A stretch of DNA of 57,429 bases from a virus (lineage: Duplodnaviria > Caudoviricetes). The notes under the pieces are model-generated. The model saw only the letters and a list, made by a program, of their open reading frames with translations. It had not been told where the DNA came from and searched no databases. Where the stretch lies: the IMG/VR virus record IMGVR_UViG_3300037427_004775, positions 1 to 57,429 of that record; one strand, given 5' to 3'. Positions 1 through 57,429 of this stretch are shown piece by piece. The translations under genes were made by a program, and so were the position numbers. How positions within the stretch are numbered: the first letter of the stretch is position 1; each line of letters opens with the position of its first letter.

Positions 1-3000
1 ATCCATTTCTTGAGCTGTCTCAAAGTTTATAAAGCTTCTATTTCTTATTTTATTTGTTGTATAAAGCTCATCGATTTTTGTTGATAGATGAGAGTAGTGA
101 ATATCGATCGGTCTTAATGCACTAGATGACACTTCAAAACCTGTTCCTGTCAAGTGGAAACAGTTTTGAGAGTAATCATTAATAGTAATTTTCTTATTTG
201 CGTCTGACCCAGTCGTTAGTTGTTCACAAGAAGCATCCATTCTGAGTTTTTCAAATGAACCAGAAATATTTGTTGTGAAATTAAAATTGATTGCAGGATT
301 TCTGACGCCTAGTGATTTATAGTTTCTTACGTGTTCCTGCCACTCATTAATAGCTAGTGCTTTCGACCAGAATCTGAAGTGGCCTGCTTGGCCTCCAAAG
401 TTTGTTACGTGGATTTCTTGATTCTGTCTTGATGATGCAGCCAAATGAGCATTTAGAAATCTCTTGTTTGATGACGCCAAGGAAAGACTTTGTGAGCCCA
501 CAGTCATAAAGGTTCCACTTGTTTGCAATGTAGAACTTATATTAGAAAAAACCGAACCGGTAGGGTTCTTTGAATCTTTGAAGTAAGACGACGTCATAAA
601 TGTATTGGTGACATCCAATTCTCCGTAGACAGACTTCCCGACTCTTAGAAAGTAAGAGCTTGACCCGGGTACTAAAATCTTATCGTTTCGCTCTCTACCA
701 AATGATATCCACCACATGTCTCCATCTAAAACATTTGTTCCCGTAATAGACAGTTCTAAATACCTGGAATCAGAAGAATTCTCACCCATACCAGGGCGCG
801 CATGTAATGTTACCCTACTTCCTGTAACTTCGGATCCTGATACCAAAATAAGATTTGCAATCATACCGTGCTTTAACGACGGCGCTGATGTTCCTGTAAC
901 ATTTAGCCTTACGAGGCTTTGTGTTAGATACGTAGAACCCGTGAGTCTCATTGGGAAACGATAAACACCTTCAAACGTCCACGAACCAGAAGTCAAAAGA
1001 CCGTCGGAAGATACATTGGTTCCAGTTCTTTGCTTTTTATCGTTGTAGATAAACGTACCCTTTGGTAATGGAAAACCAGGTTCAACTCGAGAAGAAGAAA
1101 GAAACGGAGATATCAAGAAGGGTTTATTTAAAGAAACACCATGATGAGTAAGCGTTCCTGCGGCAGTTGCCCATGATCCTGAGAAGTCTGCAAGGGCTGT
1201 TACAGCTTTTCTAGTCACCCTCGATCCGCTTAGTGCTCTTCTCGATGGGCCGCCGAACTCTCGGATCCTAAGTGAAGAATCAGGCTCTACGCCCATGGAT
1301 CTAATCAGGGCTTTGACACTGTGAATTGTCCCCTTTGATTTTATGACTTCCGGAAGATTTGTCAATACCTGACGCCAGATTTTTGATTGAATTTTTGATA
1401 AGCCCTCTGAGCCTATACTGGAATCTGGCTTTAAATTTCTCCCTTCAACGAACTGCGGAAGTGATGCGCCTCCAAAAAGATTGGGTAAATCAAATCCATA
1501 ATATTCAGCAATAAATGTCAAAAAAGTATCAGACGTTGTATCTTCGTCATAATAATCAGTTGTAAGAACCTTTGAAAAACTATCAATAAAAACCTTCAAC
1601 TCATCGAAGTGCTTGGCCCAAACATATAAGAAGCCCGACAATAGTTGATATGTGCCTAGTTCACCGGAGCCTGGTCGGCCGGTCCCACCGTAACTACCTG
1701 ATACTGACCCCATGGGGTCATCTAGACCCTCAAAATCACTGCCTTCTTCAAAATAATGAGATGGAACTAATCTTGTAATTAAGTTTGGATTTACGTCGTC
1801 ATAGGCGCTGGCTGTGATCAAAAGTTTAATATTTTTCTGTCTTACATCGTTAAAGTATGGAAAAAGAACGGGCGACATCGCAACATCTTCTTCGACCATT
1901 GGATTGGAAATTGAAGACGTTGTCCTAAGCGACATCTTAAAGTTTGTTATCCTAGAATGAAGAGAGTTTCCTGAATAGTCGAGGACCAAGCTATTATCGG
2001 TTCCGATTGTTCCAGATGGCTCGTTAAATCTATAATATAGTGCCATTGACTTGTCTTGATAGACAGATCTTTTTCCACTATTCACTAGGTCATCTTTTGT
2101 CAGGGTCTTATGATAAACTCTTAGTTCGTCTAATGCACCAGTAAGTGTTGCCTTTGGCTCAAACTTAATTGTTGAAAGACCTATACTAGATGTTACAAAT
2201 GAACTGCCTGAGCCTATTAGAAAGTTTGCCTTCTTAAAGTTTGATCCAAACGTACCAAAGTCACCTCTTTCTGAAGACGTAGCTATTAGTTTTGCATTTC
2301 TATACATAGAAATTTTATTAGTGGGCGTATCTCTATTAAAAACAAGGGCGCAGTGCTCAAATCTACCTTTCTTGACAGGCATTTGAGCATGCATTAAGCT
2401 ACTACCAGAGCTTATGGCAAAGAATATATTGGCATGGGTTTTACTCGAAGCTGAATATTTCATTCCAACTGAATAGCCGAACCTACTCGAACTATCAATT
2501 TTTTGACAAACTATCTGATTTTGGACTTCTTCATCGGGCACATATATGTGAAACTCAATAGACACCGACTTACGAATCGGATCTAATGCAGCCCTACCAG
2601 AGGCATCTTTAGAAAGAGCTGGGTTTTGTAACCCTGCAATATCGCTAACAGAAATATAACTCCCGCCTGATGCTCCGGAGGAGCCTGAGAAGTGTATGTA
2701 TCCCTTGTTTTTTGGCCACGTATCGAGAACATGCCTTTCAAACCCGGTGAGAGTATCCTCAAAGTTCTCTATTTCTTTTCTTGTTCCATCAAACGGGTAG
2801 TGATTGACAATTCTATCAAATGCTATATTCGTATTGACGGTTGCCGATCCAAAGAATGTGTGATTCTCAAAATTAGAAAAATCAGTATTGACTTGCTGAG
2901 TTGACTTAAACCCTTGACCAAATGCATCATATCTAAAAGAAGAGCTTATATTGTCTGTATTTACCATATCAAGTTCAGCTCGCTTATTAGCGAGACCACC

Positions 3001-3072
3001 CATGATCTTCTTTTTATCACTTGCCTTGAACAAGGTTGGACGCGGGTCCCTATTGCTTCTTTTTTTCGCCAT
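1..3072 (-). CDS. Large virion/baseplate wedge-like protein with LamG (concanavalin A-like) domains; 3' end lies outside the window (>1024 aa)
   Basis: Missing from the ORF track because it has no stop in the window. ATG at 3072 overlaps the upstream TAA (TAATG). Frame reads MAKKRSNRDPRP... at the start and ...NRSFINFETAQEMD at base 1; the segments I translated between are open. LamG-like segments (FEHCALVFNR, GALDELRVYHKTL, LYYRFNE) and a wedge-like motif IWRQVLTNLPEVIKSKGTIHSVKALIRSMG. Confidence 0.8.
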   Translation of the reverse strand, partial: MAKKRSNRDPRPTLFKASDKKKIMGGLANKRAELDMVNTDNISSSFRYDAFGQGFKSTQQVNTDFSNFENHTFFGSATVNTNIAFDRIVNHYPFDGTRKEIENFEDTLTGFERHVLDTWPKNKGYIHFSGSSGASGGSYISVSDIAGLQNPALSKDASGRAALDPIRKSVSIEFHIYVPDEEVQNQIVCQKIDSSSRFGYSVGMKYSASSKTHANIFFAISSGSSLMHAQMPVKKGRFEHCALVFNRDTPTNKISMYRNAKLIATSSERGDFGTFGSNFKKANFLIGSGSSFVTSSIGLSTIKFEPKATLTGALDELRVYHKTLTKDDLVNSGKRSVYQDKSMALYYRFNEPSGTIGTDNSLVLDYSGNSLHSRITNFKMSLRTTSSISNPMVEEDVAMSPVLFPYFNDVRQKNIKLLITASAYDDVNPNLITRLVPSHYFEEGSDFEGLDDPMGSVSGSYGGTGRPGSGELGTYQLLSGFLYVWAKHFDELKVFIDSFSKVLTTDYYDEDTTSDTFLTFIAEYYGFDLPNLFGGASLPQFVEGRNLKPDSSIGSEGLSKIQSKIWRQVLTNLPEVIKSKGTIHSVKALIRSMGVEPDSSLRIREFGGPSRRALSGSRVTRKAVTALADFSGSWATAAGTLTHHGVSLNKPFLISPFLSSSRVEPGFPLPKGTFIYNDKKQRTGTNVSSDGLLTSGSWTFEGVYRFPMRLTGSTYLTQSLVRLNVTGTSAPSLKHGMIANLILVSGSEVTGSRVTLHARPGMGENSSDSRYLELSITGTNVLDGDMWWISFGRERNDKILVPGSSSYFLRVGKSVYGELDVTNTFMTSSYFKDSKNPTGSVFSNISSTLQTSGTFMTVGSQSLSLASSNKRFLNAHLAASSRQNQEIHVTNFGGQAGHFRFWSKALAINEWQEHVRNYKSLGVRNPAINFNFTTNISGSFEKLRMDASCEQLTTGSDANKKITINDYSQNCFHLTGTGFEVSSSALRPIDIHYSHLSTKIDELYTTNKIRNRSFINFETAQEMD

Positions 3073-4589
3073 TAAATCACGCTAAAAACATTTCCAGTAT
3101 TTTTAAAATATAAATCTATGCCTCGTTCTTTAACTAAAAACTCTATTTTGTAACTCCTTCCCTTAGAAAGCGCATCAAAATACAGATCAAAAAACATACC
3201 TTTTCCATCTGAGGACAGATTTGTAGATCGCTTCACAGTATCAAACGGTATTATCACATCATTCGTTCTTGCATCTATCACCCTATAGAACATTTCTTTT
3301 GTTATTATTGATTTCTTTTCTCTCGGTGTTTTTCTAGCTTTTACAATCACTGGGGTCATATCAGCTATATGCACTCTAATTCTAGCCTTGTCGCCTAAGC
3401 GATACTGACTTCTTTGATTTGTCATTGTTACAGAAAGTCTTCTTGGAGATGAATCAAAACTTGAACGGGTTATTTCATTTATAACAATAGAGCCCGTGTG
3501 ATATGCAATATTCATATCTTTAGAGAGCCAATACACTTTGAAAGTTCCAGAGCCCACTGAATTTATTTCGCCTGTTAGACTTGTTTCTAGCGAAGAAATT
3601 GCAAACGATGCCGAGTACACCCCTGTCACATAATTTTTTCCTATCTTATGCTGTGATGCGCTCAATATTCTAGAGAAAGAACCTGATTTCAGCTTTAGTG
3701 TGATACACTCAGATCCGGACATTTGGACAGCTGCAGTACCAGAAAGTATATTGGCTGGCTGGCCCCTGTGATAATTTCTAAGAAAGATTGAACCTGTCAA
3801 ATCAAAAAACATAGATTCTTGATGATCGTGCTCTGAGTTATCATACTGCACCAAGATCTTTGGTCGTTTATAGACATTTGAAGCATGTCTCGAGGCAAAG
3901 CGTTTTACAAATCTTGTCTTTTCGTCTGTCTCATTTGTCCCAGAGAATGATAATCTAAGACCATGATCAGGCAAGAGGCCTGCAATTGTTGCAGAAACTA
4001 TCGTTGTGATATCAATTGATAAGTCTTCTTCGCCCGTATCAAACGACTGTGTCTTAAATAGGTCTACTACCCCTGAACCGTTTTGCAAGTTACCACTTGC
4101 TATTATATCAATATTGCTTTGCCCTAAAACACCGAATGCATTAGATCCAGAGGAATTCCACAAAACGGGTGTACCGCTTTGAATTGAAGATGTAATAAAG
4201 TTACAACTATCTAGATGGGAAAATGTCTTTACATCCATACCGACACCTTCATCAAAAGATTTTGAAAGCGGGTATACGATCATTTTAAAATTAGACGGAC
4301 AAGATTGACCGCCGTACACATCGTATAGTTTGAGTGTGCACTTAAATGAGTCGTGAGAAATATCTAGAATTGATCCAGTCAAAGATTGCAAAGGTGCAAG
4401 ATCAAACTTAATTAAAAGCCTAGAAAGCTCATTTAACGAAGATGAACCGTTGAGTGTGCTCTCGGCAAACATCTTGAATAAATCTAAAGTTCCGGCCTGG
4501 CCAACATTGGCGTCAGTTGCTCTAAACTTATCTGATACTATCTTATTTGTAATATACGTGTCTTTTAGCGGTTTTAGGATTTTATACAT
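3072..4589 (-). CDS. Putative virion structural protein (baseplate region), beta-rich
   Basis: 505 aa ORF translationally coupled between baseplate genes; many SGS/TGS motifs. Confidence 0.6.
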   Translation of the reverse strand: MYKILKPLKDTYITNKIVSDKFRATDANVGQAGTLDLFKMFAESTLNGSSSLNELSRLLIKFDLAPLQSLTGSILDISHDSFKCTLKLYDVYGGQSCPSNFKMIVYPLSKSFDEGVGMDVKTFSHLDSCNFITSSIQSGTPVLWNSSGSNAFGVLGQSNIDIIASGNLQNGSGVVDLFKTQSFDTGEEDLSIDITTIVSATIAGLLPDHGLRLSFSGTNETDEKTRFVKRFASRHASNVYKRPKILVQYDNSEHDHQESMFFDLTGSIFLRNYHRGQPANILSGTAAVQMSGSECITLKLKSGSFSRILSASQHKIGKNYVTGVYSASFAISSLETSLTGEINSVGSGTFKVYWLSKDMNIAYHTGSIVINEITRSSFDSSPRRLSVTMTNQRSQYRLGDKARIRVHIADMTPVIVKARKTPREKKSIITKEMFYRVIDARTNDVIIPFDTVKRSTNLSSDGKGMFFDLYFDALSKGRSYKIEFLVKERGIDLYFKNTGNVFSVI

Positions 4590-4597
4590 TGTTCAAA

Positions 4598-6445
4598 TTA
4601 GCTCGCATAAATGATGATATCTGCAACCGGATACTTCATTTCAAAAATTGCACCCTTGGGTGGAAAAACTACACCTTTTTTAGTGCTTGCCTTAACATTA
4701 AAAGAATTAGTAGAATATTTCAACCCCGTGTCTTCACCTGATATCGAAAGGATCTCTAGATTATTAAAAGAAAGTATGCCTCGTGTGGATAAAATAACTG
4801 CCATTATATCAGATTTGATAATTGGTTGTTCTATCTGAAAATTTCTTATATGAAAGAATTTTGTCAGTCGCTTTTTTAGCACTGCTAAAATAGACTTGGT
4901 ATTTTGAGTAGAATCGATTACTACATCTATTTTTAATCGTACATTTAAAACTTTTGCATCTAAAATATCTAAGGAGTCTGAAACCATTCTAAATTCATTC
5001 AAATACGTTGACAAATTCTTCTTTAAAGAATCAGGCGCGATGGAAAGTTTACTGGACTTATTAAGACAGATCACATAAAGCAGAGAAGATAAAGGGTTGT
5101 TTGGGTTTGATGATATTGATGCCCTAAATACTTTTCCAAAATTACTTGGCATCGTGTATATTCTTGCCAACAAATCTTGTTTTGTTACAATTCTAGATTG
5201 ACTATTTCTATAGGAAGTTACGTAAGCCTTTAATTCATTAATAGTTGGAGCATTTTGGCCACCTGCGGCTGCCGTTGGATTTGTGACGGATAAAGTTCGA
5301 CGAACCATTTGGGCACCGAATACGCTAGTTTTATGGGGAAAAAGAATGTTTATCTCTTTAAACGATCGCATGCTTCTTGCGCCTATATTATGTTTCAATC
5401 CGCCGCCGCGGCGATAGGTGATTGACAGCGTTGTATTGACGGGTGCAACTCCCAAAGTTCTAGTTTTCAATAAAGAGTTTGGATCGATTGAAAATCTAGA
5501 AAACGTCTTTTTCCCATAAAGAGGTAGCGATAAAATAGACGGATCAGGTATTATGTCATCATCTAGTGATTCTGCCAGTCCGCTGCCAAAACGAAGAACT
5601 GTTGTTTTAGCTGTCAAATCATAAGTTTTAACATATCGATACGGTGCTGGAACTACTTGTAAATTCTCAGGAACAAGATCTTGATCTGCTATGTTTCCGT
5701 TTAATACAGGCTTGAAAACTGTGTCCTGTGTTAGTGAACCCACCTCATGATATCTATTACCATCTGAATCTATCACAGATAAAATTTCGGTAACGTCTGA
5801 ATCTCCGAGGACTACTTTTCTAAACTTTACAAGTGTTGACCCTATTGACTTTTTCTTTGTTGCAACAACACCACTTATCATTACTGTTGTTAGTTTTAGC
5901 AAAAACTTTGATGGATTTCCTGCGCTATTAGTACCCGCCAGGGATACTTCTGCAAGGAGCTCTCCAAATCTATCTTGTTTTGAAAAATCAACATCTTCTG
6001 GCATTACAAATGTAACCCCATTGGAAGCTACAGCAGATGTGTTTCTTCGAATAATTGGAAGTGCAGAACGATCTGGAATGTATTCACCTTCAGAGAAAAC
6101 TGCAGGTGCTTGAAATGTTATCTCAACTTCTGTAGATGCGGGTGAAGGACCAGATCCCTCTACACCCGCTGTTCTTAAATGCCGTTCTATGTTTTGTAAC
6201 TCAGTTGCTGTTTCTATATTCAACTCAGAAAATTGATGGTCTAGATAGAATGACATAACATCACCTACGTAAGCACCCATTTCCAAGAACATTCCACCGA
6301 CGGATGCTTCTGAAAAGTCTTTGACATTGTTTGGAAAGAAAGTTTGAGCATAGTTTAACAAATCTCTTCTAAAACCTTCGAAGTCTTTGTTCAAATAAAC
6401 TATTTCTTTCTTTCTTTTGAGGTCATTTTTATTGTCTTTAGCCAT
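4598..6445 (-). CDS. Baseplate wedge protein (T4 gp6 / baseplate J-like)
   Basis: YLNKDFEGFRRDLLNYA, DFSEASVGGMFLEMGAYVGDVMSFYLD, ATELQNI, AAAGGQNAPTINEL, QSRIVTKQD match the gp6/J-like pattern. Confidence 0.9.
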   Translation of the reverse strand: MAKDNKNDLKRKKEIVYLNKDFEGFRRDLLNYAQTFFPNNVKDFSEASVGGMFLEMGAYVGDVMSFYLDHQFSELNIETATELQNIERHLRTAGVEGSGPSPASTEVEITFQAPAVFSEGEYIPDRSALPIIRRNTSAVASNGVTFVMPEDVDFSKQDRFGELLAEVSLAGTNSAGNPSKFLLKLTTVMISGVVATKKKSIGSTLVKFRKVVLGDSDVTEILSVIDSDGNRYHEVGSLTQDTVFKPVLNGNIADQDLVPENLQVVPAPYRYVKTYDLTAKTTVLRFGSGLAESLDDDIIPDPSILSLPLYGKKTFSRFSIDPNSLLKTRTLGVAPVNTTLSITYRRGGGLKHNIGARSMRSFKEINILFPHKTSVFGAQMVRRTLSVTNPTAAAGGQNAPTINELKAYVTSYRNSQSRIVTKQDLLARIYTMPSNFGKVFRASISSNPNNPLSSLLYVICLNKSSKLSIAPDSLKKNLSTYLNEFRMVSDSLDILDAKVLNVRLKIDVVIDSTQNTKSILAVLKKRLTKFFHIRNFQIEQPIIKSDIMAVILSTRGILSFNNLEILSISGEDTGLKYSTNSFNVKASTKKGVVFPPKGAIFEMKYPVADIIIYAS

Positions 6446-6451
6446 TTAATC

Positions 6452-6931
6452 TTATCCTGCTAATGTTACTATCACATCTAAAATTTTTCTTTTTCCCAAT
6501 CTTTGAACATCATATTCTAGTCGAATAATAACTTGAGGCAACTCTGTTTCGTTATCTCTTAATCTATGAACAGTCATCGTTTTAAGCGATACAAAGGGTA
6601 AATATTTACCAACTGCTGATGAAATCCGTTTCATGGCCTCAGATTCAAATGTTTTTTGGCCCATCAACTCTATACTCAAAGGCCTTAGATTAGCACCGTA
6701 GCCTGGTCGGCCGAGTCGCTCTCCATGATTAGTTTGAATTAAATTTCTTAAGTTATCGCTTACTTGATCTACAATATTATAGTGCATTTCAAAAACACCT
6801 GCCCTGTCCCTCGAGTGTCTAAGCGGTGTCATTATTCCGATAGGGATAGCTGATGCTGCTATTTTTGCATCTTCTTGATCTGACAACACATCAGCGATGT
6901 CTTTACCTGTGCTTTTAAACTTGAACTTCAT
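6452..6931 (-). CDS. Baseplate wedge/sheath initiator, gp25 (GPW_gp25)-like
   Basis: DNLRNLIQTNHGERLGRPGYGANL and AVGKYLPFV motifs; sits immediately upstream of the gp6-like gene. Confidence 0.9.
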   Translation of the reverse strand: MKFKFKSTGKDIADVLSDQEDAKIAASAIPIGIMTPLRHSRDRAGVFEMHYNIVDQVSDNLRNLIQTNHGERLGRPGYGANLRPLSIELMGQKTFESEAMKRISSAVGKYLPFVSLKTMTVHRLRDNETELPQVIIRLEYDVQRLGKRKILDVIVTLAG

Positions 6932-6994
6932 GACAAACCTAATCTTCTATAATCTATAATGTAAGTATCAGCTTCTTTAAATCTTGTAATGACA

Positions 6995-7948
6995 TTATCC
7001 TCCCATTAATGGGTCAAGTATTGGTATTGGTATTGTCAACTCCTGCATCGGAGTAAACGTAGCAATAATTGTCCCGAGTATCATAATGACCCCAATGACA
7101 GGAGCAAGCAAAATAGCCAGGGCACCGAAATCAATAAGTCCCAAAAGACCATTAATGATCATCATAATAAACTCAATAATAAACTTTATAATATGTTCAA
7201 TAATTGCTGCAATATCCTCTATCAAATCCCATATAAATTCAAATATTTGTGCTATTACTGCAACGATCGATTCCAATAGCGCAATTACGCCCTCTAAAAT
7301 TGGCTCAATAATTGCAATTATAATATCCATAAACGGCGGAATACCCAGTAATTTCATAATTGCTGCAATGATATCTTTAATGGCTTCAATTACCCAGAGT
7401 GCCATTTCAATAACAAACATTGGTGGAACTAGCGCTTTGATTATAACAGCTATTATTGCTTCAATAATTGGCATCAAGATTGCCATAATAATTGCAATTA
7501 GCATGTTAATCAAAAACTCTATTAAAAACATCAATAGCGCTAAGAAATCTGCAAATAGCATTCCCAACAAAGATAAAATATAGGCTATTGCTTCTGCTAA
7601 TTTTTGAAGTATTAATGCCAAAATCTCAAATGGCAATCTCATAATCTTTGCTAGCATTTCTAAGAGCTGAGCGATCATCTCCATTATTTTGGATATTTGT
7701 TCTAGCAACCATATCGGCACCTTGGCAATCTCTGTAAGGACCATAATGATTAGGCCCGCAAGGAACATTATTATTTTAATAATTGGGCCGAAAATTGCTT
7801 CGAGTATTTGCATGATGATTGTTGTAATCATCTCTATAACAAATAGAAGAAACTCTACTGCCTTTCCAAGGACAGCCAAGATGAGCTCGACTATGAGCAT
7901 AATTAACTCAAGTATTGACCCCTTAAATAAGCCGTAGAATGTTGCCAT
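6995..7948 (-). CDS. Extremely hydrophobic/amphipathic helical-repeat protein in the baseplate module
   Basis: 317 aa dominated by I/L/M/A/F with periodic E/K/P; starts 1 nt after the stop of the spike-like gene. Confidence 0.7.
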   Translation of the reverse strand: MATFYGLFKGSILELIMLIVELILAVLGKAVEFLLFVIEMITTIIMQILEAIFGPIIKIIMFLAGLIIMVLTEIAKVPIWLLEQISKIMEMIAQLLEMLAKIMRLPFEILALILQKLAEAIAYILSLLGMLFADFLALLMFLIEFLINMLIAIIMAILMPIIEAIIAVIIKALVPPMFVIEMALWVIEAIKDIIAAIMKLLGIPPFMDIIIAIIEPILEGVIALLESIVAVIAQIFEFIWDLIEDIAAIIEHIIKFIIEFIMMIINGLLGLIDFGALAILLAPVIGVIMILGTIIATFTPMQELTIPIPILDPLMGG

Positions 7949-7949
7949 T

Positions 7950-9545
7950 TCATTGCTTCACTTTAACTGTAGAAGAATGTCTCGGGCGACCAGAGGGATC
8001 GCTTTTGGCGATGGTGGCCATTTCTGCTACAAGACCCACACCACCTTCATCCATTTCTTTGCCATCTGGGTAGCAGACCATATCACAGTATGTAGACCAT
8101 GATGTTTCTTCGTCAAGGGCGTGCTCGTCCATTAAAGAGTCTGGGCCCCCGCCGAGATATACCTTTCCATTCTTCCCAGGTTTAATAAAGATATTACCAT
8201 CTTTATGTAGAATTATTTCTGCACCGGGGTAGCCTTCTGTATCGTCGGTCACGTCATCCGGAGTATCGGCTGACACGCCCAATCTTAGTGTTTGGTTTGC
8301 ACCTATTCTTATGTGGTCAGATTTTACTGTCACATAAGAGCCTGCTTCAGAACCTTCGGTGAGATCAACTTCTTCTGGTTCAGTTTCCCCTGATTGAGGG
8401 TTGCTAAATGGTATTGTGGGTATTGTCTGAGTTCCTGCATTAGTCACAGTTGCTGGAAAAGTACCGTTGGCGTCAGCGCCAGTAATATACTCAGGCGCTG
8501 CATTACGATAACCGTATAAATTAATTGAAGCATTTCCAAGACCGGGAGTGTGAGATTGTTGCCATTTGTCCATCAAGTCTGGGTCTGAGAAGATTGTTTC
8601 AGATAGCTCGAACGCCTTGTTGAATTCGGGCTGGCCCAAAGTATTTAATGATGTCACTTGATCAGGAATATTTCCAGTAAATCCTTTTCCAACAGTTATT
8701 GAAATTTTGCCCATTGTTGTTTCATTTATTGCTTCGTCTATCGGTGATACAATTCTTGGCACGGCTCCTAAAATTATTGATGTATTGTTCGATCCATTAA
8801 TAACAAAGTCACCTTCACTTCCCTTAACTGCGGGCATAGACGGTTCCCAACTATTCATAGAGTTTTGGACTATTCGAGGATAGTCAGCAGATTCAATAGT
8901 AAGCGTTCTAGAATTGTCTTTGTTTGTTAGGTCAGCATTTGTAACATCTGACCCTTCTACAATTGGCAGTGTTCTTCCGTTTGGAAAATCAGGTATATAT
9001 TCACCCATGTCTCCGAGGGCGTCTGATACAGATGCGCCTTCTTTAGAGAACCAGGATACACGCATGTCTAAGTCTCTATCAACATGAGTAAAGTTTAAGT
9101 CTTCGCTCAATCTTGAACCGACCACTCTGGAAAACCAAAACCCACCTTTCATATTGTGTGGTTCGGGCGTTGACCAATCACCCTCTTCACTAATAGTCGG
9201 GTATACAGGACTTAAGATCACCTCTGTTACGATTGCCCGCTGGAATGGGCCCTTACCTGATGTCTGAGTCCTTATTGCGTCTATGTCGCTTGTAATATTA
9301 TTCGTGCCACCTCGAAGCATATCAGAGTCCGCAGAACCACCCAATAAAGTTTCAGGGGTGGCCATGTCACCCTGAGAAGGCGTGTCTGGATACGTTACCC
9401 AGACTACCTCACCTATTTTTAAAGGTAGCATGAAGTGCGTTGAAAAGAACGGATAAAATAACTCTTCCTCACCGGCAGGGAGGATACGAGCAATTATTGA
9501 ATTTGCTGGGGGATATACCGATCTGTTAGTGGGATTTGATGCCAT
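7950..9545 (-). CDS. Putative baseplate hub/central spike (gp5/gpV-like) protein
   Basis: N-terminal OB-like segment (YPFFSTHFMLPLKIGEVVWV); C-terminal short beta-strand repeats (EGDFVINGSNNTSIILG, VTVKSDHIRIGA, IILHKDGNIFIKPG); located upstream of gp25. Inference. Confidence 0.5.
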   Translation of the reverse strand: MASNPTNRSVYPPANSIIARILPAGEEELFYPFFSTHFMLPLKIGEVVWVTYPDTPSQGDMATPETLLGGSADSDMLRGGTNNITSDIDAIRTQTSGKGPFQRAIVTEVILSPVYPTISEEGDWSTPEPHNMKGGFWFSRVVGSRLSEDLNFTHVDRDLDMRVSWFSKEGASVSDALGDMGEYIPDFPNGRTLPIVEGSDVTNADLTNKDNSRTLTIESADYPRIVQNSMNSWEPSMPAVKGSEGDFVINGSNNTSIILGAVPRIVSPIDEAINETTMGKISITVGKGFTGNIPDQVTSLNTLGQPEFNKAFELSETIFSDPDLMDKWQQSHTPGLGNASINLYGYRNAAPEYITGADANGTFPATVTNAGTQTIPTIPFSNPQSGETEPEEVDLTEGSEAGSYVTVKSDHIRIGANQTLRLGVSADTPDDVTDDTEGYPGAEIILHKDGNIFIKPGKNGKVYLGGGPDSLMDEHALDEETSWSTYCDMVCYPDGKEMDEGGVGLVAEMATIAKSDPSGRPRHSSTVKVKQ

Positions 9546-9546
9546 T

Positions 9547-9918
9547 TTATCCCTCGTTCCCTATCTTGTCAAAGATATCATCTGGGTTTATTGTAGCAGA
9601 TTCTTCTTCAGCTTTGCCTATTAGCTCCGCTAGTTTTAAAATCTGATCGTTTGATTTACACATTCTTTCTAGGTATTTTGCAGCTGTTGGGCCCAATGCT
9701 GAGTGTTGCATTGCGTTTCCCTGCATTTCCTGGTAGATATCTGTAAAAAGAATTGATGCATTCTCTCTGTCTGTTAGGGCATTTTCATAAATCTCTTTCC
9801 AGAGATGTTTTCTTTTATCTTCTAGTGCACTAATTGAGTCTAATAAATCACCAAATCGATCTACTCTTTTGGTAATTTCTCCTGCATTCTTCAATGCCTT
9901 GTCTAGTCTTTTTGTCAT
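9547..9918 (-). CDS. Hypothetical helical phage protein
   Basis: ORF track 9547..9939; the likelier start is MTKRLD at 9918 with a GAGGG RBS. Confidence 0.65.
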   Translation of the reverse strand: MTKRLDKALKNAGEITKRVDRFGDLLDSISALEDKRKHLWKEIYENALTDRENASILFTDIYQEMQGNAMQHSALGPTAAKYLERMCKSNDQILKLAELIGKAEEESATINPDDIFDKIGNEG

Positions 9919-9925
9919 ATTACCC

Positions 9926-10663
9926 TCACAATATATCAAAGTTATCAGTGCCTACAAGCGCCTTATAATGCTTCCTTATTGAGCTCATTGCTATTGAAAG
10001 TTGTTTTGGATTTAGGCTTGATAAGTTTCTCATATAAACAAAAAGAGCTCGCTTATTTAAGAAGTCAAGTTGATCAACACTTTCAAAAATAGTAATAATT
10101 GCATTAATACATGCTAGTTCATTATCACTAGAAAGTCTAGTCTTTATCTCATATAACAATCTGATTATTGCTTCACTATTTTCTCTTTTGATCATATCGT
10201 AATCTTGAGCTGGAATTGCTCGATAGTTTTCTATCATTTCTACGTCTATTGATCTAAGAGATGTTCGATCTTCTATGCAGACATGCCGCTTATTTAATTT
10301 TTGCCTTTGTTTTGTCTTTATAATTAACCAGTTTTTGGCCACAACATTAAAATATGAAAATGCTTTGGTCCCGCGGGCTGGATCCCATTTGTGCATTGAC
10401 TCATACAAAAACGAAACACAATCATTCTTAAGGGAATCATATGATCCCATACCAAATGACTTAGTAAATCCATGAATAAAAATTAAATTTTCAACTAACT
10501 TATCAAAAGCAGGTAAAATTTTCACAACATAAATCTCATGTTTTGTTGCTTCAACTTCCTCGTTTTGATACTTTATTATTGCATCTTGAGTATCTGCATT
10601 GAAATAAAGATTTTTTGTTGATTTCTTTGATCTTGTTCTTCTTTTTCTTCTTTTAATCGCCAA
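9926..10663 (-). CDS. Phage sigma factor, late-transcription gp55-like (sigma region 2)
   Basis: SLKNDCVSFLYESMHKWDPARGTKAFSYFNVVAKN resembles sigma region 2.2-2.4 (kFDPxrGxkfstYa); no clear region 4 HTH. Confidence 0.7.
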   Translation of the reverse strand: MAIKRRKRRTRSKKSTKNLYFNADTQDAIIKYQNEEVEATKHEIYVVKILPAFDKLVENLIFIHGFTKSFGMGSYDSLKNDCVSFLYESMHKWDPARGTKAFSYFNVVAKNWLIIKTKQRQKLNKRHVCIEDRTSLRSIDVEMIENYRAIPAQDYDMIKRENSEAIIRLLYEIKTRLSSDNELACINAIITIFESVDQLDFLNKRALFVYMRNLSSLNPKQLSIAMSSIRKHYKALVGTDNFDIL

Positions 10664-10982
10664 GTTCTTCTTCTCCTTCTTCAGGTCTAGCTATTAGATT
10701 CTCTTTACTTTCAATGCTCATCATTGTATTCGCGACATAAAGTATAGAATCCCTAGACATAGATACGTCTCTTAGTACCTTTCTGACTTCTGGAGAATTA
10801 TAAAATAAGGGGGTCTCCAAGATTTTTGTTATAGATCCATAACGTGAATCAAGCACATCTAAACATTCTCCTATCGCGTCTTCAACGCGAAGGATAACCC
10901 TGGCAAACTTAAAAGCGTAAAATAGTGACACTGATGTAACAAGAGAGAGAATAGCTGTGCTAATTATCCACGGTGATATCAT
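10653..10982 (-). CDS. Small protein with N-terminal transmembrane helix
   Basis: Hydrophobic WIISTAILSLVTSVSLFYAF; overlaps both neighbours. Confidence 0.7.
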   Translation of the reverse strand: MISPWIISTAILSLVTSVSLFYAFKFARVILRVEDAIGECLDVLDSRYGSITKILETPLFYNSPEVRKVLRDVSMSRDSILYVANTMMSIESKENLIARPEEGEEELGD

Positions 10983-12142
10983 TTTATATACTCGTAGTAT
11001 ATTTTATTATAATGCTCCTTGATTGCTGACATACTGTGAGATGTCCTTAGTTTTTCGCCGAGATCATCGGCCCACTCTGCAGGCATTGCGGGTTTCTTAT
11101 AAAATGTTTTTAGTCTTTGTTTGAAATTTTCTTCAGATGGTTCTGCCCATTTTGAGCCTTTAATAAAGATGTGACCATCAATTCTAGAATCGTGAACCTC
11201 TTCTAGTCTATAGCTTACACTTATAAACTTTCCCCTATTCATAAAATCTAAGTGCCCAGACCAGTTAGTTGCGATCACAGGAATTTTATGTACTGAGGCT
11301 TCTAAAATTGGTAGCCCGTAACCTTCGCCACGAGTCAAGCCAATAAAACATTTGATTGACTTATCCCTATAAAGACTAGTCATTTCATCACCGGACATCA
11401 AGCCGTGCAATAAGCTTACTCTGGGATAATCTCCTGTTCTTACTTCTGAAAGTAGTCCTTTTAAAGCTCTCTTCGTCAAAATCCTATCAAGTGTTGTGGC
11501 TCTTCCGGAAGATGCCTTGATAACAAGGCCTACATCTTTATTCCCTTCAAATGTTTCACAGAACCACTTGACTGTATTGTATGTATTTTTTCTATCATTG
11601 TATGGATTGTCACCTGTTAGTGTCCCCACCATTAAAAAATTAAAATCAGTGTTTAAATTTAAATCAATTTCTTCAACATTTTCTTTGCTACATTCGTCAA
11701 AATATGCTTCTGGAATTACTTCGATTGGTGTTGTTACGTTTCCAGAGTTGCAAATAGTCTGTTTTGTATGGACAGATGGAACTATAACTAGATCCATCTT
11801 GTTGCATGCAGTGACCCACTCTGGGTGGCAGATATCTGTTTCTACAGCTGCTGTAACACCCACATTGAATCTTGCTAGCATTGGATCCCACTCATTAGGT
11901 AACTGTATTTGAAATGATACGTCTGCACCCTGTCTTTCTAGCGGCCCAGAACAACCCATTATTTGACCTACAAGACCGTCTAAACCGTCTGGGTTTATAT
12001 ACCACGTTGTATTTCCCCACGGTGTTAATTGAGTCGATATCTTTGCATCTTCAATACTTGATACCCACTTAAAAACTTGTCTTGCATGCTCCCCATAACC
12101 TGATGCTGTGATCAGTGGGCCTCTTACGACAATATTCTTCAT
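10979..12142 (-). CDS. Glycosyltransferase, GT-B fold (GT4-like)
   Basis: SGYGEHAR N-terminal motif; TRGEGYGLPILEA...PVIATNWSGHLDF (EX7E). Confidence 0.92.
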   Translation of the reverse strand: MKNIVVRGPLITASGYGEHARQVFKWVSSIEDAKISTQLTPWGNTTWYINPDGLDGLVGQIMGCSGPLERQGADVSFQIQLPNEWDPMLARFNVGVTAAVETDICHPEWVTACNKMDLVIVPSVHTKQTICNSGNVTTPIEVIPEAYFDECSKENVEEIDLNLNTDFNFLMVGTLTGDNPYNDRKNTYNTVKWFCETFEGNKDVGLVIKASSGRATTLDRILTKRALKGLLSEVRTGDYPRVSLLHGLMSGDEMTSLYRDKSIKCFIGLTRGEGYGLPILEASVHKIPVIATNWSGHLDFMNRGKFISVSYRLEEVHDSRIDGHIFIKGSKWAEPSEENFKQRLKTFYKKPAMPAEWADDLGEKLRTSHSMSAIKEHYNKIYYEYIK

Positions 12143-12148
12143 TTTATT

Positions 12149-13393
12149 CTAGAGCTCCTCGCAACGCCATGGTTGATATCCTTCTTTAAAACTTTCGATA
12201 CACTCAGATAAAGTTTCGTTCCAATCATCGACCGTATCTTGCATGTTAAACTGTGTTTTTGCATAGTCCTTTACTTTCTTACTTAGTTCGCTTTTTTCTT
12301 CTGGAGATAGGCTGTATAGTTTCATAATAGCATCAGAAATTGTTTCAGCAGACACATAATCTTCATAGATGTAAGGAACACCTTGTGAACCAACAAGAGT
12401 TCGATATTCTATAGGCATAGCAACGCCATTATGCGTTCCATCGCGATGATCCTCCACTTGTCTAGTTAGACCACCGGTCTTTGGTGCAATAATTGGTGTG
12501 CCGCCCATCATAGCTTCTAGTGTCCCTAGACCAAATCCCTCAGCAAGGGAAACATTAATACAGAAATCACTAATGTTATAGAGAATGTTTATTTTATCAA
12601 ACTCTAGTCTTTCACTTGAAAACCAGACAGATTCATTAATTCCAAGTTTTTCTGCAGCTGCAAATAGATTAGGACCTTCACCATCTAAAGGATCCGTATG
12701 CATAATTAGACACGCTTTTCTATGACCGTGCTCCTTTTCTAAATTATCCATAAATAGTTTCCATGCCCATAAAAGATCATTTGGTCGTTTTCGCTTGGCA
12801 TTTCTATTAATCCAAATCCCAACAAACCAATCTTCTTTTCCGGGACCCAGAACTTGTTTTCTCAGCTCGAGCTTTTCATCTTTGGGAATCTCATTATAGA
12901 TTTCCTTGGGAACAGCATGAGGAATGAAATTGGTTTTTTCTGGATGTCTGTCTCTTATAAGGCTATATGTCATATGAGAGTGGCAGTTTATAAGGTCGGT
13001 TGCCTGATAAATTGCATCATTAAACTCTGGGTATGGGCCGTTGTCCCAAACATGCCACCAAACTATTGGACAAATTTGGTGTACTTCATCTTCCATTTCA
13101 AATAACCAGATAAAAAATCTAGGGTCAGTGAACAAAAACAGAGCATCTGGTTTTTCTGTAGCTAGTGCCACTCTCAGAAGTTCAGGATCACCAAAACCAT
13201 CAATAGGTTTGATAATAAAATCTTCATTGACAACAACAGTTTCATAATCACTATGCTTTAAAGCAGCTCCAAATTGTCTAAACGACCAGTCTCCTTTTTC
13301 AAGGAGGCCTTGGATTAAAAATCGGCTCTGAGTGCCGACTCCGCTTGTGCTTAAAGCATGATCTGAAAGCATTAAAACTTTTTTCTTTTTCAA
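12149..13393 (-). CDS. Glycosyltransferase, GT-B fold (GT4-like)
   Basis: NRNAKRKR; SLAEGFGLGTLEAMMGGTPIIA (EX7E). Confidence 0.92.
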   Translation of the reverse strand: MKKKKVLMLSDHALSTSGVGTQSRFLIQGLLEKGDWSFRQFGAALKHSDYETVVVNEDFIIKPIDGFGDPELLRVALATEKPDALFLFTDPRFFIWLFEMEDEVHQICPIVWWHVWDNGPYPEFNDAIYQATDLINCHSHMTYSLIRDRHPEKTNFIPHAVPKEIYNEIPKDEKLELRKQVLGPGKEDWFVGIWINRNAKRKRPNDLLWAWKLFMDNLEKEHGHRKACLIMHTDPLDGEGPNLFAAAEKLGINESVWFSSERLEFDKINILYNISDFCINVSLAEGFGLGTLEAMMGGTPIIAPKTGGLTRQVEDHRDGTHNGVAMPIEYRTLVGSQGVPYIYEDYVSAETISDAIMKLYSLSPEEKSELSKKVKDYAKTQFNMQDTVDDWNETLSECIESFKEGYQPWRCEEL

Positions 13394-13445
13394 TTTTACT
13401 CCAGTAATCTTGTGAAATCATACAATTTTAAAATAAAGTAGTTAA

Positions 13446-14282
13446 TCACGTACAGTATTTTGTATCCTTATAAGGACAAAACTTACAAGAATTTCTATTT
13501 TTAAGATAAAACCCTTTTGAAACAGCCTTTATCATATTTGACATTATTTTTGTAGCTCTATCTAAAGATTTTGGACCTACTGAAACCGGAACTAGTTCGC
13601 ACATATTCCCTGGTTTCCCGCCTCGCTTCAATAGTATGAAACCGCACCTTATGTCTTTTAACGGAACATTGTGTTTTCTAGACCAGAAATGCTTATATAA
13701 AATAAGCTGAGCTGTCATTAGAATATCTTGCTTTTTTTCTCGACGCCACCCATAAGATTGCGATGTTTTCCAGTCAAGAATCCATATCTTGTCATTTCCT
13801 CGCTTGTCTGGCGCTACAATAACTGCATCTATAAATCCCTTGAACTTTACAAATGAACCCTCTATTGGCTCATAAAGTTGTTCCTCGGCTTTAACAGTTT
13901 CCCAGCCTGGGAACGTCTCATCCAAAAAGCCTAACACGTCGTCCCACATGTTAGTTGCCCAGTCACACCATTCTTCGACTGGTGCGTGCTTATACCAACC
14001 TGGCATTTTTTCATACCACTCAGGTTCTCCGAAGCCGTGTTTTTCCCATGCTGTGGTTATATCATTTAACAATTTTTTCTTGTCAATTTGCTTTGTTTCT
14101 AGAAGTGTTTCACAACCCTCATGGACAGCAGTTCCGAAGTCTAGGTATGGGGAGGGCTCGAACATATCAATCTTATCAACATAGGTTAACTTGTGTCGAT
14201 ATGCGCATTCTTTCCAGTTTTTAATTTCTGAAAATGAAACGTGTGGTTTGCCAGTAGGTAAAAGTTTATTTTGGTCGGTCAT
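13446..14282 (-). CDS. PD-(D/E)XK exonuclease, Cas4/RecB-like with 4-Cys cluster
   Basis: HVSFSEIKNWKEC, FGTAVH, GFIDAV...ILDWKTS, QLILY, C-terminal CKFCPYKDTKYC. Confidence 0.9.
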   Translation of the reverse strand: MTDQNKLLPTGKPHVSFSEIKNWKECAYRHKLTYVDKIDMFEPSPYLDFGTAVHEGCETLLETKQIDKKKLLNDITTAWEKHGFGEPEWYEKMPGWYKHAPVEEWCDWATNMWDDVLGFLDETFPGWETVKAEEQLYEPIEGSFVKFKGFIDAVIVAPDKRGNDKIWILDWKTSQSYGWRREKKQDILMTAQLILYKHFWSRKHNVPLKDIRCGFILLKRGGKPGNMCELVPVSVGPKSLDRATKIMSNMIKAVSKGFYLKNRNSCKFCPYKDTKYCT

Positions 14283-14349
14283 AATGTTGTTCTTTTGATG
14301 GTTTAAATCCTATAGTTAATTGTATACCGACTATTGGAGTTGTTTCAAA

Positions 14350-14700
14350 ATGTTTGCAAAGCTGGTCGCGGGAATTAGTTGTTTAATAGGTGTTCACACG
14401 CTTGTTTGGTTTTCAACAAATCTTCAATTTGTTAATGAAAAAATGGCAGACAAAAGTCTGGAAATAGCTATCGGGTTAGGCATTCCAATTTCTCTACTTG
14501 CATATTTTGGAACAAGATACACGTATCAATCACTAGAAAATTCAGCATGGGCAGTTAGATTTGTAGCTTTTGGTACTTCATACTTAGTTTTTCCATTCTT
14601 GACATGGTGGATGCTAAAAGAAACGATGTTTACTCCAAAAACACTTACATGTATCATATTGTCACTTACAATTGTAGCTATTCAAATTTTCTGGAAATAG
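14350..14700 (+). CDS. Small 4-TM membrane protein (SMR/DMT-like)
   Basis: Four hydrophobic segments, C-terminal LKETMFTPKTLTCIILSL; ATG at 14350 with GGAG RBS (ORF track starts at 14320). One of only two convincing plus-strand genes. Confidence 0.7.
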   Translation: MFAKLVAGISCLIGVHTLVWFSTNLQFVNEKMADKSLEIAIGLGIPISLLAYFGTRYTYQSLENSAWAVRFVAFGTSYLVFPFLTWWMLKETMFTPKTLTCIILSLTIVAIQIFWK

Positions 14701-14701
14701 C

Positions 14702-15592
14702 TCAGTATTTTACTATTGTACTCTTTAAATCATGCTTGGGCGTGTATTTTAAAATAGCACTGGCTTTACCTATGTTTGCCAATGTTTCTTTAGATTCCCC
14801 GATTCTGTCGGCAACTCGAATATGAGGCCCTCCAATCATTTCAGAAATATCTATAATCGATGTGCTAACCCCTGTCCCAACATTGAAGACCTCGCCGTAT
14901 GCGTAGATTGAATCAACTGATATTGCTAGAACTGACGCATCGACAATGTCATCGATATAAGTAAAGTCCCTCTTTTGAAATCCAGAGCCCACTACGGTAT
15001 GCGGTGTTCCTGCAGCTCTTTGCCGCTTGAACAAACCGATAACAGGAGCATAGTGTCCCTTCTTTGGTTCGCGGGGGCCATACACATTAAAGTATCTCAA
15101 AATCACAGTCTCTAAGTTATATAAGTTACTATAGAGTCTACAAACTTCTTCTCCCATCCATTTAGACAGGGAGTACGGGGTTTGACAATCAACAGGCATG
15201 TCTTCTGTAAATGGGGGTCTGTTGGACTTTCCGTAACAGGATGAGCTGGCTGAATAGATTATTCTTTTTACGCCGGCCCTCTTGGAAAACTCACATACCA
15301 TCTGTGTGCCTAAAACATTAGTTTCAAATGCGCTACCCGGTTTGGAAACCGAAGGTTGTATTCGTGCCTTTGCTGCGGCATGAAAAACTATTTCGACACC
15401 TTCATATAGTGGTGCGGTTGAATTGTCTAAAATACTTTTAGTGTGGTATTCTATTCCTTCAAACTCATAGAATTCTTCATTTTCCTCTGCAGACTCGTCA
15501 TCAATAACAATAACAGTGTGACCTAAATTTTTCATTCGTAAGGCCAAGTGTGATCCAACGAACCCCTTGCCTCCTGTTACTATAACTTTCAC
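14702..15592 (-). CDS. NAD-dependent nucleotide-sugar epimerase/dehydratase (extended SDR)
   Basis: VTGGKGFVGSHL, ASSSCYG, YSLSK (YxxxK), LRYFNVYGP, RDFTYIDD. Confidence 0.95.
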   Translation of the reverse strand: MKVIVTGGKGFVGSHLALRMKNLGHTVIVIDDESAEENEEFYEFEGIEYHTKSILDNSTAPLYEGVEIVFHAAAKARIQPSVSKPGSAFETNVLGTQMVCEFSKRAGVKRIIYSASSSCYGKSNRPPFTEDMPVDCQTPYSLSKWMGEEVCRLYSNLYNLETVILRYFNVYGPREPKKGHYAPVIGLFKRQRAAGTPHTVVGSGFQKRDFTYIDDIVDASVLAISVDSIYAYGEVFNVGTGVSTSIIDISEMIGGPHIRVADRIGESKETLANIGKASAILKYTPKHDLKSTIVKY

Positions 15593-16455
15593 TCGTCGTC
15601 TTCCTTGCTAACTGCACGGCCAATCATATTTTCCCAATCTCTGTCAGATCTTAAGCGATTATTTTTTCTATTGACAGCTGTTAATAGCGAAGCATCAACC
15701 CTTAAAATTGATGATAGATAGATTATTGCATTAAGGTCTTTTGGAAAACAATGACCGCCGAATCCAAAGTCGCCATCTGGGCCTGGTACAGATAGGTGGC
15801 TGCGGCCTATTCTTTTATCATGAAGCGCATACTCCGTTACCTTATCGTAATCTATATCGAGCTTTTGACAAATATGATACATTTCATTAGCAAATGTTAC
15901 CTTAGTTGCAAGAAAACAGTTAGTAAAGTACTTGACCATTTCAGCAGTATTTGACCCGGTCTTGATAATAGGGACTGTTGGAAAGACTTTTCTAAATACT
16001 GATTTCACCACAGTGCTTGAAGGCCTTGGGCCTCCGATAATAATCCTTGTTTGTCCCTTGAAGTCTTCGATGTAATTAGCTTCAGTTAAAAACTCTGGAT
16101 TGAAAACTACTGAACAGTGCCTCGATTCTTTGTTGAGTCTTTCTGAAGTGCCTGGTGGAACTGTTGACTTCAAGACTAGAATCTTATCGTTTCCCTCCTT
16201 TTCTGCTAATTCATCGATTTGTGCAACAACAGTATCTACTATACTTAAATCACATTCTCCCGAAGATCGCATTGGTGTGGGTAGACAAATAAAAATAATG
16301 TCTGTGCTTTCAACTAGGTCATCTAGACTACGGCAAGAAGAATTTTTTGATGGATCCTTATCATATGTCAGAACCTCCAAGTGATTTGAAAAGCCTTCCC
16401 TAACAGCAGAACCTACAAATCCCTGCCCTACAATTCCTATTCTATTTGTGTTCAT
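15589..16455 (-). CDS. ugd: UDP-glucose/GDP-mannose dehydrogenase, short form lacking the C-terminal domain
   Basis: GQGFVG, ICLPTP, KSTVPPGT, FNPEFL, AEMVKY, GFGGHCFPKD; only 288 aa. Confidence 0.88.
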   Translation of the reverse strand: MNTNRIGIVGQGFVGSAVREGFSNHLEVLTYDKDPSKNSSCRSLDDLVESTDIIFICLPTPMRSSGECDLSIVDTVVAQIDELAEKEGNDKILVLKSTVPPGTSERLNKESRHCSVVFNPEFLTEANYIEDFKGQTRIIIGGPRPSSTVVKSVFRKVFPTVPIIKTGSNTAEMVKYFTNCFLATKVTFANEMYHICQKLDIDYDKVTEYALHDKRIGRSHLSVPGPDGDFGFGGHCFPKDLNAIIYLSSILRVDASLLTAVNRKNNRLRSDRDWENMIGRAVSKEDDE

Positions 16456-16768
16456 TCACGTCCTTCTTTTCCTTTTCTATGAAATATACCATATCATTCA
16501 AAGCCTTATCTCCGATGTAAACATCATAATGAGGTTTTCCCAAGTGTAACTCATGATATTTTGCGCCCCACTTATTTAATTGCTCACTAGTAAGTTCTGT
16601 CCAATCTATCCCGGTCGTTGAGCCGCGGGCAGTAAAATAAATAATTGTATTTCCAGATGCGTAGAGTCTGTTAACTAGCTTTATTCTATCAGTGAAAGGT
16701 ATTGCTTCTTCGTATTTTCCATCTGTAATTGAACAGATGGTTCCGTCTATGTCAAAACAGTAAATCAT
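16442..16768 (-). CDS. Minimal HAD-superfamily phosphatase
   Basis: FDIDGTIC, FTARG, GKPHYDVYIGDKA. Confidence 0.88.
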   Translation of the reverse strand: MIYCFDIDGTICSITDGKYEEAIPFTDRIKLVNRLYASGNTIIYFTARGSTTGIDWTELTSEQLNKWGAKYHELHLGKPHYDVYIGDKALNDMVYFIEKEKKDVNEHK

Positions 16769-16808
16769 GTTATCCTCGTAAATTTATACAGTAAACCTAG
16801 AGAATTGT

Positions 16809-17546
16809 TCAGGATTCTAAAAATCTACCCACTCTAGATCGTATACTGTTAATTGAAGTTTCAGATTCTTCTTCTGTGTTTATTACAAGGAAAAAATTTG
16901 ATTTAAACATCTTTTCATACTCAAGCCTGTTTCGATCAACTGCTGACCAAGATCGTTTAACAGTTCGAGGCGTTAATGTCCGGCCGGGTGTTTTTAACTT
17001 AGATCGTTCACGATTTCTTCGTTGTGATTCTTTTAAGGGAACATGAACGTAAATCATTGCAACATCATAACCGCTTTCTTTTGCATTTACTACTTGTTGC
17101 TTTATATCTCTAAGCGAACCGCCTGTGCCGTCTACAACATAATCTTCTTTGTTTAAACAACATGCCTCCCGGTCTTTTTTAGCTTGTGCGCGTGCTTGAT
17201 TAAATAGCGTCATATCTCTGCTAAGTGTACTTCGAAGGCGTTCATAGTCTGGTTCTAATCTTGACATTGTTTCTGTGTCACCTGATTGTTCTGCTGCCTT
17301 GTATTCAGAACGTATTGGCATGTATTCATCCATTACTGATTCTCGATCCATGGGGATGCATTCAGCTTTCATTGAGGCCTCATACTGATCGTCTGGGTTA
17401 ATGACACGCATTTTCTGCTTTAAGCCTAGCGATCTAATTACGTGTGACTTTCCTGAACCTGGGCCGCCTGCCATAAATATGATTTTTGGCGATTTGCACT
17501 CTTTGCTCTCTAATATGAGCTGTCTTATGTACTCACGTAATGACAT
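16809..17546 (-). CDS. Zeta-toxin-like P-loop kinase with N-terminal leader peptide
   Basis: IFMAGGPGSGKS, INPDD, VVDGTG, MIYVHVPLKESQRRNRER; AGGAG RBS. Confidence 0.8.
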   Translation of the reverse strand: MSLREYIRQLILESKECKSPKIIFMAGGPGSGKSHVIRSLGLKQKMRVINPDDQYEASMKAECIPMDRESVMDEYMPIRSEYKAAEQSGDTETMSRLEPDYERLRSTLSRDMTLFNQARAQAKKDREACCLNKEDYVVDGTGGSLRDIKQQVVNAKESGYDVAMIYVHVPLKESQRRNRERSKLKTPGRTLTPRTVKRSWSAVDRNRLEYEKMFKSNFFLVINTEEESETSINSIRSRVGRFLES

Positions 17547-17564
17547 TTCAACTCCTAGAATTAA

Positions 17565-18518
17565 TTAGGAATTAAAAATTGTTTTATAAGTACCTAATAG
17601 CTCTAATTTTTCTAGCATCTTTTCATCAATCAAAGACTTTCTTGTTGAAATATAATCTATATGATGCGTTTTATGCGGCTTCTTTTTCAAAGATGTTAAT
17701 CGAGAATAACATTCCCACTCATCATCTAGTATCTTATAGGTGTCTTTAATATTGGTATTTGAAGAATTAACCAAACTTGAAACTGTTATGTCTATTTGAT
17801 AGTTTAGAGGCTTATCACCCGCTTTATTATGAAATCTAATCCTTATACCATCTGGTTCTGAAACGTCTCTAATTTCAAAGACGTCTTGATAGTCTCTAGA
17901 AAATTTTATTAGTTTTGACATTACAGAATAAAAACTGCTTTGTGGTACTAGTACATCCAGATCTTTTCCAACCGGGTAGTCTGTTGGAAAGTTGTCAACC
18001 ATGTAGGGTGAGTCTATCTTTGTTAATGCATATAGATCTTCACTTATCATACTTAGAAATCTTGGTATGTCCAGCTTAGAAATGTTATTCTTACCGTACT
18101 GAATGAATAAATCAGTTATGAACTTGGAATGCTCATGAGTATCTCCCATGTGAATAATGGTATCTGGCTTATCTAAGTGATCCTTGACAAATGCATACTT
18201 CTGTCGTATTACTTTCTTTATTTGTTCTGTTACAGTTGAGATTGGATTCCCATCAGACTTAACCCTATACGCGGGATCAGGTATTTCTATTTGTATCAGC
18301 CTAGCTACTTTTGGATGAGAAGATAGACGATCTAGTTTTTTAGTTATTTTCCAATCTGCTATACTATCAGGCTCATATATTTTTCTTATGAACTCTTCAT
18401 AGTTGTTATCAAACATACAGTCTCTAACCGCAGTTACTTTGAATCCACTACTTAGATCATAAGTTATCATATCGTAATAGTCTCTTGCAACTGACCAAAG
18501 TATTACTGGAAAAATCAT
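17565..18518 (-). CDS. Hypothetical protein with a possible C-terminal nucleotidyltransferase-like domain
   Basis: GKDLDVLV (GxDxD) motif and QIDIT; function inferred. Confidence 0.5.
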   Translation of the reverse strand: MIFPVILWSVARDYYDMITYDLSSGFKVTAVRDCMFDNNYEEFIRKIYEPDSIADWKITKKLDRLSSHPKVARLIQIEIPDPAYRVKSDGNPISTVTEQIKKVIRQKYAFVKDHLDKPDTIIHMGDTHEHSKFITDLFIQYGKNNISKLDIPRFLSMISEDLYALTKIDSPYMVDNFPTDYPVGKDLDVLVPQSSFYSVMSKLIKFSRDYQDVFEIRDVSEPDGIRIRFHNKAGDKPLNYQIDITVSSLVNSSNTNIKDTYKILDDEWECYSRLTSLKKKPHKTHHIDYISTRKSLIDEKMLEKLELLGTYKTIFNS

Positions 18519-19000
18519 TTTAAACCATACCTCTCTTTAATTAAGATCCAGCGATTATTTAGTTCGCTTATGTCACCTGTATTAAATAGCTCTGAATTTG
18601 AAAAATAGTTAATCCCATAATACTTTGGATTATCTTTTGTTTTTCCTGTTCTTCGCTTAAAAGATACGGGTACACCTTTTAGATTATAAAAAATAGAACA
18701 AGCAGTTCGGTGAGTTCCACCATTTAAAAGATTATCAGACGGATCTACTTCTAGTGGAAATTTTTCAGAAAATCCATTTATCTCAAAAGATCTAGCCAAC
18801 ATACCAAGATTTATGGTTGATTGATATGGGTCTCTTTTTTTTCTTGAGTTTATCCAGCTATGATAAAGCTTTATTCCATTTTGATTCAAGTTAGCCATGT
18901 TTTCTAAAGCTAGTAGTATTACAACTATTTGAAAAGAATAAAGCTCTCCTCTTGACACTTGCAAGCCTAGCAATTTTTCTATTGGCCAGACTTCAATCAT
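18515..19000 (-). CDS. ParB/sulfiredoxin-like domain protein
   Basis: SFEINGF...PLEV...LLNGGTHRTAC resembles the ParB-N GxHR motif. Confidence 0.55.
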   Translation of the reverse strand: MIEVWPIEKLLGLQVSRGELYSFQIVVILLALENMANLNQNGIKLYHSWINSRKKRDPYQSTINLGMLARSFEINGFSEKFPLEVDPSDNLLNGGTHRTACSIFYNLKGVPVSFKRRTGKTKDNPKYYGINYFSNSELFNTGDISELNNRWILIKERYGLK

Positions 19001-19395
19001 TAATCACCTTTAATTAATCGATAACTGTCACTATCAAAATGTTGAGTTGAAAACTCAAAAAGTTCAGAATCCTCAACAGCTATCATCTGATGTCGAAGGC
19101 CTCTATAGACGTGGAAGTTATCTCCTGGATTTAGAATTAGCTCATTTGCATTTTCAATAGAGTCTTTCTCAGAATATTTCACGATCATTTTTCCGGACTG
19201 AAGATAAAATACTTCATCCTTAAGTCTGTGAACATGCCAAGAACACCGTTTGTCTTTATTGAAAAATAATAGCTTTCCACAATATTCGGGTCCATTACAA
19301 ATCCATCGCTCCCAACCCCAGCCCTTATCGACGTGAGTCATCTCTAACGATATGCTTCTAGGAAGAGCGATGGGTTCTTTTTTACTCACTCTCAA
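19000..19395 (-). CDS. Cupin sugar isomerase (mannose-6-phosphate isomerase-like)
   Basis: VDKGWGWERWI, CSWHVHRLKDEVFY, PGDNFHVYRGLRHQM, EFST. Confidence 0.85.
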   Translation of the reverse strand: MRVSKKEPIALPRSISLEMTHVDKGWGWERWICNGPEYCGKLLFFNKDKRCSWHVHRLKDEVFYLQSGKMIVKYSEKDSIENANELILNPGDNFHVYRGLRHQMIAVEDSELFEFSTQHFDSDSYRLIKGD

Positions 19396-20242
19396 AATAC
19401 CTTAGTTTTGTAGAAACTGCGCGTTCTTCGGAAGAATAAGTCTTTTCACCAGTTCCCAGAGTTGCAGTAACATTTCGTGCATCTCTTACTAGGCGTCTTA
19501 TTCCTTCTGGTTCCAGGGAAGCTGACTGATCTGAGCCGTACATTGTTCTGTCTAGTGTGATGTGACGTTCAATAGACGTAGCACCCAAAGATACAGCCAA
19601 TATTGAGGGTACAAGACCTCTTTCGTGGCCACTATATCCTACAGGACAAGAGTATCTTTCTTTTAGAGTTGTTATCATATTAATATTGCAATCTGAATCG
19701 TTGCACGGGTAAACTGACACTGTATGGAATAGAGTGAACGGACAGCCGGCTGTCTTAAAAATCTTAACAGCTGCGTCGATCGTCTCCATAGTACACATTC
19801 CTGTTGAAACAAATGTGTGCTTTCCTTCCGATGCTACTTTTTCTAAAAATGCAGGATTAGTAACCATAGCAGATGCCACCTTATTAAAGGGGACACCGGC
19901 TTCATTGAGAAAATCTTGACTGTCTTCATCCCATGCAGAAGCTGTCCACATGATTCCGGAAGCTTTGCAATAGCGGTCTATTTCTTTATACTCTTCTAAA
20001 GAAAACTCTAAACCTTCTTTCTGTGCTCTTTGAGTAGTTCCCCATGGGCTTTCTCGTTGGCCATCTAGGTATTTTTGAGTATATACAACGTCAATATTAC
20101 GTTTTTGAAACTTGACTGCGTCGCATCCGGCATCAACAGCTACGTCTATTAGTTTCTTAGCAATGTTAACATCGCCGTTATGATTTATCCCAACTTCTGC
20201 AATGATGAAGGGTGCTTGTGCGTCTGTGTATGGATTAAACAT
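19382..20242 (-). CDS. neuB: Nonulosonic acid synthase, NeuB family (no C-terminal AFL/SAF domain)
   Basis: FIIAEVGINHNGD, DAVKFQK, KVAS, STGM, VGYSGHE, IERHITLDRTMYGSDQSASLEP. Confidence 0.95.
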   Translation of the reverse strand: MFNPYTDAQAPFIIAEVGINHNGDVNIAKKLIDVAVDAGCDAVKFQKRNIDVVYTQKYLDGQRESPWGTTQRAQKEGLEFSLEEYKEIDRYCKASGIMWTASAWDEDSQDFLNEAGVPFNKVASAMVTNPAFLEKVASEGKHTFVSTGMCTMETIDAAVKIFKTAGCPFTLFHTVSVYPCNDSDCNINMITTLKERYSCPVGYSGHERGLVPSILAVSLGATSIERHITLDRTMYGSDQSASLEPEGIRRLVRDARNVTATLGTGEKTYSSEERAVSTKLRYFESE

Positions 20243-20897
20243 TATTTTCTCTCCTAAGCATTATAAGTTCAATTAATTTTAAGTCTTCTTCTGTATCAAT
20301 TTCTAAAGCAGACAACTTATCAATAGGATAAATTTCAGCTTTGCCGGAATATCTGCATCCCGTTTCTAAAAGTGCGTTTCTAGATGTAATATAAAACATG
20401 CCGGATTCTTTGTACAGGTTACCTTGTTGCTGTCTTGTTGGTCGTTTGAGCGGATCAAACAAAGGGCTACCATTTGACCACCAGAATCCATGATCAATAT
20501 GACCAGAAACTAAGGAATCGAGGTCAGGGTTTTCATTATAGTAAGTTAGTGCGCTTGTTATGATATCACAAGAAATTAAAGGGGAGGTTGCTTGTACAAA
20601 TAGCATCGTATCAAAACTTACGCAATCAGCAAAGTGAATCAATGCACTTTCAGATGATGACGTATCTTTACAAATTGCGGCAGGTCTTTTTAAACCGTTT
20701 GCACCTAGTGAAATGGAATAGTCTAATATTGCATCGTCATCTGAAGACACCCAGGTCTCATCTACTAGTTTCGAGCTAAGACAAGCATTAATGCTGTAGT
20801 AAAGCAGGGGGTTTCCATTTAAGGGCACGAGATTTTTTTTCGGTATTCCCTTGCTTCCACCCCTAGCTGGAATAATTGCAACTATTTTTTGTGTCAT
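20235..20897 (-). CDS. neuA: CMP-nonulosonate synthetase (acylneuraminate cytidylyltransferase)
   Basis: AIIPARGGSKGIPKKNL, QATSPL, RPTRQ, EIDTEEDL. Confidence 0.93.
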   Translation of the reverse strand: MTQKIVAIIPARGGSKGIPKKNLVPLNGNPLLYYSINACLSSKLVDETWVSSDDDAILDYSISLGANGLKRPAAICKDTSSSESALIHFADCVSFDTMLFVQATSPLISCDIITSALTYYNENPDLDSLVSGHIDHGFWWSNGSPLFDPLKRPTRQQQGNLYKESGMFYITSRNALLETGCRYSGKAEIYPIDKLSALEIDTEEDLKLIELIMLRRENNV

Positions 20898-21529
20898 CTT
20901 ACTATCTTGACATTATTCAAATTGGGTTCAAACGTAGAGTTTGTAAAAAACGTAAATTCATTATTTGGAAATTTAGAAAGTAAATCGGCCATAAACTCTT
21001 TCATAACAAGACCTTTCTTTTTTTGATAGTCTTGTGATTCTGGTTTTTTACTATGGGAATGATGAGAAAAATAATTTGATTCAAAAAAATCCAAACCAAT
21101 TACATGAATCACACTAGACTTAACTACTTGAGCTGCGTGGGCTACTGCCAAAACACCTGTCGATGGAAATCCACCAGCACCGGTCTTTGATATTGGTACC
21201 ATTTCTTCGCTCAAGAATGTTGATCTTATCCCATGGCCATCTAGATGGCCCTTTAGAGGACTCTGGTTGTACTCTGGTTCCCTTACGTTAAGTTGGCAAT
21301 GTGTTATTGCATATTTTTCGTATTGTTCCTTACGCAGCAAGGATCGCCCATCTCTGTTGATCACATGGACAACTTGTTTTTGGTTCTTGATGAAGTCTGA
21401 AATATAGTCGAACTTGTCGAGTTCAGTGGTCCACTCGTTGACAAGGAGACATGTATCATATGACTCTTTTAGCTCGGCGATTCTTGCAGAAGACGAACCT
21501 CTACAAATTACTACACAAGATTCACTCAT
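20894..21529 (-). CDS. Maf/sialyltransferase-like (GT29/GT42-related) transferase
   Basis: VVICRGSS...LLVN, FPSTGVLAV, IHVIGLDFF...YF; follows neuA. Likely start MSESC at 21529 (ORF track 21556). Confidence 0.6.
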   Translation of the reverse strand: MSESCVVICRGSSSARIAELKESYDTCLLVNEWTTELDKFDYISDFIKNQKQVVHVINRDGRSLLRKEQYEKYAITHCQLNVREPEYNQSPLKGHLDGHGIRSTFLSEEMVPISKTGAGGFPSTGVLAVAHAAQVVKSSVIHVIGLDFFESNYFSHHSHSKKPESQDYQKKKGLVMKEFMADLLSKFPNNEFTFFTNSTFEPNLNNVKIVR

Positions 21530-22229
21530 TACCTTCGTTTCCTGTTTTGGCAACATCTACCCCTATATTTTCTCTATTTTCATAATTAAAATCGTGGCCG
21601 CCTGCAGCATCCTCCGTAATTACACCTTTATTTCTCCAGTATCTATTTCTAGGGTCTTCTGTATTCCAAGTCCAAGAGCAAAAGCTTATTGACTTAGATA
21701 CCAATAGATCCTTAATATTTTGGGGTGCATTTGAAATCAGACGATCACCCATATAGTGGGGTGCAATGTACCAGGTACCGCCATCCTTGGTTACTCTTGC
21801 CAGTTCTCCTATTGCTATTTCCCAAGAAGAATTTACAAGCTTTGACAAAGATGCTTTTGAAATAATGGCATCGAATGTATTGTCATCAAACGGAATTGTT
21901 TCCCCGTCCCAATACTGAGCATCTACACCTGTTACTTCGTGAAATCTGCCAAATACTACTCTAACTTCCTTGGTGTCAATATCCATTGATGTTACATTGG
22001 CCTTTCCTAGTTTTGATGCTACTACTTCATCATAGGCGGCGCCGCATCCATAGTCAAGAACACGCGGGGTTTCTTTGCCATCCCACTTGAAAGTATTGTT
22101 CCAAAAAGAATCCCAAACCTCCAACTCTAAATCAAAATTTCTATAGTTGTTCCACCGCCTTTCATCGGGTATGGCTTTGATCAACTTTTGTTGATCGATA
22201 GTTAGGTACTTATCATATACTTCACTCAC
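21522..22229 (-). CDS. Class I SAM-dependent methyltransferase
   Basis: RVLDYGCG, IPFDDNTFDAI, ELARVTKDGG. Confidence 0.9.
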   Translation of the reverse strand: MSEVYDKYLTIDQQKLIKAIPDERRWNNYRNFDLELEVWDSFWNNTFKWDGKETPRVLDYGCGAAYDEVVASKLGKANVTSMDIDTKEVRVVFGRFHEVTGVDAQYWDGETIPFDDNTFDAIISKASLSKLVNSSWEIAIGELARVTKDGGTWYIAPHYMGDRLISNAPQNIKDLLVSKSISFCSWTWNTEDPRNRYWRNKGVITEDAAGGHDFNYENRENIGVDVAKTGNEGNE

Positions 22230-22953
22230 ATTGACTCCTTAAGACAGAACTTTGCCAGTATGCGTCTATTTCCATTGTAACTTCTTGAATCCAAGGTTTT
22301 ATCTTATATCCCAACCATGGAAAGGGAAGAAAGCCTTCTTTCTTCATTAAAATTTCTCGTCTGCAAATAAAAAACGATCCATTTGCAAAGTAAATGTCCC
22401 CAGCAGAGTTTTTGTCATTTACATTATCAATTTTTGTTCCAGTGCTTATTACCTGTTGATCCATGTATGTCTTCAACAAGTCGTTTTCAACTGTAAATGC
22501 TCTAAACGGATTGAACATGTTAAATTCAGAAACACTTTGAATAGAATCATATCCAGGATTGTCTACCAAAAACTGAATTGCCTTATCTAGTTCTTTGCCT
22601 TCTGCACCGAGAGAATTTCCCAAAAGAACGACCAATATGTCAACAGTTTCCTGTGTTTGTTTTTCTATCTCATTGATTCCGTGAATCATGACATCATGGT
22701 GGGAAGAGTCATCACCCGCTAATTCATCAGGTCTTGAAATAACCCAATAGGGTAGATTATCGGAGTTGCGTTTTATAAGGTAGATATCTGTACTAATATA
22801 TACCCGTTTTATTAGCTTTGATTGTAGTGCTTTTTCAACTGGGTGCTGAAAAAGTGGCTTGTCATCAAACAACATCGTGTTTTTACTTTTAACTGATTTA
22901 CTGCCGGCTCTTGCAGTTTGAAGTGCGTAAACATTAGGCATTGTAATATCCAA
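22222..22953 (-). CDS. Second cytidylyltransferase (NeuA/KdsB/SpsF-like)
   Basis: LQTARAGSKSVKSKN, RPDELAGDDS, ANGSFF, EIDAYWQ. Confidence 0.85.
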   Translation of the reverse strand: MDITMPNVYALQTARAGSKSVKSKNTMLFDDKPLFQHPVEKALQSKLIKRVYISTDIYLIKRNSDNLPYWVISRPDELAGDDSSHHDVMIHGINEIEKQTQETVDILVVLLGNSLGAEGKELDKAIQFLVDNPGYDSIQSVSEFNMFNPFRAFTVENDLLKTYMDQQVISTGTKIDNVNDKNSAGDIYFANGSFFICRREILMKKEGFLPFPWLGYKIKPWIQEVTMEIDAYWQSSVLRSQCE

Positions 22954-23341
22954 ACCTCTCTAAATCGATAAACGTGTCATTCCAGATACCATTAAATCTT
23001 ACAGCCTTATCATCAATATAGAAAACTGCTCTAGGCTTTTCAGCTGTTACTTCTTTTACAAAAGACGACATATTGTTTTTCTCAAGCCATTCCCATATTA
23101 GTTCAACGCCTGTCTTGCCGTTTATAAGCATTCTATCTTTTCTAGCTTTTGCACTGTAAACAACTATCACATAATCTTTTGATAGTCTTTCTAGTGCCTC
23201 TCGAGCTCCTGGGATGGGATCGTCATATACAGTACCGTCATGGAAACCTTTTGAGTTTTTATGTATTACACCGTCGAAATCAATCCCGATTTGAAATGTC
23301 TCATCAGGAAATGAATGCTCTCTTGTTTCATTTTTTGTCAT
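22934..23341 (-). CDS. HAD-superfamily phosphatase
   Basis: IGIDFDGVIH, KPRAVFYIDDKA. Confidence 0.85.
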   Translation of the reverse strand: MTKNETREHSFPDETFQIGIDFDGVIHKNSKGFHDGTVYDDPIPGAREALERLSKDYVIVVYSAKARKDRMLINGKTGVELIWEWLEKNNMSSFVKEVTAEKPRAVFYIDDKAVRFNGIWNDTFIDLERFGYYNA

Positions 23342-23915
23342 TTTTACCTAATGCCCATGGATCTTTTCTTTTGATCTCATCAATGATTGCTGGACATGCA
23401 TTGTCTGTTTCATGAATCAATTGATAGAACAAGATAAGCGTTAACACCTCACATGTATGAAAATACTTGCAGTCTAACACTACTTCATTTATTCCCTTCC
23501 CCAATCTTTTAGAAGTTTGACCAGAAATCATTCCCGTATTTAGCCCAGATGATTTTGCCCATGATAATGCTCGAGTTATGTTTTTGGAATTTCCTGAACA
23601 TGATAGACCTATAACCATTGTCTTGGGTGGTACATCAGTTACACCCGCAGTTTCTAACCATCGTATAAAAATGTTCTCGTAGCCATGATCATTTGCGCAT
23701 GAAGTTATGTAGCCAGTCGAGTCAAATGACATTACCAGCTTATCGGAAATCAATCTTGTACAATCAGTTGCTCCATGAGCAGCTACAAAGTGAAGACCGC
23801 CGTTACCTATAAGATAAATTCGATCAGAAGATAAAAAGTCACTTACTAGACGCTTCCATGATTCTGATCCTATCGTTTCTTTAAATTTCTCTTCAATGTT
23901 TTCAAAGTCAATCAT
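23328..23915 (-). CDS. SIS-domain sugar-phosphate isomerase (GmhA-like)
   Basis: IYLIGNGG, TSCANDHGYENIF, GLSCSGNSKNI; likely start MIDF at 23915 with GAGGA RBS. Confidence 0.85.
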   Translation of the reverse strand: MIDFENIEEKFKETIGSESWKRLVSDFLSSDRIYLIGNGGLHFVAAHGATDCTRLISDKLVMSFDSTGYITSCANDHGYENIFIRWLETAGVTDVPPKTMVIGLSCSGNSKNITRALSWAKSSGLNTGMISGQTSKRLGKGINEVVLDCKYFHTCEVLTLILFYQLIHETDNACPAIIDEIKRKDPWALGKNDKK

Positions 23916-23949
23916 TATATTCCTCAAATTAATTTTATTGTGAAAAGTC

Positions 23950-24861
23950 TTAATTTACAACAATTGGTACAAAAATATACGTGTATGGGCCCGGGAGGGC
24001 ACCAAAAGAATAATGAATTTTATAGCTATCGCCTATTAATTCGTTTAAAGAATCCCTAGCAGCATCATGTTCTAGTTGGCTTTCTGACTTTACTAGGGAT
24101 TCTATTGATATTACCGGTGTGTGCTTGTCAATAACCTTTTTGGCTCCCTTGAGCACTTCTCTTTCCAGTCCCTCTACATCAATCTTGATTAGCGAAATCT
24201 TGTCAGCTGTATCACCGAATACAGAATCGAGTGTTGCGACTTTTGAACTTCCGGGGGCATTTGTTATTTTTCCCGTACCCAAGTTGTAGTCTTTTCTTTT
24301 TTCAAATTTTAACATACCTTGTTGAGATGATATTGCTTCTACTCCATTTAAATTTATTATTACTTTTTCCGCTATATCATTTAAAATTGCATTCTCTCTT
24401 ATTAGAGATATTAACGGTTTTCTTGGTTCAAATATATAGGATTTATCAAAATCACAGACTTTTAAAAAATAAATAGAATGATTTCCAATATGACCGCCAA
24501 CATCAATAATGATGTTGTTTTCAGAAAGAACGCTTTTGATTTCGTCAAGTAGTTCATGTTCATAAAAATCTTTCTCCATTTTTATCTTTTCAAAGATGTA
24601 ATCAAATCTATAGTCTTTTATCTTAATTTCTCTATTGAATTTTGAGAAAGTAAACGTCTCATATAAGAGCATCTTTTGAATTCTTTTAGATATCGTCTTT
24701 TTTGCACCATACGATGGAATACTAAATTCCTTACATATAGAACGGAGCTCCTTCAAAGAAAGCTCACCCAGGGTATTGTTGAGCATTTTTAAACTCCACC
24801 ACTGATGGTCGTTTTGACGTTTGCGATGACGAATAGACCTGTATCTTAAATGCCTAGACAA
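23950..24861 (-). CDS. FkbM-family methyltransferase with N-terminal SAP-like domain
   Basis: IIDVGGHIGNHS, FEP, LIKIDVEGLE; LSLKELRSICKEFSIPSYGAKKTISKRI is SAP-like. The start may be ATG at 24786. Confidence 0.85.
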   Translation of the reverse strand: MSRHLRYRSIRHRKRQNDHQWWSLKMLNNTLGELSLKELRSICKEFSIPSYGAKKTISKRIQKMLLYETFTFSKFNREIKIKDYRFDYIFEKIKMEKDFYEHELLDEIKSVLSENNIIIDVGGHIGNHSIYFLKVCDFDKSYIFEPRKPLISLIRENAILNDIAEKVIINLNGVEAISSQQGMLKFEKRKDYNLGTGKITNAPGSSKVATLDSVFGDTADKISLIKIDVEGLEREVLKGAKKVIDKHTPVISIESLVKSESQLEHDAARDSLNELIGDSYKIHYSFGALPGPYTYIFVPIVVN

Positions 24862-24870
24862 TTCGAACCC

Positions 24871-26187
24871 TTAATGCCACACGGGAGTATTGACTGATAG
24901 GTCGCTCGCAGCTTTTTGATATTCCTTTAGTGCATCGTCTAAACCTAGCGATTCTTTCAAAGGTAAAAATACCTCTCTATGTAAAGCTGTAAGAACAGTG
25001 TTTGGTACCCAATGCCTAGTACAATTAGAACAATGCATATTGCATACGTCTATAGGGGAAAGATCTTCTCTTATTTTTTGATAAGCATTACTGCGCCAAA
25101 CTGACTCGAAACTATCGTTTGTTACGTTTCCGATATTGTACTTTTCTCTTTGATCAGACTTAAATGTTCCGTTATCGTCATATAGATGACAACAAACATA
25201 TGTTCTACCAAAAGCATCGATCAAAGAAAACAATTCAGTTGTAAAGCATGTTATCTCATTATTACTATAGTACTTTCTAGTCGGAAGTCCGTCAATAACG
25301 TCTTGTTCATCTAATAGCTTTAAAAAGAAATCTTTTAAATAATTCAAATTAGAATACTCAGAATTAACAAGTTCTTCATTTACAAGAAGGTCATTTTTTA
25401 TCCAATCTAAATCTTCTTTTGTACACAAGTACTTGCCCCCTTCGCCGTGAGCCAACTTCATTGATGCCTTAATCTTATTTTCCTCGGCATATCTTATCAT
25501 GGCAGGAATGCTTCTTACATTATTCTTTTGGATGGTGAATGCCAGACCGATGGAAAAATTAGAGTCTTGATTCTCTTCCATAGCATTTCTTAAATTACCT
25601 ATAGATTTATCAAGCTCTTCAAAGATATCACCGTGATCTTTTCCATATGCTGGTGCTTCGAGGACTCTCCGGACATTCTTTTTTTCAAAGTCTTCCTTCA
25701 CGTCATCTTGTGAAATCCTTACCCAAGAACCATATTGGACCATTGCACTAGCTATTTCTTTAGTAATTCCCACTCCGTTACTGAGTACGCCTACCTTTAC
25801 GCCAAATTCATGGGCAGCCTTTATTAATCTGACAAACTCGGGGTGAGAAACCGGTTCGCCTCCTGTCCATAAAAAAGTCTTAACGCCTAAATCAGCCAAC
25901 TCTTTAAAAAGTTCTATTTGTCTATCTGCTGTTAACTCAACTGTTTCATCATAGTCTTTTTGATTGGTCCATGTCCACCTAAAACACATTCTGCATCCCG
26001 TGGTGCAAAAATTTGTGATCTCAAACTGAACACACTGAGGGACTGGTAAATCATCAGGGTTTTTTGTCTCGTACGCCTTGAAGATATCTGGCGTATTTCC
26101 TAAATAAGTTGCTGGACCATTCTTTCTAGAGCTATCAGACGTCTGAAAGCGATTCATTATTTCTTTTATTTTATCTTTTGTTGACAT
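24871..26187 (-). CDS. Radical SAM / SPASM-twitch domain protein
   Basis: CTTGCRMC (CxxxCxxC), TGGEP, SNG; C-terminal C...G..YVCC...IGNV...CSNC. Confidence 0.93.
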   Translation of the reverse strand: MSTKDKIKEIMNRFQTSDSSRKNGPATYLGNTPDIFKAYETKNPDDLPVPQCVQFEITNFCTTGCRMCFRWTWTNQKDYDETVELTADRQIELFKELADLGVKTFLWTGGEPVSHPEFVRLIKAAHEFGVKVGVLSNGVGITKEIASAMVQYGSWVRISQDDVKEDFEKKNVRRVLEAPAYGKDHGDIFEELDKSIGNLRNAMEENQDSNFSIGLAFTIQKNNVRSIPAMIRYAEENKIKASMKLAHGEGGKYLCTKEDLDWIKNDLLVNEELVNSEYSNLNYLKDFFLKLLDEQDVIDGLPTRKYYSNNEITCFTTELFSLIDAFGRTYVCCHLYDDNGTFKSDQREKYNIGNVTNDSFESVWRSNAYQKIREDLSPIDVCNMHCSNCTRHWVPNTVLTALHREVFLPLKESLGLDDALKEYQKAASDLSVNTPVWH

Positions 26188-26198
26188 TACCGACTCTT

Positions 26199-27089
26199 TT
26201 AGAAAATCTTCTCTTTTACAATTGTCATAACAGATGGATTATCCCCGTAGGTCACCTGTACATCTGTCATAACAAACTTCCAGTGTATTAAATGTACGTA
26301 CATTGTCTCCATTGGATCTTTTTCTTCTGTTCCGTCGTTCTTGACAAGTCTATAAACACGACCATTTTCCCATTTCCATTTTTCTTTAGAATTCGGATCT
26401 GACTGTCCCGGGAGTGTTTCACCTGCATCGTGCTGAATCTTCTTCATTCTTACTTTAAGTGTGCTTCCATCGGGTTTTACTAGTTTTCGATTTAAAAAAC
26501 TGGTTAACTGAACTTCATCTAAGCTTCTATACCTTGTTTGATTAAATGTCTGGATAAATTCTGGAACATATCGGCATATATCAGCTACGCCCGGGATGTT
26601 TCTGTATATTGTAAAGTGGCCACTCATCCAACCTTCACGGGAAGAAATAATGTCATACTCGCTTAACAAATCATCAGTTATGTATTTTCTAATATCACCC
26701 CAAATGATATCCATGTCACAAAGGCCCCAGTAGTCATATCCTTCAAAAATATCATCAAAAATAATCCCATACGTTGCTTTTACATCTCCCATTTTTTTTA
26801 AATTAGTAAACGGAAGATCTTTGCCAATTTTTGTTTTAAATCGTTTAAAAAGATCATCTAGTTCAACTTTGATAAATTGAACGTTTCGCGGGACGTCTTC
26901 TGGTATCTCTAGGTTTGTTACAATCTTCCAGTCTATCGTAGGATTGTGCTTGCATGATATTAAAAATGCCGGCAGCTCTAGAGGCCAAATACCGTTAATT
27001 TCTGAGCCATCGGGCCGGGTATAGTTGTTCCCTTTATTGTCTGAGGGTCTGCCGCCGAAATACCCACACATTAATGCAATTTTCTTCAT
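26199..27089 (-). CDS. Putative glycosyltransferase (DUF6625/EpsH-like)
   Basis: GYFG, FLISCKHNPTIDW, YDYWGLCDMDIIWGDI (DxD), GHFTIYRN, LDE. Confidence 0.75.
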   Translation of the reverse strand: MKKIALMCGYFGGRPSDNKGNNYTRPDGSEINGIWPLELPAFLISCKHNPTIDWKIVTNLEIPEDVPRNVQFIKVELDDLFKRFKTKIGKDLPFTNLKKMGDVKATYGIIFDDIFEGYDYWGLCDMDIIWGDIRKYITDDLLSEYDIISSREGWMSGHFTIYRNIPGVADICRYVPEFIQTFNQTRYRSLDEVQLTSFLNRKLVKPDGSTLKVRMKKIQHDAGETLPGQSDPNSKEKWKWENGRVYRLVKNDGTEEKDPMETMYVHLIHWKFVMTDVQVTYGDNPSVMTIVKEKIF

Positions 27090-28858
27090 TGTTTTCTTCT
27101 CAAAGACTTATAGACCAAGCATCTAGCACCTGGATCAAGTGCTGGTGGCTTATCATATATTTTTTCATATTGTGGGCCCAGCATAGTTTCAATTTTATCT
27201 ACTTTTTCATTTTGGTCTATACTATCATAAACTGTGATTGCCACGTGCGGATAAAAAAACTTTAAGAGTTCCGGGGCTGTTTTTAAAATATCTAAACTAT
27301 AATTGAACACGTCTATTACAAGTAGACCTACAAATTTAGTAAAGTCATAGTTTTCACGGCATTGTCCTCGGGACCATGGTGTTAAGATACCATCCCTTTC
27401 ACTAATATTGGCAGAATTAACAACTTCCCTATGAACTGCGGCTATTATTTCATCTAATGGCGCAGAAAGTGAGGTATTTGTGTCAGGCACATCTTTTATT
27501 ACTTCTTTTAAGAAATCCATTCTTTCTACAGTATCGGGCGTATAAGTTACTTTTCTCATGGTTTTATATTTGTCACTTCTAAGAAAAGCTTTGGTTCCGT
27601 AATCCAGATCATTCGGCATTGATCCATAGCGATAGTTTCCGTCTATTATCCGTTGCGGTTCACCTATACTTTTGCAAATTGACGACACTTCTTTTCCATC
27701 ACTAGTTTTCCAGTTTAGGAACATTGCTATTAAATCTTTCTTAGCATTATGATTAACGATATCCTCGCGAGGATCACCTAAAGTAAATGCTCCACGGGAT
27801 GCACCAGGATTGTTTTGTGAATTTCTCAACCCTATGTCGATCATTTTTAATTGTGGTTCAAAATTAAAAGACATCAAACAGTTATTGAATGCTGTTAAGT
27901 AAACATTCTCATTTTGTAATCCGGCTCCTACTATAACGTGAGAATCTTTATTGTCTAGCTTGGCTATTGCTTCCAAATATTCAACATTATAAAAACACCC
28001 AGTCCTTTTAATTTCCTCAAATATTTCTTCACCATCTAGACCCATAAACTCAAAATTAACACCCTTGTAAGAAAAAGTTGTTGTATCTATCGCAACTGTA
28101 ATCATTTTAGCTTTCATTTCTTCCCAATACTTAGAAGAAGATTCAGGGCGGTATGTTTTCATTTCATCAACATAGATTTTTTTCATTTTTGTTTGATGTT
28201 TTGCTTGCCATATAAGTCCACTCTCTGATAGCCATACATCACAAAATGATTTTGGTGCAGCTATTACATTTCCTATGCCTCTGCTAAAAAACCACTGTGA
28301 TGTGTCATTAAATGCATTTTGGTCAGCGGTCCATTCACTTTTACTAAAACGGTGACCCCATTTTGAGAACCATTTATTTCCAAAATCTCTAGCTGCAGAT
28401 GTGCCTTTTTGTATAATGAGGCCGGAGGCAAACTTATATTTGGCGTTCTTTGCCCGAGCTGCTACATCAAAACTATTTTCTTCACAAAAAACCTCAAGTT
28501 CTTTTAGAGGATTTCTTACAATAGAATCTGCGTCTATCCAAACCAGCGTATCATCTTTTTCAAAATATTTATCTCTGCTCGGGCCGAATACTGTTGTTCT
28601 AAAGCCGGCGCAATATCGCTTTAATGCTTCAGATGGCATAAAATGATCAAGAGCAATAACTTCTATTTTAGTTGAAGGATTGGCCTTGAGTATCAAATCT
28701 ATAACTTTTTTAGACTCAATAGAATCTGTTTGGTCGGCGTTTAATAATAGAAATATGTTAAAATTACTATCGGGAGAATTTACATAAATAGATCTGGCTA
28801 AGTGAATTCCCCACCATGCATATTTGATATCAAATGCTGTAAAATATTGATAGCTCAT
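27086..28858 (-). CDS. Fusion of nucleotide-diphospho-sugar transferase (GT-A, GT77/GT8-like) and degenerate FkbM-like domain
   Basis: LVWIDADSIV, ASGLI, WTADQNAFN; C-terminal VIVGAG...FNFEP...LLVIDV. Confidence 0.7.
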   Translation of the reverse strand: MSYQYFTAFDIKYAWWGIHLARSIYVNSPDSNFNIFLLLNADQTDSIESKKVIDLILKANPSTKIEVIALDHFMPSEALKRYCAGFRTTVFGPSRDKYFEKDDTLVWIDADSIVRNPLKELEVFCEENSFDVAARAKNAKYKFASGLIIQKGTSAARDFGNKWFSKWGHRFSKSEWTADQNAFNDTSQWFFSRGIGNVIAAPKSFCDVWLSESGLIWQAKHQTKMKKIYVDEMKTYRPESSSKYWEEMKAKMITVAIDTTTFSYKGVNFEFMGLDGEEIFEEIKRTGCFYNVEYLEAIAKLDNKDSHVIVGAGLQNENVYLTAFNNCLMSFNFEPQLKMIDIGLRNSQNNPGASRGAFTLGDPREDIVNHNAKKDLIAMFLNWKTSDGKEVSSICKSIGEPQRIIDGNYRYGSMPNDLDYGTKAFLRSDKYKTMRKVTYTPDTVERMDFLKEVIKDVPDTNTSLSAPLDEIIAAVHREVVNSANISERDGILTPWSRGQCRENYDFTKFVGLLVIDVFNYSLDILKTAPELLKFFYPHVAITVYDSIDQNEKVDKIETMLGPQYEKIYDKPPALDPGARCLVYKSLRRKQ

Positions 28859-30171
28859 CTCTTTTTCTTTTGTGGGCCTTTCATATGAACTAGAACAGTT
28901 TCTGGGTTTGTGTCTATGCCATCAAACTTCTTTGGAAATGTTTTAACAACTACTTTTTCTTTGTGTCGCTCTAAAACATTACCCAATTCATTTTGTGCGC
29001 TCAACCAGACCCATCCGTGTTTTCTAGTTTCTCTTTCCCACTCTTCTATTATTTTAAAATTATCTGGTGTATTTTTGACATATATCATTCCAGCATTAAA
29101 TCTTAGTGGATTATCAATTTTGATTCTTGCACAAAAATCAGTAGACTCGAAAAAGTCAAAAAGATCATAGACATTATCTTCTAGATAGACATCTCCATCG
29201 ACATAAAAAACATCTGAACATGTTTCACTTAAGATGTTCTTTGTATTCCACGTTCTACAACTTTCACAATATGCCCTTTCTTCTTCAAAGTTTTTGAAAT
29301 CTGAATATGTGTCGTCTATGAAGCTGATATTTGAGTGACATCTAAATCTTTTTTTGGATTCATCACTTAAGTTTAGTGATAACATCTTTACTGGAACTTC
29401 TGGATGGTATGTTTCTAGTGATACAATTAGATTCATCATTATGTCGACATACGGTTCATTACAAACTGTTAATATTTGAAGGGTCTTTCCGACTGGATTG
29501 GTTTTTCTGGCACAAAACCATACCGAATCTTCCATTAGGTCTTTGAATAGAAATCTTAGATTTGATGAGTTGTATGCAGACGCAACTTGAGAAAAACTCA
29601 GCTCATAAGCATTCCACTCCTTTTTTTGAAATTCCTGTGCGTCGAAACCATAATCGTGACCTAAAATTATGTCGCCTGTCTTTAATGACTTGGAGAACTT
29701 AGAAACTTCTTCAGCTTTCTTTCCCCCATCACAAAACAGAACAGTAATATAGTCAGGGTTACTAATTAGATCGATTATTTCTTTTCCGTCGTCGGAAAAA
29801 ACGTCTTTGATAGTTAATTCAACTTTTAATTCTTCAAATATTTCTTTTACATCTTTAGATATTAATCTATCGGTTATATCATATGTGCAAAGACTATAGT
29901 CTAGGTTGTGGGCTTTGGCAAACGTATCTAAAATAACAGTCAAACCTCCCTTAAATGTGCCGATTTCAATAATCTTTACAGGCTTGTTTTGAAGAGACAA
30001 GAAAGAAAAAAGCTTATTGAATGATGAGTTTATATTGAAATTTTGTGCAGCAAATAGTTCAAAATTGACGTCTTTTTCAGAACCGTCTTGACCAATATAC
30101 TTTAAAATTTGCAAAGCTTTTGAATGCTTGGATTCATCAGGGTGTTTAATTTTTTTATAGAACTCTTTCAT
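28855..30171 (-). CDS. Fusion of SAM methyltransferase and GT-A sugar transferase
   Basis: IIEIGTFKGG, FCDGG, GDIILGHDY; C-terminal FYVDGDVY, FNAGMIY, VHMKG. Confidence 0.78.
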   Translation of the reverse strand: MKEFYKKIKHPDESKHSKALQILKYIGQDGSEKDVNFELFAAQNFNINSSFNKLFSFLSLQNKPVKIIEIGTFKGGLTVILDTFAKAHNLDYSLCTYDITDRLISKDVKEIFEELKVELTIKDVFSDDGKEIIDLISNPDYITVLFCDGGKKAEEVSKFSKSLKTGDIILGHDYGFDAQEFQKKEWNAYELSFSQVASAYNSSNLRFLFKDLMEDSVWFCARKTNPVGKTLQILTVCNEPYVDIMMNLIVSLETYHPEVPVKMLSLNLSDESKKRFRCHSNISFIDDTYSDFKNFEEERAYCESCRTWNTKNILSETCSDVFYVDGDVYLEDNVYDLFDFFESTDFCARIKIDNPLRFNAGMIYVKNTPDNFKIIEEWERETRKHGWVWLSAQNELGNVLERHKEKVVVKTFPKKFDGIDTNPETVLVHMKGPQKKKR

Positions 30172-30172
30172 T

Positions 30173-31060
30173 CTAGTCCCTAGAAAGCATAAAGCTTCTT
30201 ACTATTTTCTTACTAGTACCCTCTAGGTTTTCCCTACAAGCAAATCGAAGCAGATCATCTCCGGAAATTTCTCCGTATATCCCTCTGTGGAAGCCGTCAG
30301 TCATAATTGATGTCACGGGTTCATAACCAGCTTCTTTAAAAAGGCGAGGTTGTGGCACCGGAGTTGCAACTGTGAACCTCGGAATGAAGCCTAGCTTAAA
30401 ATATTCTTTCAATATTGCTTCAAAGTCATTATCTTTTCCATAAAAATGTGGATGCACCTCTAACAGTATTGATATCGGACCTTCATTGTTTGAGAAGTAG
30501 TCTAGGCCTCCCCGGAAGATTGAAACTTCATGTCCCTCAACATCCATTTTTATAAAGTTTGGAAAATCTCTGTCTTTGAAAAAGGTGGACAAACTATAGG
30601 CATCAACTGAAATCTTGCTTGTGCTATGTTTCGTCTTGTGAACACTACTCAAGTTAGGTTTGTCAGCCTGCCAGAACTCTAATGTCGAATCAGAATCTGA
30701 TATTGCACATTGTGTTATTTCACATCTTTTATCATAATTGTTCTCTTTAATATTTGCACGAAGAAGCTCTATATTATTTGGATCAGGTTCGACGGCGTAT
30801 ACCTTCCCGGTGGTGCCGACGCCGCGGCACATATACAATGTAGTATATCCTATGTTGCCACCCAAGTCTAGACAAGTCATGCCTTCAGAAACAACATTTT
30901 GCAATATTCCCATAAAGGCTTTTTCACGGTAACCTTGTGAATAAAGCGCACCTGAAATACCCCCGTCGTATGGGTTTAGATGCATGTTAAAACCATCGAT
31001 ATTTTTCATTAGCCATTTTTCAGACTGTGTTGTTTCTTCAAATAAGCTTTTATTAAACAT
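30173..31060 (-). CDS. FkbM-family methyltransferase
   Basis: CLDLGGNIGY, VYAVEPDP, FIKMDVEGHE, LLEVHP. Confidence 0.92.
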   Translation of the reverse strand: MFNKSLFEETTQSEKWLMKNIDGFNMHLNPYDGGISGALYSQGYREKAFMGILQNVVSEGMTCLDLGGNIGYTTLYMCRGVGTTGKVYAVEPDPNNIELLRANIKENNYDKRCEITQCAISDSDSTLEFWQADKPNLSSVHKTKHSTSKISVDAYSLSTFFKDRDFPNFIKMDVEGHEVSIFRGGLDYFSNNEGPISILLEVHPHFYGKDNDFEAILKEYFKLGFIPRFTVATPVPQPRLFKEAGYEPVTSIMTDGFHRGIYGEISGDDLLRFACRENLEGTSKKIVRSFMLSRD

Positions 31061-31784
31061 TTAGATCTCCCATGGGAATTGTTTTTATTTTATCAGCTAG
31101 CAAGCTTTTTGATGACAAGTTGATAAATTCTATGTTATTATTTTCTCCAAACTCTACTATAAAGTCTTTCAACTTCTGAGTTGGATGTTCTGAGTCTGGT
31201 GATCTTTCATCAGGTTTACATGATTTTATAATATCTGGTATTTGAACTTTATCATATTCTGGATTATCTGTCCAAAAATATTTACTAGAATACATGTCAA
31301 CGCCTAGAAAGTAAATTCTATCATAGTTCATTCTTGCCATCATATCTAGAATTACAGTTAGACTAGCATTGTTACTAACAGCTACAGCCTGTGGATGTAA
31401 TTTATAAGCTCCGGAAGTTTCTTGTCTATAGTACTTCGGATAAGCATAAATTGATTTATATAGTTCTGGCTTTACATAGTTTAGCAAGTGAGATCTGGTA
31501 CCGTCAATTATCCAGTTTACAGACTTATACTCTTCAGCCTTTTCAATACAGAGTCTTTCAAAGATAGGGCCAGATCGATGAGCTTTTACTTCGACATGAT
31601 AATAGTCAGGAATAATCTCATTGTGTATTATCCAACTATTAGAAGTCCAGACATCGAGTTTATCTAGCTTTTTTAAAAAGTCTTTGTCAATATCTTTTAT
31701 AGAAGGGCCGCAACCTAAAAAAATTGCCTGAGAATTCTTTTTTGAATCTGGTAATCCTAAGAAATGATTTATCTTGATGTTCAT
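31053..31784 (-). CDS. Second Maf/sialyltransferase-like transferase
   Basis: AIFLGCGPSI, TSN, IYFLGVDM, FINLS match the MAF_flag10/GT42-type pattern. Confidence 0.65.
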   Translation of the reverse strand: MNIKINHFLGLPDSKKNSQAIFLGCGPSIKDIDKDFLKKLDKLDVWTSNSWIIHNEIIPDYYHVEVKAHRSGPIFERLCIEKAEEYKSVNWIIDGTRSHLLNYVKPELYKSIYAYPKYYRQETSGAYKLHPQAVAVSNNASLTVILDMMARMNYDRIYFLGVDMYSSKYFWTDNPEYDKVQIPDIIKSCKPDERSPDSEHPTQKLKDFIVEFGENNNIEFINLSSKSLLADKIKTIPMGDLNV

Positions 31785-32693
31785 TTAAACCTTTATATTT
31801 TCAAATACATTTAAATAATGGTCTGCAATATGATCAATGTTCAATTCTGAATTTTCATACGTATTTTTTTGAACAGCAGAGTAATCTAATTCTGGTGGGT
31901 GATAAAGTCTGACAGGGTCGAAATTCCATGGCTCTTCTATTACAATCTCGGCATCGATGCCAGCGATTTCTGGAGTTCCACCGGAAGAAGAACAAACTAT
32001 TTGGCATCCACTAGCTCTAGCATCAATTACAACATTGGGGCAATGATCTAACCATGCAAGATGAAGAAACTTTTTACTTCGCTTATACAGCGATATCAAG
32101 GTGACCCAATCTAATGGGCCTACATAAAAAATTCGAGGGTGATCAATTTTATAGTCAGGATTGTCGCCGGCGATAACTAGACATGCATCTACTGGTGCCT
32201 TTTCAAGAAAATAACCTACATTATCTTTTAAGCGCTTGTGGGGGCGCCAGCTCGATGCACAACTCCAAACCTCAGAAAAATTATTAATAACCGGATGTTG
32301 AATTTCCAGTATTTTATCTATCACATCTAAACAGGTTCCATTCCTAATCACATAAGAATTGTCATGTTCTCCAAAGTATTTTTCCGTTAGCTTTTTATTA
32401 AAATCAGATTGAAAAATTACTGCATCTGATATTTTATAAGACATTGAAATTGGTGCATTTAACTTATCATAGTCTTGTGCAGAATTAAAGTAGATTCCAT
32501 CTAACCTTAGTGCCATTGGTTTAAACTTGACGTTTAAGTTAGTCATAATAAATGAAAGTATAACATCTACTTCTTCTGCAGTTTCTGGGGTTATATTATG
32601 CCCCTTTGTAACCAATGACTTTCCTAGTTTTTTACCAAAGCTATTTGGGCCTGATGATGATGAGAAGTTTACATTGTCTAAATAGACATTCAT
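31785..32693 (-). CDS. Glycosyltransferase, GT4-like
   Basis: SGPNSF, RLDG, VIFQS, WRPHKR, DHCPNVVIDARASG...SGGTPE; start MNVYLD at 32693 (ATGA overlap). Confidence 0.88.
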   Translation of the reverse strand: MNVYLDNVNFSSSSGPNSFGKKLGKSLVTKGHNITPETAEEVDVILSFIMTNLNVKFKPMALRLDGIYFNSAQDYDKLNAPISMSYKISDAVIFQSDFNKKLTEKYFGEHDNSYVIRNGTCLDVIDKILEIQHPVINNFSEVWSCASSWRPHKRLKDNVGYFLEKAPVDACLVIAGDNPDYKIDHPRIFYVGPLDWVTLISLYKRSKKFLHLAWLDHCPNVVIDARASGCQIVCSSSGGTPEIAGIDAEIVIEEPWNFDPVRLYHPPELDYSAVQKNTYENSELNIDHIADHYLNVFENIKV

Positions 32694-33400
32694 TTTAAGA
32701 ACCCCCGAGCACGAACCATGTTTATTGTTGCAATTTGCTCCATTTCGCACCAATTTCTTTTATCTTCTGGGATTGAAGATGAGTCAATATTATAAAGATA
32801 ACAAACTTCATCAATATAATTTCTATTTTTTGTTAAAAATAAAAGTGGCAACATTAAAGCTTGATCGTAGCCTCTTTTGAACCACGTTCCATTGACATGT
32901 TTAAAGTTATGATCAGAAATTTTAGTCAACAAACTTGAGCGAAATGTTCTAAAATGTGATGTACACCATGGCCACTGATATGGGTTTACACCTAGCGGCA
33001 TTGGCCTGGAGATATTCATACTATTTATGTCCCACTGATGACCGGTCCAGACAACGTCGGCGCCATTTTCGTAAGCAGACAAAACAAGTTTTACGGTATT
33101 ATTATTACACAAAGAATCATCACCGTCAATTGTCCCGATTACGATCCCATCTTCATCTTGATATTTTCTAGCAATCTCAATGATATTTCTAAGCGCGAAT
33201 TTTTTTTCTTCATTCTTAATAATAGTAAAACGCTTATCTTCTCCTACCAGTTCTACTAATCTATCTGATGTATTGTCAGTTGATATATCGTCTACTAGAA
33301 CATGTTCCCATCTATCGTCATTTTGACTCTTGACAGAATTTATTAGAGTTTCTAGATTGTTTGAAGCATTATAGCATGGTGATATAAAAACTAACTTCAT
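32690..33400 (-). CDS. Glycosyltransferase family 2
   Basis: FISPCYN, VLVDDISTD, IDGDD. Confidence 0.92.
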   Translation of the reverse strand: MKLVFISPCYNASNNLETLINSVKSQNDDRWEHVLVDDISTDNTSDRLVELVGEDKRFTIIKNEEKKFALRNIIEIARKYQDEDGIVIGTIDGDDSLCNNNTVKLVLSAYENGADVVWTGHQWDINSMNISRPMPLGVNPYQWPWCTSHFRTFRSSLLTKISDHNFKHVNGTWFKRGYDQALMLPLLFLTKNRNYIDEVCYLYNIDSSSIPEDKRNWCEMEQIATINMVRARGFLK

Positions 33401-35319
33401 TATCTATTTCTCGCAATCCAATCGCTTACTAGAGGGGAGTGGTCTCTATCGATACTTAGATGAGGGGTAGGTTGATTAAAATCTACCTTTGAGTGAAATA
33501 TCCACCCACCCATCTCAGAAGATAGTTTACTTGCCTGTGCATCCATTTCTTCTTCTGTTACCTCAGACCATGCTTTGTCAAAAAACATGTTATTTTCTGA
33601 TGTGTCTTCTTGAATTATGTCATACAGGCTTTGCCAGTGTTGTGACCAATAATCACGATATGTTCTAATTTTTCTTTTAATATTGAACCACGAATAGTGT
33701 TGTACAGATGGGAGTTGAGACAGGACCTGATTTAACCAGTTTTCATATTGAACCTTAATATCATCATTTTTTAATCCCTGGATCCTTGCTTGATTTACAT
33801 CATCTGTAATAAAGTTTGCAAATTGTATTGGTTCAAAACTATCTGATCTTATATAGTCACAGCCGTCAGAGCCTGGAGATGAGTATAGATTTCCATCATC
33901 GTCAAATTTTCTTAATTTTGCTGGAATTCCATGGGTTATATGAGGCAGATTTTTACTCAACCTCCACTTCCATGGGTTTATGTCCATGCGAACCTTCTCT
34001 GGTCCTCCCCAGTACTCGATCACCGGAAGGGCTATCAATTCTACATTTGCTGGAAAATTTCTAACTAAACTAGTAATTTTTTCATAGTCACTTTCATGAA
34101 CTATTTCATCTGAATCTTGTTGCCAACAAAATTTCTTAGTGCACATTGATCTTGCCAAAGCTTTTTGTGCGCCATCAAATACAGCGAATCTCTTATCACT
34201 CCAATCGCGGGCTTGTTGGTGAATAACTAATTTATCATTCTCACTTGATAACTCTTGTAATTTTTCCCATGTTCCATCTGATGAACCGCCATCGACTACT
34301 ACAACTTCATCACAAAATCCGAGCATTGACCTGATAGATGCTTCGAAAGGATAATCCTGGTCAATGCAGTCCTTGGTCGTCGTATATCCGGATATTGGTG
34401 GGTTGTATGTCATGTCAAACTTCACACCATTCCAAAATCTATCTCGAGCAGCATAAAGATAAGCGACTGTATCGAATTCATCATCTGTATTGAACCAAAT
34501 TTCGTCTTTATGCTGAACAAAATCATTTAGTTCTAGTTCACAACCAAGTAGTTTTGCTTCAATGACCATTCTGGGACACGTGTCATTACCTTTGGGTAGA
34601 TAAACAAATCCTTCAGCAGCGGCAAGTTTTTTCAGTACTTCTGTATGTGGTAATCCCCAAACGACTTCGTACTCTTTATTATTGTCTTTACACCATTGCT
34701 CAGCATCATCTGCACCCTTTATCCAGGAGTTCGAACCCAAGACTAACCAGCCTGAACGCTTATCGTTTTTCTTTAAATTATTGAGAAGCTTGACATCTAA
34801 AAATGTTCTATCACTAAAAACTGATGACAATACTACATTATTTTTCTCTGATAGGAATGGATACATTTTATGATACAGTTCCATTTGCTTTTCTGACATC
34901 CACCAAAGCGTGGTAGCTCCATAGTAGAATGCTGAAATTATTTTTCCATTCATCGATTCTCTACAATCACATGGAGAATTTTCACTATACTGATGTTTTT
35001 CAGGTGATCGATATTTGCAAAACTTGTAATCATATTCTAGAATTGAATATTTGACATTTGCAACAATTGATGGAATCAACTCAAGATTCATTGCAGAAAA
35101 ATTACCAAAAACCCAGTATGCACCTGACAGAGCCTGAAGAGATTCCATAGAGACTTGTTGAGATCTTAGTTTCAAAATCCTCATTGGGGAGGATTCAATC
35201 AAAGCTTCTGATGTGAGCTCTGCTCCTCCTGCATAGTCCTCAGCAAACATGTCTGAAACAAACACAATTTCTACTTGACGTGTATCAATATTTCCATTCT
35301 GATCCGGGCTTACTAGCAT
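33400..35319 (-). CDS. Bifunctional glycosyltransferase (GT-B N-terminal + GT2 C-terminal)
   Basis: GGAELT and DTCPRMVIEAKLLG (GT-B); DEVVVVDGGSSDGT and QDSDEI (GT-A). Confidence 0.88.
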   Translation of the reverse strand: MLVSPDQNGNIDTRQVEIVFVSDMFAEDYAGGAELTSEALIESSPMRILKLRSQQVSMESLQALSGAYWVFGNFSAMNLELIPSIVANVKYSILEYDYKFCKYRSPEKHQYSENSPCDCRESMNGKIISAFYYGATTLWWMSEKQMELYHKMYPFLSEKNNVVLSSVFSDRTFLDVKLLNNLKKNDKRSGWLVLGSNSWIKGADDAEQWCKDNNKEYEVVWGLPHTEVLKKLAAAEGFVYLPKGNDTCPRMVIEAKLLGCELELNDFVQHKDEIWFNTDDEFDTVAYLYAARDRFWNGVKFDMTYNPPISGYTTTKDCIDQDYPFEASIRSMLGFCDEVVVVDGGSSDGTWEKLQELSSENDKLVIHQQARDWSDKRFAVFDGAQKALARSMCTKKFCWQQDSDEIVHESDYEKITSLVRNFPANVELIALPVIEYWGGPEKVRMDINPWKWRLSKNLPHITHGIPAKLRKFDDDGNLYSSPGSDGCDYIRSDSFEPIQFANFITDDVNQARIQGLKNDDIKVQYENWLNQVLSQLPSVQHYSWFNIKRKIRTYRDYWSQHWQSLYDIIQEDTSENNMFFDKAWSEVTEEEMDAQASKLSSEMGGWIFHSKVDFNQPTPHLSIDRDHSPLVSDWIARNR

Positions 35320-35563
35320 ATACTTCTCTCTTTTAGATATCTACTGTAGTAAAGAAACAGTTAACTGTATCTCTATTCTCTTCTCTCTAATATATTATAA
35401 TCTATCTAATTAAGATAGTATCACTCTATTAGTATTCTCTCTCTCTCTATAGAACATTAAACTAATCCTGGTGAATGTTTAAAAATAATTTTTACATTTT
35501 AAAAAAGATGTCTATGGTTAAACATCTCTCTTGTTAATTTTAAAATTTCTATATTAGTGAATT

Positions 35564-38500
35564 TTATCCACAGTAAATGTAACCATAGATTCCGGAAGCT
35601 TGACCGTTTTCATCAAACGTCACATCTTCCATAGCCTTTCCGACGGTGTAACCGTGAATAATATCATCATCTTGTTTCATCAGATAACCAGCAGTACTGC
35701 TTGTACAAAGAAGGTCACCTGCTTCAATAGCACCCCCCTCATTGCAAACCTTAAATCCTGCTAGGTCAGGTTGCGTTGATGAATCATCAGCTTCCTGTCT
35801 ACTATCTCCCAGTGATGCGACTTTCCACATCTTAGAATAGTCGTCAGCAACAACAGTATCCCCATCCTCAAATTTTCCTCTATTGTATCTGTTCCCTAGA
35901 GAATCAAGTTGAGTTCTAAACCTAATGAAGGTCTTATTACCATCATCATCTTCATTATGGCGCGCCAGGCTACCAAAGCCCATGTCGACACGACTTTGAT
36001 GCGTCTTAAACCACGCGATGCCGCATACATTTTTTTGCTTTGGAGAAGAAGATCTTTCAAGTTTTCCATCAACTAGAACACAGGCATCACTGTAAGTTAT
36101 GTCCGATCCATTTTCAATATACCTGTGGCCTTCTGTAAAAATGGAGTCTTCTGAAACATTTCCATCCAAGAACATCATGTTATTGTCACCTGTTCTAATT
36201 CTAACACTTTCAGTAGGTGATGTGCTAGCATCAGGGGTGAGATAGAATCTCATCTCACCCGCAGAGTCTGAATCTGAGTGATCACCGTATGCAAGAATCT
36301 TTATAGAGCCAGCTGTTCTTGCGGTTCCGCCTTCAATTTTTGACCGCCACATTATTGTGCCGATCTCATTGTTGTCATCAATATCGGTATCTTCTTTTAT
36401 GAAATATAAGGCACCATCAGTGGCTTCAGTATTACTATCACAGTTGAGTGTGATAGACGGAGATGAACTATCTAACCAGAGATCACCATCATCAGTGAGG
36501 TACATCAGCTTAGTTGAAGAATGGTTATACCAAGCAAACTCCGAATCGGTATTATCACTATCGTAATCGACAAAGAAGTTCATACTCTTATCGCTCATAA
36601 TATTGGCGTTTAGATCTGTAGCGCCCTTCAGTGTCGTTGCTCCACCCGCTTGAAAATAACCGGCAACATCAAGGTTTCCAGATCCGTCTAGATTAGCAAC
36701 ATTGACATTCGAAGTAGCACCATCAGGCGTCATCCAAAACCTAAATTTAGAACCATGCGCTGAATTATAAGCAAAAGCTTCTGTTGTTTGTACTGTAATT
36801 CCTCCAATTTGAGCATAATCAGACCCGTTTTCTGAAGCCCGAAAGGCTAAGAAACCTAATTCATCTCCGGAACCGATTGTATTATCACCCGTTTCCACTC
36901 TACTCAAGTAAAGAGAGGCCTTTTCATCATAAGTGTAATTGTATATATTTCCAGCCGCCGTTAACCGCAATTTCTCTGTAGCTGTAGCTGACCCGTCCGG
37001 GGTTGTGAAGAAGCGCAGCTGACTGGGAGAGTCTCCGGCTGCCATTGAAGCTTCCGATACCGCTTGTATTTTTGCTGATTCCATCATGGTGCCCGACACG
37101 ATTGCCGTATGCATTCCAGAAGTATCTTCCTTACCTAAAAACGCTATCGTTCCGATAGCGTTATTCGATCCAATTACACTGTCATTTCTAATAAGATTTA
37201 ATCGTGCTCCGACGTCTCTGGATGAATAAAGTTGTCCATCGTGAGCAATCCTCAGTCTTTCTGATAGGTCGTCATCGCCACTATAGTTCGTGCAAAAAAG
37301 AAGGTTTGTATCATGTTTTGTTGAATCTGCATGAGCTGATCCATCACGCTCAGCAATAATTGCCGCTCCGATTGAATCAGAGTCAACCTCAGTTCCCGGA
37401 TCGAAGGCAAGTGCTGCAAATGTTCTCTCTATGTTTGATTTGTTTCGAATCAACAAATCCATATGATCTAGTGTATTCGAACTACCAAGTTCACTGTCCC
37501 ATTTATCTGTCAAGGTTTTTGCTATTGTAACGTACGGAAGACTAGATAGGTTAGTGTCTGTGTTGTCACCAAATGCAACCTTTCCGTTTGTACCGTCCAT
37601 AAAAATAGCATGAGTCTTGTCAGTGCTTTCAACTCGAAAGTCGACATCATTAGAGCTATCATTTAAAACAATTTCGTCACCATCAGAAGTAAAGACTTGA
37701 TTTGTACCCCATGTCGATGATTCTCCAATCATAAACTTAGAGTCACCTCTATCATACCCGGTGTACCATACATCCGTTTGTGTTGAGCCGTTGTTTGCTA
37801 GAGTACTGAACCAAATTCTAGAATCCCCGGGATTTGATGCCTGGGCTTTTCCCGTAATGTAAACTTGTGCATCTGGATTAGAATCTTTCCCACCATAAAA
37901 TAGAAACTTGCCGTTTGTTCCTGTAAAGTATGTTTGAGCCTGGCCTCCCATCGTTACAGCACTAAACGATGTTGCAACGCCCGAATTGTCATTTCTTCTT
38001 AAAACAAGGGCATATGTCTGGCTCATATCATTAATATCTAGCGCGCCCATGGGCGCGTTATTGCCGATGCCGACACGATCGTTGCCACCGTCAACATAAA
38101 GCATGTTAGTTTGCCCATTAGACTCAACTCTGAAATCATGATCAATTGAATCGTTATTAACTACTGTTTCTCCGTGACCTATAGAAAAGAGTGAACTAGT
38201 ATCATTTCCGCCAGCCCCACCGGTGTGCTTTTTAACCTCAAAAGCCTTTTCAGTTGCTGTTCCTGTGTGAATTATCTGGATCCCTACTTGATCTGTCTGA
38301 GTTGATACAGTTAAAAGACCTCCGCCTCTATACTGAACTGTGACGTCTTTATCATAACCAGCAGACGTATCAGTAATGAAAACTTTTGGTTTCCGAAAAC
38401 CTGAAAGGCCTCCACCAGATCGACCAGAAGTCATTGTCATTAAGTTAAAATTACTACCGTTATCATTAACAGCAAATCTAATATCAGCATGAGACTGAGA

Positions 38501-38761
38501 ACTACTAAAGATAAGGTCTTGATTTGTATACGGTTTGGAAACTATCGATCCTGCTTTGTTTGTTGATCCACCGTCTTTTCCAACAAATATAATACTACCG
38601 CTAGCATTTCTTTGATGTGCATTTCCAAAGTCACCTGCCTGTACGACTAAAGATACACTACCAGGAGATGTGCCGTCATCGTTGGCAACCTTCCAGCGTG
38701 CCTCATCCACAACTGTGGACGACATAGATCCTGTAGTAGTTAATGATCCGATTAGTGCCAT
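35564..38761 (-). CDS. Tail fibre protein with C-terminal intramolecular chaperone-like (peptidase G2-type) domain
   Basis: 1065 aa rich in G/S/T/D/N; DFRVES and RF(F/W/Y)xTPD repeats; C-terminal KVCNEGGAIEAGDLLCTSSTAGYLMKQDDDIIHGYTVGKAME. Confidence 0.8.
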   Translation of the reverse strand: MALIGSLTTTGSMSSTVVDEARWKVANDDGTSPGSVSLVVQAGDFGNAHQRNASGSIIFVGKDGGSTNKAGSIVSKPYTNQDLIFSSSQSHADIRFAVNDNGSNFNLMTMTSGRSGGGLSGFRKPKVFITDTSAGYDKDVTVQYRGGGLLTVSTQTDQVGIQIIHTGTATEKAFEVKKHTGGAGGNDTSSLFSIGHGETVVNNDSIDHDFRVESNGQTNMLYVDGGNDRVGIGNNAPMGALDINDMSQTYALVLRRNDNSGVATSFSAVTMGGQAQTYFTGTNGKFLFYGGKDSNPDAQVYITGKAQASNPGDSRIWFSTLANNGSTQTDVWYTGYDRGDSKFMIGESSTWGTNQVFTSDGDEIVLNDSSNDVDFRVESTDKTHAIFMDGTNGKVAFGDNTDTNLSSLPYVTIAKTLTDKWDSELGSSNTLDHMDLLIRNKSNIERTFAALAFDPGTEVDSDSIGAAIIAERDGSAHADSTKHDTNLLFCTNYSGDDDLSERLRIAHDGQLYSSRDVGARLNLIRNDSVIGSNNAIGTIAFLGKEDTSGMHTAIVSGTMMESAKIQAVSEASMAAGDSPSQLRFFTTPDGSATATEKLRLTAAGNIYNYTYDEKASLYLSRVETGDNTIGSGDELGFLAFRASENGSDYAQIGGITVQTTEAFAYNSAHGSKFRFWMTPDGATSNVNVANLDGSGNLDVAGYFQAGGATTLKGATDLNANIMSDKSMNFFVDYDSDNTDSEFAWYNHSSTKLMYLTDDGDLWLDSSSPSITLNCDSNTEATDGALYFIKEDTDIDDNNEIGTIMWRSKIEGGTARTAGSIKILAYGDHSDSDSAGEMRFYLTPDASTSPTESVRIRTGDNNMMFLDGNVSEDSIFTEGHRYIENGSDITYSDACVLVDGKLERSSSPKQKNVCGIAWFKTHQSRVDMGFGSLARHNEDDDGNKTFIRFRTQLDSLGNRYNRGKFEDGDTVVADDYSKMWKVASLGDSRQEADDSSTQPDLAGFKVCNEGGAIEAGDLLCTSSTAGYLMKQDDDIIHGYTVGKAMEDVTFDENGQASGIYGYIYCG

Positions 38762-41700
38762 TATTCGTCATCCTCTAGAGGGGTAAGACCCATCTTATAT
38801 TTCTTTCCTGTTAAGTTATTAACAACGACTAACATATCTGGTTCCTCATAAATTGTCCAGTTTCCTCGATCGTTTCTTAAGTGTAGATCGCCTGTGTAGA
38901 TATTGGCAAATCTCAACGCAGCGCTACCTAAATTATAAGTGCTATCTGCTGAGGGTAACACATGAGAATTGACCCTTCCAGTAAATGTAATTGTGTCACT
39001 ATTAGCGTTACCCAAAGCTGTGTTGCCCTTAAGATTTGTATTTCCATTAACTTTGAAATTGCTCTTTGTTGCAAGCGCGCCACTTACGACCATATCTCCA
39101 CCGAAACATGAAACACCGTGTCTATGCGCTGCAGCAGCCGTCTCACCGCCAACTGAACCAGAAACGAAGAAGAAGACATCTTGCCCTACATTAGAAGCAT
39201 CATAAGCTACTGGTGAAACTCCCCCGATATGATTACCACTTACAAAAGCGATTGAACTTGTACATATGATTGAAGTACCGCGGTGGTTTTCAACATGACC
39301 TGTCCTGAATCCTCGATCTGTAAAGGCTGGGTTGGTTGCAGATCCAAAGTTTGCTGAAATTGTTACTTGATCACTTCCGGCATTGATAGAAAGACCGATG
39401 CCACTACCTTCTTTTAGCTTGAATGTATCAGCAAGACCAGCAGCTGTTGAAGTTCCCTCTGTATTTCCGCTACTGTCGAGAACAGCCATTTTTCCATAAT
39501 TGTTGGTAAGTGAATTTCCAGACTTATCATAAATTGTTCCAGAAACAACTACATCGCCACCAAACACTGAAACGCCTCGAACTTGCGTGTCCTTGTCATT
39601 AGAGCCCGATACGAAGAAGCAGACGTCCGTACCACCTTTTGTATTCCCAGTAATAGCCTCAGAACCAGTAAGAATACTTACAAAGTTTGCACCGGAATCG
39701 ACCCAAAATGCGTGATCTTTTGAATCAGACTCAACTCTAAAGTCATTAGTTGCATGCCCATCTTCGTTGAAAATAACTCCGGCTGCACCAACCCTGATTG
39801 CTTCATCGTTTGTACTACCTATGATTGTAGTTACTGCTGTCTCACCCTTGTTGACATAGACGATATTTGCCGATGAGTCAACAAAGAATGCTTCATCCTC
39901 TGCTGCAGTTTCAACACGGAAGTCTACACCATCTCCGTTTTCATTTATTACAACTACATCATTTCCAGCATCTACCAGAAATGCCTTGGTATCATTTGTA
40001 GTTTCTATTCTAAAGTCATGATCCTGGCCGTCTTCGTTAACTACGATGGCACCACCTGTAGCAGAAGGAAAATCCATAAGTGCTTTATTCGAAGCCCCTA
40101 GCGCACTTCCCATAGCAATTCTCAACTTATCAGAGTCACTATCATCCATTCCGATTGAATGTGCTGTTGTTCCATTCTTTGCAAAGGATACTTGTGCATC
40201 GTAAGCGTTGCCTGAGGATTCGTTTTCGATTAATAGGATAGCTGCTGCAGAGTCTTGTGGATGTGTAATATGAAGAGATGCATTTGAATCTACTGAAATG
40301 GTTCCAATGGCCACAGTATCTTCACTCGCATCTACAAAAAGCATTCCCGCTTGATTAAGTGATTCAACCCTAAAGTCTCTTGAAGTTCCACCTTCGTTGA
40401 TGACGACATCTGCAGCCCCCACCGAAAATACCTCTGTACTTCCACTAACGAATTGTGCGATATCACCCGCTGCAGCACCACTACCAGGATTATTTTTAAC
40501 CAACAACCCTTTTCCGCTAGCGGCATCTTGAAGAATATCTAGTTTTGCACCGTGAGATCCAGCCGCAATATTAATTCCAATGGTATCTGCAGATGCATCA
40601 ACAACAAACAAGTTGGTATCAGTGTCACCTTCAATTCTAAAATCTATATCTGCATGGCCTTCATTGAAAACAATCTCGCCGCCTGCTGCTGCAGGTAGAT
40701 CAATAAGAGAAACTCCCGCACCAAGCGAGCCGCCAGTGCTAATTTTAAATTTATCAGAATCACTGTCATCCATTCCAATGCAGTGTTTTGCTGTACCTTG
40801 TTTTGCAAAGGTTATTTGAGCATCGAGTGCAGATGCCGTCTCATTCTCAACCATAAGAATAACTCTTTCAGCACTTGAATTTGAGCTATTTCCTATATGA
40901 AGCTTTGTAGAAGATGATGGATCACTAGTTCCGATTGAAACTCCGTCGTTGGTTCCATCAACATGTAACATATGAGTGTCTGCGTTCGACTCGACTCTAA
41001 AGTCTCTAGTTGCACTCCCTTCGTTAATAACAACATCTGTGCTGCCTACAGAGAATACCTCAACTGATCCGCTAATAAATTTTGCCACGTCACCCATCGC
41101 GGCTGCTGAGCCGGGATTATTAGTTACTAATAGTCCTACTTCAGATGCATCGTTAGCTAGGATATCAAGTCGAGACCCATGGGAACCTGCAGCGACATTA
41201 ATACCAATAGAGTCAGTAGACACATCGACAACAAATAGATTGGCATCATTTTGACCTTCAATTCTAAAGTCGGAATGAGATGATCCGGAACCATGCTGAT
41301 TAAAGATTGCACCCCCATCTTTTCCAAGCCAAATATCTGACTGCGTTATTCCGTTTCCAACCCCGCCGTGACCAATACCAACACTAAAATCTCCGCTGGC
41401 CGGTATTACATGATAGTGAGGTGAAGTAACAGACGTCCAGGACCCTAGTGTCCCGCCAACTGTAACACTTCCTGAAAAGTGGGCATCGCCACCAAATACT
41501 GCAGTACCATATGTACCGCCGCGGCCTCTCTGATCCTTGGAACCAGAAACAACAAAGCAAGCATCAGTCATGTTTGCAGAAGAGGGCATACCTGCGGCAC
41601 CGGTTAAGATCAAAACCTGGTCTAAGCTGGCATCAACAAACAGAGCGTGAGTTTTGTTGTCTGTTTCTACACGAAAATCATTTGCTGCGTTACCATCTTC

Positions 41701-43014
41701 ATTTATGATAACACCAGCTGCAGCTACTGTTATTGCAATGTCGTTAGTCGAGTGAATATGGGTTGAAACTGCACTTTCACCCTTGTTGATATATACAGCA
41801 TTATTGCCACCATCTACAAAGAAAGCCTCATCTTCATTATTTGTTTCTACCCTAAAATCATGATCAATAGAGCCTTCGTTAACAACAGTTTCATCAGCAC
41901 CGATCCTGAATTTTTCTGATCTAGTAGCACCACCCGTCATTGTCTTGAAGACGATTGCAGCGTCTTCAGACCCACCGGTATGTGTTGTTGTTAATGCCTC
42001 GACACCTGCAACATATTCATAGTTACTGTCTGATGTTTCTAGTCTAAAAAGAATCCCAGTACCAATTCCGGCTGAGCTGATTGCAGTAGCCGACATTTTT
42101 TCTAAAATAAGTGCGCTATTAACCCCAGTGGGCGAATCATTTCGAAGTGCAATATGGAGCGGTGCCAATGGACCGTGAGATGATGGAAGCGTGGTACTGC
42201 TAGATCCAGAATAGATAAGAATCTGTTCAGCACTAGTATCTGCCTTAAAGAAGGTGGCTTGATGTTGAGATCTTATTTCCATGTCGAGCGCACCACCGTG
42301 CTCATTGACAACGAGACCACCACCAATCTCTGCGGAACCTGAAACATAGAGAGATCCGGATCTACTAAGGTCTACTTCAATTACCTGTTTTTCAGCATAA
42401 AGCGTTCCTGATACTACAAGGTCCCCTCCGAACACCGCGGTACCGCAATATCCGTTGCTCCCGTCGTTTCGCTTAGAATTCTTAGATCCAGAGACCCAGA
42501 AGTTGACATCTAACATGTTATATGGATCATTAGCAGCTGTATTGGAACTTGTATGCGGGTGTGAGCCACCGATGGATTGAGAAAGAATAAACATTCTCTG
42601 ACCAGACCCACCTGGGCTGGCGCTAGAGCCAGAAATAAATGTTATAAACGGAACAGCGTTTGCACCCGAAGCTACGAGAATATGAGCTTTTGTTACTCGT
42701 TGAGTCGCATGATGCGGAAGTATGTCCATTTTTTCATCAAAAGCAATTCTGACATTACCGCCATACGTGTTTGCTAATGCAAAACCGCCAGATAACGAAG
42801 CATCTGTTTGATATATTTGAACCATACCAAAATTGCCTGAACCTGAATAGACCCTATCAGGTCTAGATCCTACAAAATCTGTCGCGACCGAAGCCGAGTA
42901 AATTAATAGCCCCGGAGAACTGCCATCGGTTTTGTTCACAGCCCAGTTTCCGCCAGAAACTACTAGTGTATTTGTTCTAATTTGTTTTGCTAAAAAATCT
43001 TTAGGATTACCCAT
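38761..43014 (-). CDS. Long tail fibre / virion fibre protein with internal repeats
   Basis: 1417 aa with repeated NExGxxxDFR(V/I)E...FVD units and four VSGS...FGGD...SG modules; C-terminal YNLGSAALRFANIYTGDLHLRNDRGNWTIYE resembles phage fibre termini. Confidence 0.82.
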   Translation of the reverse strand: MGNPKDFLAKQIRTNTLVVSGGNWAVNKTDGSSPGLLIYSASVATDFVGSRPDRVYSGSGNFGMVQIYQTDASLSGGFALANTYGGNVRIAFDEKMDILPHHATQRVTKAHILVASGANAVPFITFISGSSASPGGSGQRMFILSQSIGGSHPHTSSNTAANDPYNMLDVNFWVSGSKNSKRNDGSNGYCGTAVFGGDLVVSGTLYAEKQVIEVDLSRSGSLYVSGSAEIGGGLVVNEHGGALDMEIRSQHQATFFKADTSAEQILIYSGSSSTTLPSSHGPLAPLHIALRNDSPTGVNSALILEKMSATAISSAGIGTGILFRLETSDSNYEYVAGVEALTTTHTGGSEDAAIVFKTMTGGATRSEKFRIGADETVVNEGSIDHDFRVETNNEDEAFFVDGGNNAVYINKGESAVSTHIHSTNDIAITVAAAGVIINEDGNAANDFRVETDNKTHALFVDASLDQVLILTGAAGMPSSANMTDACFVVSGSKDQRGRGGTYGTAVFGGDAHFSGSVTVGGTLGSWTSVTSPHYHVIPASGDFSVGIGHGGVGNGITQSDIWLGKDGGAIFNQHGSGSSHSDFRIEGQNDANLFVVDVSTDSIGINVAAGSHGSRLDILANDASEVGLLVTNNPGSAAAMGDVAKFISGSVEVFSVGSTDVVINEGSATRDFRVESNADTHMLHVDGTNDGVSIGTSDPSSSTKLHIGNSSNSSAERVILMVENETASALDAQITFAKQGTAKHCIGMDDSDSDKFKISTGGSLGAGVSLIDLPAAAGGEIVFNEGHADIDFRIEGDTDTNLFVVDASADTIGINIAAGSHGAKLDILQDAASGKGLLVKNNPGSGAAAGDIAQFVSGSTEVFSVGAADVVINEGGTSRDFRVESLNQAGMLFVDASEDTVAIGTISVDSNASLHITHPQDSAAAILLIENESSGNAYDAQVSFAKNGTTAHSIGMDDSDSDKLRIAMGSALGASNKALMDFPSATGGAIVVNEDGQDHDFRIETTNDTKAFLVDAGNDVVVINENGDGVDFRVETAAEDEAFFVDSSANIVYVNKGETAVTTIIGSTNDEAIRVGAAGVIFNEDGHATNDFRVESDSKDHAFWVDSGANFVSILTGSEAITGNTKGGTDVCFFVSGSNDKDTQVRGVSVFGGDVVVSGTIYDKSGNSLTNNYGKMAVLDSSGNTEGTSTAAGLADTFKLKEGSGIGLSINAGSDQVTISANFGSATNPAFTDRGFRTGHVENHRGTSIICTSSIAFVSGNHIGGVSPVAYDASNVGQDVFFFVSGSVGGETAAAAHRHGVSCFGGDMVVSGALATKSNFKVNGNTNLKGNTALGNANSDTITFTGRVNSHVLPSADSTYNLGSAALRFANIYTGDLHLRNDRGNWTIYEEPDMLVVVNNLTGKKYKMGLTPLEDDE
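40018..41271 (-). repeat. Intragenic tandem duplication, 2 x 627 nt (209 aa), in the tail fibre
   Basis: DFRIEG..NLFVVD..IGIN.AAGSHG..NNPGS..SGS.EVFSVG..GMDDSDSDK occurs twice; DFRIE anchors at 41271, 40644 and 40017 are 627 nt apart. Confidence 0.85.
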
Positions 43015-43025
43015 ATTATTTCCAC

Positions 43026-43271
43026 CTACTCAGATCGTGCAGCCATATAGTGTACATATCCTGTAAATACATCAGAAAACTCTAAATCAAAACCATTGAT
43101 AGAGACATTTCTAACATATGCATTTACATTATCTGAACCACTTAATGTCGGCAACAGTGTCACATTGACGTACGGATACTTAACAAAAGTATCTGAGAAA
43201 CTTATATAGCTTCCGGTTACTTTAGATAGCGATACTTTTCTAATTTCTACTTCCAGAGCCGGAGCGGACAT
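43026..43271 (-). CDS. Small H-type-lectin-like virion protein
   Basis: ISFSDTFVKYPYVNVT...VRNVSINGFDL...VHYMA. Confidence 0.65.
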   Translation of the reverse strand: MSAPALEVEIRKVSLSKVTGSYISFSDTFVKYPYVNVTLLPTLSGSDNVNAYVRNVSINGFDLEFSDVFTGYVHYMAARSE

Positions 43272-43618
43272 TAAACTGCCCCTTCTTTTATATAAAGTGC
43301 ATGCATGTGAACTGTACCTGTAAATGATTCACTTGCTGAAAGGGTCACTTTTTCTGTTGTTACTTTAAGAACTGTAATGTTTACGGATGATGCATTATTT
43401 TCTTCTTCATCCATCGCAGTTGCAGTAACAATGGGTGCAACAGGAAATGCGGCCAGAAATGTATATTCTACTTCATTTTGATTTTCAAATGTGATAGCTT
43501 GAGCTTCCCAAATTGTCTCCTTTCCTGCCATGTATTCCATGACGGGCCGAGTCCTCATATATGGGTATGTTTTTCGATATCTATTTCTATCTCTTTTTTT
43601 GAATTTTGCACGGGCCAT
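43271..43618 (-). CDS. H-type-lectin-like protein with basic N-terminus
   Basis: YTFLAAFPVAPIVTATA...LKVTTEKVTL...VHMHA; paralogous pattern to the adjacent gene; AGGAG RBS. Confidence 0.65.
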   Translation of the reverse strand: MARAKFKKRDRNRYRKTYPYMRTRPVMEYMAGKETIWEAQAITFENQNEVEYTFLAAFPVAPIVTATAMDEEENNASSVNITVLKVTTEKVTLSASESFTGTVHMHALYIKEGAV

Positions 43619-43668
43619 TTGCTTAAGACTCCTTTCTGTAAAATAAGTATTAGGCTAAACAAACGACA

Positions 43669-44958
43669 TCAGAGAACTTTTGAAGCTAAAGTAGCTAACT
43701 GCGATCTTTCTCCCTTTTCTAGCTTGATATGACCGGTAATCGCTGAGTCCTTAAACTTTTCAGCAACAATAGCTAAACCATTTGATAACTTATCAATGTA
43801 AGGTGTATCTATTTGTTCAACATCACCGAGGAGAACCACCTTAGAATTATCGCCTACTCGAGTAATAATTGTTTTTAATTCATGAATTGTTGCATTTTGT
43901 GCCTCATCTACGATAATAAATGCATCATTAAAAGTTCTACCTCGCATGAATGTAAGTGGTGCAACTTCAATTTGTCTTTTTTGACACATCATTTCAAAGT
44001 ATGTCAAATCTTTAAAGTTACATCTAAAATTATCTGCTATTGGAGACATCCACGGTGACATTTTTTCTTCAAGGCTTCCCGGTAAAAATCCGATATCTTT
44101 TCCAACAGGCTGCATCGATCTTGTAATGACAATTCGATTGTACTGCTCATTATAGATTCCGGAGAGTGCACTCATCAAAGTTAAAAATGTTTTTCCAGAA
44201 CCAGCAATACCTGTAATCGAAACTAGTTTTATTTTGTCATTAGTCAAGAGGTCAAGCGCAAATTTTTGCTCTTTATTCCGCGGATTTACCTTCATCATAT
44301 TGTTAAGTTGAGGATTAATTTCAATCAACTTATTATCTCTAACTGCGGCAATAGCAGAAGCATTACAGTCGTCAGACTTCAAAACAACAAACTGGTTCGG
44401 ATAAAGCTCTTCGTTGATATCTGATACGCACAAATCACCATTGTAAAAATTATCAATCAATGTTTTACTTACTTGAACTGTATCGACACCGGTGAAGAAC
44501 TCATACTCGCCCTCTGTTTTAATGTGATCTTTATAGTAATCCTCTGCTTTTATTTCTAATGCATCGCATTTAACTCTAAAATTGATATCTTTGGTAACAA
44601 TTGTAACATCTTCACCTTTTTTTATAAGATCAAGCCCTACACCAAGAATTTTATTATCCCCCGTACTGTGGCTCAGATCAGGCGGCAATAGGTCAATGTT
44701 GTTAAACTCTACCTTAATAGATTGATTTCCATGATCTAGAAAAACACCTTCTGTCAAAGAACCTTTAGATCTAGCATCATCTAAAAATCTATTAACATAC
44801 CTGGCATTTTCCCCTAAGAGGCCGTGTACTTCTTTTTTTCTATCAAGTTCATCTAGTACAACTAGAGGGATTACGACATTAGCCCCTGGGAAGGAATGAA
44901 TAGCAGTTTTGTCATATAAAAGTACGCTTGTGTCAAGAATGAATGTTTTTCTACTCAT
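43669..44958 (-). CDS. phoH: PIN-PhoH ATPase (PhoH2/YlaK type)
   Basis: FILDTSVLL (PIN), PRNKEQ, GIAGSGKT, IGFLPG, RGRT, DEAQN, GDVEQID. Confidence 0.95.
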   Translation of the reverse strand: MSRKTFILDTSVLLYDKTAIHSFPGANVVIPLVVLDELDRKKEVHGLLGENARYVNRFLDDARSKGSLTEGVFLDHGNQSIKVEFNNIDLLPPDLSHSTGDNKILGVGLDLIKKGEDVTIVTKDINFRVKCDALEIKAEDYYKDHIKTEGEYEFFTGVDTVQVSKTLIDNFYNGDLCVSDINEELYPNQFVVLKSDDCNASAIAAVRDNKLIEINPQLNNMMKVNPRNKEQKFALDLLTNDKIKLVSITGIAGSGKTFLTLMSALSGIYNEQYNRIVITRSMQPVGKDIGFLPGSLEEKMSPWMSPIADNFRCNFKDLTYFEMMCQKRQIEVAPLTFMRGRTFNDAFIIVDEAQNATIHELKTIITRVGDNSKVVLLGDVEQIDTPYIDKLSNGLAIVAEKFKDSAITGHIKLEKGERSQLATLASKVL

Positions 44959-45040
44959 TTAAATCTCCGTTATGTGATTTTGTACATGTACTGAGTTTTG
45001 CATTTTAATAAAACATCGATCATTAACATGAGGTTTATAC

Positions 45041-45304
45041 ATGGAAGATGTTGTTAAAGGTGTCAGCTGCTTCTCAGCACACAAAAAATGTAATATAGAA
45101 TGTGACAATAAAGGTTGTCGATTATGGATTGAAAATCCCGGATCACTAAACTGTACTCTTATCGAGGCCTCTAATGGGCCCAAAACTTTACAAGAGGTGG
45201 GAGAAATTTTTAACATTACTAGAATGAGAGTTTGTCAAATTGAGAAAAAGATCTTGATGAAACTAAAGGATCTTCAAGTTTTGTCATTCAATAATCCTGG
45301 TTAA
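45041..45304 (+). CDS. Stand-alone sigma-70 region 4 HTH with Cys-rich N-terminus
   Basis: TLQEVGEIFNITRMRVCQIEKKILMKLK resembles RpoD TLEEVG..F.VTRERIRQIE.KAL.KL; GAGG RBS. Confidence 0.85.
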   Translation: MEDVVKGVSCFSAHKKCNIECDNKGCRLWIENPGSLNCTLIEASNGPKTLQEVGEIFNITRMRVCQIEKKILMKLKDLQVLSFNNPG

Positions 45305-45340
45305 TAGTAATTATCGCCTTCAGAAACTATTTGTTCTTAC

Positions 45341-45367
45341 AAAAAAACCCTGCCTAAGCAGGGTTTT
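45341..45367. terminator. Bidirectional intrinsic terminator
   Basis: AAAAAAACCCTGC-CTAA-GCAGGGTTTT between the convergent sigma-r4 and tubulin genes. Confidence 0.88.
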
Positions 45368-45387
45368 ATAATCTGTATTAAAAATGT

Positions 45388-46434
45388 TTACTTGAGACCA
45401 CACATCATCATGATTGCTATTAAACCGGGTGCACCATCGTTTACATAGACACCTGAAAACAACGTATCAGCTCGACCGCCAACATAAGAAATGGCCGATT
45501 CTAGATGATTGCTAACAGAAGGTAGGTCTAGAACAGGTGTTGGGGCAACAAGCAAGAGCGATCCTGCTGAACCTTTTTGTGTAATGGATGGACAAGGTGA
45601 TCCTTTGAGGCAATTTTGATAAATTACAGAACCTAAACCACGTTGCTCCGGATCTCTTATGATTGATGTCCCTAGAAAAATTCTTCCAGATGATTTCAAA
45701 CAAGACTCTAGATCTTTAGAATCAAAAGTTTGAACAGTAGAAGATTCTGAAGCCAGCTTAAGAACATGACCCAGCATCTTTGAAAAAGCCTTATTAGCAG
45801 CTGGGTACATTCCCAACATTCCAACTTTTCCTCTGAGTAGTTTTAATTGCTTTTCGTTATCTAGAACAATATGAGGATGATCAGCTACGGATGCAAGTAA
45901 GTGATTTGAGTTAGCTTTGATGGTGGGGTTCAATAGTTCCTGAGCTGTTGGGGTGGTTGTTATATAGACAACTCTTCCGCTACCCTGTGTGGACTTTAAA
46001 TGTCTTTCAAGTGAATCATTGAGTGCTGCAGCAGAACTTCCTGTTCCTCCACCGCCTCCTGCACAAACGAAAATCCAGTCAACGTCTCCGATCTTGGTTC
46101 GTAAAGCATCTTCCACCAGCGCGCTGTTTTCAGATAAAACTGCAGTACCTAAATCAACGTTTTTTCCAACGCCATCGGCCCCTGGAATAAGAAGAAAGTG
46201 ATCTTCTTCAACATCGTCAGGTTGATCTTTTTCCGTAGTGTTTACTAGAATTGTTTTGTTGAAACCCAGGTCTAAAAATGCCTTGGCCAGTTTTCCACCA
46301 CCTCCACCCAAGCCAATAAATGCACATGAAAGCGCTGAAGCAGCTGTGTTTTCTGGTAGTAGTTCTTCGCTCTTAACTTCATCATTTTCATCAAAATGGC
46401 TTACAAAGTCAAAATCATCAAAATCTTGAGACAT
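45388..46434 (-). CDS. Tubulin/FtsZ-family GTPase (PhuZ/TubZ-like)
   Basis: FIGLGGGGGKLA, VNT, DGVGKN, GGGGGTGS signature, DNEK, FDSKDL (T7 loop). Best start is MSQDF at 46434 (GGAGG RBS); the frame is open to 46644. Confidence 0.9.
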   Translation of the reverse strand: MSQDFDDFDFVSHFDENDEVKSEELLPENTAASALSCAFIGLGGGGGKLAKAFLDLGFNKTILVNTTEKDQPDDVEEDHFLLIPGADGVGKNVDLGTAVLSENSALVEDALRTKIGDVDWIFVCAGGGGGTGSSAAALNDSLERHLKSTQGSGRVVYITTTPTAQELLNPTIKANSNHLLASVADHPHIVLDNEKQLKLLRGKVGMLGMYPAANKAFSKMLGHVLKLASESSTVQTFDSKDLESCLKSSGRIFLGTSIIRDPEQRGLGSVIYQNCLKGSPCPSITQKGSAGSLLLVAPTPVLDLPSVSNHLESAISYVGGRADTLFSGVYVNDGAPGLIAIMMMCGLK

Positions 46435-46643
46435 ATTAATTTCCTCCGAGTGTTCAGGCTCATCTTCTATATAATTAACATCTTCATGAAGTTTTTTATT
46501 CTCTTTGTTTATAGAGGCTTCATCGTCATTCATTGTTGACTTTTCATCACTGAGCACATTCTTTTTCCCGGGCTTACCATTCAAACCTCGCTTTCTTGCA
46601 TGTTCTCTAGTCATAGTAGATGTTTTTACTGTACTGGCCATCA

Positions 46644-46672
46644 ATAATAATTATAATGTTAATAGCAGTCAA
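46644..46672 (-). promoter_or_regulatory. Sigma-70-like promoter upstream of the tubulin gene
   Basis: TTGACT-17 nt-TATTAT on the minus strand. Confidence 0.5.
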
Positions 46673-46685
46673 GTTAATTCAAGTC

Positions 46686-46886
46686 TTAGCTTTTCAGTTT
46701 CCATTGAAGCGCTTTCTTTCTAGACGCCAAAGAAATTTCAATTTCTTCAGTGGGCAAATCTAGACTATCTTTTATTTCCCATAGTGACTTTTCTATTTCA
46801 TCTGTGATTTCATCACACTCTTCAGCGTAAACCACAGCCGGCTCACTTGTTCTAAAACGTTTTCTAATTTCAGCATACCAATTCAT
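46686..46886 (-). CDS. Hypothetical protein (66 aa)
   Basis: ATG with GGGAG RBS inside a hairpin; co-oriented with neighbours. Confidence 0.55.
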   Translation of the reverse strand: MNWYAEIRKRFRTSEPAVVYAEECDEITDEIEKSLWEIKDSLDLPTEEIEISLASRKKALQWKLKS

Positions 46887-47016
46887 ACAATCTCCCAGAT
46901 TGTCTCTGTAGCTACTTTAGCAACAAAGAGGTGGTAATAGGTATAAACCAACTAGGGAAACAATCTGCAGGGTTCTGCAGTTATCTATGACCATCCTGGG
47001 GTCATTCCCCCACTAG
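46887..47016 (-). promoter_or_regulatory. Candidate structured 5' leader (RBS-sequestering hairpin with an alternative pairing partner)
   Basis: Four hairpins in 130 nt, including ACAAUCU-GGG-AGAUUGU directly before the AUG. Confidence 0.45.
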
Positions 47017-47274
47017 ACTAATCCTTGCGTACCTTCCCTGCTTAGAAAAGAAGCACTTTGCTATCGAAGAATTTACAATATTCTTTGTAGCTTTGCCAGG
47101 AATAAATATTTGAAAATCATAAAGTTCGTAAACTTTTCCTTCAAGCATTACGAAATACTTTTCATTTATTTGATTATTGTATTTGTTTCGTACTTTTTTA
47201 ACATCAACAATTAATCCCGTATCTTCCCGACCTGTTTCGTGATTCCATACACCTACTACTTCATTTTTTTTCAT
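47002..47274 (-). CDS. Hypothetical protein (SH3-like beta pattern)
   Basis: 90 aa ORF with GAGGG RBS. Confidence 0.6.
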   Translation of the reverse strand: MKKNEVVGVWNHETGREDTGLIVDVKKVRNKYNNQINEKYFVMLEGKVYELYDFQIFIPGKATKNIVNSSIAKCFFSKQGRYARISLVGE

Positions 47275-47328
47275 AAAAGATCCCTCAAGTATAATTTTAT
47301 CATGATCTGACTGGTATTACATGAAACT

Positions 47329-47586
47329 TTAATGTCTTGGAAGAACCCATGGTTCTGGTAAAATAGAAGAATTTGTATTGCATGTGCATGTTGTTCCGCT
47401 TACTTCTAGCATACCTGCTGTTGAACCACAGGACTCTTCACACTGAATTATTACAGCTTCATCTACTTGACAAGAGTTTATCATCATCCCTGCAACAACA
47501 GCACAACAGATAAACAGTGTCATTTTTGATATCGTGGATCCGACTGTTCGTATTAGAACTTTATCTGACGTTTCTGAATCATCCAT
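47329..47586 (-). CDS. Small membrane/lipoprotein-like Cys-rich protein
   Basis: TM segment followed by SC and CEESC...CTC. Confidence 0.65.
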   Translation of the reverse strand: MDDSETSDKVLIRTVGSTISKMTLFICCAVVAGMMINSCQVDEAVIIQCEESCGSTAGMLEVSGTTCTCNTNSSILPEPWVLPRH

Positions 47587-48264
47587 TTAATCTACGACTC
47601 CATGATGATCTTTTACATCTTGAATAATGTTATGAGAATCCGGATGAAATACCACAAAAAACCCGCGTTCTTCACCAATTCTTGTTGCACACATTAAACC
47701 AGGAACGTGCTTTCCTTGTTTGCTAATATAAACATATCGAGTTTGTATTGAGTTTTTTCTGCTCATCTCCGGAGAGCTGCACAATTCACCGATCTTTGAC
47801 ATAAGTACAATATCATTAATTCTATGGGCATAAACATTATCAAGTTCTCCACAACAGTACCCAAGAAGGTCTGTCATTAATTGATTTGCTTGAAGAATTT
47901 TATGATCATTAGTCAACATCATTGCTGGAAATAACATCTTTTTAGTAAAGTTACCCGCAGCTTCAGAACTGGACATTGGATCAGCAGATATTTTAGACTG
48001 CCTTAAAAAGTAGAGAAGCTCTTCTATTTCTCTTTCTCGTTTTTTGTTCAGGGCTTCAAGCGCTTTGTGCATTTCATTTTGAACTTTTGTCAAAAGAATG
48101 GATTCGCTCATCATAATAAACCAAATAGACCCAGCCATAAGTGTTATACCTAGCGACCGACCAGTATGATTTTCCCACCCTCCAAGACAAATAGCTAGTG
48201 CACCAGCAATAAAAAGCAAAAAACTACACAGTTGAACTTGGTTCCGTGGCAAGTTAGGAAACAT
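47587..48264 (-). CDS. Membrane protein with two TM helices, a coiled coil and a PAS domain
   Basis: AMMLTNDHKILQANQLMTDLLGY...EL and YISKQGKHVP are PAS-like; no kinase output domain. Confidence 0.75.
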   Translation of the reverse strand: MFPNLPRNQVQLCSFLLFIAGALAICLGGWENHTGRSLGITLMAGSIWFIMMSESILLTKVQNEMHKALEALNKKREREIEELLYFLRQSKISADPMSSSEAAGNFTKKMLFPAMMLTNDHKILQANQLMTDLLGYCCGELDNVYAHRINDIVLMSKIGELCSSPEMSRKNSIQTRYVYISKQGKHVPGLMCATRIGEERGFFVVFHPDSHNIIQDVKDHHGVVD

Positions 48265-48370
48265 GCTAATATTATAACTTAATTAATCACCGGGTTAAAC
48301 ACTGGACGATTCCAGCTTTAGAGATATCGTCATTTGACATATAAGGTGTTATTAGTTTTTTAATTAATGA

Positions 48371-48403
48371 TTGAGGCACCTGTAATCCCGTGCCTCCCTG
48401 CGG
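48371..48403 (-). repeat. Conserved hairpin element, copy 1
   Basis: Minus strand CCGCAGG-GAGGCAC-GGGATTACAG-GTGCCTC-AA, 10 nt after the TAG at 48414. Confidence 0.92.
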
Positions 48404-48413
48404 ATTTTGAATT

Positions 48414-48629
48414 CTACTTCTTCTGAACGAATGCGTAGAGCTTCTCTGCTTCTGCAATAACATCTTCTGCCGCGTAAGGCAATATTGCCTTTCGCTGATA
48501 TTTGCTATCATTTTCTGCAGCAAAATGCTCGTTTTGTTCAAGTCGACTCGTTCTATCAGAAACAATTCCAATAGCCATACCCAGCAAATCTGTGCGGAGC
48601 TGGTACCCGCTTTTCTTTGAATCACTCAT
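48414..48629 (-). CDS. Small hypothetical phage protein (71 aa)
   Basis: MSDSKKSGYQLRTDLLGMA...DVIAEAEKLYAFV; AGGAG RBS preceded by a CA-rich tract. Confidence 0.8.
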   Translation of the reverse strand: MSDSKKSGYQLRTDLLGMAIGIVSDRTSRLEQNEHFAAENDSKYQRKAILPYAAEDVIAEAEKLYAFVQKK

Positions 48630-48659
48630 TTTACTCTCCTTTGTGTGTGTGTGTTGAGT

Positions 48660-48692
48660 GTGAGGCATCTATAATCCCATGCCTCCCTGCGG
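48660..48692 (-). repeat. Conserved hairpin element, copy 2 (compensatory C-G to U-A change)
   Basis: Minus strand CCGCAGG-GAGGCAT-GGGATTATAG-ATGCCTC-AC, 9 nt after the TAG at 48702. Confidence 0.92.
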
Positions 48693-48701
48693 CTAGGTTT
48701 A

Positions 48702-48887
48702 CTATCCGTTCTTTGTTGCTTGAACGTGTAAACGAACTTCTTGTGCTGAAGCTTTTACTTCTTGCATTGCTTTTCTAACTCTAGTACCTGCTGAGTTATT
48801 TCCACCATCATAAAATTTATCATAGTCATTTCGAACTGACTCTAAAAGACTGATCATCTCACTTAAAGTGTCTGGTGTATTGCTCAT
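48702..48887 (-). CDS. Histone H1-like Hc1-family small protein
   Basis: DYDKFYDGGNNSAGTRVRKAMQEVK; start MSNT at 48887 with AGGAG RBS. Confidence 0.82.
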   Translation of the reverse strand: MSNTPDTLSEMISLLESVRNDYDKFYDGGNNSAGTRVRKAMQEVKASAQEVRLHVQATKNG

Positions 48888-48986
48888 TGTTAATCTCCTA
48901 TTCATGAGTTTTGGAATAGCCATTCCGCTATTAGTATAAAAAATTATAGAACTAGTGTTAAATTCATCAAATTACTAGTTGAATAA

Positions 48987-49018
48987 TTGAGGCACCTGTA
49001 ACCCGTGCCTCCCTGCGG
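48987..49018 (-). repeat. Conserved hairpin element, copy 3 (1-nt loop deletion)
   Basis: Minus strand CCGCAGG-GAGGCAC-GGGTTACAG-GTGCCTC-AA, 10 nt after the TAA at 49029. Confidence 0.92.
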
Positions 49019-49028
49019 TATAGCTTAA

Positions 49029-49148
49029 TTACTCTTCAGTTGAATCACCAGAGTCAACTACTTCTGCAGTATCTGACCCGGTATCTTCATCTTTGTCACT
49101 ACACGCACATAGAAACCCAAGTGCCGCAATCGTAAGAAAATACTTCAT
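49029..49148 (-). CDS. 39-aa acidic lipoprotein (below the ORF-track cutoff)
   Basis: MKYFLTIAALGFLCAC-SDKDEDTGSDTAEVVDSGDSTEE*: signal peptide, lipobox and acidic tail; strong GGAGGTG RBS. Confidence 0.8.
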   Translation of the reverse strand: MKYFLTIAALGFLCACSDKDEDTGSDTAEVVDSGDSTEE

Positions 49149-49282
49149 TCTTCACCTCCAAGACGACAATATACACACAAACAATTCGTTGTATATACTC
49201 AAGTTTGCTTATTTAAGCTATTTTCTTTCGGAGGGCCCACATTCCATCGAAGAGGGTATTCTTTATTATTCATGTCTTTAAA

Positions 49283-49654
49283 TGGTGGACCCGGCGGGAG
49301 TCGAACCCGCGTCCGCAATAGCTTCAAAGTCAAGTCATTCACAGGTTTGTCTAATTTATTCCCAAATTAGAAAGGTAGCCACAAAATTCCCTTTTCCTAT
49401 GTAGCCTTGGAAAACCACCTGATCAAATCAGGGTAACCATTGCGATTTTTTTATTTCGCAGGATCTCTACCTGTTATCTTAAATTGGGTAATAAGGTCTT
49501 AAGCAACCCCACCGACTAAGCCGCTAAGCGGGCAGATTCGAAGTGATAATTGTTATTGGCAATTAAATTTTTGAAACCGCGTTTAAGGTCCGCTATTTCG
49601 TGTGACCACCTGCACTCTCGTTCTCTCCTACCCCGTCGAAGCCGTTTCGGGCCC
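49283..49654 (-). ncRNA. ssrA: tmRNA (372 nt), tag peptide ANNNYHFESARLAA*
   Basis: 5' GGGCCCG pairs with 3' CGGGUCC-ACCA with G3-U alanine identity; 5' UUCGAC motif; T-arm GCGGG-UUCGACU-CCCGC; tag ORF 49560-49516 ends in LAA. Confidence 0.96.
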
Positions 49655-49661
49655 TAATTAG

Positions 49662-49859
49662 TTATTTATCTTTTTCTGCATTGATCGTGGTACGAACCAA
49701 GTCAGCTGCAGCACCCTTGAGAGCTCTTAGACCTCTTCGCGCGCGCACACCTGCTGATTTATTTCCTCGTGCATTCTTATGAACATCAAGTTCAAGACTT
49801 TCAACCAGAACTTTAATTTCTTCCCACTGTTCAAGAATAGATGAAGTATTGTCTGCCAT
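49662..49859 (-). CDS. Second histone H1-like Hc1-family small protein
   Basis: DVHKNARGNKSAGVRARRGLRALK; GGAGG RBS. Confidence 0.82.
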   Translation of the reverse strand: MADNTSSILEQWEEIKVLVESLELDVHKNARGNKSAGVRARRGLRALKGAAADLVRTTINAEKDK

Positions 49860-49910
49860 GATTTATTCCTCCTAATTGTCTATACGACATTATTATATAT
49901 CTAGTCGACT

Positions 49911-50156
49911 TTAATTAGTGACAATCAATGTACTGCTTTTATTAATCTCACCATCTGCCACCGCAGTACATGCCTTGGAAAGATAACGCATTTCTTCTAT
50001 GTTTTCTAGTTCTAAAGATAAGAGATAGACTAGTTGAACAATTTGCTTTTGTGATACTCCAAAGTTTAAAATTTCTTGAACGATATCTCGGCACTTTGCC
50101 CTATCTTTTATATCTAGTTCATCTTCTGTATCACCGTATGTTTTTATCTTTGCCAT
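49911..50156 (-). CDS. Hypothetical protein
   Basis: 81 aa ORF overlapping the upstream gene end. Confidence 0.7.
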   Translation of the reverse strand: MAKIKTYGDTEDELDIKDRAKCRDIVQEILNFGVSQKQIVQLVYLLSLELENIEEMRYLSKACTAVADGEINKSSTLIVTN

Positions 50157-50652
50157 CTTCGATCATATCCTTGTAGCTTATTTTATTATTCTCTACAAGT
50201 TCTGCTCTTGTAAATGACTCTATTTTAACTTTTGCCCCACCGAGCATTTTCATAATCTTTCCAGAAACTGTGCCTTTAAACTCTTCCCTGGTAAGTACAA
50301 TAGGCGGCGCTTCGAGACCCGTTTCATAATAAAACTGAACTTCTTCCCAAACAGGGATATCACATTCGTAAGTGTCTAGTATTTTAGCAATATTTTCTGG
50401 GATCGATGCTCTAATATCTTCTTTAGTCATTACAGAGATTGACATCTCTCTACCAGTTACGATTTCAGATTCACATACATCAGTAATGTTGTGAACGACA
50501 CCACAGTTATTGCAGTGAACAATTTTTGAAAGCACGTTGTCATCATTATCAATAACTGTAAACACTACAAACTTATGAAAAATCGGATCTTTCATTTTTC
50601 GAAACTGTGGTAAAATACAATGACATTGAATCAAGTGTTTAATACCTCTCAT
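50131..50652 (-). CDS. Hypothetical Zn-ribbon-like protein
   Basis: CHC...HCNNCG...C; ATGA coupling to def. Confidence 0.7.
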   Translation of the reverse strand: MRGIKHLIQCHCILPQFRKMKDPIFHKFVVFTVIDNDDNVLSKIVHCNNCGVVHNITDVCESEIVTGREMSISVMTKEDIRASIPENIAKILDTYECDIPVWEEVQFYYETGLEAPPIVLTREEFKGTVSGKIMKMLGGAKVKIESFTRAELVENNKISYKDMIEDGKDKNIR

Positions 50653-51137
50653 TTTAACTTCCTTAGTTTTTTCATAGCAATTCTTCTTGTATTTCTATTG
50701 ACCCTACTAAGAAATGTCTTTCCTAGTAAATGATCCACTTCATGGTGAATGCACACAGCTTCAGGCCCCGAAAAAACCTTCTTGGCCGTGGCACCGTTAA
50801 TGTCTAAGTATTCAACAGTTATCTGCATTGGCCTTGCTACATGCACGCCAATATCGGGAAAACTTAGACAACCCTCTTGATTGACTTCATTCCCGGCAGT
50901 TGAAACAATAACTGGGTTGATCATGCAGTTTGGTTGATCTTCTTCTTCTGAACAATCGAAAACAAGAATAGACTCAGTAAATCCGACTTGATTTGCTGCT
51001 AGTCCACAGCCGTTATTTTCGTACATTGTATCAATCATATTATTGATTTTATTTAACAGTGCCTCGTTGATTTCGAAAACTTCCTCCGTGGGTGTATCCA
51101 AGCATTTATTTGGATATCTTAGAATATCAAGAATCAT
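50649..51137 (-). CDS. def: Peptide deformylase
   Basis: All three motifs present: GCGLAANQVG, EGCLS, HEVDHLLG. Confidence 0.96.
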   Translation of the reverse strand: MILDILRYPNKCLDTPTEEVFEINEALLNKINNMIDTMYENNGCGLAANQVGFTESILVFDCSEEEDQPNCMINPVIVSTAGNEVNQEGCLSFPDIGVHVARPMQITVEYLDINGATAKKVFSGPEAVCIHHEVDHLLGKTFLSRVNRNTRRIAMKKLRKLK

Positions 51138-51637
51138 TTCGAATGCCTATCTGCAACTGATGACGATGCCCAAGATTCTGGTTTCACTTTAAACGGAAAA
51201 CCAGCACTTCTTGCATAACCTGTTAACATGTCAGCATATTTTCCAGTTTCACCATTTTCGATAGATGCGCTTATATCTAGATGTAATTCTATAGAAGCTT
51301 CAGGACAACTTTTTGAAATTTTTAGTGCAGTATCAACTGTTTTTTGAACTTCAGCTAGCATTCTTGTTGCTAGGGTTTTGAATGATTTGGGTTTTTCTTT
51401 TTTTCTACTGATAAAATATGTTCCACCAGATTGTCCATCAGCACCGTGGAGACAAATAGCTTTTGCAAATACGCAACTGTCTTTATTTAAGATGCTATCT
51501 GTACCTACAAATATTTTCCCCCCTTTTCTCGTGTGCGTCTTTAAAGTTTCTAAAATTTCAACAAAAGAAACATGTTTCTCACCATTCGGTGTAAACCATA
51601 CTTGATCAGTGTCTTTGTCTTCTTCCTCATTTGTCAT
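51134..51637 (-). CDS. RNase H-like YkuK (DUF458) family protein
   Basis: IFVGTDS, RMLAEV, ELHLDI, VKPESWASSSVADRH. Confidence 0.88.
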   Translation of the reverse strand: MTNEEEDKDTDQVWFTPNGEKHVSFVEILETLKTHTRKGGKIFVGTDSILNKDSCVFAKAICLHGADGQSGGTYFISRKKEKPKSFKTLATRMLAEVQKTVDTALKISKSCPEASIELHLDISASIENGETGKYADMLTGYARSAGFPFKVKPESWASSSVADRHSK

Positions 51638-53030
51638 AGACTAGTGCTCCTGATGTACTGATTAATAATTTTAAATTCTCATGGGCGGACTTGACAGATC
51701 TCAATAGTGATCCTGTAGGAATACATTTGGCATCTTTAAAAAATAGTCGAATTGAACTCGACAGGACATTGCTTAACCAATCCTCAGATAGATCTAGATC
51801 TTTTATCCTCGTCATTCCGTAATCTCTAACAATAGGGATTGATCGAAAACCTCCGTCGATATCTTTTCTAATTTTTCTGGCCAAGTCTTTTGGTATATCT
51901 TTACTTAAAGACACATGCACACTTCTAGATGAAAGCGATCTAATTCTTTCTCTGATCGATGATTCATAAAGATCAAATGTATGTGAATCTAAAGTTTTTC
52001 TTTTTATTTCTATTTCAGAACGTAGTCGCTGCAAGTGCAATCTAGTTGAAGAAGCACCGCCAATATTTGTGATTAAAAGTTTACCTTTTCTTATTTCAAC
52101 GTGATCAGCCACAGAGACTTCATTATAGTCGATGCTTGATATCAATTCGCCTTTGAGATAAGAAACAGGATCTGTTTTACAAACTACGGATATGTCAACA
52201 AAAGAATTGATAAGATTTTCATCATTTTTTAGCTTTAGAGGGAACACATTAAGTGTTTGTCTCTGCATATTGACATAAAGTGTTTGGAGTACTTCGTCTC
52301 CAAAGCCCCTTGCAATTAAAATAACTGGATCTAAATTTTTTGAAGCACTTTCTAGCAAATGATTTATCTCTGAAACAGATTCTATAATCCCATCAATAAC
52401 TATGCAATTTACAAAACTATGATTCCATTGACGTCCATTGAAAAAGAATTCATCAAATGTTTCTATTGAAAAGGCGTGAGAGTGCTTTACTTCTAATGTA
52501 GTGAAGGCTTCCTGGTTTGTTTCAATAAAGATTTTACCATCGAGCCCAGCATATTTGCAACTATTTAGTATAAGATCCTTGCTTAGTTCAGCCTTGTTTA
52601 ACTTATTAATGAATCCAAAAAAACTATCTGATGTTCCAATGATCGATGAACTTGAAATATCTTCATAAAATGAACGCTCTAGTTTTTCAAGTACTTGGAT
52701 TGGATCCAAACCAGAAGCTTTTTCTATTAATAAATGTTTGAGAACTTCAATAGAATAGAAAAAAGAAAAGTCAGAAAAGAAAGGCGATGATCGAAACGCC
52801 TTCAAAGACTGACTTACTAGTATTTTAACGATCTCTTTAGTTACCGGAGATTCATATTCAATACATTGAATCGCCTCTACTAGACCGTCTAAGTGAAAAA
52901 GTTGACCATTTTTATTTTCGAAAATAGCATCTTTATTATAAAATAATGAGATATCGTTAGAAATCTGCTGAATGCCGTTTTTGAAGTCATTAAAATAGTC
53001 GTCTGCTGCAATGACTTTCGTATAGCTCAT
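51627..53030 (-). CDS. Divergent GroEL/chaperonin-60-like protein lacking ATP-binding motifs
   Basis: Apical-domain match IESVSEINHLLE...PVILIARGFGDEVLQTLYVN...DISVVC and RERIRSLS; no GPKG or GDGTTT. Confidence 0.72.
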   Translation of the reverse strand: MSYTKVIAADDYFNDFKNGIQQISNDISLFYNKDAIFENKNGQLFHLDGLVEAIQCIEYESPVTKEIVKILVSQSLKAFRSSPFFSDFSFFYSIEVLKHLLIEKASGLDPIQVLEKLERSFYEDISSSSIIGTSDSFFGFINKLNKAELSKDLILNSCKYAGLDGKIFIETNQEAFTTLEVKHSHAFSIETFDEFFFNGRQWNHSFVNCIVIDGIIESVSEINHLLESASKNLDPVILIARGFGDEVLQTLYVNMQRQTLNVFPLKLKNDENLINSFVDISVVCKTDPVSYLKGELISSIDYNEVSVADHVEIRKGKLLITNIGGASSTRLHLQRLRSEIEIKRKTLDSHTFDLYESSIRERIRSLSSRSVHVSLSKDIPKDLARKIRKDIDGGFRSIPIVRDYGMTRIKDLDLSEDWLSNVLSSSIRLFFKDAKCIPTGSLLRSVKSAHENLKLLISTSGALVYDK

Positions 53031-53052
53031 AAAACCATTGTACTGAATTAGA

Positions 53053-53304
53053 TCAAATCGTGATCCAGATGACTGAATATTTTTCGATTATTGTTTTTTG
53101 TAGTGTTATAGTGATGTCATTTGAGCTAATCTTTACGGGCTTTAAACCGTCAAATGAAAGCCACCCGCTTACACTAGAATAAGCAATATCTTTTTGTGTA
53201 TGAAAAATCTCTTCCCCTGGATAAAAAAAGTTATTATGTCCTCTGACACTTACTTTGAAAGGTGTACCTTTTTTAATTGTACCTTCGAGGGCTTGATAGG
53301 ACAT
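53053..53304 (-). CDS. Hypothetical protein
   Basis: 83 aa ORF, TAATG-coupled to the upstream gene. Confidence 0.6.
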   Translation of the reverse strand: MSYQALEGTIKKGTPFKVSVRGHNNFFYPGEEIFHTQKDIAYSSVSGWLSFDGLKPVKISSNDITITLQKTIIEKYSVIWITI

Positions 53305-53585
53305 TAGCTTTCTCCAGAAGAGCTTTTACCAAAATTACCAAAAGCATCTGCCAAAGCAGCACTAGCGGACTTTATTTTCTCAGATTCAGCATTCTTTTCT
53401 TCCAAAACTTTAGTCTTTTCAGCAATTTCAAATGCCGTTCTAAAAATAGCACCTAAAATACCCAATGAGACTAGCGTGATTCCAAAAGCTTGATTGTCCC
53501 ATACACTATGACTTAAGGCACCCATAGCTACCATGAGTTCTTGAATTTGAAATTTGATACCGACTTTATTTGATTGAAAACGCAT
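53304..53585 (-). CDS. Small membrane protein with C-terminal coiled coil
   Basis: Start MRFQ at 53585 with AGGAGG RBS; TM segment FGITLVSLGILGAIF. Confidence 0.7.
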   Translation of the reverse strand: MRFQSNKVGIKFQIQELMVAMGALSHSVWDNQAFGITLVSLGILGAIFRTAFEIAEKTKVLEEKNAESEKIKSASAALADAFGNFGKSSSGES

Positions 53586-53591
53586 TGTTGT

Positions 53592-53633
53592 ACCTCCTGT
53601 CTTATTATAAGGCAGGAGATAACTAATGTTCAA
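53592..53633 (-). promoter_or_regulatory. Sigma-70 promoter overlapping an RBS-sequestering hairpin
   Basis: TTGAAC-18 nt-TATAAT; hairpin AUCUCCUGCCUU-AUAAU-AAGACAGGAGGU contains the RBS in its 3' arm. Confidence 0.65.
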
Positions 53634-53636
53634 ATA

Positions 53637-55571
53637 TTATGAGTCACGCCAAAGGTTGTTGCTTGCATATGTCAAAATCTCTTCGGCAGAGTTTTCATCA
53701 TAACCGTACTCATCAATCATAGTCTGGACCATTTCTGAATATTTTTGCTGTTGATCATCATCTCTAGATTTGCTCTTTGTTACGACTCGGGCAAGATCTT
53801 TGACAGATGACATAAGATATGTCTCGATTGCTTCTTTGAGTGGCGCATAGCTAGTATGATCAATTTTTTCATTTCTTCGCATCTTAGCAAACATATATGC
53901 AGTAACATCTGATCTAAATCCATCCCTGGACGACCCCATGATACCTATTGTCTCTTCAATGGCTCGCATAAAGTCCTCATCTGGCTCCATGGACTCTTTT
54001 GTCACCCTGTTTTTCATATTTTGCCTAGTGGTATAAGCCTCAGCATTATCAAGGTAGGTGTCAAATATTGATTGAGCTTGTTCAGAATAAGCAGTGATGA
54101 AAGCTTTTGCGATCTCATTTTCTAATATTTTTAAATACTCTTCTCTAATTACCTTTCTAAGTAATTCTAGACAATATGTTCTAAATTCTTCATTTATTAG
54201 CTGCTCTTCTGTTTGACGTATTAATGAGTGTATAACAGAGACAGGGGTTATCATGTTCTTTTCAGAGTCTGTTAAGGAATTATCAATAGCCTTCATAATA
54301 AAACGTGTTGAAATTCCATCCATGCCTTCATTTCGAGTTTCCTCTCTAAGGTCTTTTATGTCTACTTTTTTGACTTTCCCTTTTTCAATGACGTCTTCAC
54401 CATTGTAAATTTTCATTTTTGTAAGGATATCACACTTCGAAGTAGGCTTTAAGCGACTCATGACTGAGAACATCGAAGCTATTCGTAATGTATGCGGTGC
54501 AATGTGAGCTGAAAAGTCTGATCTACTCAGCTGCTTTTCATAGATTTTGACTTCTTGATCAAGTTCTAACACGTATGGCACATTAATTTTAACGACACGA
54601 TCTAAAATGGCTTCGTTTGTATGCTCACTCTGGAATCGATTCCACTCTGACTCATTACAGTGTGCCAGTATCACACCGTCAAAATAAATCATGTCATGCT
54701 TTCCAGGAGATGGGACTCGCTTCTCTTGCGTTGCTGTGATTATTGTATGAAGGAATTCGATTTCATTTTTGAAGATTTCAACTAATTCGACAATTCCTCT
54801 ATTTCCAACATTGAATGCACCGTTCAATGATAGCACGCGTGGATCATCTTCTGAGTACATGTCCAGCTTCGAAATATCTTCAGAGCCAATCAATACAGAT
54901 ACATCCTGACTATTAGCATCCATAGGTGGCACAGAAGCAATTCCTCGCCTAGCACGCTGAGAGAACGTTGACTCTTTTACGGTGAAATCTTCATATTTTC
55001 CGTCGTGTTCTTCTAATAATCTATGTCTTGCAATCGGGCTTATATCACCCTCTATTTTTACGCCCAACATCTCTTCAAAACGTGTGCGAAGACTTCTTGG
55101 TATAAGGTGTAATGGTTCACCTCTTTGCGCATCACCTTCAAGATGAAAGTAACTCTCTCCATCGAGCGCCTTCTTGATGTGTTCTGTTAGTGCAGATTTA
55201 CCAGCACCCACCGGACCCATGAGAAGTAATACCTGTCGAGATTCTTCACCCCGCTTGGCAGCAGAGTTTAAAAATCTCATAATTTTAGCAATGACTCTTT
55301 CGTTTCCAAAGAATTCATCTTCAAAATATTTGTAAATTTTTATAGAGTCGCCACCAAAAAGCTTATGACAACGTTCATCAGAATCATCCATCACTCGAAC
55401 ACCGTGAACTTCTAATGCATTGCACAATCTTTTATGCGATAGCTTTACAAGATCTGGGTTTTGTTTTACGAGATCAAGGTATTCTAAAAATGTTCCCCTA
55501 AACTTTTCTCTCTTTTTTTCATTTCTTTGACTCTGAATTAAATTCAAGAAATCGTTTTCATTTTTAGGCAT
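53637..55571 (-). CDS. prkA: PrkA/YeaG AAA+ serine protein kinase family
   Basis: LLLMGPVGAGKS, QDVSVLIGSEDISKL, GAFNVGNRGIVELVEIFK, AHCNESEW, EAILDR, HIAPHTL. Confidence 0.96.
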   Translation of the reverse strand: MPKNENDFLNLIQSQRNEKKREKFRGTFLEYLDLVKQNPDLVKLSHKRLCNALEVHGVRVMDDSDERCHKLFGGDSIKIYKYFEDEFFGNERVIAKIMRFLNSAAKRGEESRQVLLLMGPVGAGKSALTEHIKKALDGESYFHLEGDAQRGEPLHLIPRSLRTRFEEMLGVKIEGDISPIARHRLLEEHDGKYEDFTVKESTFSQRARRGIASVPPMDANSQDVSVLIGSEDISKLDMYSEDDPRVLSLNGAFNVGNRGIVELVEIFKNEIEFLHTIITATQEKRVPSPGKHDMIYFDGVILAHCNESEWNRFQSEHTNEAILDRVVKINVPYVLELDQEVKIYEKQLSRSDFSAHIAPHTLRIASMFSVMSRLKPTSKCDILTKMKIYNGEDVIEKGKVKKVDIKDLREETRNEGMDGISTRFIMKAIDNSLTDSEKNMITPVSVIHSLIRQTEEQLINEEFRTYCLELLRKVIREEYLKILENEIAKAFITAYSEQAQSIFDTYLDNAEAYTTRQNMKNRVTKESMEPDEDFMRAIEETIGIMGSSRDGFRSDVTAYMFAKMRRNEKIDHTSYAPLKEAIETYLMSSVKDLARVVTKSKSRDDDQQQKYSEMVQTMIDEYGYDENSAEEILTYASNNLWRDS

Positions 55572-55623
55572 AAGTTTTCCTCTGTCTTAGAACCATTATA
55601 GGCCTACATTTAGTAAATATAAA

Positions 55624-56931
55624 TCAAATTTCCCATGGTTCCTCTTCAATGATCGTATGAAGCTTAACAACACCATTCCAGAGGATTGAAATATTATTAA
55701 CAACCTGCTCGGCGTAGTTCAATTCTAAGTCTCTATCGTCGTGATCATGCTGTAAAACGAGGACATTTCCAGGCTCTATATCAATCACACCGATCACTGG
55801 GATACTATTTGTTCCCGTACTAGTAATGAGCGCTTCTTTTATTTTTCTCCAACCATGATCATCAGATATGTCATCTATTGTATAGGCATTCTTTTTAGCA
55901 GAATAGCTAAATAAATTTAATTTTAAAAAATCTTCTTTTGTTAAAAGCGCTCGAAGGGCAGCAACATCATGAAATACTTCTCTAATAAAAAAGCACTCAT
56001 CAAGCCCCTGTTCTTCTTCTATTCTTTGAAAAAGATGAAAACCCAAGTGATAAGGATTTATTGCACCAACGTGCGGCCGCACGACTTGATTGTGCGTTTT
56101 CAAAAATGGAATGTGAAGGTCTTCAGTTAGTTTTAACTCATGCATCATTTTGTAGTGCCAGAACGAAGCCCAGCCTTCATTGAGAATTTTTGTTCGAATT
56201 TGTGGTACAAAATATAAAGATTCATCCCTCACGATTGAGATGAGGTCTCTCTCCCAGTCTGATAAATGATTACCGTGCTCAATAATAAAACCCAGTACAT
56301 CAATATCAAAGTTTATTGGAACCTTTTCGCAATCAGTGTCCCTATACTTGTCATCCTTGCTTGTTCTAATTTTTTTAATTAGATCTTCTTTTAAAATTTT
56401 ATGATCTATTCTTTCCTGACCATCGCGATACGTCTGAAATCTTATGGAGTGAGCTGCATCTAGTATTTTTTCAACCTTTTCTATTCCAACAGACGGATCT
56501 TCAATGTAGCCCTGGATTCGATTTCTAGCATTTCTAAACTTTGAAAGAACTGTGCTCGGGTTAGTTTTTGCAAACTGTGGGTTATTTTTAAAGAAATCAG
56601 AGTGCCCAACACAGTGTGCCATGATTAGAACTTGCATATAGAGGGGATTTTCTCTCATTAGATAAGCAATTGATGGGTTTGAATTGATAATCAATTCATA
56701 AGGGAGACCCTCAAGGCCTGCGTTATAAAGCTGATGCGTTCTTTCAAAACTTTTCCCATAAGACCAGTGTGGGTAATGACTCGGTAAACCATGATAAGAC
56801 ATGTGTCCAATCATTTCATAGTAGTCACATATTTCATAATCAATGGGAAACCAGTCAAGGTTATAAGACTTGGCCAAGTCTATAATTCTATCATCCCACT
56901 TTTCTAGATCGCTTATTTTCCAATCATTCAT
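55624..56931 (-). CDS. spoVR: SpoVR/YcgB family protein
   Basis: YPHWSYGKSF, YELIINSNPSIAYL, MAHCVGHSDFFKNN, TKILNEGWASFWH, NPYHLG; start MNDW at 56931. Confidence 0.96.
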   Translation of the reverse strand: MNDWKISDLEKWDDRIIDLAKSYNLDWFPIDYEICDYYEMIGHMSYHGLPSHYPHWSYGKSFERTHQLYNAGLEGLPYELIINSNPSIAYLMRENPLYMQVLIMAHCVGHSDFFKNNPQFAKTNPSTVLSKFRNARNRIQGYIEDPSVGIEKVEKILDAAHSIRFQTYRDGQERIDHKILKEDLIKKIRTSKDDKYRDTDCEKVPINFDIDVLGFIIEHGNHLSDWERDLISIVRDESLYFVPQIRTKILNEGWASFWHYKMMHELKLTEDLHIPFLKTHNQVVRPHVGAINPYHLGFHLFQRIEEEQGLDECFFIREVFHDVAALRALLTKEDFLKLNLFSYSAKKNAYTIDDISDDHGWRKIKEALITSTGTNSIPVIGVIDIEPGNVLVLQHDHDDRDLELNYAEQVVNNISILWNGVVKLHTIIEEEPWEI

Positions 56932-57429
56932 TGAATTGTCCCCCAAAGAGTTTTGCAAAAGCCGGCCAGATATCTTCCTTATCTGTCAACAAAACATTCT
57001 TGAAATTTTTATCAACAAGAACTTCGTACTCTTGCGACATGGTCGATCTTTCCATTGTTCCCCACCGTGGGTGATCTTCTGTCGGTATAATTTCAATAAA
57101 ACAGTAAAGTTGAGCAAGGCGCTTTATGATTCCAGCAGCTTTGATCGCTTTGTCATTATCTTCAGGCCAATTGTCGCCATCTGAACAGTGAAAAGCATAT
57201 ATGTTCCATGAATCCGGATGATATCTCTTCTCGATTATTTCATTTGCCAGAACAGGTGCTGATGAAATAAATGTCCCTCCGGAGGTAGTAACCTTAAAGA
57301 AGTCATCCTCAGATACTTCTTTTGCATCAATTGTGTGAGCAATAAAAACAATTTCTGTATTTTCATATCGATAATTGATAAACTGGTACAGTAAAAAGAA
57401 AAAACTTCTTGCAATATACTTTTTTCTCT
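56924..57429 (-). CDS. yeaH: YeaH/YhbH (DUF444) protein, 3' part only
   Basis: Hand translation: KKYIARSFFFLLYQFI..RYENTEIVFIAH..AKEV.EDDFF..SGGTFISS..WNIYAFHCSDGDNW...IWPAFAKLF*; stop at 56924 overlaps the spoVR start. Confidence 0.93.
   Translation of the reverse strand, partial: RKKYIARSFFFLLYQFINYRYENTEIVFIAHTIDAKEVSEDDFFKVTTSGGTFISSAPVLANEIIEKRYHPDSWNIYAFHCSDGDNWPEDNDKAIKAAGIIKRLAQLYCFIEIIPTEDHPRWGTMERSTMSQEYEVLVDKNFKNVLLTDKEDIWPAFAKLFGGQFNE

Follow-up and report, generated by a model that had tools for sequence, protein, structure and literature searches.

A glycan-building island with conserved ends and an exchanged middle in an uncultured marine jumbo myophage

The window (the whole stretch of DNA that was analysed, 57,429 nucleotides) is a piece of the genome of an uncultured marine jumbo myophage and carries a glycan-building island typical of the phage lineage, its 27 ORFs being separated by only two gaps of more than 40 bp (52 and 419 bp). 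The inventory (Table 1) comprises about ten glycosyltransferase-type domains, one short NeuB, two NeuA-like cytidylyltransferases, one phosphoheptose-isomerase-like protein, one radical SAM enzyme and several methyltransferase domains (three firm, two weak). The gene content given in an earlier note is largely real: its two cytidylyltransferases, NeuB, epimerase, radical SAM enzyme and several methyltransferases were all recovered, and its “at least nine” glycosyltransferase-type domains agree with the present count, in which some are weak or below cut-off. The placement between baseplate and tail-fibre genes also holds, with gp6-like and gp25-like genes on one side and, on the other, a 1417-aa protein that tblastn aligned in part with annotated tail-fibre and structural proteins; in its 1065-aa neighbour the N-terminal 540 residues are 47% identical in the related contig G006, with no match reported beyond. 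Because the contig carries baseplate, fibre-like, PhoH and other phage genes, an assignment as phage locus and not as host capsule locus is supported. Scans for promoters and terminators did no better than chance and gave no information on timing.

Table 1. Features of the island and its flanks, with positions in the window.
Feature	Positions	Strand	Basis
gp6-like and gp25-like baseplate wedge genes (flank)	4598-6931	-	phrog_6 1.6e-16, phrog_43 3.4e-6, GPW_gp25 3.6e-5
Island, 27 tightly packed ORFs, ~24 kb	10979-35319	-	
GT4 pair, core, baseplate-side boundary	10979-13393	-	Pfam, PHROG
PD-(D/E)XK nuclease, beside GT4 pair	13446-14282	-	PF12705 4.8e-24
Small membrane-protein gene, 3-4 hydrophobic helices, opposite strand to island	14320-14700	+	
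NAD-dependent epimerase/dehydratase and nucleotide-sugar dehydrogenase without C-terminal domain	14702-16455	-	Pfam (epimerase PF01370 1.5e-52)
P-loop kinase (Zeta/AAA_33-like) and small HAD-like phosphatase	16442-17546	-	Kinase PF06414 3.1e-12, AAA_33 1.3e-10; phosphatase HAD matches 2.6e-3 and 8.5e-5, below cut-offs
Two proteins without assigned role, 317 aa and 161 aa	17565-19000	-	Fold / no match
Cupin protein	19000-19395	-	Cupin_2 6e-7
Short NeuB-family ulosonic acid synthase without SAF domain	19382-20242	-	PF03102 7.1e-72
NeuA-like CMP-ulosonic acid synthetase	20235-20897	-	PF02348 (CTP_transf_3) 5.9e-26
GT42-like (CstI/CstII-like) candidate ulosonic-acid transferase, 220 aa	20894-21556	-	Profile vs PDB
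Class I SAM methyltransferase	21522-22229	-	Methyltransf_11 1.5e-12
Second NeuA-like cytidylyltransferase	22222-22953	-	PF02348 (CTP_transf_3) 4.4e-11
Small HAD-like phosphatase, weak	22934-23341	-	Pfam Hydrolase_6 0.011; NCBIfam capsule biosynthesis phosphatase 0.033
SIS-domain protein resembling phosphoheptose isomerase	23328-23927	-	NCBIfam gmhA 1.8e-14 (below cut-off); PDB phosphoheptose isomerases 1.1e-11
FkbM methyltransferase with N-terminal SAP-like motif	23950-24861	-	PF05050 4.7e-13; SAP_new25 1.5e-5, 25 bits (below 26.3-bit cut-off)
Radical SAM/SPASM enzyme	24871-26187	-	Pfam 9e-20 and 7.6e-10
DUF6625 protein, no assigned role	26199-27089	-	PF20330 7e-49
590-aa fusion, GT8-like GT-A N-terminus and FkbM-like C-terminus	27086-28858	-	Atlas
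438-aa fusion, methyltransferase-like N-terminus and GT-A-like C-terminus, both weak	28855-30171	-	Pfam Methyltransf_24 1.7e-3, Nucleotid_trans 8.4e-4 (both below cut-offs)
FkbM-family methyltransferase	30173-31060	-	PF05050 2.4e-21
243-aa protein, GCGPS and GVDMY motifs, possible second sialyltransferase-like enzyme	31053-31784	-	Motif level only
GT1/GT4-like glycosyltransferase, weak	31785-32753	-	Pfam 1.1e-5, just under cut-off
GT2 glycosyltransferase	32690-33400	-	PF00535 1.9e-17
639-aa dual glycosyltransferase, GT-B and GT-A, core, fibre-side boundary	33400-35319	-	Pfam, model
Two large repeat-rich fibre-like proteins, 1065 and 1417 aa (flank)	35564-43014	-	

Regarding the GT4 pair, the member at 10979-12142 stayed under the Pfam cut-off (4e-5) and matched a PHROG glycosyltransferase family at 4.5e-19, and that at 12149-13393 matched both (Pfam 1e-11, PHROG 4e-21); homologues in Flavobacterium phage immuto, phage Mel-JY01 and LR756508.1 are 29-34% identical. 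At the opposite boundary, the 639-aa enzyme is a single gene in G003, G006 and G007 and is split into two genes in G001 and G010. Its C-terminal GT2 domain was recognised by Pfam (1.2e-6/4.8e-6), and its AF2 model (pLDDT 91.2) combines an N-terminal GT-B domain similar to GT4 enzymes (Z 20.0, rmsd 3.4, 273 aligned) with a C-terminal GT-A domain whose closest solved fold is that of the peptide glycosyltransferases SunS/ThuS (SunS: Z 14.9, rmsd 3.8, 210 aligned; Foldseek 3.8e-9). SunS, with two entries, was the sole GT-A fold among the 50 structure matches listed, at a moderate fold similarity (TM 0.45 by target). The nearest folds of the GT-B half, by comparison, are sucrose-phosphate synthase, BshA, MshA and SenB, which use small acceptors, and this half resembles enzymes working on small molecules and lipids. 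Both the adjoining GT2 enzyme and the GT1/GT4-like protein have homologues in G007 (34% identical in the same place, and 36% identical, respectively). Regarding the 590-aa fusion, the GT8-like call comes from the Atlas model only (structure rows over residues 1-240, TM 0.70-0.77 by row), and the C-terminus gave feature matches of 0.91-0.93 to FkbM clusters; its G006 orthologue is cross-matched by the FkbM protein at 23950-24861.

The ulosonic-acid module is headed by a short NeuB, which scored 257 bits with NeuB_NnaB (below the cut-off of 399.65) and had the 290-aa 6ncs as its best PDB match (1.8e-47). The first NeuA-like protein is closer to NeuA proteins in the PDB (1.3e-30 and 1.2e-23) than to KdsB (9.6e-6), and the second matched CMP-Neu5Ac synthetases (2e-13). 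The cupin gene is kept adjoining NeuB in G006 and G007, and in G007 the homologue of the HAD-like protein of 16442-17546 adjoins both. For the 220-aa protein 152 homologues were found, and a 44-sequence profile compared with the PDB placed GT42 sialyltransferases in the top three positions (CstI 0.0011, 9c08 0.0047, CstII 0.059). The 243-aa protein resembles it solely in the GxGPS and GxDxY motif regions (local hmmsearch among 56 proteins with profile A3, E 5.6e-5; hhalign, 36 columns at 70.8% probability) and had no match in Pfam, NCBIfam or PDB. Both had been described as Maf/sialyltransferase-like; the sialyltransferase likeness stands, by profile for the first and at motif level for the second, and the Maf identity was rejected, a search of the window with PF01973 (Maf/MptE-like) at E<=10 having found nothing. 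The analogy drawn from Maf, direct attachment to Ser/Thr, was given up with it; solved GT42 members are lipooligosaccharide sialyltransferases, and the resemblance therefore suggests that the sugar caps a glycan instead of being attached directly to Ser/Thr.

The reported Ugd is a Ugd-like protein that lacks the C-terminal domain: it exceeded the NDP-sugDHase cut-off with 211 bits over profile positions 71-296 of 413, and a homologue was present in 8 of the 14 related loci that extend 9.5 kb or more upstream. The radical SAM/SPASM enzyme is 89% identical in G006, and its matches include peptide maturases. Of the two proteins without assigned role, neither matched a Pfam, NCBIfam or PHROG profile; the 317-aa protein has an NDK-like plus nucleotidyltransferase-like fold (AF2 pLDDT 86.4; Foldseek JHP933 1.1e-4, NDK 6e-4).

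Two further genes, the PD-(D/E)XK nuclease inside the island and the plus-strand membrane-protein gene, were absent from the earlier list. The latter is a real gene, 66% identical in G006 with codon-position mismatches of 31/24/65; three hydrophobic segments were detected in its product, which had no match in Pfam or to GtrA or SMR, and G000 and G006 were the only contigs found to carry it.

The ends of the island, the GT4 pair with the nuclease and the 639-aa enzyme, belong to the core gene set of the phage lineage and are kept in many related viral contigs. Of the 18 related loci whose sequence extends 7 kb or more upstream of the baseplate gene, 15 have the GT4 pair and 14 the nuclease. The middle, about 20 kb, holds an interchangeable set of enzymes for sugar activation, sugar joining and methylation: the island of G006 is the same, with identities of 42-90%, that of G007 is a different set of about 35 kb with only some genes in common, and island sizes in G003, G001 and G002 are about 20, 24 and 28 kb (range across relatives about 20-35 kb). 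In the distant cultured relatives immuto and Mel-JY01 the core module is not next to tail genes but adjoins lysis genes in the former and replication genes in the latter; the nuclease keeps company with the GT4 pair in both, and immuto has the same nuclease-GT-GT-GT2-methyltransferase cluster as the window.

The absence of a priming transferase, of a flippase and, among the minus-strand ORFs, of polytopic membrane proteins was borne out. Profiles for Bac_transf (priming transferase) and Wzx (flippase) had no match in about 565 kb, the window and the contigs of four relatives; no hydrophobic 19-mer reached 1.6 in any of the 27 minus-strand ORFs, and none of 41 ORFs in the G007 island has more than one hydrophobic segment.

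In the most likely reading, the island would furnish phage particles with a coat of methylated, sialic-acid-like glycan. In the proposed pathway, the SIS protein and/or the cupin would isomerise a sugar phosphate, the short NeuB would condense it with PEP, a HAD-type enzyme would remove the phosphate from the product and a NeuA-like enzyme would yield the CMP-sugar, a UDP-uronic or epimerised hexose donor being made in parallel. The glycosyltransferases would assemble a heteroglycan in the cytoplasm on a chain started by the dual 639-aa enzyme, FkbM-type enzymes would O-methylate it and the GT42-like enzyme would cap it with ulosonic acid, giving a coat that varies by strain. The acceptor, the weakest step, would be a phage-made particle protein (fibre, baseplate or capsid).

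Virion proteins are the best explanation for the acceptor, at a probability of roughly 0.4, because the core ends are fixed, the middle is variable and export machinery was not found, because the GT-A half of the core enzyme has a peptide-type fold (SunS and ThuS glycosylate peptides), because the island sits directly between fibre-like and baseplate genes, and because a NeuB/NeuA-like/GT42-like module is present and a DNA target is disfavoured by immuto. Counting against virion proteins are the modelled likenesses of the 639-aa enzyme, moderate for SunS and pointing to small-molecule or lipid enzymes in the GT-B half, the position of the core module away from tail genes in immuto and Mel-JY01, the real membrane-protein gene within the island, the sialylation of lipooligosaccharide by solved GT42 enzymes, and the closest published description, considered below, which favours modification of host O-chains.

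Under remodelling of the host envelope, which is judged unlikely, soluble phage enzymes would act at the inner membrane face on lipid-linked O-antigen, capsule or core intermediates, borrowing the priming transferase, flippase and ligase of the host, and would change the surface of the infected cell, e.g., blocking adsorption of other phages or stopping progeny from sticking to debris. Soluble GT4/GT2 enzymes, Ugd, epimerase, FkbM and GT42-type sialyltransferases are usual parts of LPS/LOS loci, the variable middle is like O-antigen locus diversity and the island encodes a small conserved membrane protein, which, however, matches neither GtrA nor SMR and has the narrow distribution given above. 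The boundary glycosyltransferases are core, reach distant cultured relatives and, for the 639-aa enzyme, are 60-82% identical among the best 120 homologues, so that a constant, phage-owned acceptor fits better than variable host glycans; the failure to find a priming transferase or flippase in the five contigs also speaks against the envelope, and a lytic jumbo phage would hardly have time to turn over the surface. A further reading, improbable in our estimate, is that the enzymes glycosylate a small molecule, a peptide or host cytoplasmic proteins, or that they mainly drain host sugar-nucleotide pools; the small acceptors of the closest GT-B folds, the peptide substrates of SunS/ThuS and the peptide maturases among the radical SAM/SPASM matches fit this, but neither a precursor-peptide gene nor an exporter was recognised in the island (ORF list, Pfam, hydrophobicity), and its scale and variability would better fit a surface-exposed polymer.

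A role in DNA hypermodification, with some or all glycosyltransferases adding sugars to hydroxymethylated pyrimidines as protection from host nucleases and the PD-(D/E)XK nuclease acting on unmodified DNA, is made possible by the constant linkage of the nuclease to the GT4 pair and by a cluster in G007, yet is very unlikely. In that cluster a thymidylate-synthase homologue is closest to CMP/dCMP hydroxymethylases (5.9e-23 and 2.4e-20, versus 1.3e-11 for thymidylate synthase) and lies beside a 5-hmdU DNA kinase-like protein and a C5 methylase; one FkbM methyltransferase of the island has a SAP-like motif. There is precedent, in the available part of Pyle et al. (10.1101/2023.12.21.572611), for phage GT-A/GT-B enzymes adding mono- to trisaccharides, including heptose, Kdo-like and uronic sugars, to 5hmC, some of the clusters being near structural genes. 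The same text describes base-modification pathways as usually clustered, whereas some 110 kb separate the G007 cluster, which has a methyltransferase of its own, from the island. The approximately ten glycosyltransferase-type domains are also too many for any DNA glycan in that text. PF00303 was unmatched in the window, the core enzymes are strongly acidic (pI 4.9, 5.1 and 6.0) and a hydroxymethylase was not found in the contigs of five other relatives, which as fragments are weak evidence. The estimate is low because immuto, which has the same core module, has canonical dA, dC and dT plus a deazaguanine according to the available text of 10.1101/2023.04.13.536721.

Fibre-adjacent glycosyltransferase islands similar to the present one are already in print for pelagimyophages and cyanomyophages, where the available text of PMC7029224 favours modification of host O-chains as their role. 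What is new here is the opposition of fixed core ends to an exchanged middle across relatives.

Comparison of the glycan gene island (10979-35319) with its counterparts in related viral contigs gave fixed ends and a variable middle as its main new result. Among 18 related loci whose sequence extends 7 kb or more upstream of the baseplate gene, 15 contained the pair of GT4 glycosyltransferases found at the baseplate end and 14 the PD-(D/E)XK nuclease, with the order kept. At the fibre end, the best 120 listed homologues of the 639-aa enzyme showed 60-82% identity in alignments spanning 95% or more of the protein, and the contigs that encode them reach 293 kb; two of the relatives, G001 and G010, encode it as two separate genes. 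In the AlphaFold model of this enzyme (pLDDT 91.2), the N-terminal domain is of the GT-B type (Z 20.0 to GT4 enzymes) and the C-terminal one of the GT-A type, and the best Foldseek/VIA match of residues 302-617 was SunS/ThuS (E 3.8e-9; Z 14.9, rmsd 3.8, 210 aligned residues) at an identity of 11-13%. No precursor peptide gene beside this SunS-like enzyme was recognised in the island.

Between these ends, the closest relative, G006, carries the same island (42-90% identity per gene), and the island of the contig G007, about 35 kb in size, has little more in common with it than the NeuB-cupin-HAD trio, the dual enzyme, one GT2 and one GT4-like protein. The islands of three other relatives measure about 20 kb (G003), 24 kb (G001) and 28 kb (G002), and G002 and G004 encode a different, full-length NeuB (33% identity). 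In the more distant G008, about 2 kb separate the nuclease from an ORF that shares the C-terminus of the 1065-aa fibre-like protein. Being situated between fibre-like and baseplate genes and differing in content between the window with G006, G007 and the others, the island falls under the 'host recognition cluster', a descriptive class of large aquatic myophages and not a homologous family. The cultured Flavobacterium phage immuto and Microcystis phage Mel-JY01 contain a nuclease-GT-GT unit followed by GT2, methyltransferase and aminotransferase genes, and there the unit adjoins lysis or replication genes, not tail genes.

The window is a single linear viral contig that makes up its whole record (57,429 bases), with ORFs almost all on the minus strand. 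The CheckV completeness is about 16%, which corresponds to a phage of roughly 350 kb. Phage markers are a gp6-like protein (phrog_6, 1.6e-16), a gp25-like protein (phrog_43, 3.4e-6; GPW_gp25) and PhoH (5e-99). The gp6-like baseplate protein as query yielded 51 related IMG/VR loci; its nearest deposited phages were Mel-JY01, a 484-kb uncultured phage and the Flavobacterium 'immuto' phages (Immutovirus), at 29-33% identity. Short contigs in four further marine metagenome runs, which come from four studies, contain the island DNA without a mismatch (29-30 of 30 bins covered); no RNA run was listed among the carriers of the island. No DNA similarity to deposited phages was found for 43669-46644, no tblastn match to them for the 639-aa protein, and no match in PDB for the 1417-aa fibre-like protein. 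Promoter scans (63 against 65.9 expected; 66 against 60.8) and terminator scans (7 against 12.1; 7 against 10.7) stayed at chance level. Outside the island, a tmRNA gene with the tag peptide ANNNYHFESARLAA was detected by ARAGORN at 49283-49654 (-), within a 1285-bp stretch without a long ORF. Other cargo at 43669-46644 and 50649-56958 (-) comprises PhoH, a peptide deformylase, an RNase H-like protein, a PrkA/YeaG-type kinase adjoining SpoVR and a tubulin/FtsZ-like protein (Pfam 2.5e-6, below cut-off). One relative, G009 (locus L025, 163,948 bases), is classed as a provirus by IMG/VR, the records of the others as linear.

The island comprises 27 minus-strand ORFs with only two gaps of more than 40 bp. 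Assignments by Pfam, NCBIfam, PHROG, fold and profile searches (see the table) largely bore out the gene list of the earlier note, with three corrections. Its description of the 24-kb range as glycan genes is valid for most ORFs, but one of them encodes the nuclease.

Assigned genes of the island
Feature	Position	Strand	Basis
Two GT4 enzymes	10979-12142, 12149-13393	-	Pfam/PHROG
PD-(D/E)XK nuclease	13446-14282	-	Pfam
Three firm methyltransferases	21522-22229, 23950-24861, 30173-31060	-	Pfam
DUF6625	26199-27089	-	Pfam
GT8-like + FkbM-like fusion (590 aa)	27086-28858	-	Atlas clusters, cross-match in G006
Methyltransferase + GT-A fusion (weak)	28855-30171	-	Pfam
GT1-like protein (weak)	31785-32753	-	Pfam
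GT2	32690-33400	-	Pfam
639-aa GT-B + GT-A enzyme	33400-35319	-	AlphaFold model + Pfam
Sugar-activation helpers: two small HAD-like proteins, P-loop kinase, cupin	island	-	family searches
Epimerase and nucleotide-sugar dehydrogenase without C-terminal domain	island	-	Pfam/NCBIfam
Radical SAM/SPASM enzyme	island	-	Pfam

The nucleotide-sugar dehydrogenase (15589-16455, minus strand) lacks the C-terminal UDP-sugar-binding domain and covers positions 71-296 of the 413 in the profile. In the relatives its alignments extend over about 285-288 residues (loci L007, L008, L013, L037 and L054) or about 320 residues (L020, L024 and L042); as the short form is common to the relatives, it is not an assembly artefact. 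The FkbM methyltransferase at 23950-24861 has an N-terminal SAP-like helix-extended-helix motif (25 bits, cut-off 26.3), which is odd for a sugar methyltransferase and hints at a possible contact with nucleic acid. The 317-aa ORF at 17565-18518 was considered as a transferase and rejected: its weak matches are to an NDK-like and a nucleotidyltransferase-like fold, and no PDB profile match was obtained.

None of the 27 minus-strand island ORFs has a hydrophobic segment or encodes a polytopic membrane protein. PF02397 (Bac_transf) and PF01943 (Wzx) had no match in the window or in the contigs of four relatives, and the Pfam scans of the island ORFs yielded no family of a Wzx/Wzy or ABC surface-polysaccharide locus. 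The absence of export machinery proposed from the sequence thus holds, apart from a small membrane-protein gene on the plus strand. This ORF (14320-14700), the only opposite-strand gene of the island, lies in a 419-bp gap and encodes about 116-126 aa with three to four hydrophobic helices. It is taken as a real gene because it is conserved in the closest relative (66% identity to G006) and its mismatches by codon position (31/24/65) are in excess at the third. Its product matched no family, including GtrA (PF04138) and SMR (PF00893), and its two distant viral relatives have no common gene context. At 6995-7948 (-), the baseplate module encodes a low-complexity protein of 317 aa and extreme hydrophobicity, rich in Ile (77), Leu (52), Ala (33), Met (24) and Glu (23). 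It is present in the window and G006 only, in a slot that holds different genes in the other relatives; it was considered as Wzy or Wzx and rejected as an exporter on composition alone.

The NeuB and the two cytidylyltransferases claimed in the earlier note were both recovered. NeuB matched PF03102 with 242.2 bits (cut-off 22.1; E 7.1e-72), which places it in the NeuB family. It is a short form of 286 aa in which the SAF domain is absent, the match ending at position 272 of 329 of the NeuB_NnaB profile, and it scored below both NCBIfam equivalog cut-offs (NeuB_NnaB 257 vs 399.65 bits; PseI 188.1 vs 340.25 bits); it has neither the equivalog score nor the full length with SAF of an N-acetylneuraminate or pseudaminic acid synthase. 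Among solved structures it is closest to 6ncs, a short form of 290 aa (1.8e-47, compared with about 1e-27 to 1e-29 for classical enzymes). The two CTP_transf_3 proteins (PF02348, 92 and 43.4 bits, cut-off 22.6) were nearest to CMP-sialic acid synthetases in PDB (NeuA-type 1.3e-30 and 2e-13; KdsB 9.6e-6 or absent) and classify as CMP-ulosonic acid synthetases, with the PseF equivalog cut-off not reached. A SIS protein resembles phosphoheptose isomerase in NCBIfam and PDB searches. Family scans of the island ORFs detected no aminotransferase, acetyltransferase or epimerase of the NeuC type, which makes Neu5Ac, Pse or Leg improbable as the sugar; the predicted product is a ulosonic acid without an amino group, derived from a sugar phosphate.

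Homologues of the short, SAF-less NeuB (47-64% identity) were found in SAR86, SAR116, Melainabacteria, Acidobacteriaceae, Microbacteriaceae and others (bacterial contigs L067-L095). Of 29 bacterial loci with the short NeuB, 16 have a CTP_transf_3 gene nearby and 4 a gene for a GmhA-like isomerase. Whether virion or host surface is the target, the combination with SIS, cupin and HAD partners points to a putative, uncharacterised ulosonic-acid pathway that SAR86, SAR116 and other bacterial cells have too. NeuB homologues are rare in deposited phages (3 of 50,697 records, one of which is labelled as a bacterial contig), and no description of a phage-encoded NeuB/NeuA/sialyltransferase cluster was found in the literature on phage nonulosonic acids.

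The Maf proteins proposed from the sequence were not recovered: a six-frame search of the window with PF01973 (Maf/MptE-like) yielded nothing at E<=10, whereas the control genomes gave matches, and hmmscan (E<=10) of ten unassigned island proteins returned no Maf-type match. As to the two proteins called sialyltransferase-like, one candidate shows a GT42 likeness at the profile level and a second at the level of motifs. The 220-aa product of ORF 20894-21556, which has no Pfam match, yielded 152 relatives; a profile of 44 sequences gave GT42 sialyltransferases as the top three PDB matches (CstI 0.0011, 9c08 0.0047, CstII 0.059) over positions 1-160. The 243-aa product of 31053-31784 resembles this GT42-like protein only in the regions of the GxGPS and GxDxY motifs, and a profile of it with one orthologue (A4) had no match in PDB.

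Judged from sequence and model, the core boundary enzymes, the absence of carrier-priming and export genes, the position between fibre and baseplate and the SunS/ThuS-like GT-A half suggest a phage-owned acceptor, most likely a virion protein, for which the chances are put at somewhat less than even; some other soluble acceptor is considered improbable. The fuller scheme, in which an abundant lineage of marine jumbo phages would glycosylate their own particle without host export, is given a probability of about one in three. The conserved SunS-like dual glycosyltransferase would begin the chain on a protein of the fibre, baseplate or capsid, the swappable cassette would lengthen it into a strain-specific O-methylated glycan, and the cap would be a non-canonical ulosonic acid derived from a sugar phosphate via the short NeuB. 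Remodelling of the host envelope, which is rather unlikely, would agree with enzyme types that are those of LPS and LOS loci, with the small membrane-protein gene inside the island and with the published reading of similar islands in PMC7029224.

Glycosylation of DNA has a slim chance. Phage glycosyltransferases are described as adding heptose, Kdo-like and uronic sugars to 5hmC (10.1101/2023.12.21.572611), the nuclease is consistently linked to the GT4 pair, and beside the DNA polymerase of G007 lie genes resembling those of a hydroxymethylase and a 5-hmdU kinase, together with a C5 methylase; that cluster, however, is about 110 kb away from the island, and the core enzymes are acidic. A hypermodification cluster of the type of Pyle et al., i.e., a glycosyltransferase within about 10 genes of a thymidylate-synthase-type hydroxymethylase or a 5-methylpyrimidine dioxygenase, was not found, there being no PF00303 match in the 57-kb window (about 16% of the genome according to CheckV). 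Moreover, immuto, which has the core module, is reported to contain canonical dA, dC and dT, with only dG replaced, by deazaguanine (10.1101/2023.04.13.536721). Five further viral contigs have the hydroxymethylase-like gene of G007; it was not found in the contigs of five other relatives, which are fragments. The G007 cluster itself (locus L060, 180000-196000 of that contig) adjoins DNA polymerase III alpha and encodes a thymidylate-synthase homologue whose nearest relatives are CMP/dCMP hydroxymethylases. It also holds a dUTPase, an FkbM methyltransferase, a C5 cytosine methylase and proteins resembling myo-inositol-1-phosphate synthase and 5-hmdU DNA kinase.

Were the virion the target, open-ocean tailed phages would carry variable sugar coats that could alter how they adsorb, stick to mucus or particles, are grazed upon and decay, and the layout of fixed ends and variable middle would be a phage analogue of O-antigen diversity. 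Such self-glycosylation would be a bacterial-virus counterpart of the capsid glycosylation of chloroviruses and mimivirus, with a sialic-acid-like phage surface. With the host surface as target, the island would be an unusually large superinfection-exclusion device. Core glycosyltransferases (PMC12619734) and fibre-adjacent hypervariable glycosyltransferase islands (PMC7029224) are already in print; what goes beyond these papers is the ulosonic-acid module with its GT42-like transferase, the combination of fixed ends, a variable middle and an associated nuclease, and the connection with phages in culture. As the core module is present in immuto and Mel-JY01, the question of the target is testable there now.

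Among known systems, sialylation of lipooligosaccharide of the Campylobacter type employs NeuB, NeuA and the GT42 enzymes CstI/CstII. The window likewise encodes a NeuB-family synthase, a NeuA-like CMP-synthetase and a GT42-like transferase together, but its NeuB is short and without SAF, and no NeuC, aminotransferase or acetyltransferase was found. With Maf flagellin glycosylation it shares the predicted use of CMP-nonulosonic acids in the cytoplasm without export machinery; unlike there, PF01973 is without a match (E<=10) and the candidate transferases align with GT42. Chloroviruses and mimivirus place virus-encoded glycans on capsid or fibrils. As in such virion-glycosylating viruses, the glycosyltransferases of the window are soluble and virus-encoded, some being fused to methyltransferases, and the nearest Atlas clusters of the 590-aa fusion come from giant viruses and phages; their glycans have been measured on named virion proteins, whereas that of the window is predicted. 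The island is far larger than the glycosylation loci of mycobacteriophages. Phage-encoded virion glycosylation is documented for the mycobacteriophages Che8, Corndog and Myrna (Freeman et al. 2023, via PMC12619734).

The clusters described by Pyle et al. (10.1101/2023.12.21.572611) resemble the island in GT-A/GT-B enzymes with TarP-, BshA- and MshA-like folds, in cytidylyltransferase, HAD and kinase helpers and in ulosonic and uronic sugars. The window differs in having many more transferases and no PF00303 hydroxymethylase, and in a cultured relative that has the core module, dC and dT are reported to be unglycosylated (10.1101/2023.04.13.536721). Moraphages are aquatic jumbo phages with four core glycosyltransferase orthogroups and Bacteroidota as predicted hosts (PMC12619734). 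Going by that paper's description, the window is similar in belonging to an uncultured aquatic jumbo phage with several core glycosyltransferases, and its cultured relatives include a Flavobacterium phage; the paper, however, gives no island architecture, and its text does not contain the word 'sialic'.

Pelagimyophages and cyanomyophages have fibre-adjacent, hypervariable, glycosyltransferase-rich islands named 'host recognition cluster' (Zaragoza-Solas et al. 2020, PMC7029224), for which the authors favour modification of the host O-chain. Like the island of the window, these are described as large, non-syntenic and located in the structural region by tail-fibre genes, with glycosyltransferases, sugar-nucleotide enzymes including UDP-glucose 6-dehydrogenase, and radical SAM cassettes that vary between close relatives. 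The window differs in its nearest cultured relatives by baseplate protein (Mel-JY01 and Immutovirus, 29-33% identity), in its NeuB, two NeuA-like enzymes and GT42-like protein (the word 'sialic' is absent from the main text of PMC7029224), and in boundary glycosyltransferases that are fixed in its lineage.

Follow-up and report, generated by a model that had tools for sequence, protein, structure and literature searches.

An H-type pseudoknot RNA element at cistron junctions and cassette boundaries of uncultured marine phages

REP and BIME sequences, the extragenic palindromes of enterobacteria, are simple in build, number in the hundreds per genome and have been credited with mRNA stabilisation and attenuation; REP elements of Escherichia coli, where a stable structure lies less than 15 nt past the stop codon, are said to stall the terminating ribosome. 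The attC sites of integrons, whose structure rather than sequence is conserved and which depend on the IntI integrase, are recognised as folded single strands, while the xrRNAs of flaviviruses and plant viruses stop the eukaryotic 5′-to-3′ exonuclease Xrn1 by a mechanical block for which conserved nucleotides are needed. Put-like antiterminator RNAs modify RNA polymerase, and terminators are to be expected downstream of them. In PeSL (promoter-early stem-loop) motifs, which are specific to one phage lineage, the T4-type phages, an early promoter is combined with a terminator stem-loop (PMC4122927).

The locus considered here lies in a window of 57,429 bases, by which we mean the whole stretch of viral DNA that was analysed. 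A pattern search of the window with CCGCAGGGAGGCA returned exactly three matches, all on the minus strand, and three matches were reached in none of 100 shuffles of the window, which bore out the three covarying copies of the original prediction. Since the gene strand of the array is the minus strand, the element was read there in RNA sense. Copy 1 (48373..48404, minus strand; 59.7 bits) reads U-CC-GCAGG-GAGGCAC-G-GG-A-UUACAG-GUGCCUC in RNA sense, with U:A as the N1:N19 pair. In copy 2 (48662..48693, minus strand; 53.2 bits), one stem pair is U:A instead of C:G, the compensatory double change that had been predicted, loop 3 is AUUAUAG, and N1:N19 is mismatched as G:A, probably the scar of a crossover. 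Copy 3 (48989..49019, minus strand; 60.2 bits) has A:U at N1:N19 and a loop 3 that is one base shorter. The sites originally proposed thus stood while the ranges did not, as these carried two extra bases at the 3′ side of an element that is read on the minus strand. In the window copies, the folding energy of the 7-bp stem ranges from -12.7 to -13.8 kcal/mol.

Three small ORFs end 10, 9 and 10 nt ahead of the CCGCAGG of the window copies, exactly as predicted, so that 9, 8 and 9 nt separate the stop codon from the first paired base. Upstream of copy 3 there is a lipoprotein-like ORF of 39 aa ('family 6'; 49029..49148, minus strand), homologues of which occupy the same position in G001, a jumbo-phage relative, and in L294. 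The copies are spaced 289-327 nt apart with one gene between neighbours, again as predicted: the cassette between copies 3 and 2 is a 61-aa Hc1-like gene of the histone H1 type (48702..48887, minus strand; PF07432, 4.3e-20), and between copies 2 and 1 lies a 72-aa gene ('family 5'; 48414..48632, minus strand), which has no Pfam match and is also found between gp32 and uvsX in other phages. Its CA-repeat leader and Shine-Dalgarno (SD) sequence (48633..48661, minus strand) directly adjoin copy 2, and in G001, L294, L203 and L072 they accompany the element's 3′ half. Downstream of copy 1 follows a 225-aa gene (47587..48264, minus strand) whose PAS-like match is weak and does not reach the Pfam cut-off. 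A tmRNA gene (49283..49654, minus strand; Rfam, 108.7 bits) is located upstream of the array, outside the element, and is mentioned for context only. Viewed against PeSLs, promoter-like matches followed copies 3 and 1 only, namely TTGATG-16-TATAAT at 19 nt after copy 3 (48943..48970, minus strand) and TTAACC-16-TATAAT between copy 1 and the 225-aa gene (48271..48298, minus strand). Both are consensus matches only, and the 13 sigma-70-like sites found, versus 7.5 ± 2.7 in shuffles, were judged not to exceed expectation.

Covariation across the family shows the element to be a cis-acting RNA on the mRNA strand with the fold of a compact H-type pseudoknot. Stem 1 pairs N1-C2-C3 with G17-G18-N19, the latter being situated in the hairpin loop, and positions 4 and 16 lengthen it by a contact of two purines (G/G in 105 copies, A/A in 19, A/G in four and G/A in none). 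Loop 1 is GCAGG in the consensus and in 105 of 128 copies, stem 2 consists of 7 bp between GAGGCAY and RUGYCUC, and loop 3 is (U)UAYAG, in which an optional hairpin may be inserted; such inserted hairpins covary themselves. The plain hairpin with an unpaired 5′ arm that had originally been drawn therefore had to be given up, since the 5′ CC pairs with the GG of the loop. Among the 136 compact copies, N1:N19 is a Watson-Crick pair in 120, with all four pair types represented and none of 10,000 permutations pairing as well, and Y15:R26 is paired in every copy. Over 128 distinct copies, pairing was found in 98.8% of cells, with changes on both sides at six of the ten pairs; none of 500 shuffles attained the observed pairing, and slid controls paired at 29-61%. 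This is what the idea of a structured cis-element under selection, with a covarying stem, had led one to expect. The support for stem 1 is independent, as stem 1 was absent from the search model. One pair is G-U in 49 of the 128 copies, and such pairs fix the strand as the RNA sense. The pseudoknot, of 31 nt, is nearly invariant and comprises about 20 near-invariant positions in loops and stems, besides the optional variable hairpin; three of the ten pairs are constant over the 128 copies, although the manner of collecting this sample favoured copies close to the consensus. An alternative register of stem 1, pairing C2 with G17, was ruled out, as three diverged copies flip C2:G18 to G:C. A G-quadruplex was also rejected because copies with A at R lack the fourth G-run, and a start codon within the element (AUG or GUG of the 3′ strand) has no conserved ORF behind it.

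The element was found to be widespread in viral metagenomes. At least 120 IMG/VR contigs contain its exact 17-mer, and extrapolation puts their number at roughly 800. In a cellular genome collection of 596 Gb, the 17-mer was found at 123 places among the first 120 contigs listed, which by our estimate is about the chance expectation; a word resembling the 3′ strand lies within 100 nt at nine of these 123 places, and the only true compact elements among the listed matches are four copies on the 10.5-kb MAG contig L203, which is probably viral. Among 50,697 deposited phage records, BLASTN retrieved nothing beyond partial matches at chance level (E ≥ 0.6). At gathering thresholds, the tmRNA was the sole match of Rfam 15 in the whole window, and a permissive scan of positions 48300-49100 (E up to 10) yielded only the chance-level matches SNORD74 (E 1.8) and RsaJ (E 7.7), in agreement with the view that no known family is concerned. 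A text search of the literature for the 12-letter core string retrieved no paper, and no description of the element was found in the literature searched by words. As far as its accessible part goes, PMC10690425 lists motifs upstream of GP32 only, and the element may be present unnamed among its 10,006 candidate RNAs. The main text of bioRxiv 10.64898/2026.10.21.760802 mentions neither phage nor gp32. That the element represents a structured RNA family without an Rfam entry and without a trace found in print is thus well supported. The five records of 147-293 kb (complete genomes, 180-293 kb) each hold one to four clustered copies, and with such numbers the element is not a general terminator, gene-boundary signal or stabiliser.

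The main home of the element was shown to be the interval between the gp32 single-stranded DNA-binding protein (SSB) gene and uvsX/recA in a clade of uncultured marine phages. Upstream of 65 of 131 copies lies gp32, and downstream of 36 of the 131 recA/uvsX. The gp32-uvsX interval holds variable small genes, such as those for Hc1, FKBP, cold-shock and lipoproteins, and each of these is bounded by a copy, in the marine clade as well as in the jumbo-phage lineage of the window; a nuclease-like gene is also among the neighbours. All copies are intercistronic, outside ORFs and co-oriented with the genes. The distance from the stop codon is 6-14 nt in 106 of 132 copies, so that the placement originally noted in the window extends to the family and is not random. 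A stop codon at most 20 nt upstream is combined with an SD sequence and a start codon at most 50 nt downstream in 99 of 131 copies, and nine more have the downstream signals (108 of 131), the next start being usually 16-35 nt past the element. In L063 and L117 the element precedes canonical terminators with no ORF behind, and in L294 a tRNA-Ala follows it at a distance of 9 nt. The canonical terminator of L077, by contrast, stands upstream of the element, which there belongs only to the leader of the next gene. In G003 and G004, gp32 was missed by the gp32 family search and was read directly, so the 'no match' entries of that search are weak. Copies are present in assembled contigs of public RNA runs, and one RNA-library contig with a depth of 112 crosses a copy into the next gene, although this is weak evidence, as ends, strand and level are not resolvable from assembled contigs and uncovered parts carry no meaning.

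Five comparisons of relatives (window/G001; L024/L096; L016/L020; L099/L102; and the window/L294/G001 slot) revealed gene gains, losses or replacements bounded by copies. For instance, the slot between copies 3 and 2 contains Hc1 in the window, a cold-shock-domain gene in L294 and nothing in G001. The ends of these changes fall inside the copies, such that the upstream gene keeps its 5′ flank and N1, and the downstream gene keeps the 3′ half and the leader. The proposal of a cassette-boundary site at which ORFs come and go was thereby upheld, but not the attC-like mechanism suggested for it. A tyrosine recombinase (PF00589) was found in none of five records, three of them complete, while the control was detected in 14 of 14 genomes, and exchange driven by an integrase was rejected on this ground. 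The first-look filter used here had missed gp32 in G003 and G004, which limits its sensitivity.

We tentatively favour an explanation, to which we give appreciable but less than even credence, in which the element is a cistron-junction structure that insulates and stabilises the mRNA and doubles as a crossover patch. According to this model, the terminating ribosome would halt just short of a self-contained pseudoknot, and the fold would insulate the next ribosome-binding site against base-pairing with coding RNA from upstream. The transcript may then be cut in the A/U-rich tract behind the fold, or at a following tRNA, after which the fold would stop 3′-to-5′ exonucleases and give each cistron a separate stability. 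With the same ∼31-45 nt at every junction, homologous recombination between co-infecting phages would cross over there, which would both move cassettes and homogenise the sequence; such homogenising would explain the near-invariance of the element. A role on the 3′ side is supported by the retention of the element without a following ORF in L063, L117 and L294, and by the bases behind the stem, with an A in 117 of 136 copies and then T at 61-73% at positions +3 to +6. Conversely, a terminator hairpin already guards the 3′ end in L063 and L117, which would make a second barrier redundant, and the RNA contig running through a copy implies that cleavage, if any, is incomplete. The copy in L077, being only a leader behind a terminator, also argues against the favoured view. 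In addition, the three constant pairs and the conserved loop 1 hint at a specific partner or ligand, as a pure barrier should vary more.

An unlikely though serious alternative, drawn by analogy with the autoregulation of T4 gene 32, is a translational operator at which a trans-acting protein, the gp32 SSB encoded just upstream being the obvious candidate, would bind the pseudoknot and cover the unstructured leader and SD sequence that follow, so that the amount of free gp32 would govern uvsX and the cassettes. The arrangement in the 99 copies mentioned above, with a pseudoknot, a U/A- or CA-rich tract and then an SD sequence and AUG at 16-35 nt, suits an operator, as do the frequent position behind gp32, the near-invariant loops, which suggest a specific partner, and the leader-only copy in L077. 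Moreover, in a subgroup of uvsX loci (L037) an SD-hiding hairpin overlaps the 3′ strand of stem 2. However, the 54 gp32 leaders examined carry a conserved 5′ hairpin of their own that differs from the element, copies persist ahead of terminators and of a tRNA, with no translated sequence to control, and in G001 gp32 is 168 kb distant and has no adjoining copy.

It is rather improbable that the pseudoknot is an active RNA device instead of a passive structure, be it an exonuclease-stopping fold, the bacterial equivalent of viral xrRNAs, or a new minimal riboswitch or self-processing ribozyme that serves as punctuation within phage operons. Either device would also define an integrase-free cassette system, in which lytic marine phages would trade small nucleic-acid-binding and host-takeover genes at a universal RNA-encoded junction.

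Decidedly doubtful is a transcriptional signal, in the form of an attenuator or weak intrinsic terminator through which gp32 would be expressed more strongly than the downstream genes, or of a put-like RNA that modifies RNA polymerase. The G+C-rich 7-bp stem is followed by a U-rich tract: within about 10 nt there are at least four consecutive T in 66 of 131 copies and at least three in 95. Some copies, for example that in L030, have U9 directly behind the stem, and the canonical terminators just downstream in L063 and L117 are as would be expected for an antiterminator RNA. The lack of a U-tract that was noted originally thus holds for all three window copies, which itself argues against termination, but not for the family. 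Furthermore, an A and one more base usually separate the stem from the U-run, the short distance to the next gene leaves no room for a promoter and hence requires read-through, the RNA-library contig spans a copy, and the pseudoknot and conserved loop 1 would be needless for a terminator. Separate canonical terminators are found where a stop is expected (L063, L117 and L077). With these beside the element and genes following it at once, the original judgement that it is not a classical intrinsic terminator proved sound.

There is little to recommend a roadblock for the terminating ribosome through which, possibly via tmRNA, less product would be made from the upstream gene. The spacer of 6-14 nt corresponds to the geometry of frameshift and read-through pseudoknots, and a tmRNA gene adjoins the array in the window and in L294. 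Nevertheless, L294 was the only one of 40 loci scanned with a tmRNA nearby, so the position downstream of tmRNA, correctly described for the window, is no general feature of an element whose main home is the gp32-uvsX interval. Lowering gp32, which is needed in bulk, would also be hard to rationalise. Recoding by read-through or frameshifting was rejected, with frames 0, 1 and 2 in 41, 53 and 25 of 119 cases and extensions that are short and variable.

We find a small riboswitch aptamer of a new kind, or a ribozyme that cleaves itself or processes the transcript, equally hard to credit. The size and conservation of the element resemble those of the smallest pseudoknot aptamers, it has no Rfam match, and an alternative SD-hiding pairing exists, albeit in one uvsX subgroup only. 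On the other hand, the neighbouring genes share no metabolic theme, the cassettes are flanked by copies on both sides, no expression platform is conserved family-wide, and the contig from the RNA library runs across a copy. As a general mechanism, an anti-SD switch was discarded, because CCUC mismatches the usual GGAG downstream and the overlap is confined to the one uvsX subgroup. A purely DNA or single-stranded-DNA recombination site, attC-like and devoid of an RNA role, is the least credible reading, for although cassette indels end within copies in all five comparisons, no tyrosine recombinase was detected in the five records, the copies are always co-oriented with transcription and outside ORFs, and the pseudoknot covariation and frequent G-U pairs suit RNA.

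The element, which is abundant in ocean viromes and has a core almost as small as the smallest known aptamers, joins two questions that are mostly treated separately: how expression is punctuated and balanced in the early operons of large lytic phages (SSB versus recombinase), and how these phages take up and trade accessory genes with no site-specific recombinase at work. Should the fold block nucleases or sense a factor, it would represent an RNA mechanism of a new kind and offer a compact part for insulating synthetic operons. Should it be no more than a patch of homology with a structural role, the PeSL idea would be extended beyond T4-type coliphages and vibriophages, reaching uncultured marine phages and an RNA pseudoknot.

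Among known structures, xrRNAs likewise are small pseudoknots with a hairpin loop paired to a flanking strand and with highly conserved nucleotides, nuclease resistance being only hypothetical for the present element. Intrinsic terminators share the G+C-rich 7-bp hairpin and, in about half of the copies, a U-rich tract behind it, but the element has a 10-nt loop paired with its 5′ flank and a U-run that is offset or absent, genes follow it immediately, and separate canonical terminators lie beside it. From riboswitches it differs in its heterogeneous downstream genes and in the restriction of SD-hiding pairing to one uvsX subgroup, and from ToxI-like type III antitoxin RNAs, which are direct tandem repeats of ∼36 nt beside an endoribonuclease toxin gene, in its spacing of 289-327 nt with a gene in between. 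Like REP elements, it is a structure of ∼35 nt just past stop codons inside operons, yet it is a pseudoknot with three copies in 57 kb and one to four per phage genome. Like attC, it bounds promoterless single-gene cassettes in an array in a strand-specific manner, but its sequence is nearly invariant and an integrase was not found in the five records. With the T4 gene 32 operator, which lies 5′ of gene 32 itself, it has in common the H-type pseudoknot fold, a place in the intercistronic leader of phages that encode a gp32-type SSB, and an unstructured A/U-rich stretch leading to a ribosome-binding site. It is found behind gene 32 and ahead of other genes, however, and no sequence likeness to that operator was seen. 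It differs from PeSLs in being mostly without a promoter, with the next start 16-35 nt away, and in being a covarying pseudoknot of one to four clustered copies per genome, near-identical across very different phages, rather than many copies across hyperplastic regions. Nonetheless, both are short conserved intergenic motifs that recur at the edges of small accessory genes where the genomes of large lytic phages are plastic, both have indels between close relatives that end in the motif, and for neither is a dedicated recombinase known (PMC4122927). Judged from the compared sequences, the element is PeSL-like in its apparent effect at cassette boundaries.

The window is a complete IMG/VR entry of 57,429 bases with an estimated completeness of 16%. 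Around the array its genes lie on the minus strand, on which the element is also read. Searching the window with the pattern CCGCAGGGAGGCA returned exactly three matches, all on the minus strand, and none of 100 shuffled sequences gave three, which confirmed the three-copy element of the original prediction. As read from the sequence, copies 1 to 3 occupy positions 48404-48373, 48693-48662 and 49019-48989 in RNA sense, with the tmRNA gene (49283-49654, minus strand) upstream of the array. The ORF positions bore out the proposed placement: the distance from stop codon to CCGCAGG is 10 nt for a 72-aa gene, 9 nt for an Hc1-like gene and 10 nt for a 39-aa lipoprotein-like gene, and one small gene separates neighbouring copies. 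Each copy forms a 7-bp stem with a folding energy of about -13 kcal/mol, and the compensatory exchange of C:G to U:A noted for copy 2 is indeed present in this stem.

An IMG/VR scan with the first 17 bases of the element returned at least 120 contigs, with 137 instances among the matches listed, and among them the nucleotide preceding CC covaried with the one following GGG. This pair (N1:N19) was A:U in 65, C:G in 40, G:C in 8 and U:A in 7 of the 136 distinct compact copies listed; the resulting Watson-Crick count of 120/136 was reached in none of 10,000 permutations. Of the predicted hairpin with an unpaired 5′ arm, the 7-bp stem stood, whereas the arm proved not to be unpaired: its N-CC pairs with GG-N′ of the loop, giving an H-type pseudoknot. 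The top pair of the 7-bp stem (stem 2 of the pseudoknot) was C:G in 72 and U:A in 64 of the 136 copies among the matches listed, with no mismatches. A covariance model built from 113 copies, covering the hairpin only, retrieved diverged copies with further compensatory changes: C2:G18 to G:C (three copies), G9:C32 to A:U, A10:U31 to G:C (six copies) and A14:U27 to C:G (two copies). A second subtype is marked by a joint change at positions 4 and 16 (G/G in 105 copies, A/A in 19, A/G in 4 and G/A in none).

When pairs were counted over 128 distinct rows in pseudoknot notation, 98.8% of the pairing cells paired and two-sided changes occurred at six of the ten pairs. No pairing measure was reached by any of 500 shuffles, and slid controls paired at 29-61%; the stem is thus under selection, as had been proposed. 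Only stem 2 entered the fitting of the alignment, so stem 1 is supported independently. At one stem-2 pair 49 of the 128 rows carry G-U, which would be A-C on the opposite strand, and the selected molecule is therefore RNA transcribed from the gene strand. Loop lengths of 5, 1 and 5-7 nt are compatible with simultaneous formation of both stems, for which covariation alone is insufficient proof. Directly before the conserved AYAG of loop 3, 13 copies carry an inserted hairpin whose stem varies between copies with pairing kept; its loop is frequently AUCCCA. Runs of 5-10 C directly precede about one sixth of the copies. Such C runs or the AUCCCA loops, for which L021 (7508-7590, minus strand), L027 (1740-1816) and L102 (2998-3041) are examples among many related copies, could form an alternative fold by pairing with GGGAGG or YGGG.

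The element matched nothing in Rfam and was found in none of 50,697 deposited phage records, in line with the initial failure to assign it to a described family. In a cellular genome collection, four of the 123 listed matches to the first 17 bases were real elements, all from a single MAG contig of 10.5 kb with a viral appearance. With a 3′-anchored pattern the 5′ part was unchanged in 121/124 copies, the remaining three having G4 replaced by A. Across the whole of IMG/VR the U...A subclass is present on 42 contigs, six of them within the first 120-contig sample, which suggests, as a rough extrapolated figure, some 800 carrier contigs. A typical carrier's gp32 shares no more than 35.5% identity with any protein from cultured phages, which makes this an uncultured clade; public runs with the window's own sequence are all labelled marine or aquatic. 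Five large records (147-293 kb, three complete) hold one to four copies each, always clustered, so the element is locus-specific and a genome-wide signal is ruled out. Among the relatives, the G003 copy (L268 4932-4975) is in decay, two of its stem changes lacking compensation, and the G004 copy (L270 2287-2328), remote from gp32, is diverged and has G:C in place of C2:G18.

Flanking ORFs were grouped for 131 distinct instances. The upstream neighbour was a gp32-type SSB of ~250 aa (PF08804) in 65 and the downstream neighbour a RecA/UvsX-type recombinase (PF00154) in 36, both together in 20. The intervening genes are small and variable, and include those for FKBP isomerases, Hc1 histone-like proteins, DUF7695 proteins, lipoproteins, a weak GmrSD_N-like match and two uncharacterised families, one being that of the window's 72-aa gene (family 5). 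The predicted fixed placement just past stop codons held beyond the window: the distance was 6-14 nt in 106/132 copies, and 99/131 combined a close upstream stop with a Shine-Dalgarno sequence and start within 50 nt downstream. In every lineage seen (window 48633-48661, minus strand; G001, L203, L072, L294) a (CA)n repeat leader, which may act as a translation enhancer, precedes the family-5 gene. A tRNA-Ala gene follows one copy at a distance of 9 nt (L294 170-294, minus strand), and several others lie within 70-300 nt of tRNA genes (L291, L277, L305).

In carrier phages gp32 is preceded by a sigma-70 promoter close to consensus (TTGACA...TATAAT) and, 3′ of it, by a conserved leader hairpin (54 leaders; e.g. 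L024 12427-12560 and L016 5001-5130, both minus strand). The stem of this hairpin covaries, its loop is GAGAUUUG/GAAAUUAG and its tail ACUUUA/ACUAUA; it probably serves gp32 autoregulation and may be among the GP32-upstream motifs of PMC10690425. Directly upstream of gp32, G003 and G004 (L268 1044-1880; L269 1308-2156) encode a ~280-aa protein without a Pfam match, whose glycine-rich N-terminus resembles that of a tubulin/FtsZ-like gene in the window (45388-46644, minus strand; PF00091, below cut-off). The tmRNA neighbourhoods of the window and L294 are alike, with an Hc1-like gene followed by tmRNA, L294 having two additional genes before the cassette array. The encoded tags are ANNNYHFESARLAA in the window and ANNNYHFDSVRLAA in L294 (2488-2854, minus strand). 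Upstream of the window's tmRNA lie a second Hc1-like gene (49662-49859) and a peptide deformylase gene (50649-51137; PF01327, 1.3e-43), both on the minus strand.

Comparison of relatives substantiated the suggested cassette-boundary position. The jumbo-phage relative G001 has one copy in place of the window's copy 3, Hc1 gene and copy 2, and the alignments from either side overlap within the element. One additional gene with one additional copy likewise sets L096 apart from L024, L020 from L016 and L099 from L102. In L294, a second relative with a near-identical tmRNA tag, a cold-shock-domain gene (PF00313) occupies the window's Hc1 slot, which is empty in G001. Sequence comparison showed that the 5′ flank and N1 stay linked to the upstream gene, and the 3′ half and leader to the downstream one; in window copy 2 the N1:N19 pair is a G:A mismatch that resembles a crossover scar. 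A tyrosine recombinase was absent from the search results for five records, three of them complete (the control was positive in 14/14 genomes), which spoke against the attC-like recombination first considered and leaves homologous exchange as the simplest mechanism. Cassettes would be exchanged by homologous recombination across the common ~31-45 nt, and such exchange, if frequent, would keep the sequence uniform as well, partly accounting for its invariance. Homologous exchange has been proposed as the mechanism for PeSL motifs of T4-type phages (PMC4122927).

As to function in RNA, we tentatively favour, at somewhat less than even chances, a junction structure that would insulate neighbouring cistrons from each other and protect the upstream message against 3′ exonucleases. 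The element is kept where no ORF follows, namely before terminators in L063 and L117 and before the tRNA-Ala of L294, which speaks for a role 3′ of the upstream message. This retention argues against the rival reading as a protein-bound translational operator, although the latter gains from L077, where the element lies in the next leader only and which speaks for a role there. Further rivals are a transcriptional attenuator or antiterminator, a termination roadblock, and a ligand-sensing or self-cleaving RNA. The stem is followed by A in 117/136 copies among the matches listed and then by T-rich sequence (61-73% at +3 to +6). This pattern is equally consistent with an endonuclease site, the tail of a weak terminator and an unstructured leader for translation. 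An operon terminator is ruled out, because the next start usually lies 16-35 nt downstream, canonical hairpin and U-run terminators stand 3′ of the element in L063 and L117 and 5′ of it in L077, and the window copies have no U-tract; this is in line with the prediction that it is no classical intrinsic terminator. An RNA-library contig (depth 112) that extends from a subtype-2 copy into a family-5 gene adds weakly to this, as contigs hide ends and may derive from DNA. A recoding signal is ruled out, since all three frames traverse the element.

In a uvsX subgroup (L011, L028, L037, L041, L071, L095, L112, L116) a hairpin UCUCCA...UGGAGA, e.g. L037 1057-1125, overlaps the last bases of the pseudoknot 3′ strand and masks the uvsX Shine-Dalgarno sequence. 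The minimum-energy fold favours this hairpin over stem 2, and in the predicted folds the arrangement looks like a switch.

We found no description of the element in Rfam or in the searchable literature; it might appear, unnamed, in the supplements of PMC10690425. We regard it as both a cis-acting pseudoknot of mRNA and a conserved motif between genes at the cassette junctions of phages, with a genuine possibility of a new RNA mechanism behind it. At the genome level it behaves like PeSL, and as an RNA it is similar to the T4 gene 32 operator and to REP elements, the latter being linked with ribosome stalling; it lacks defining features of each, however.
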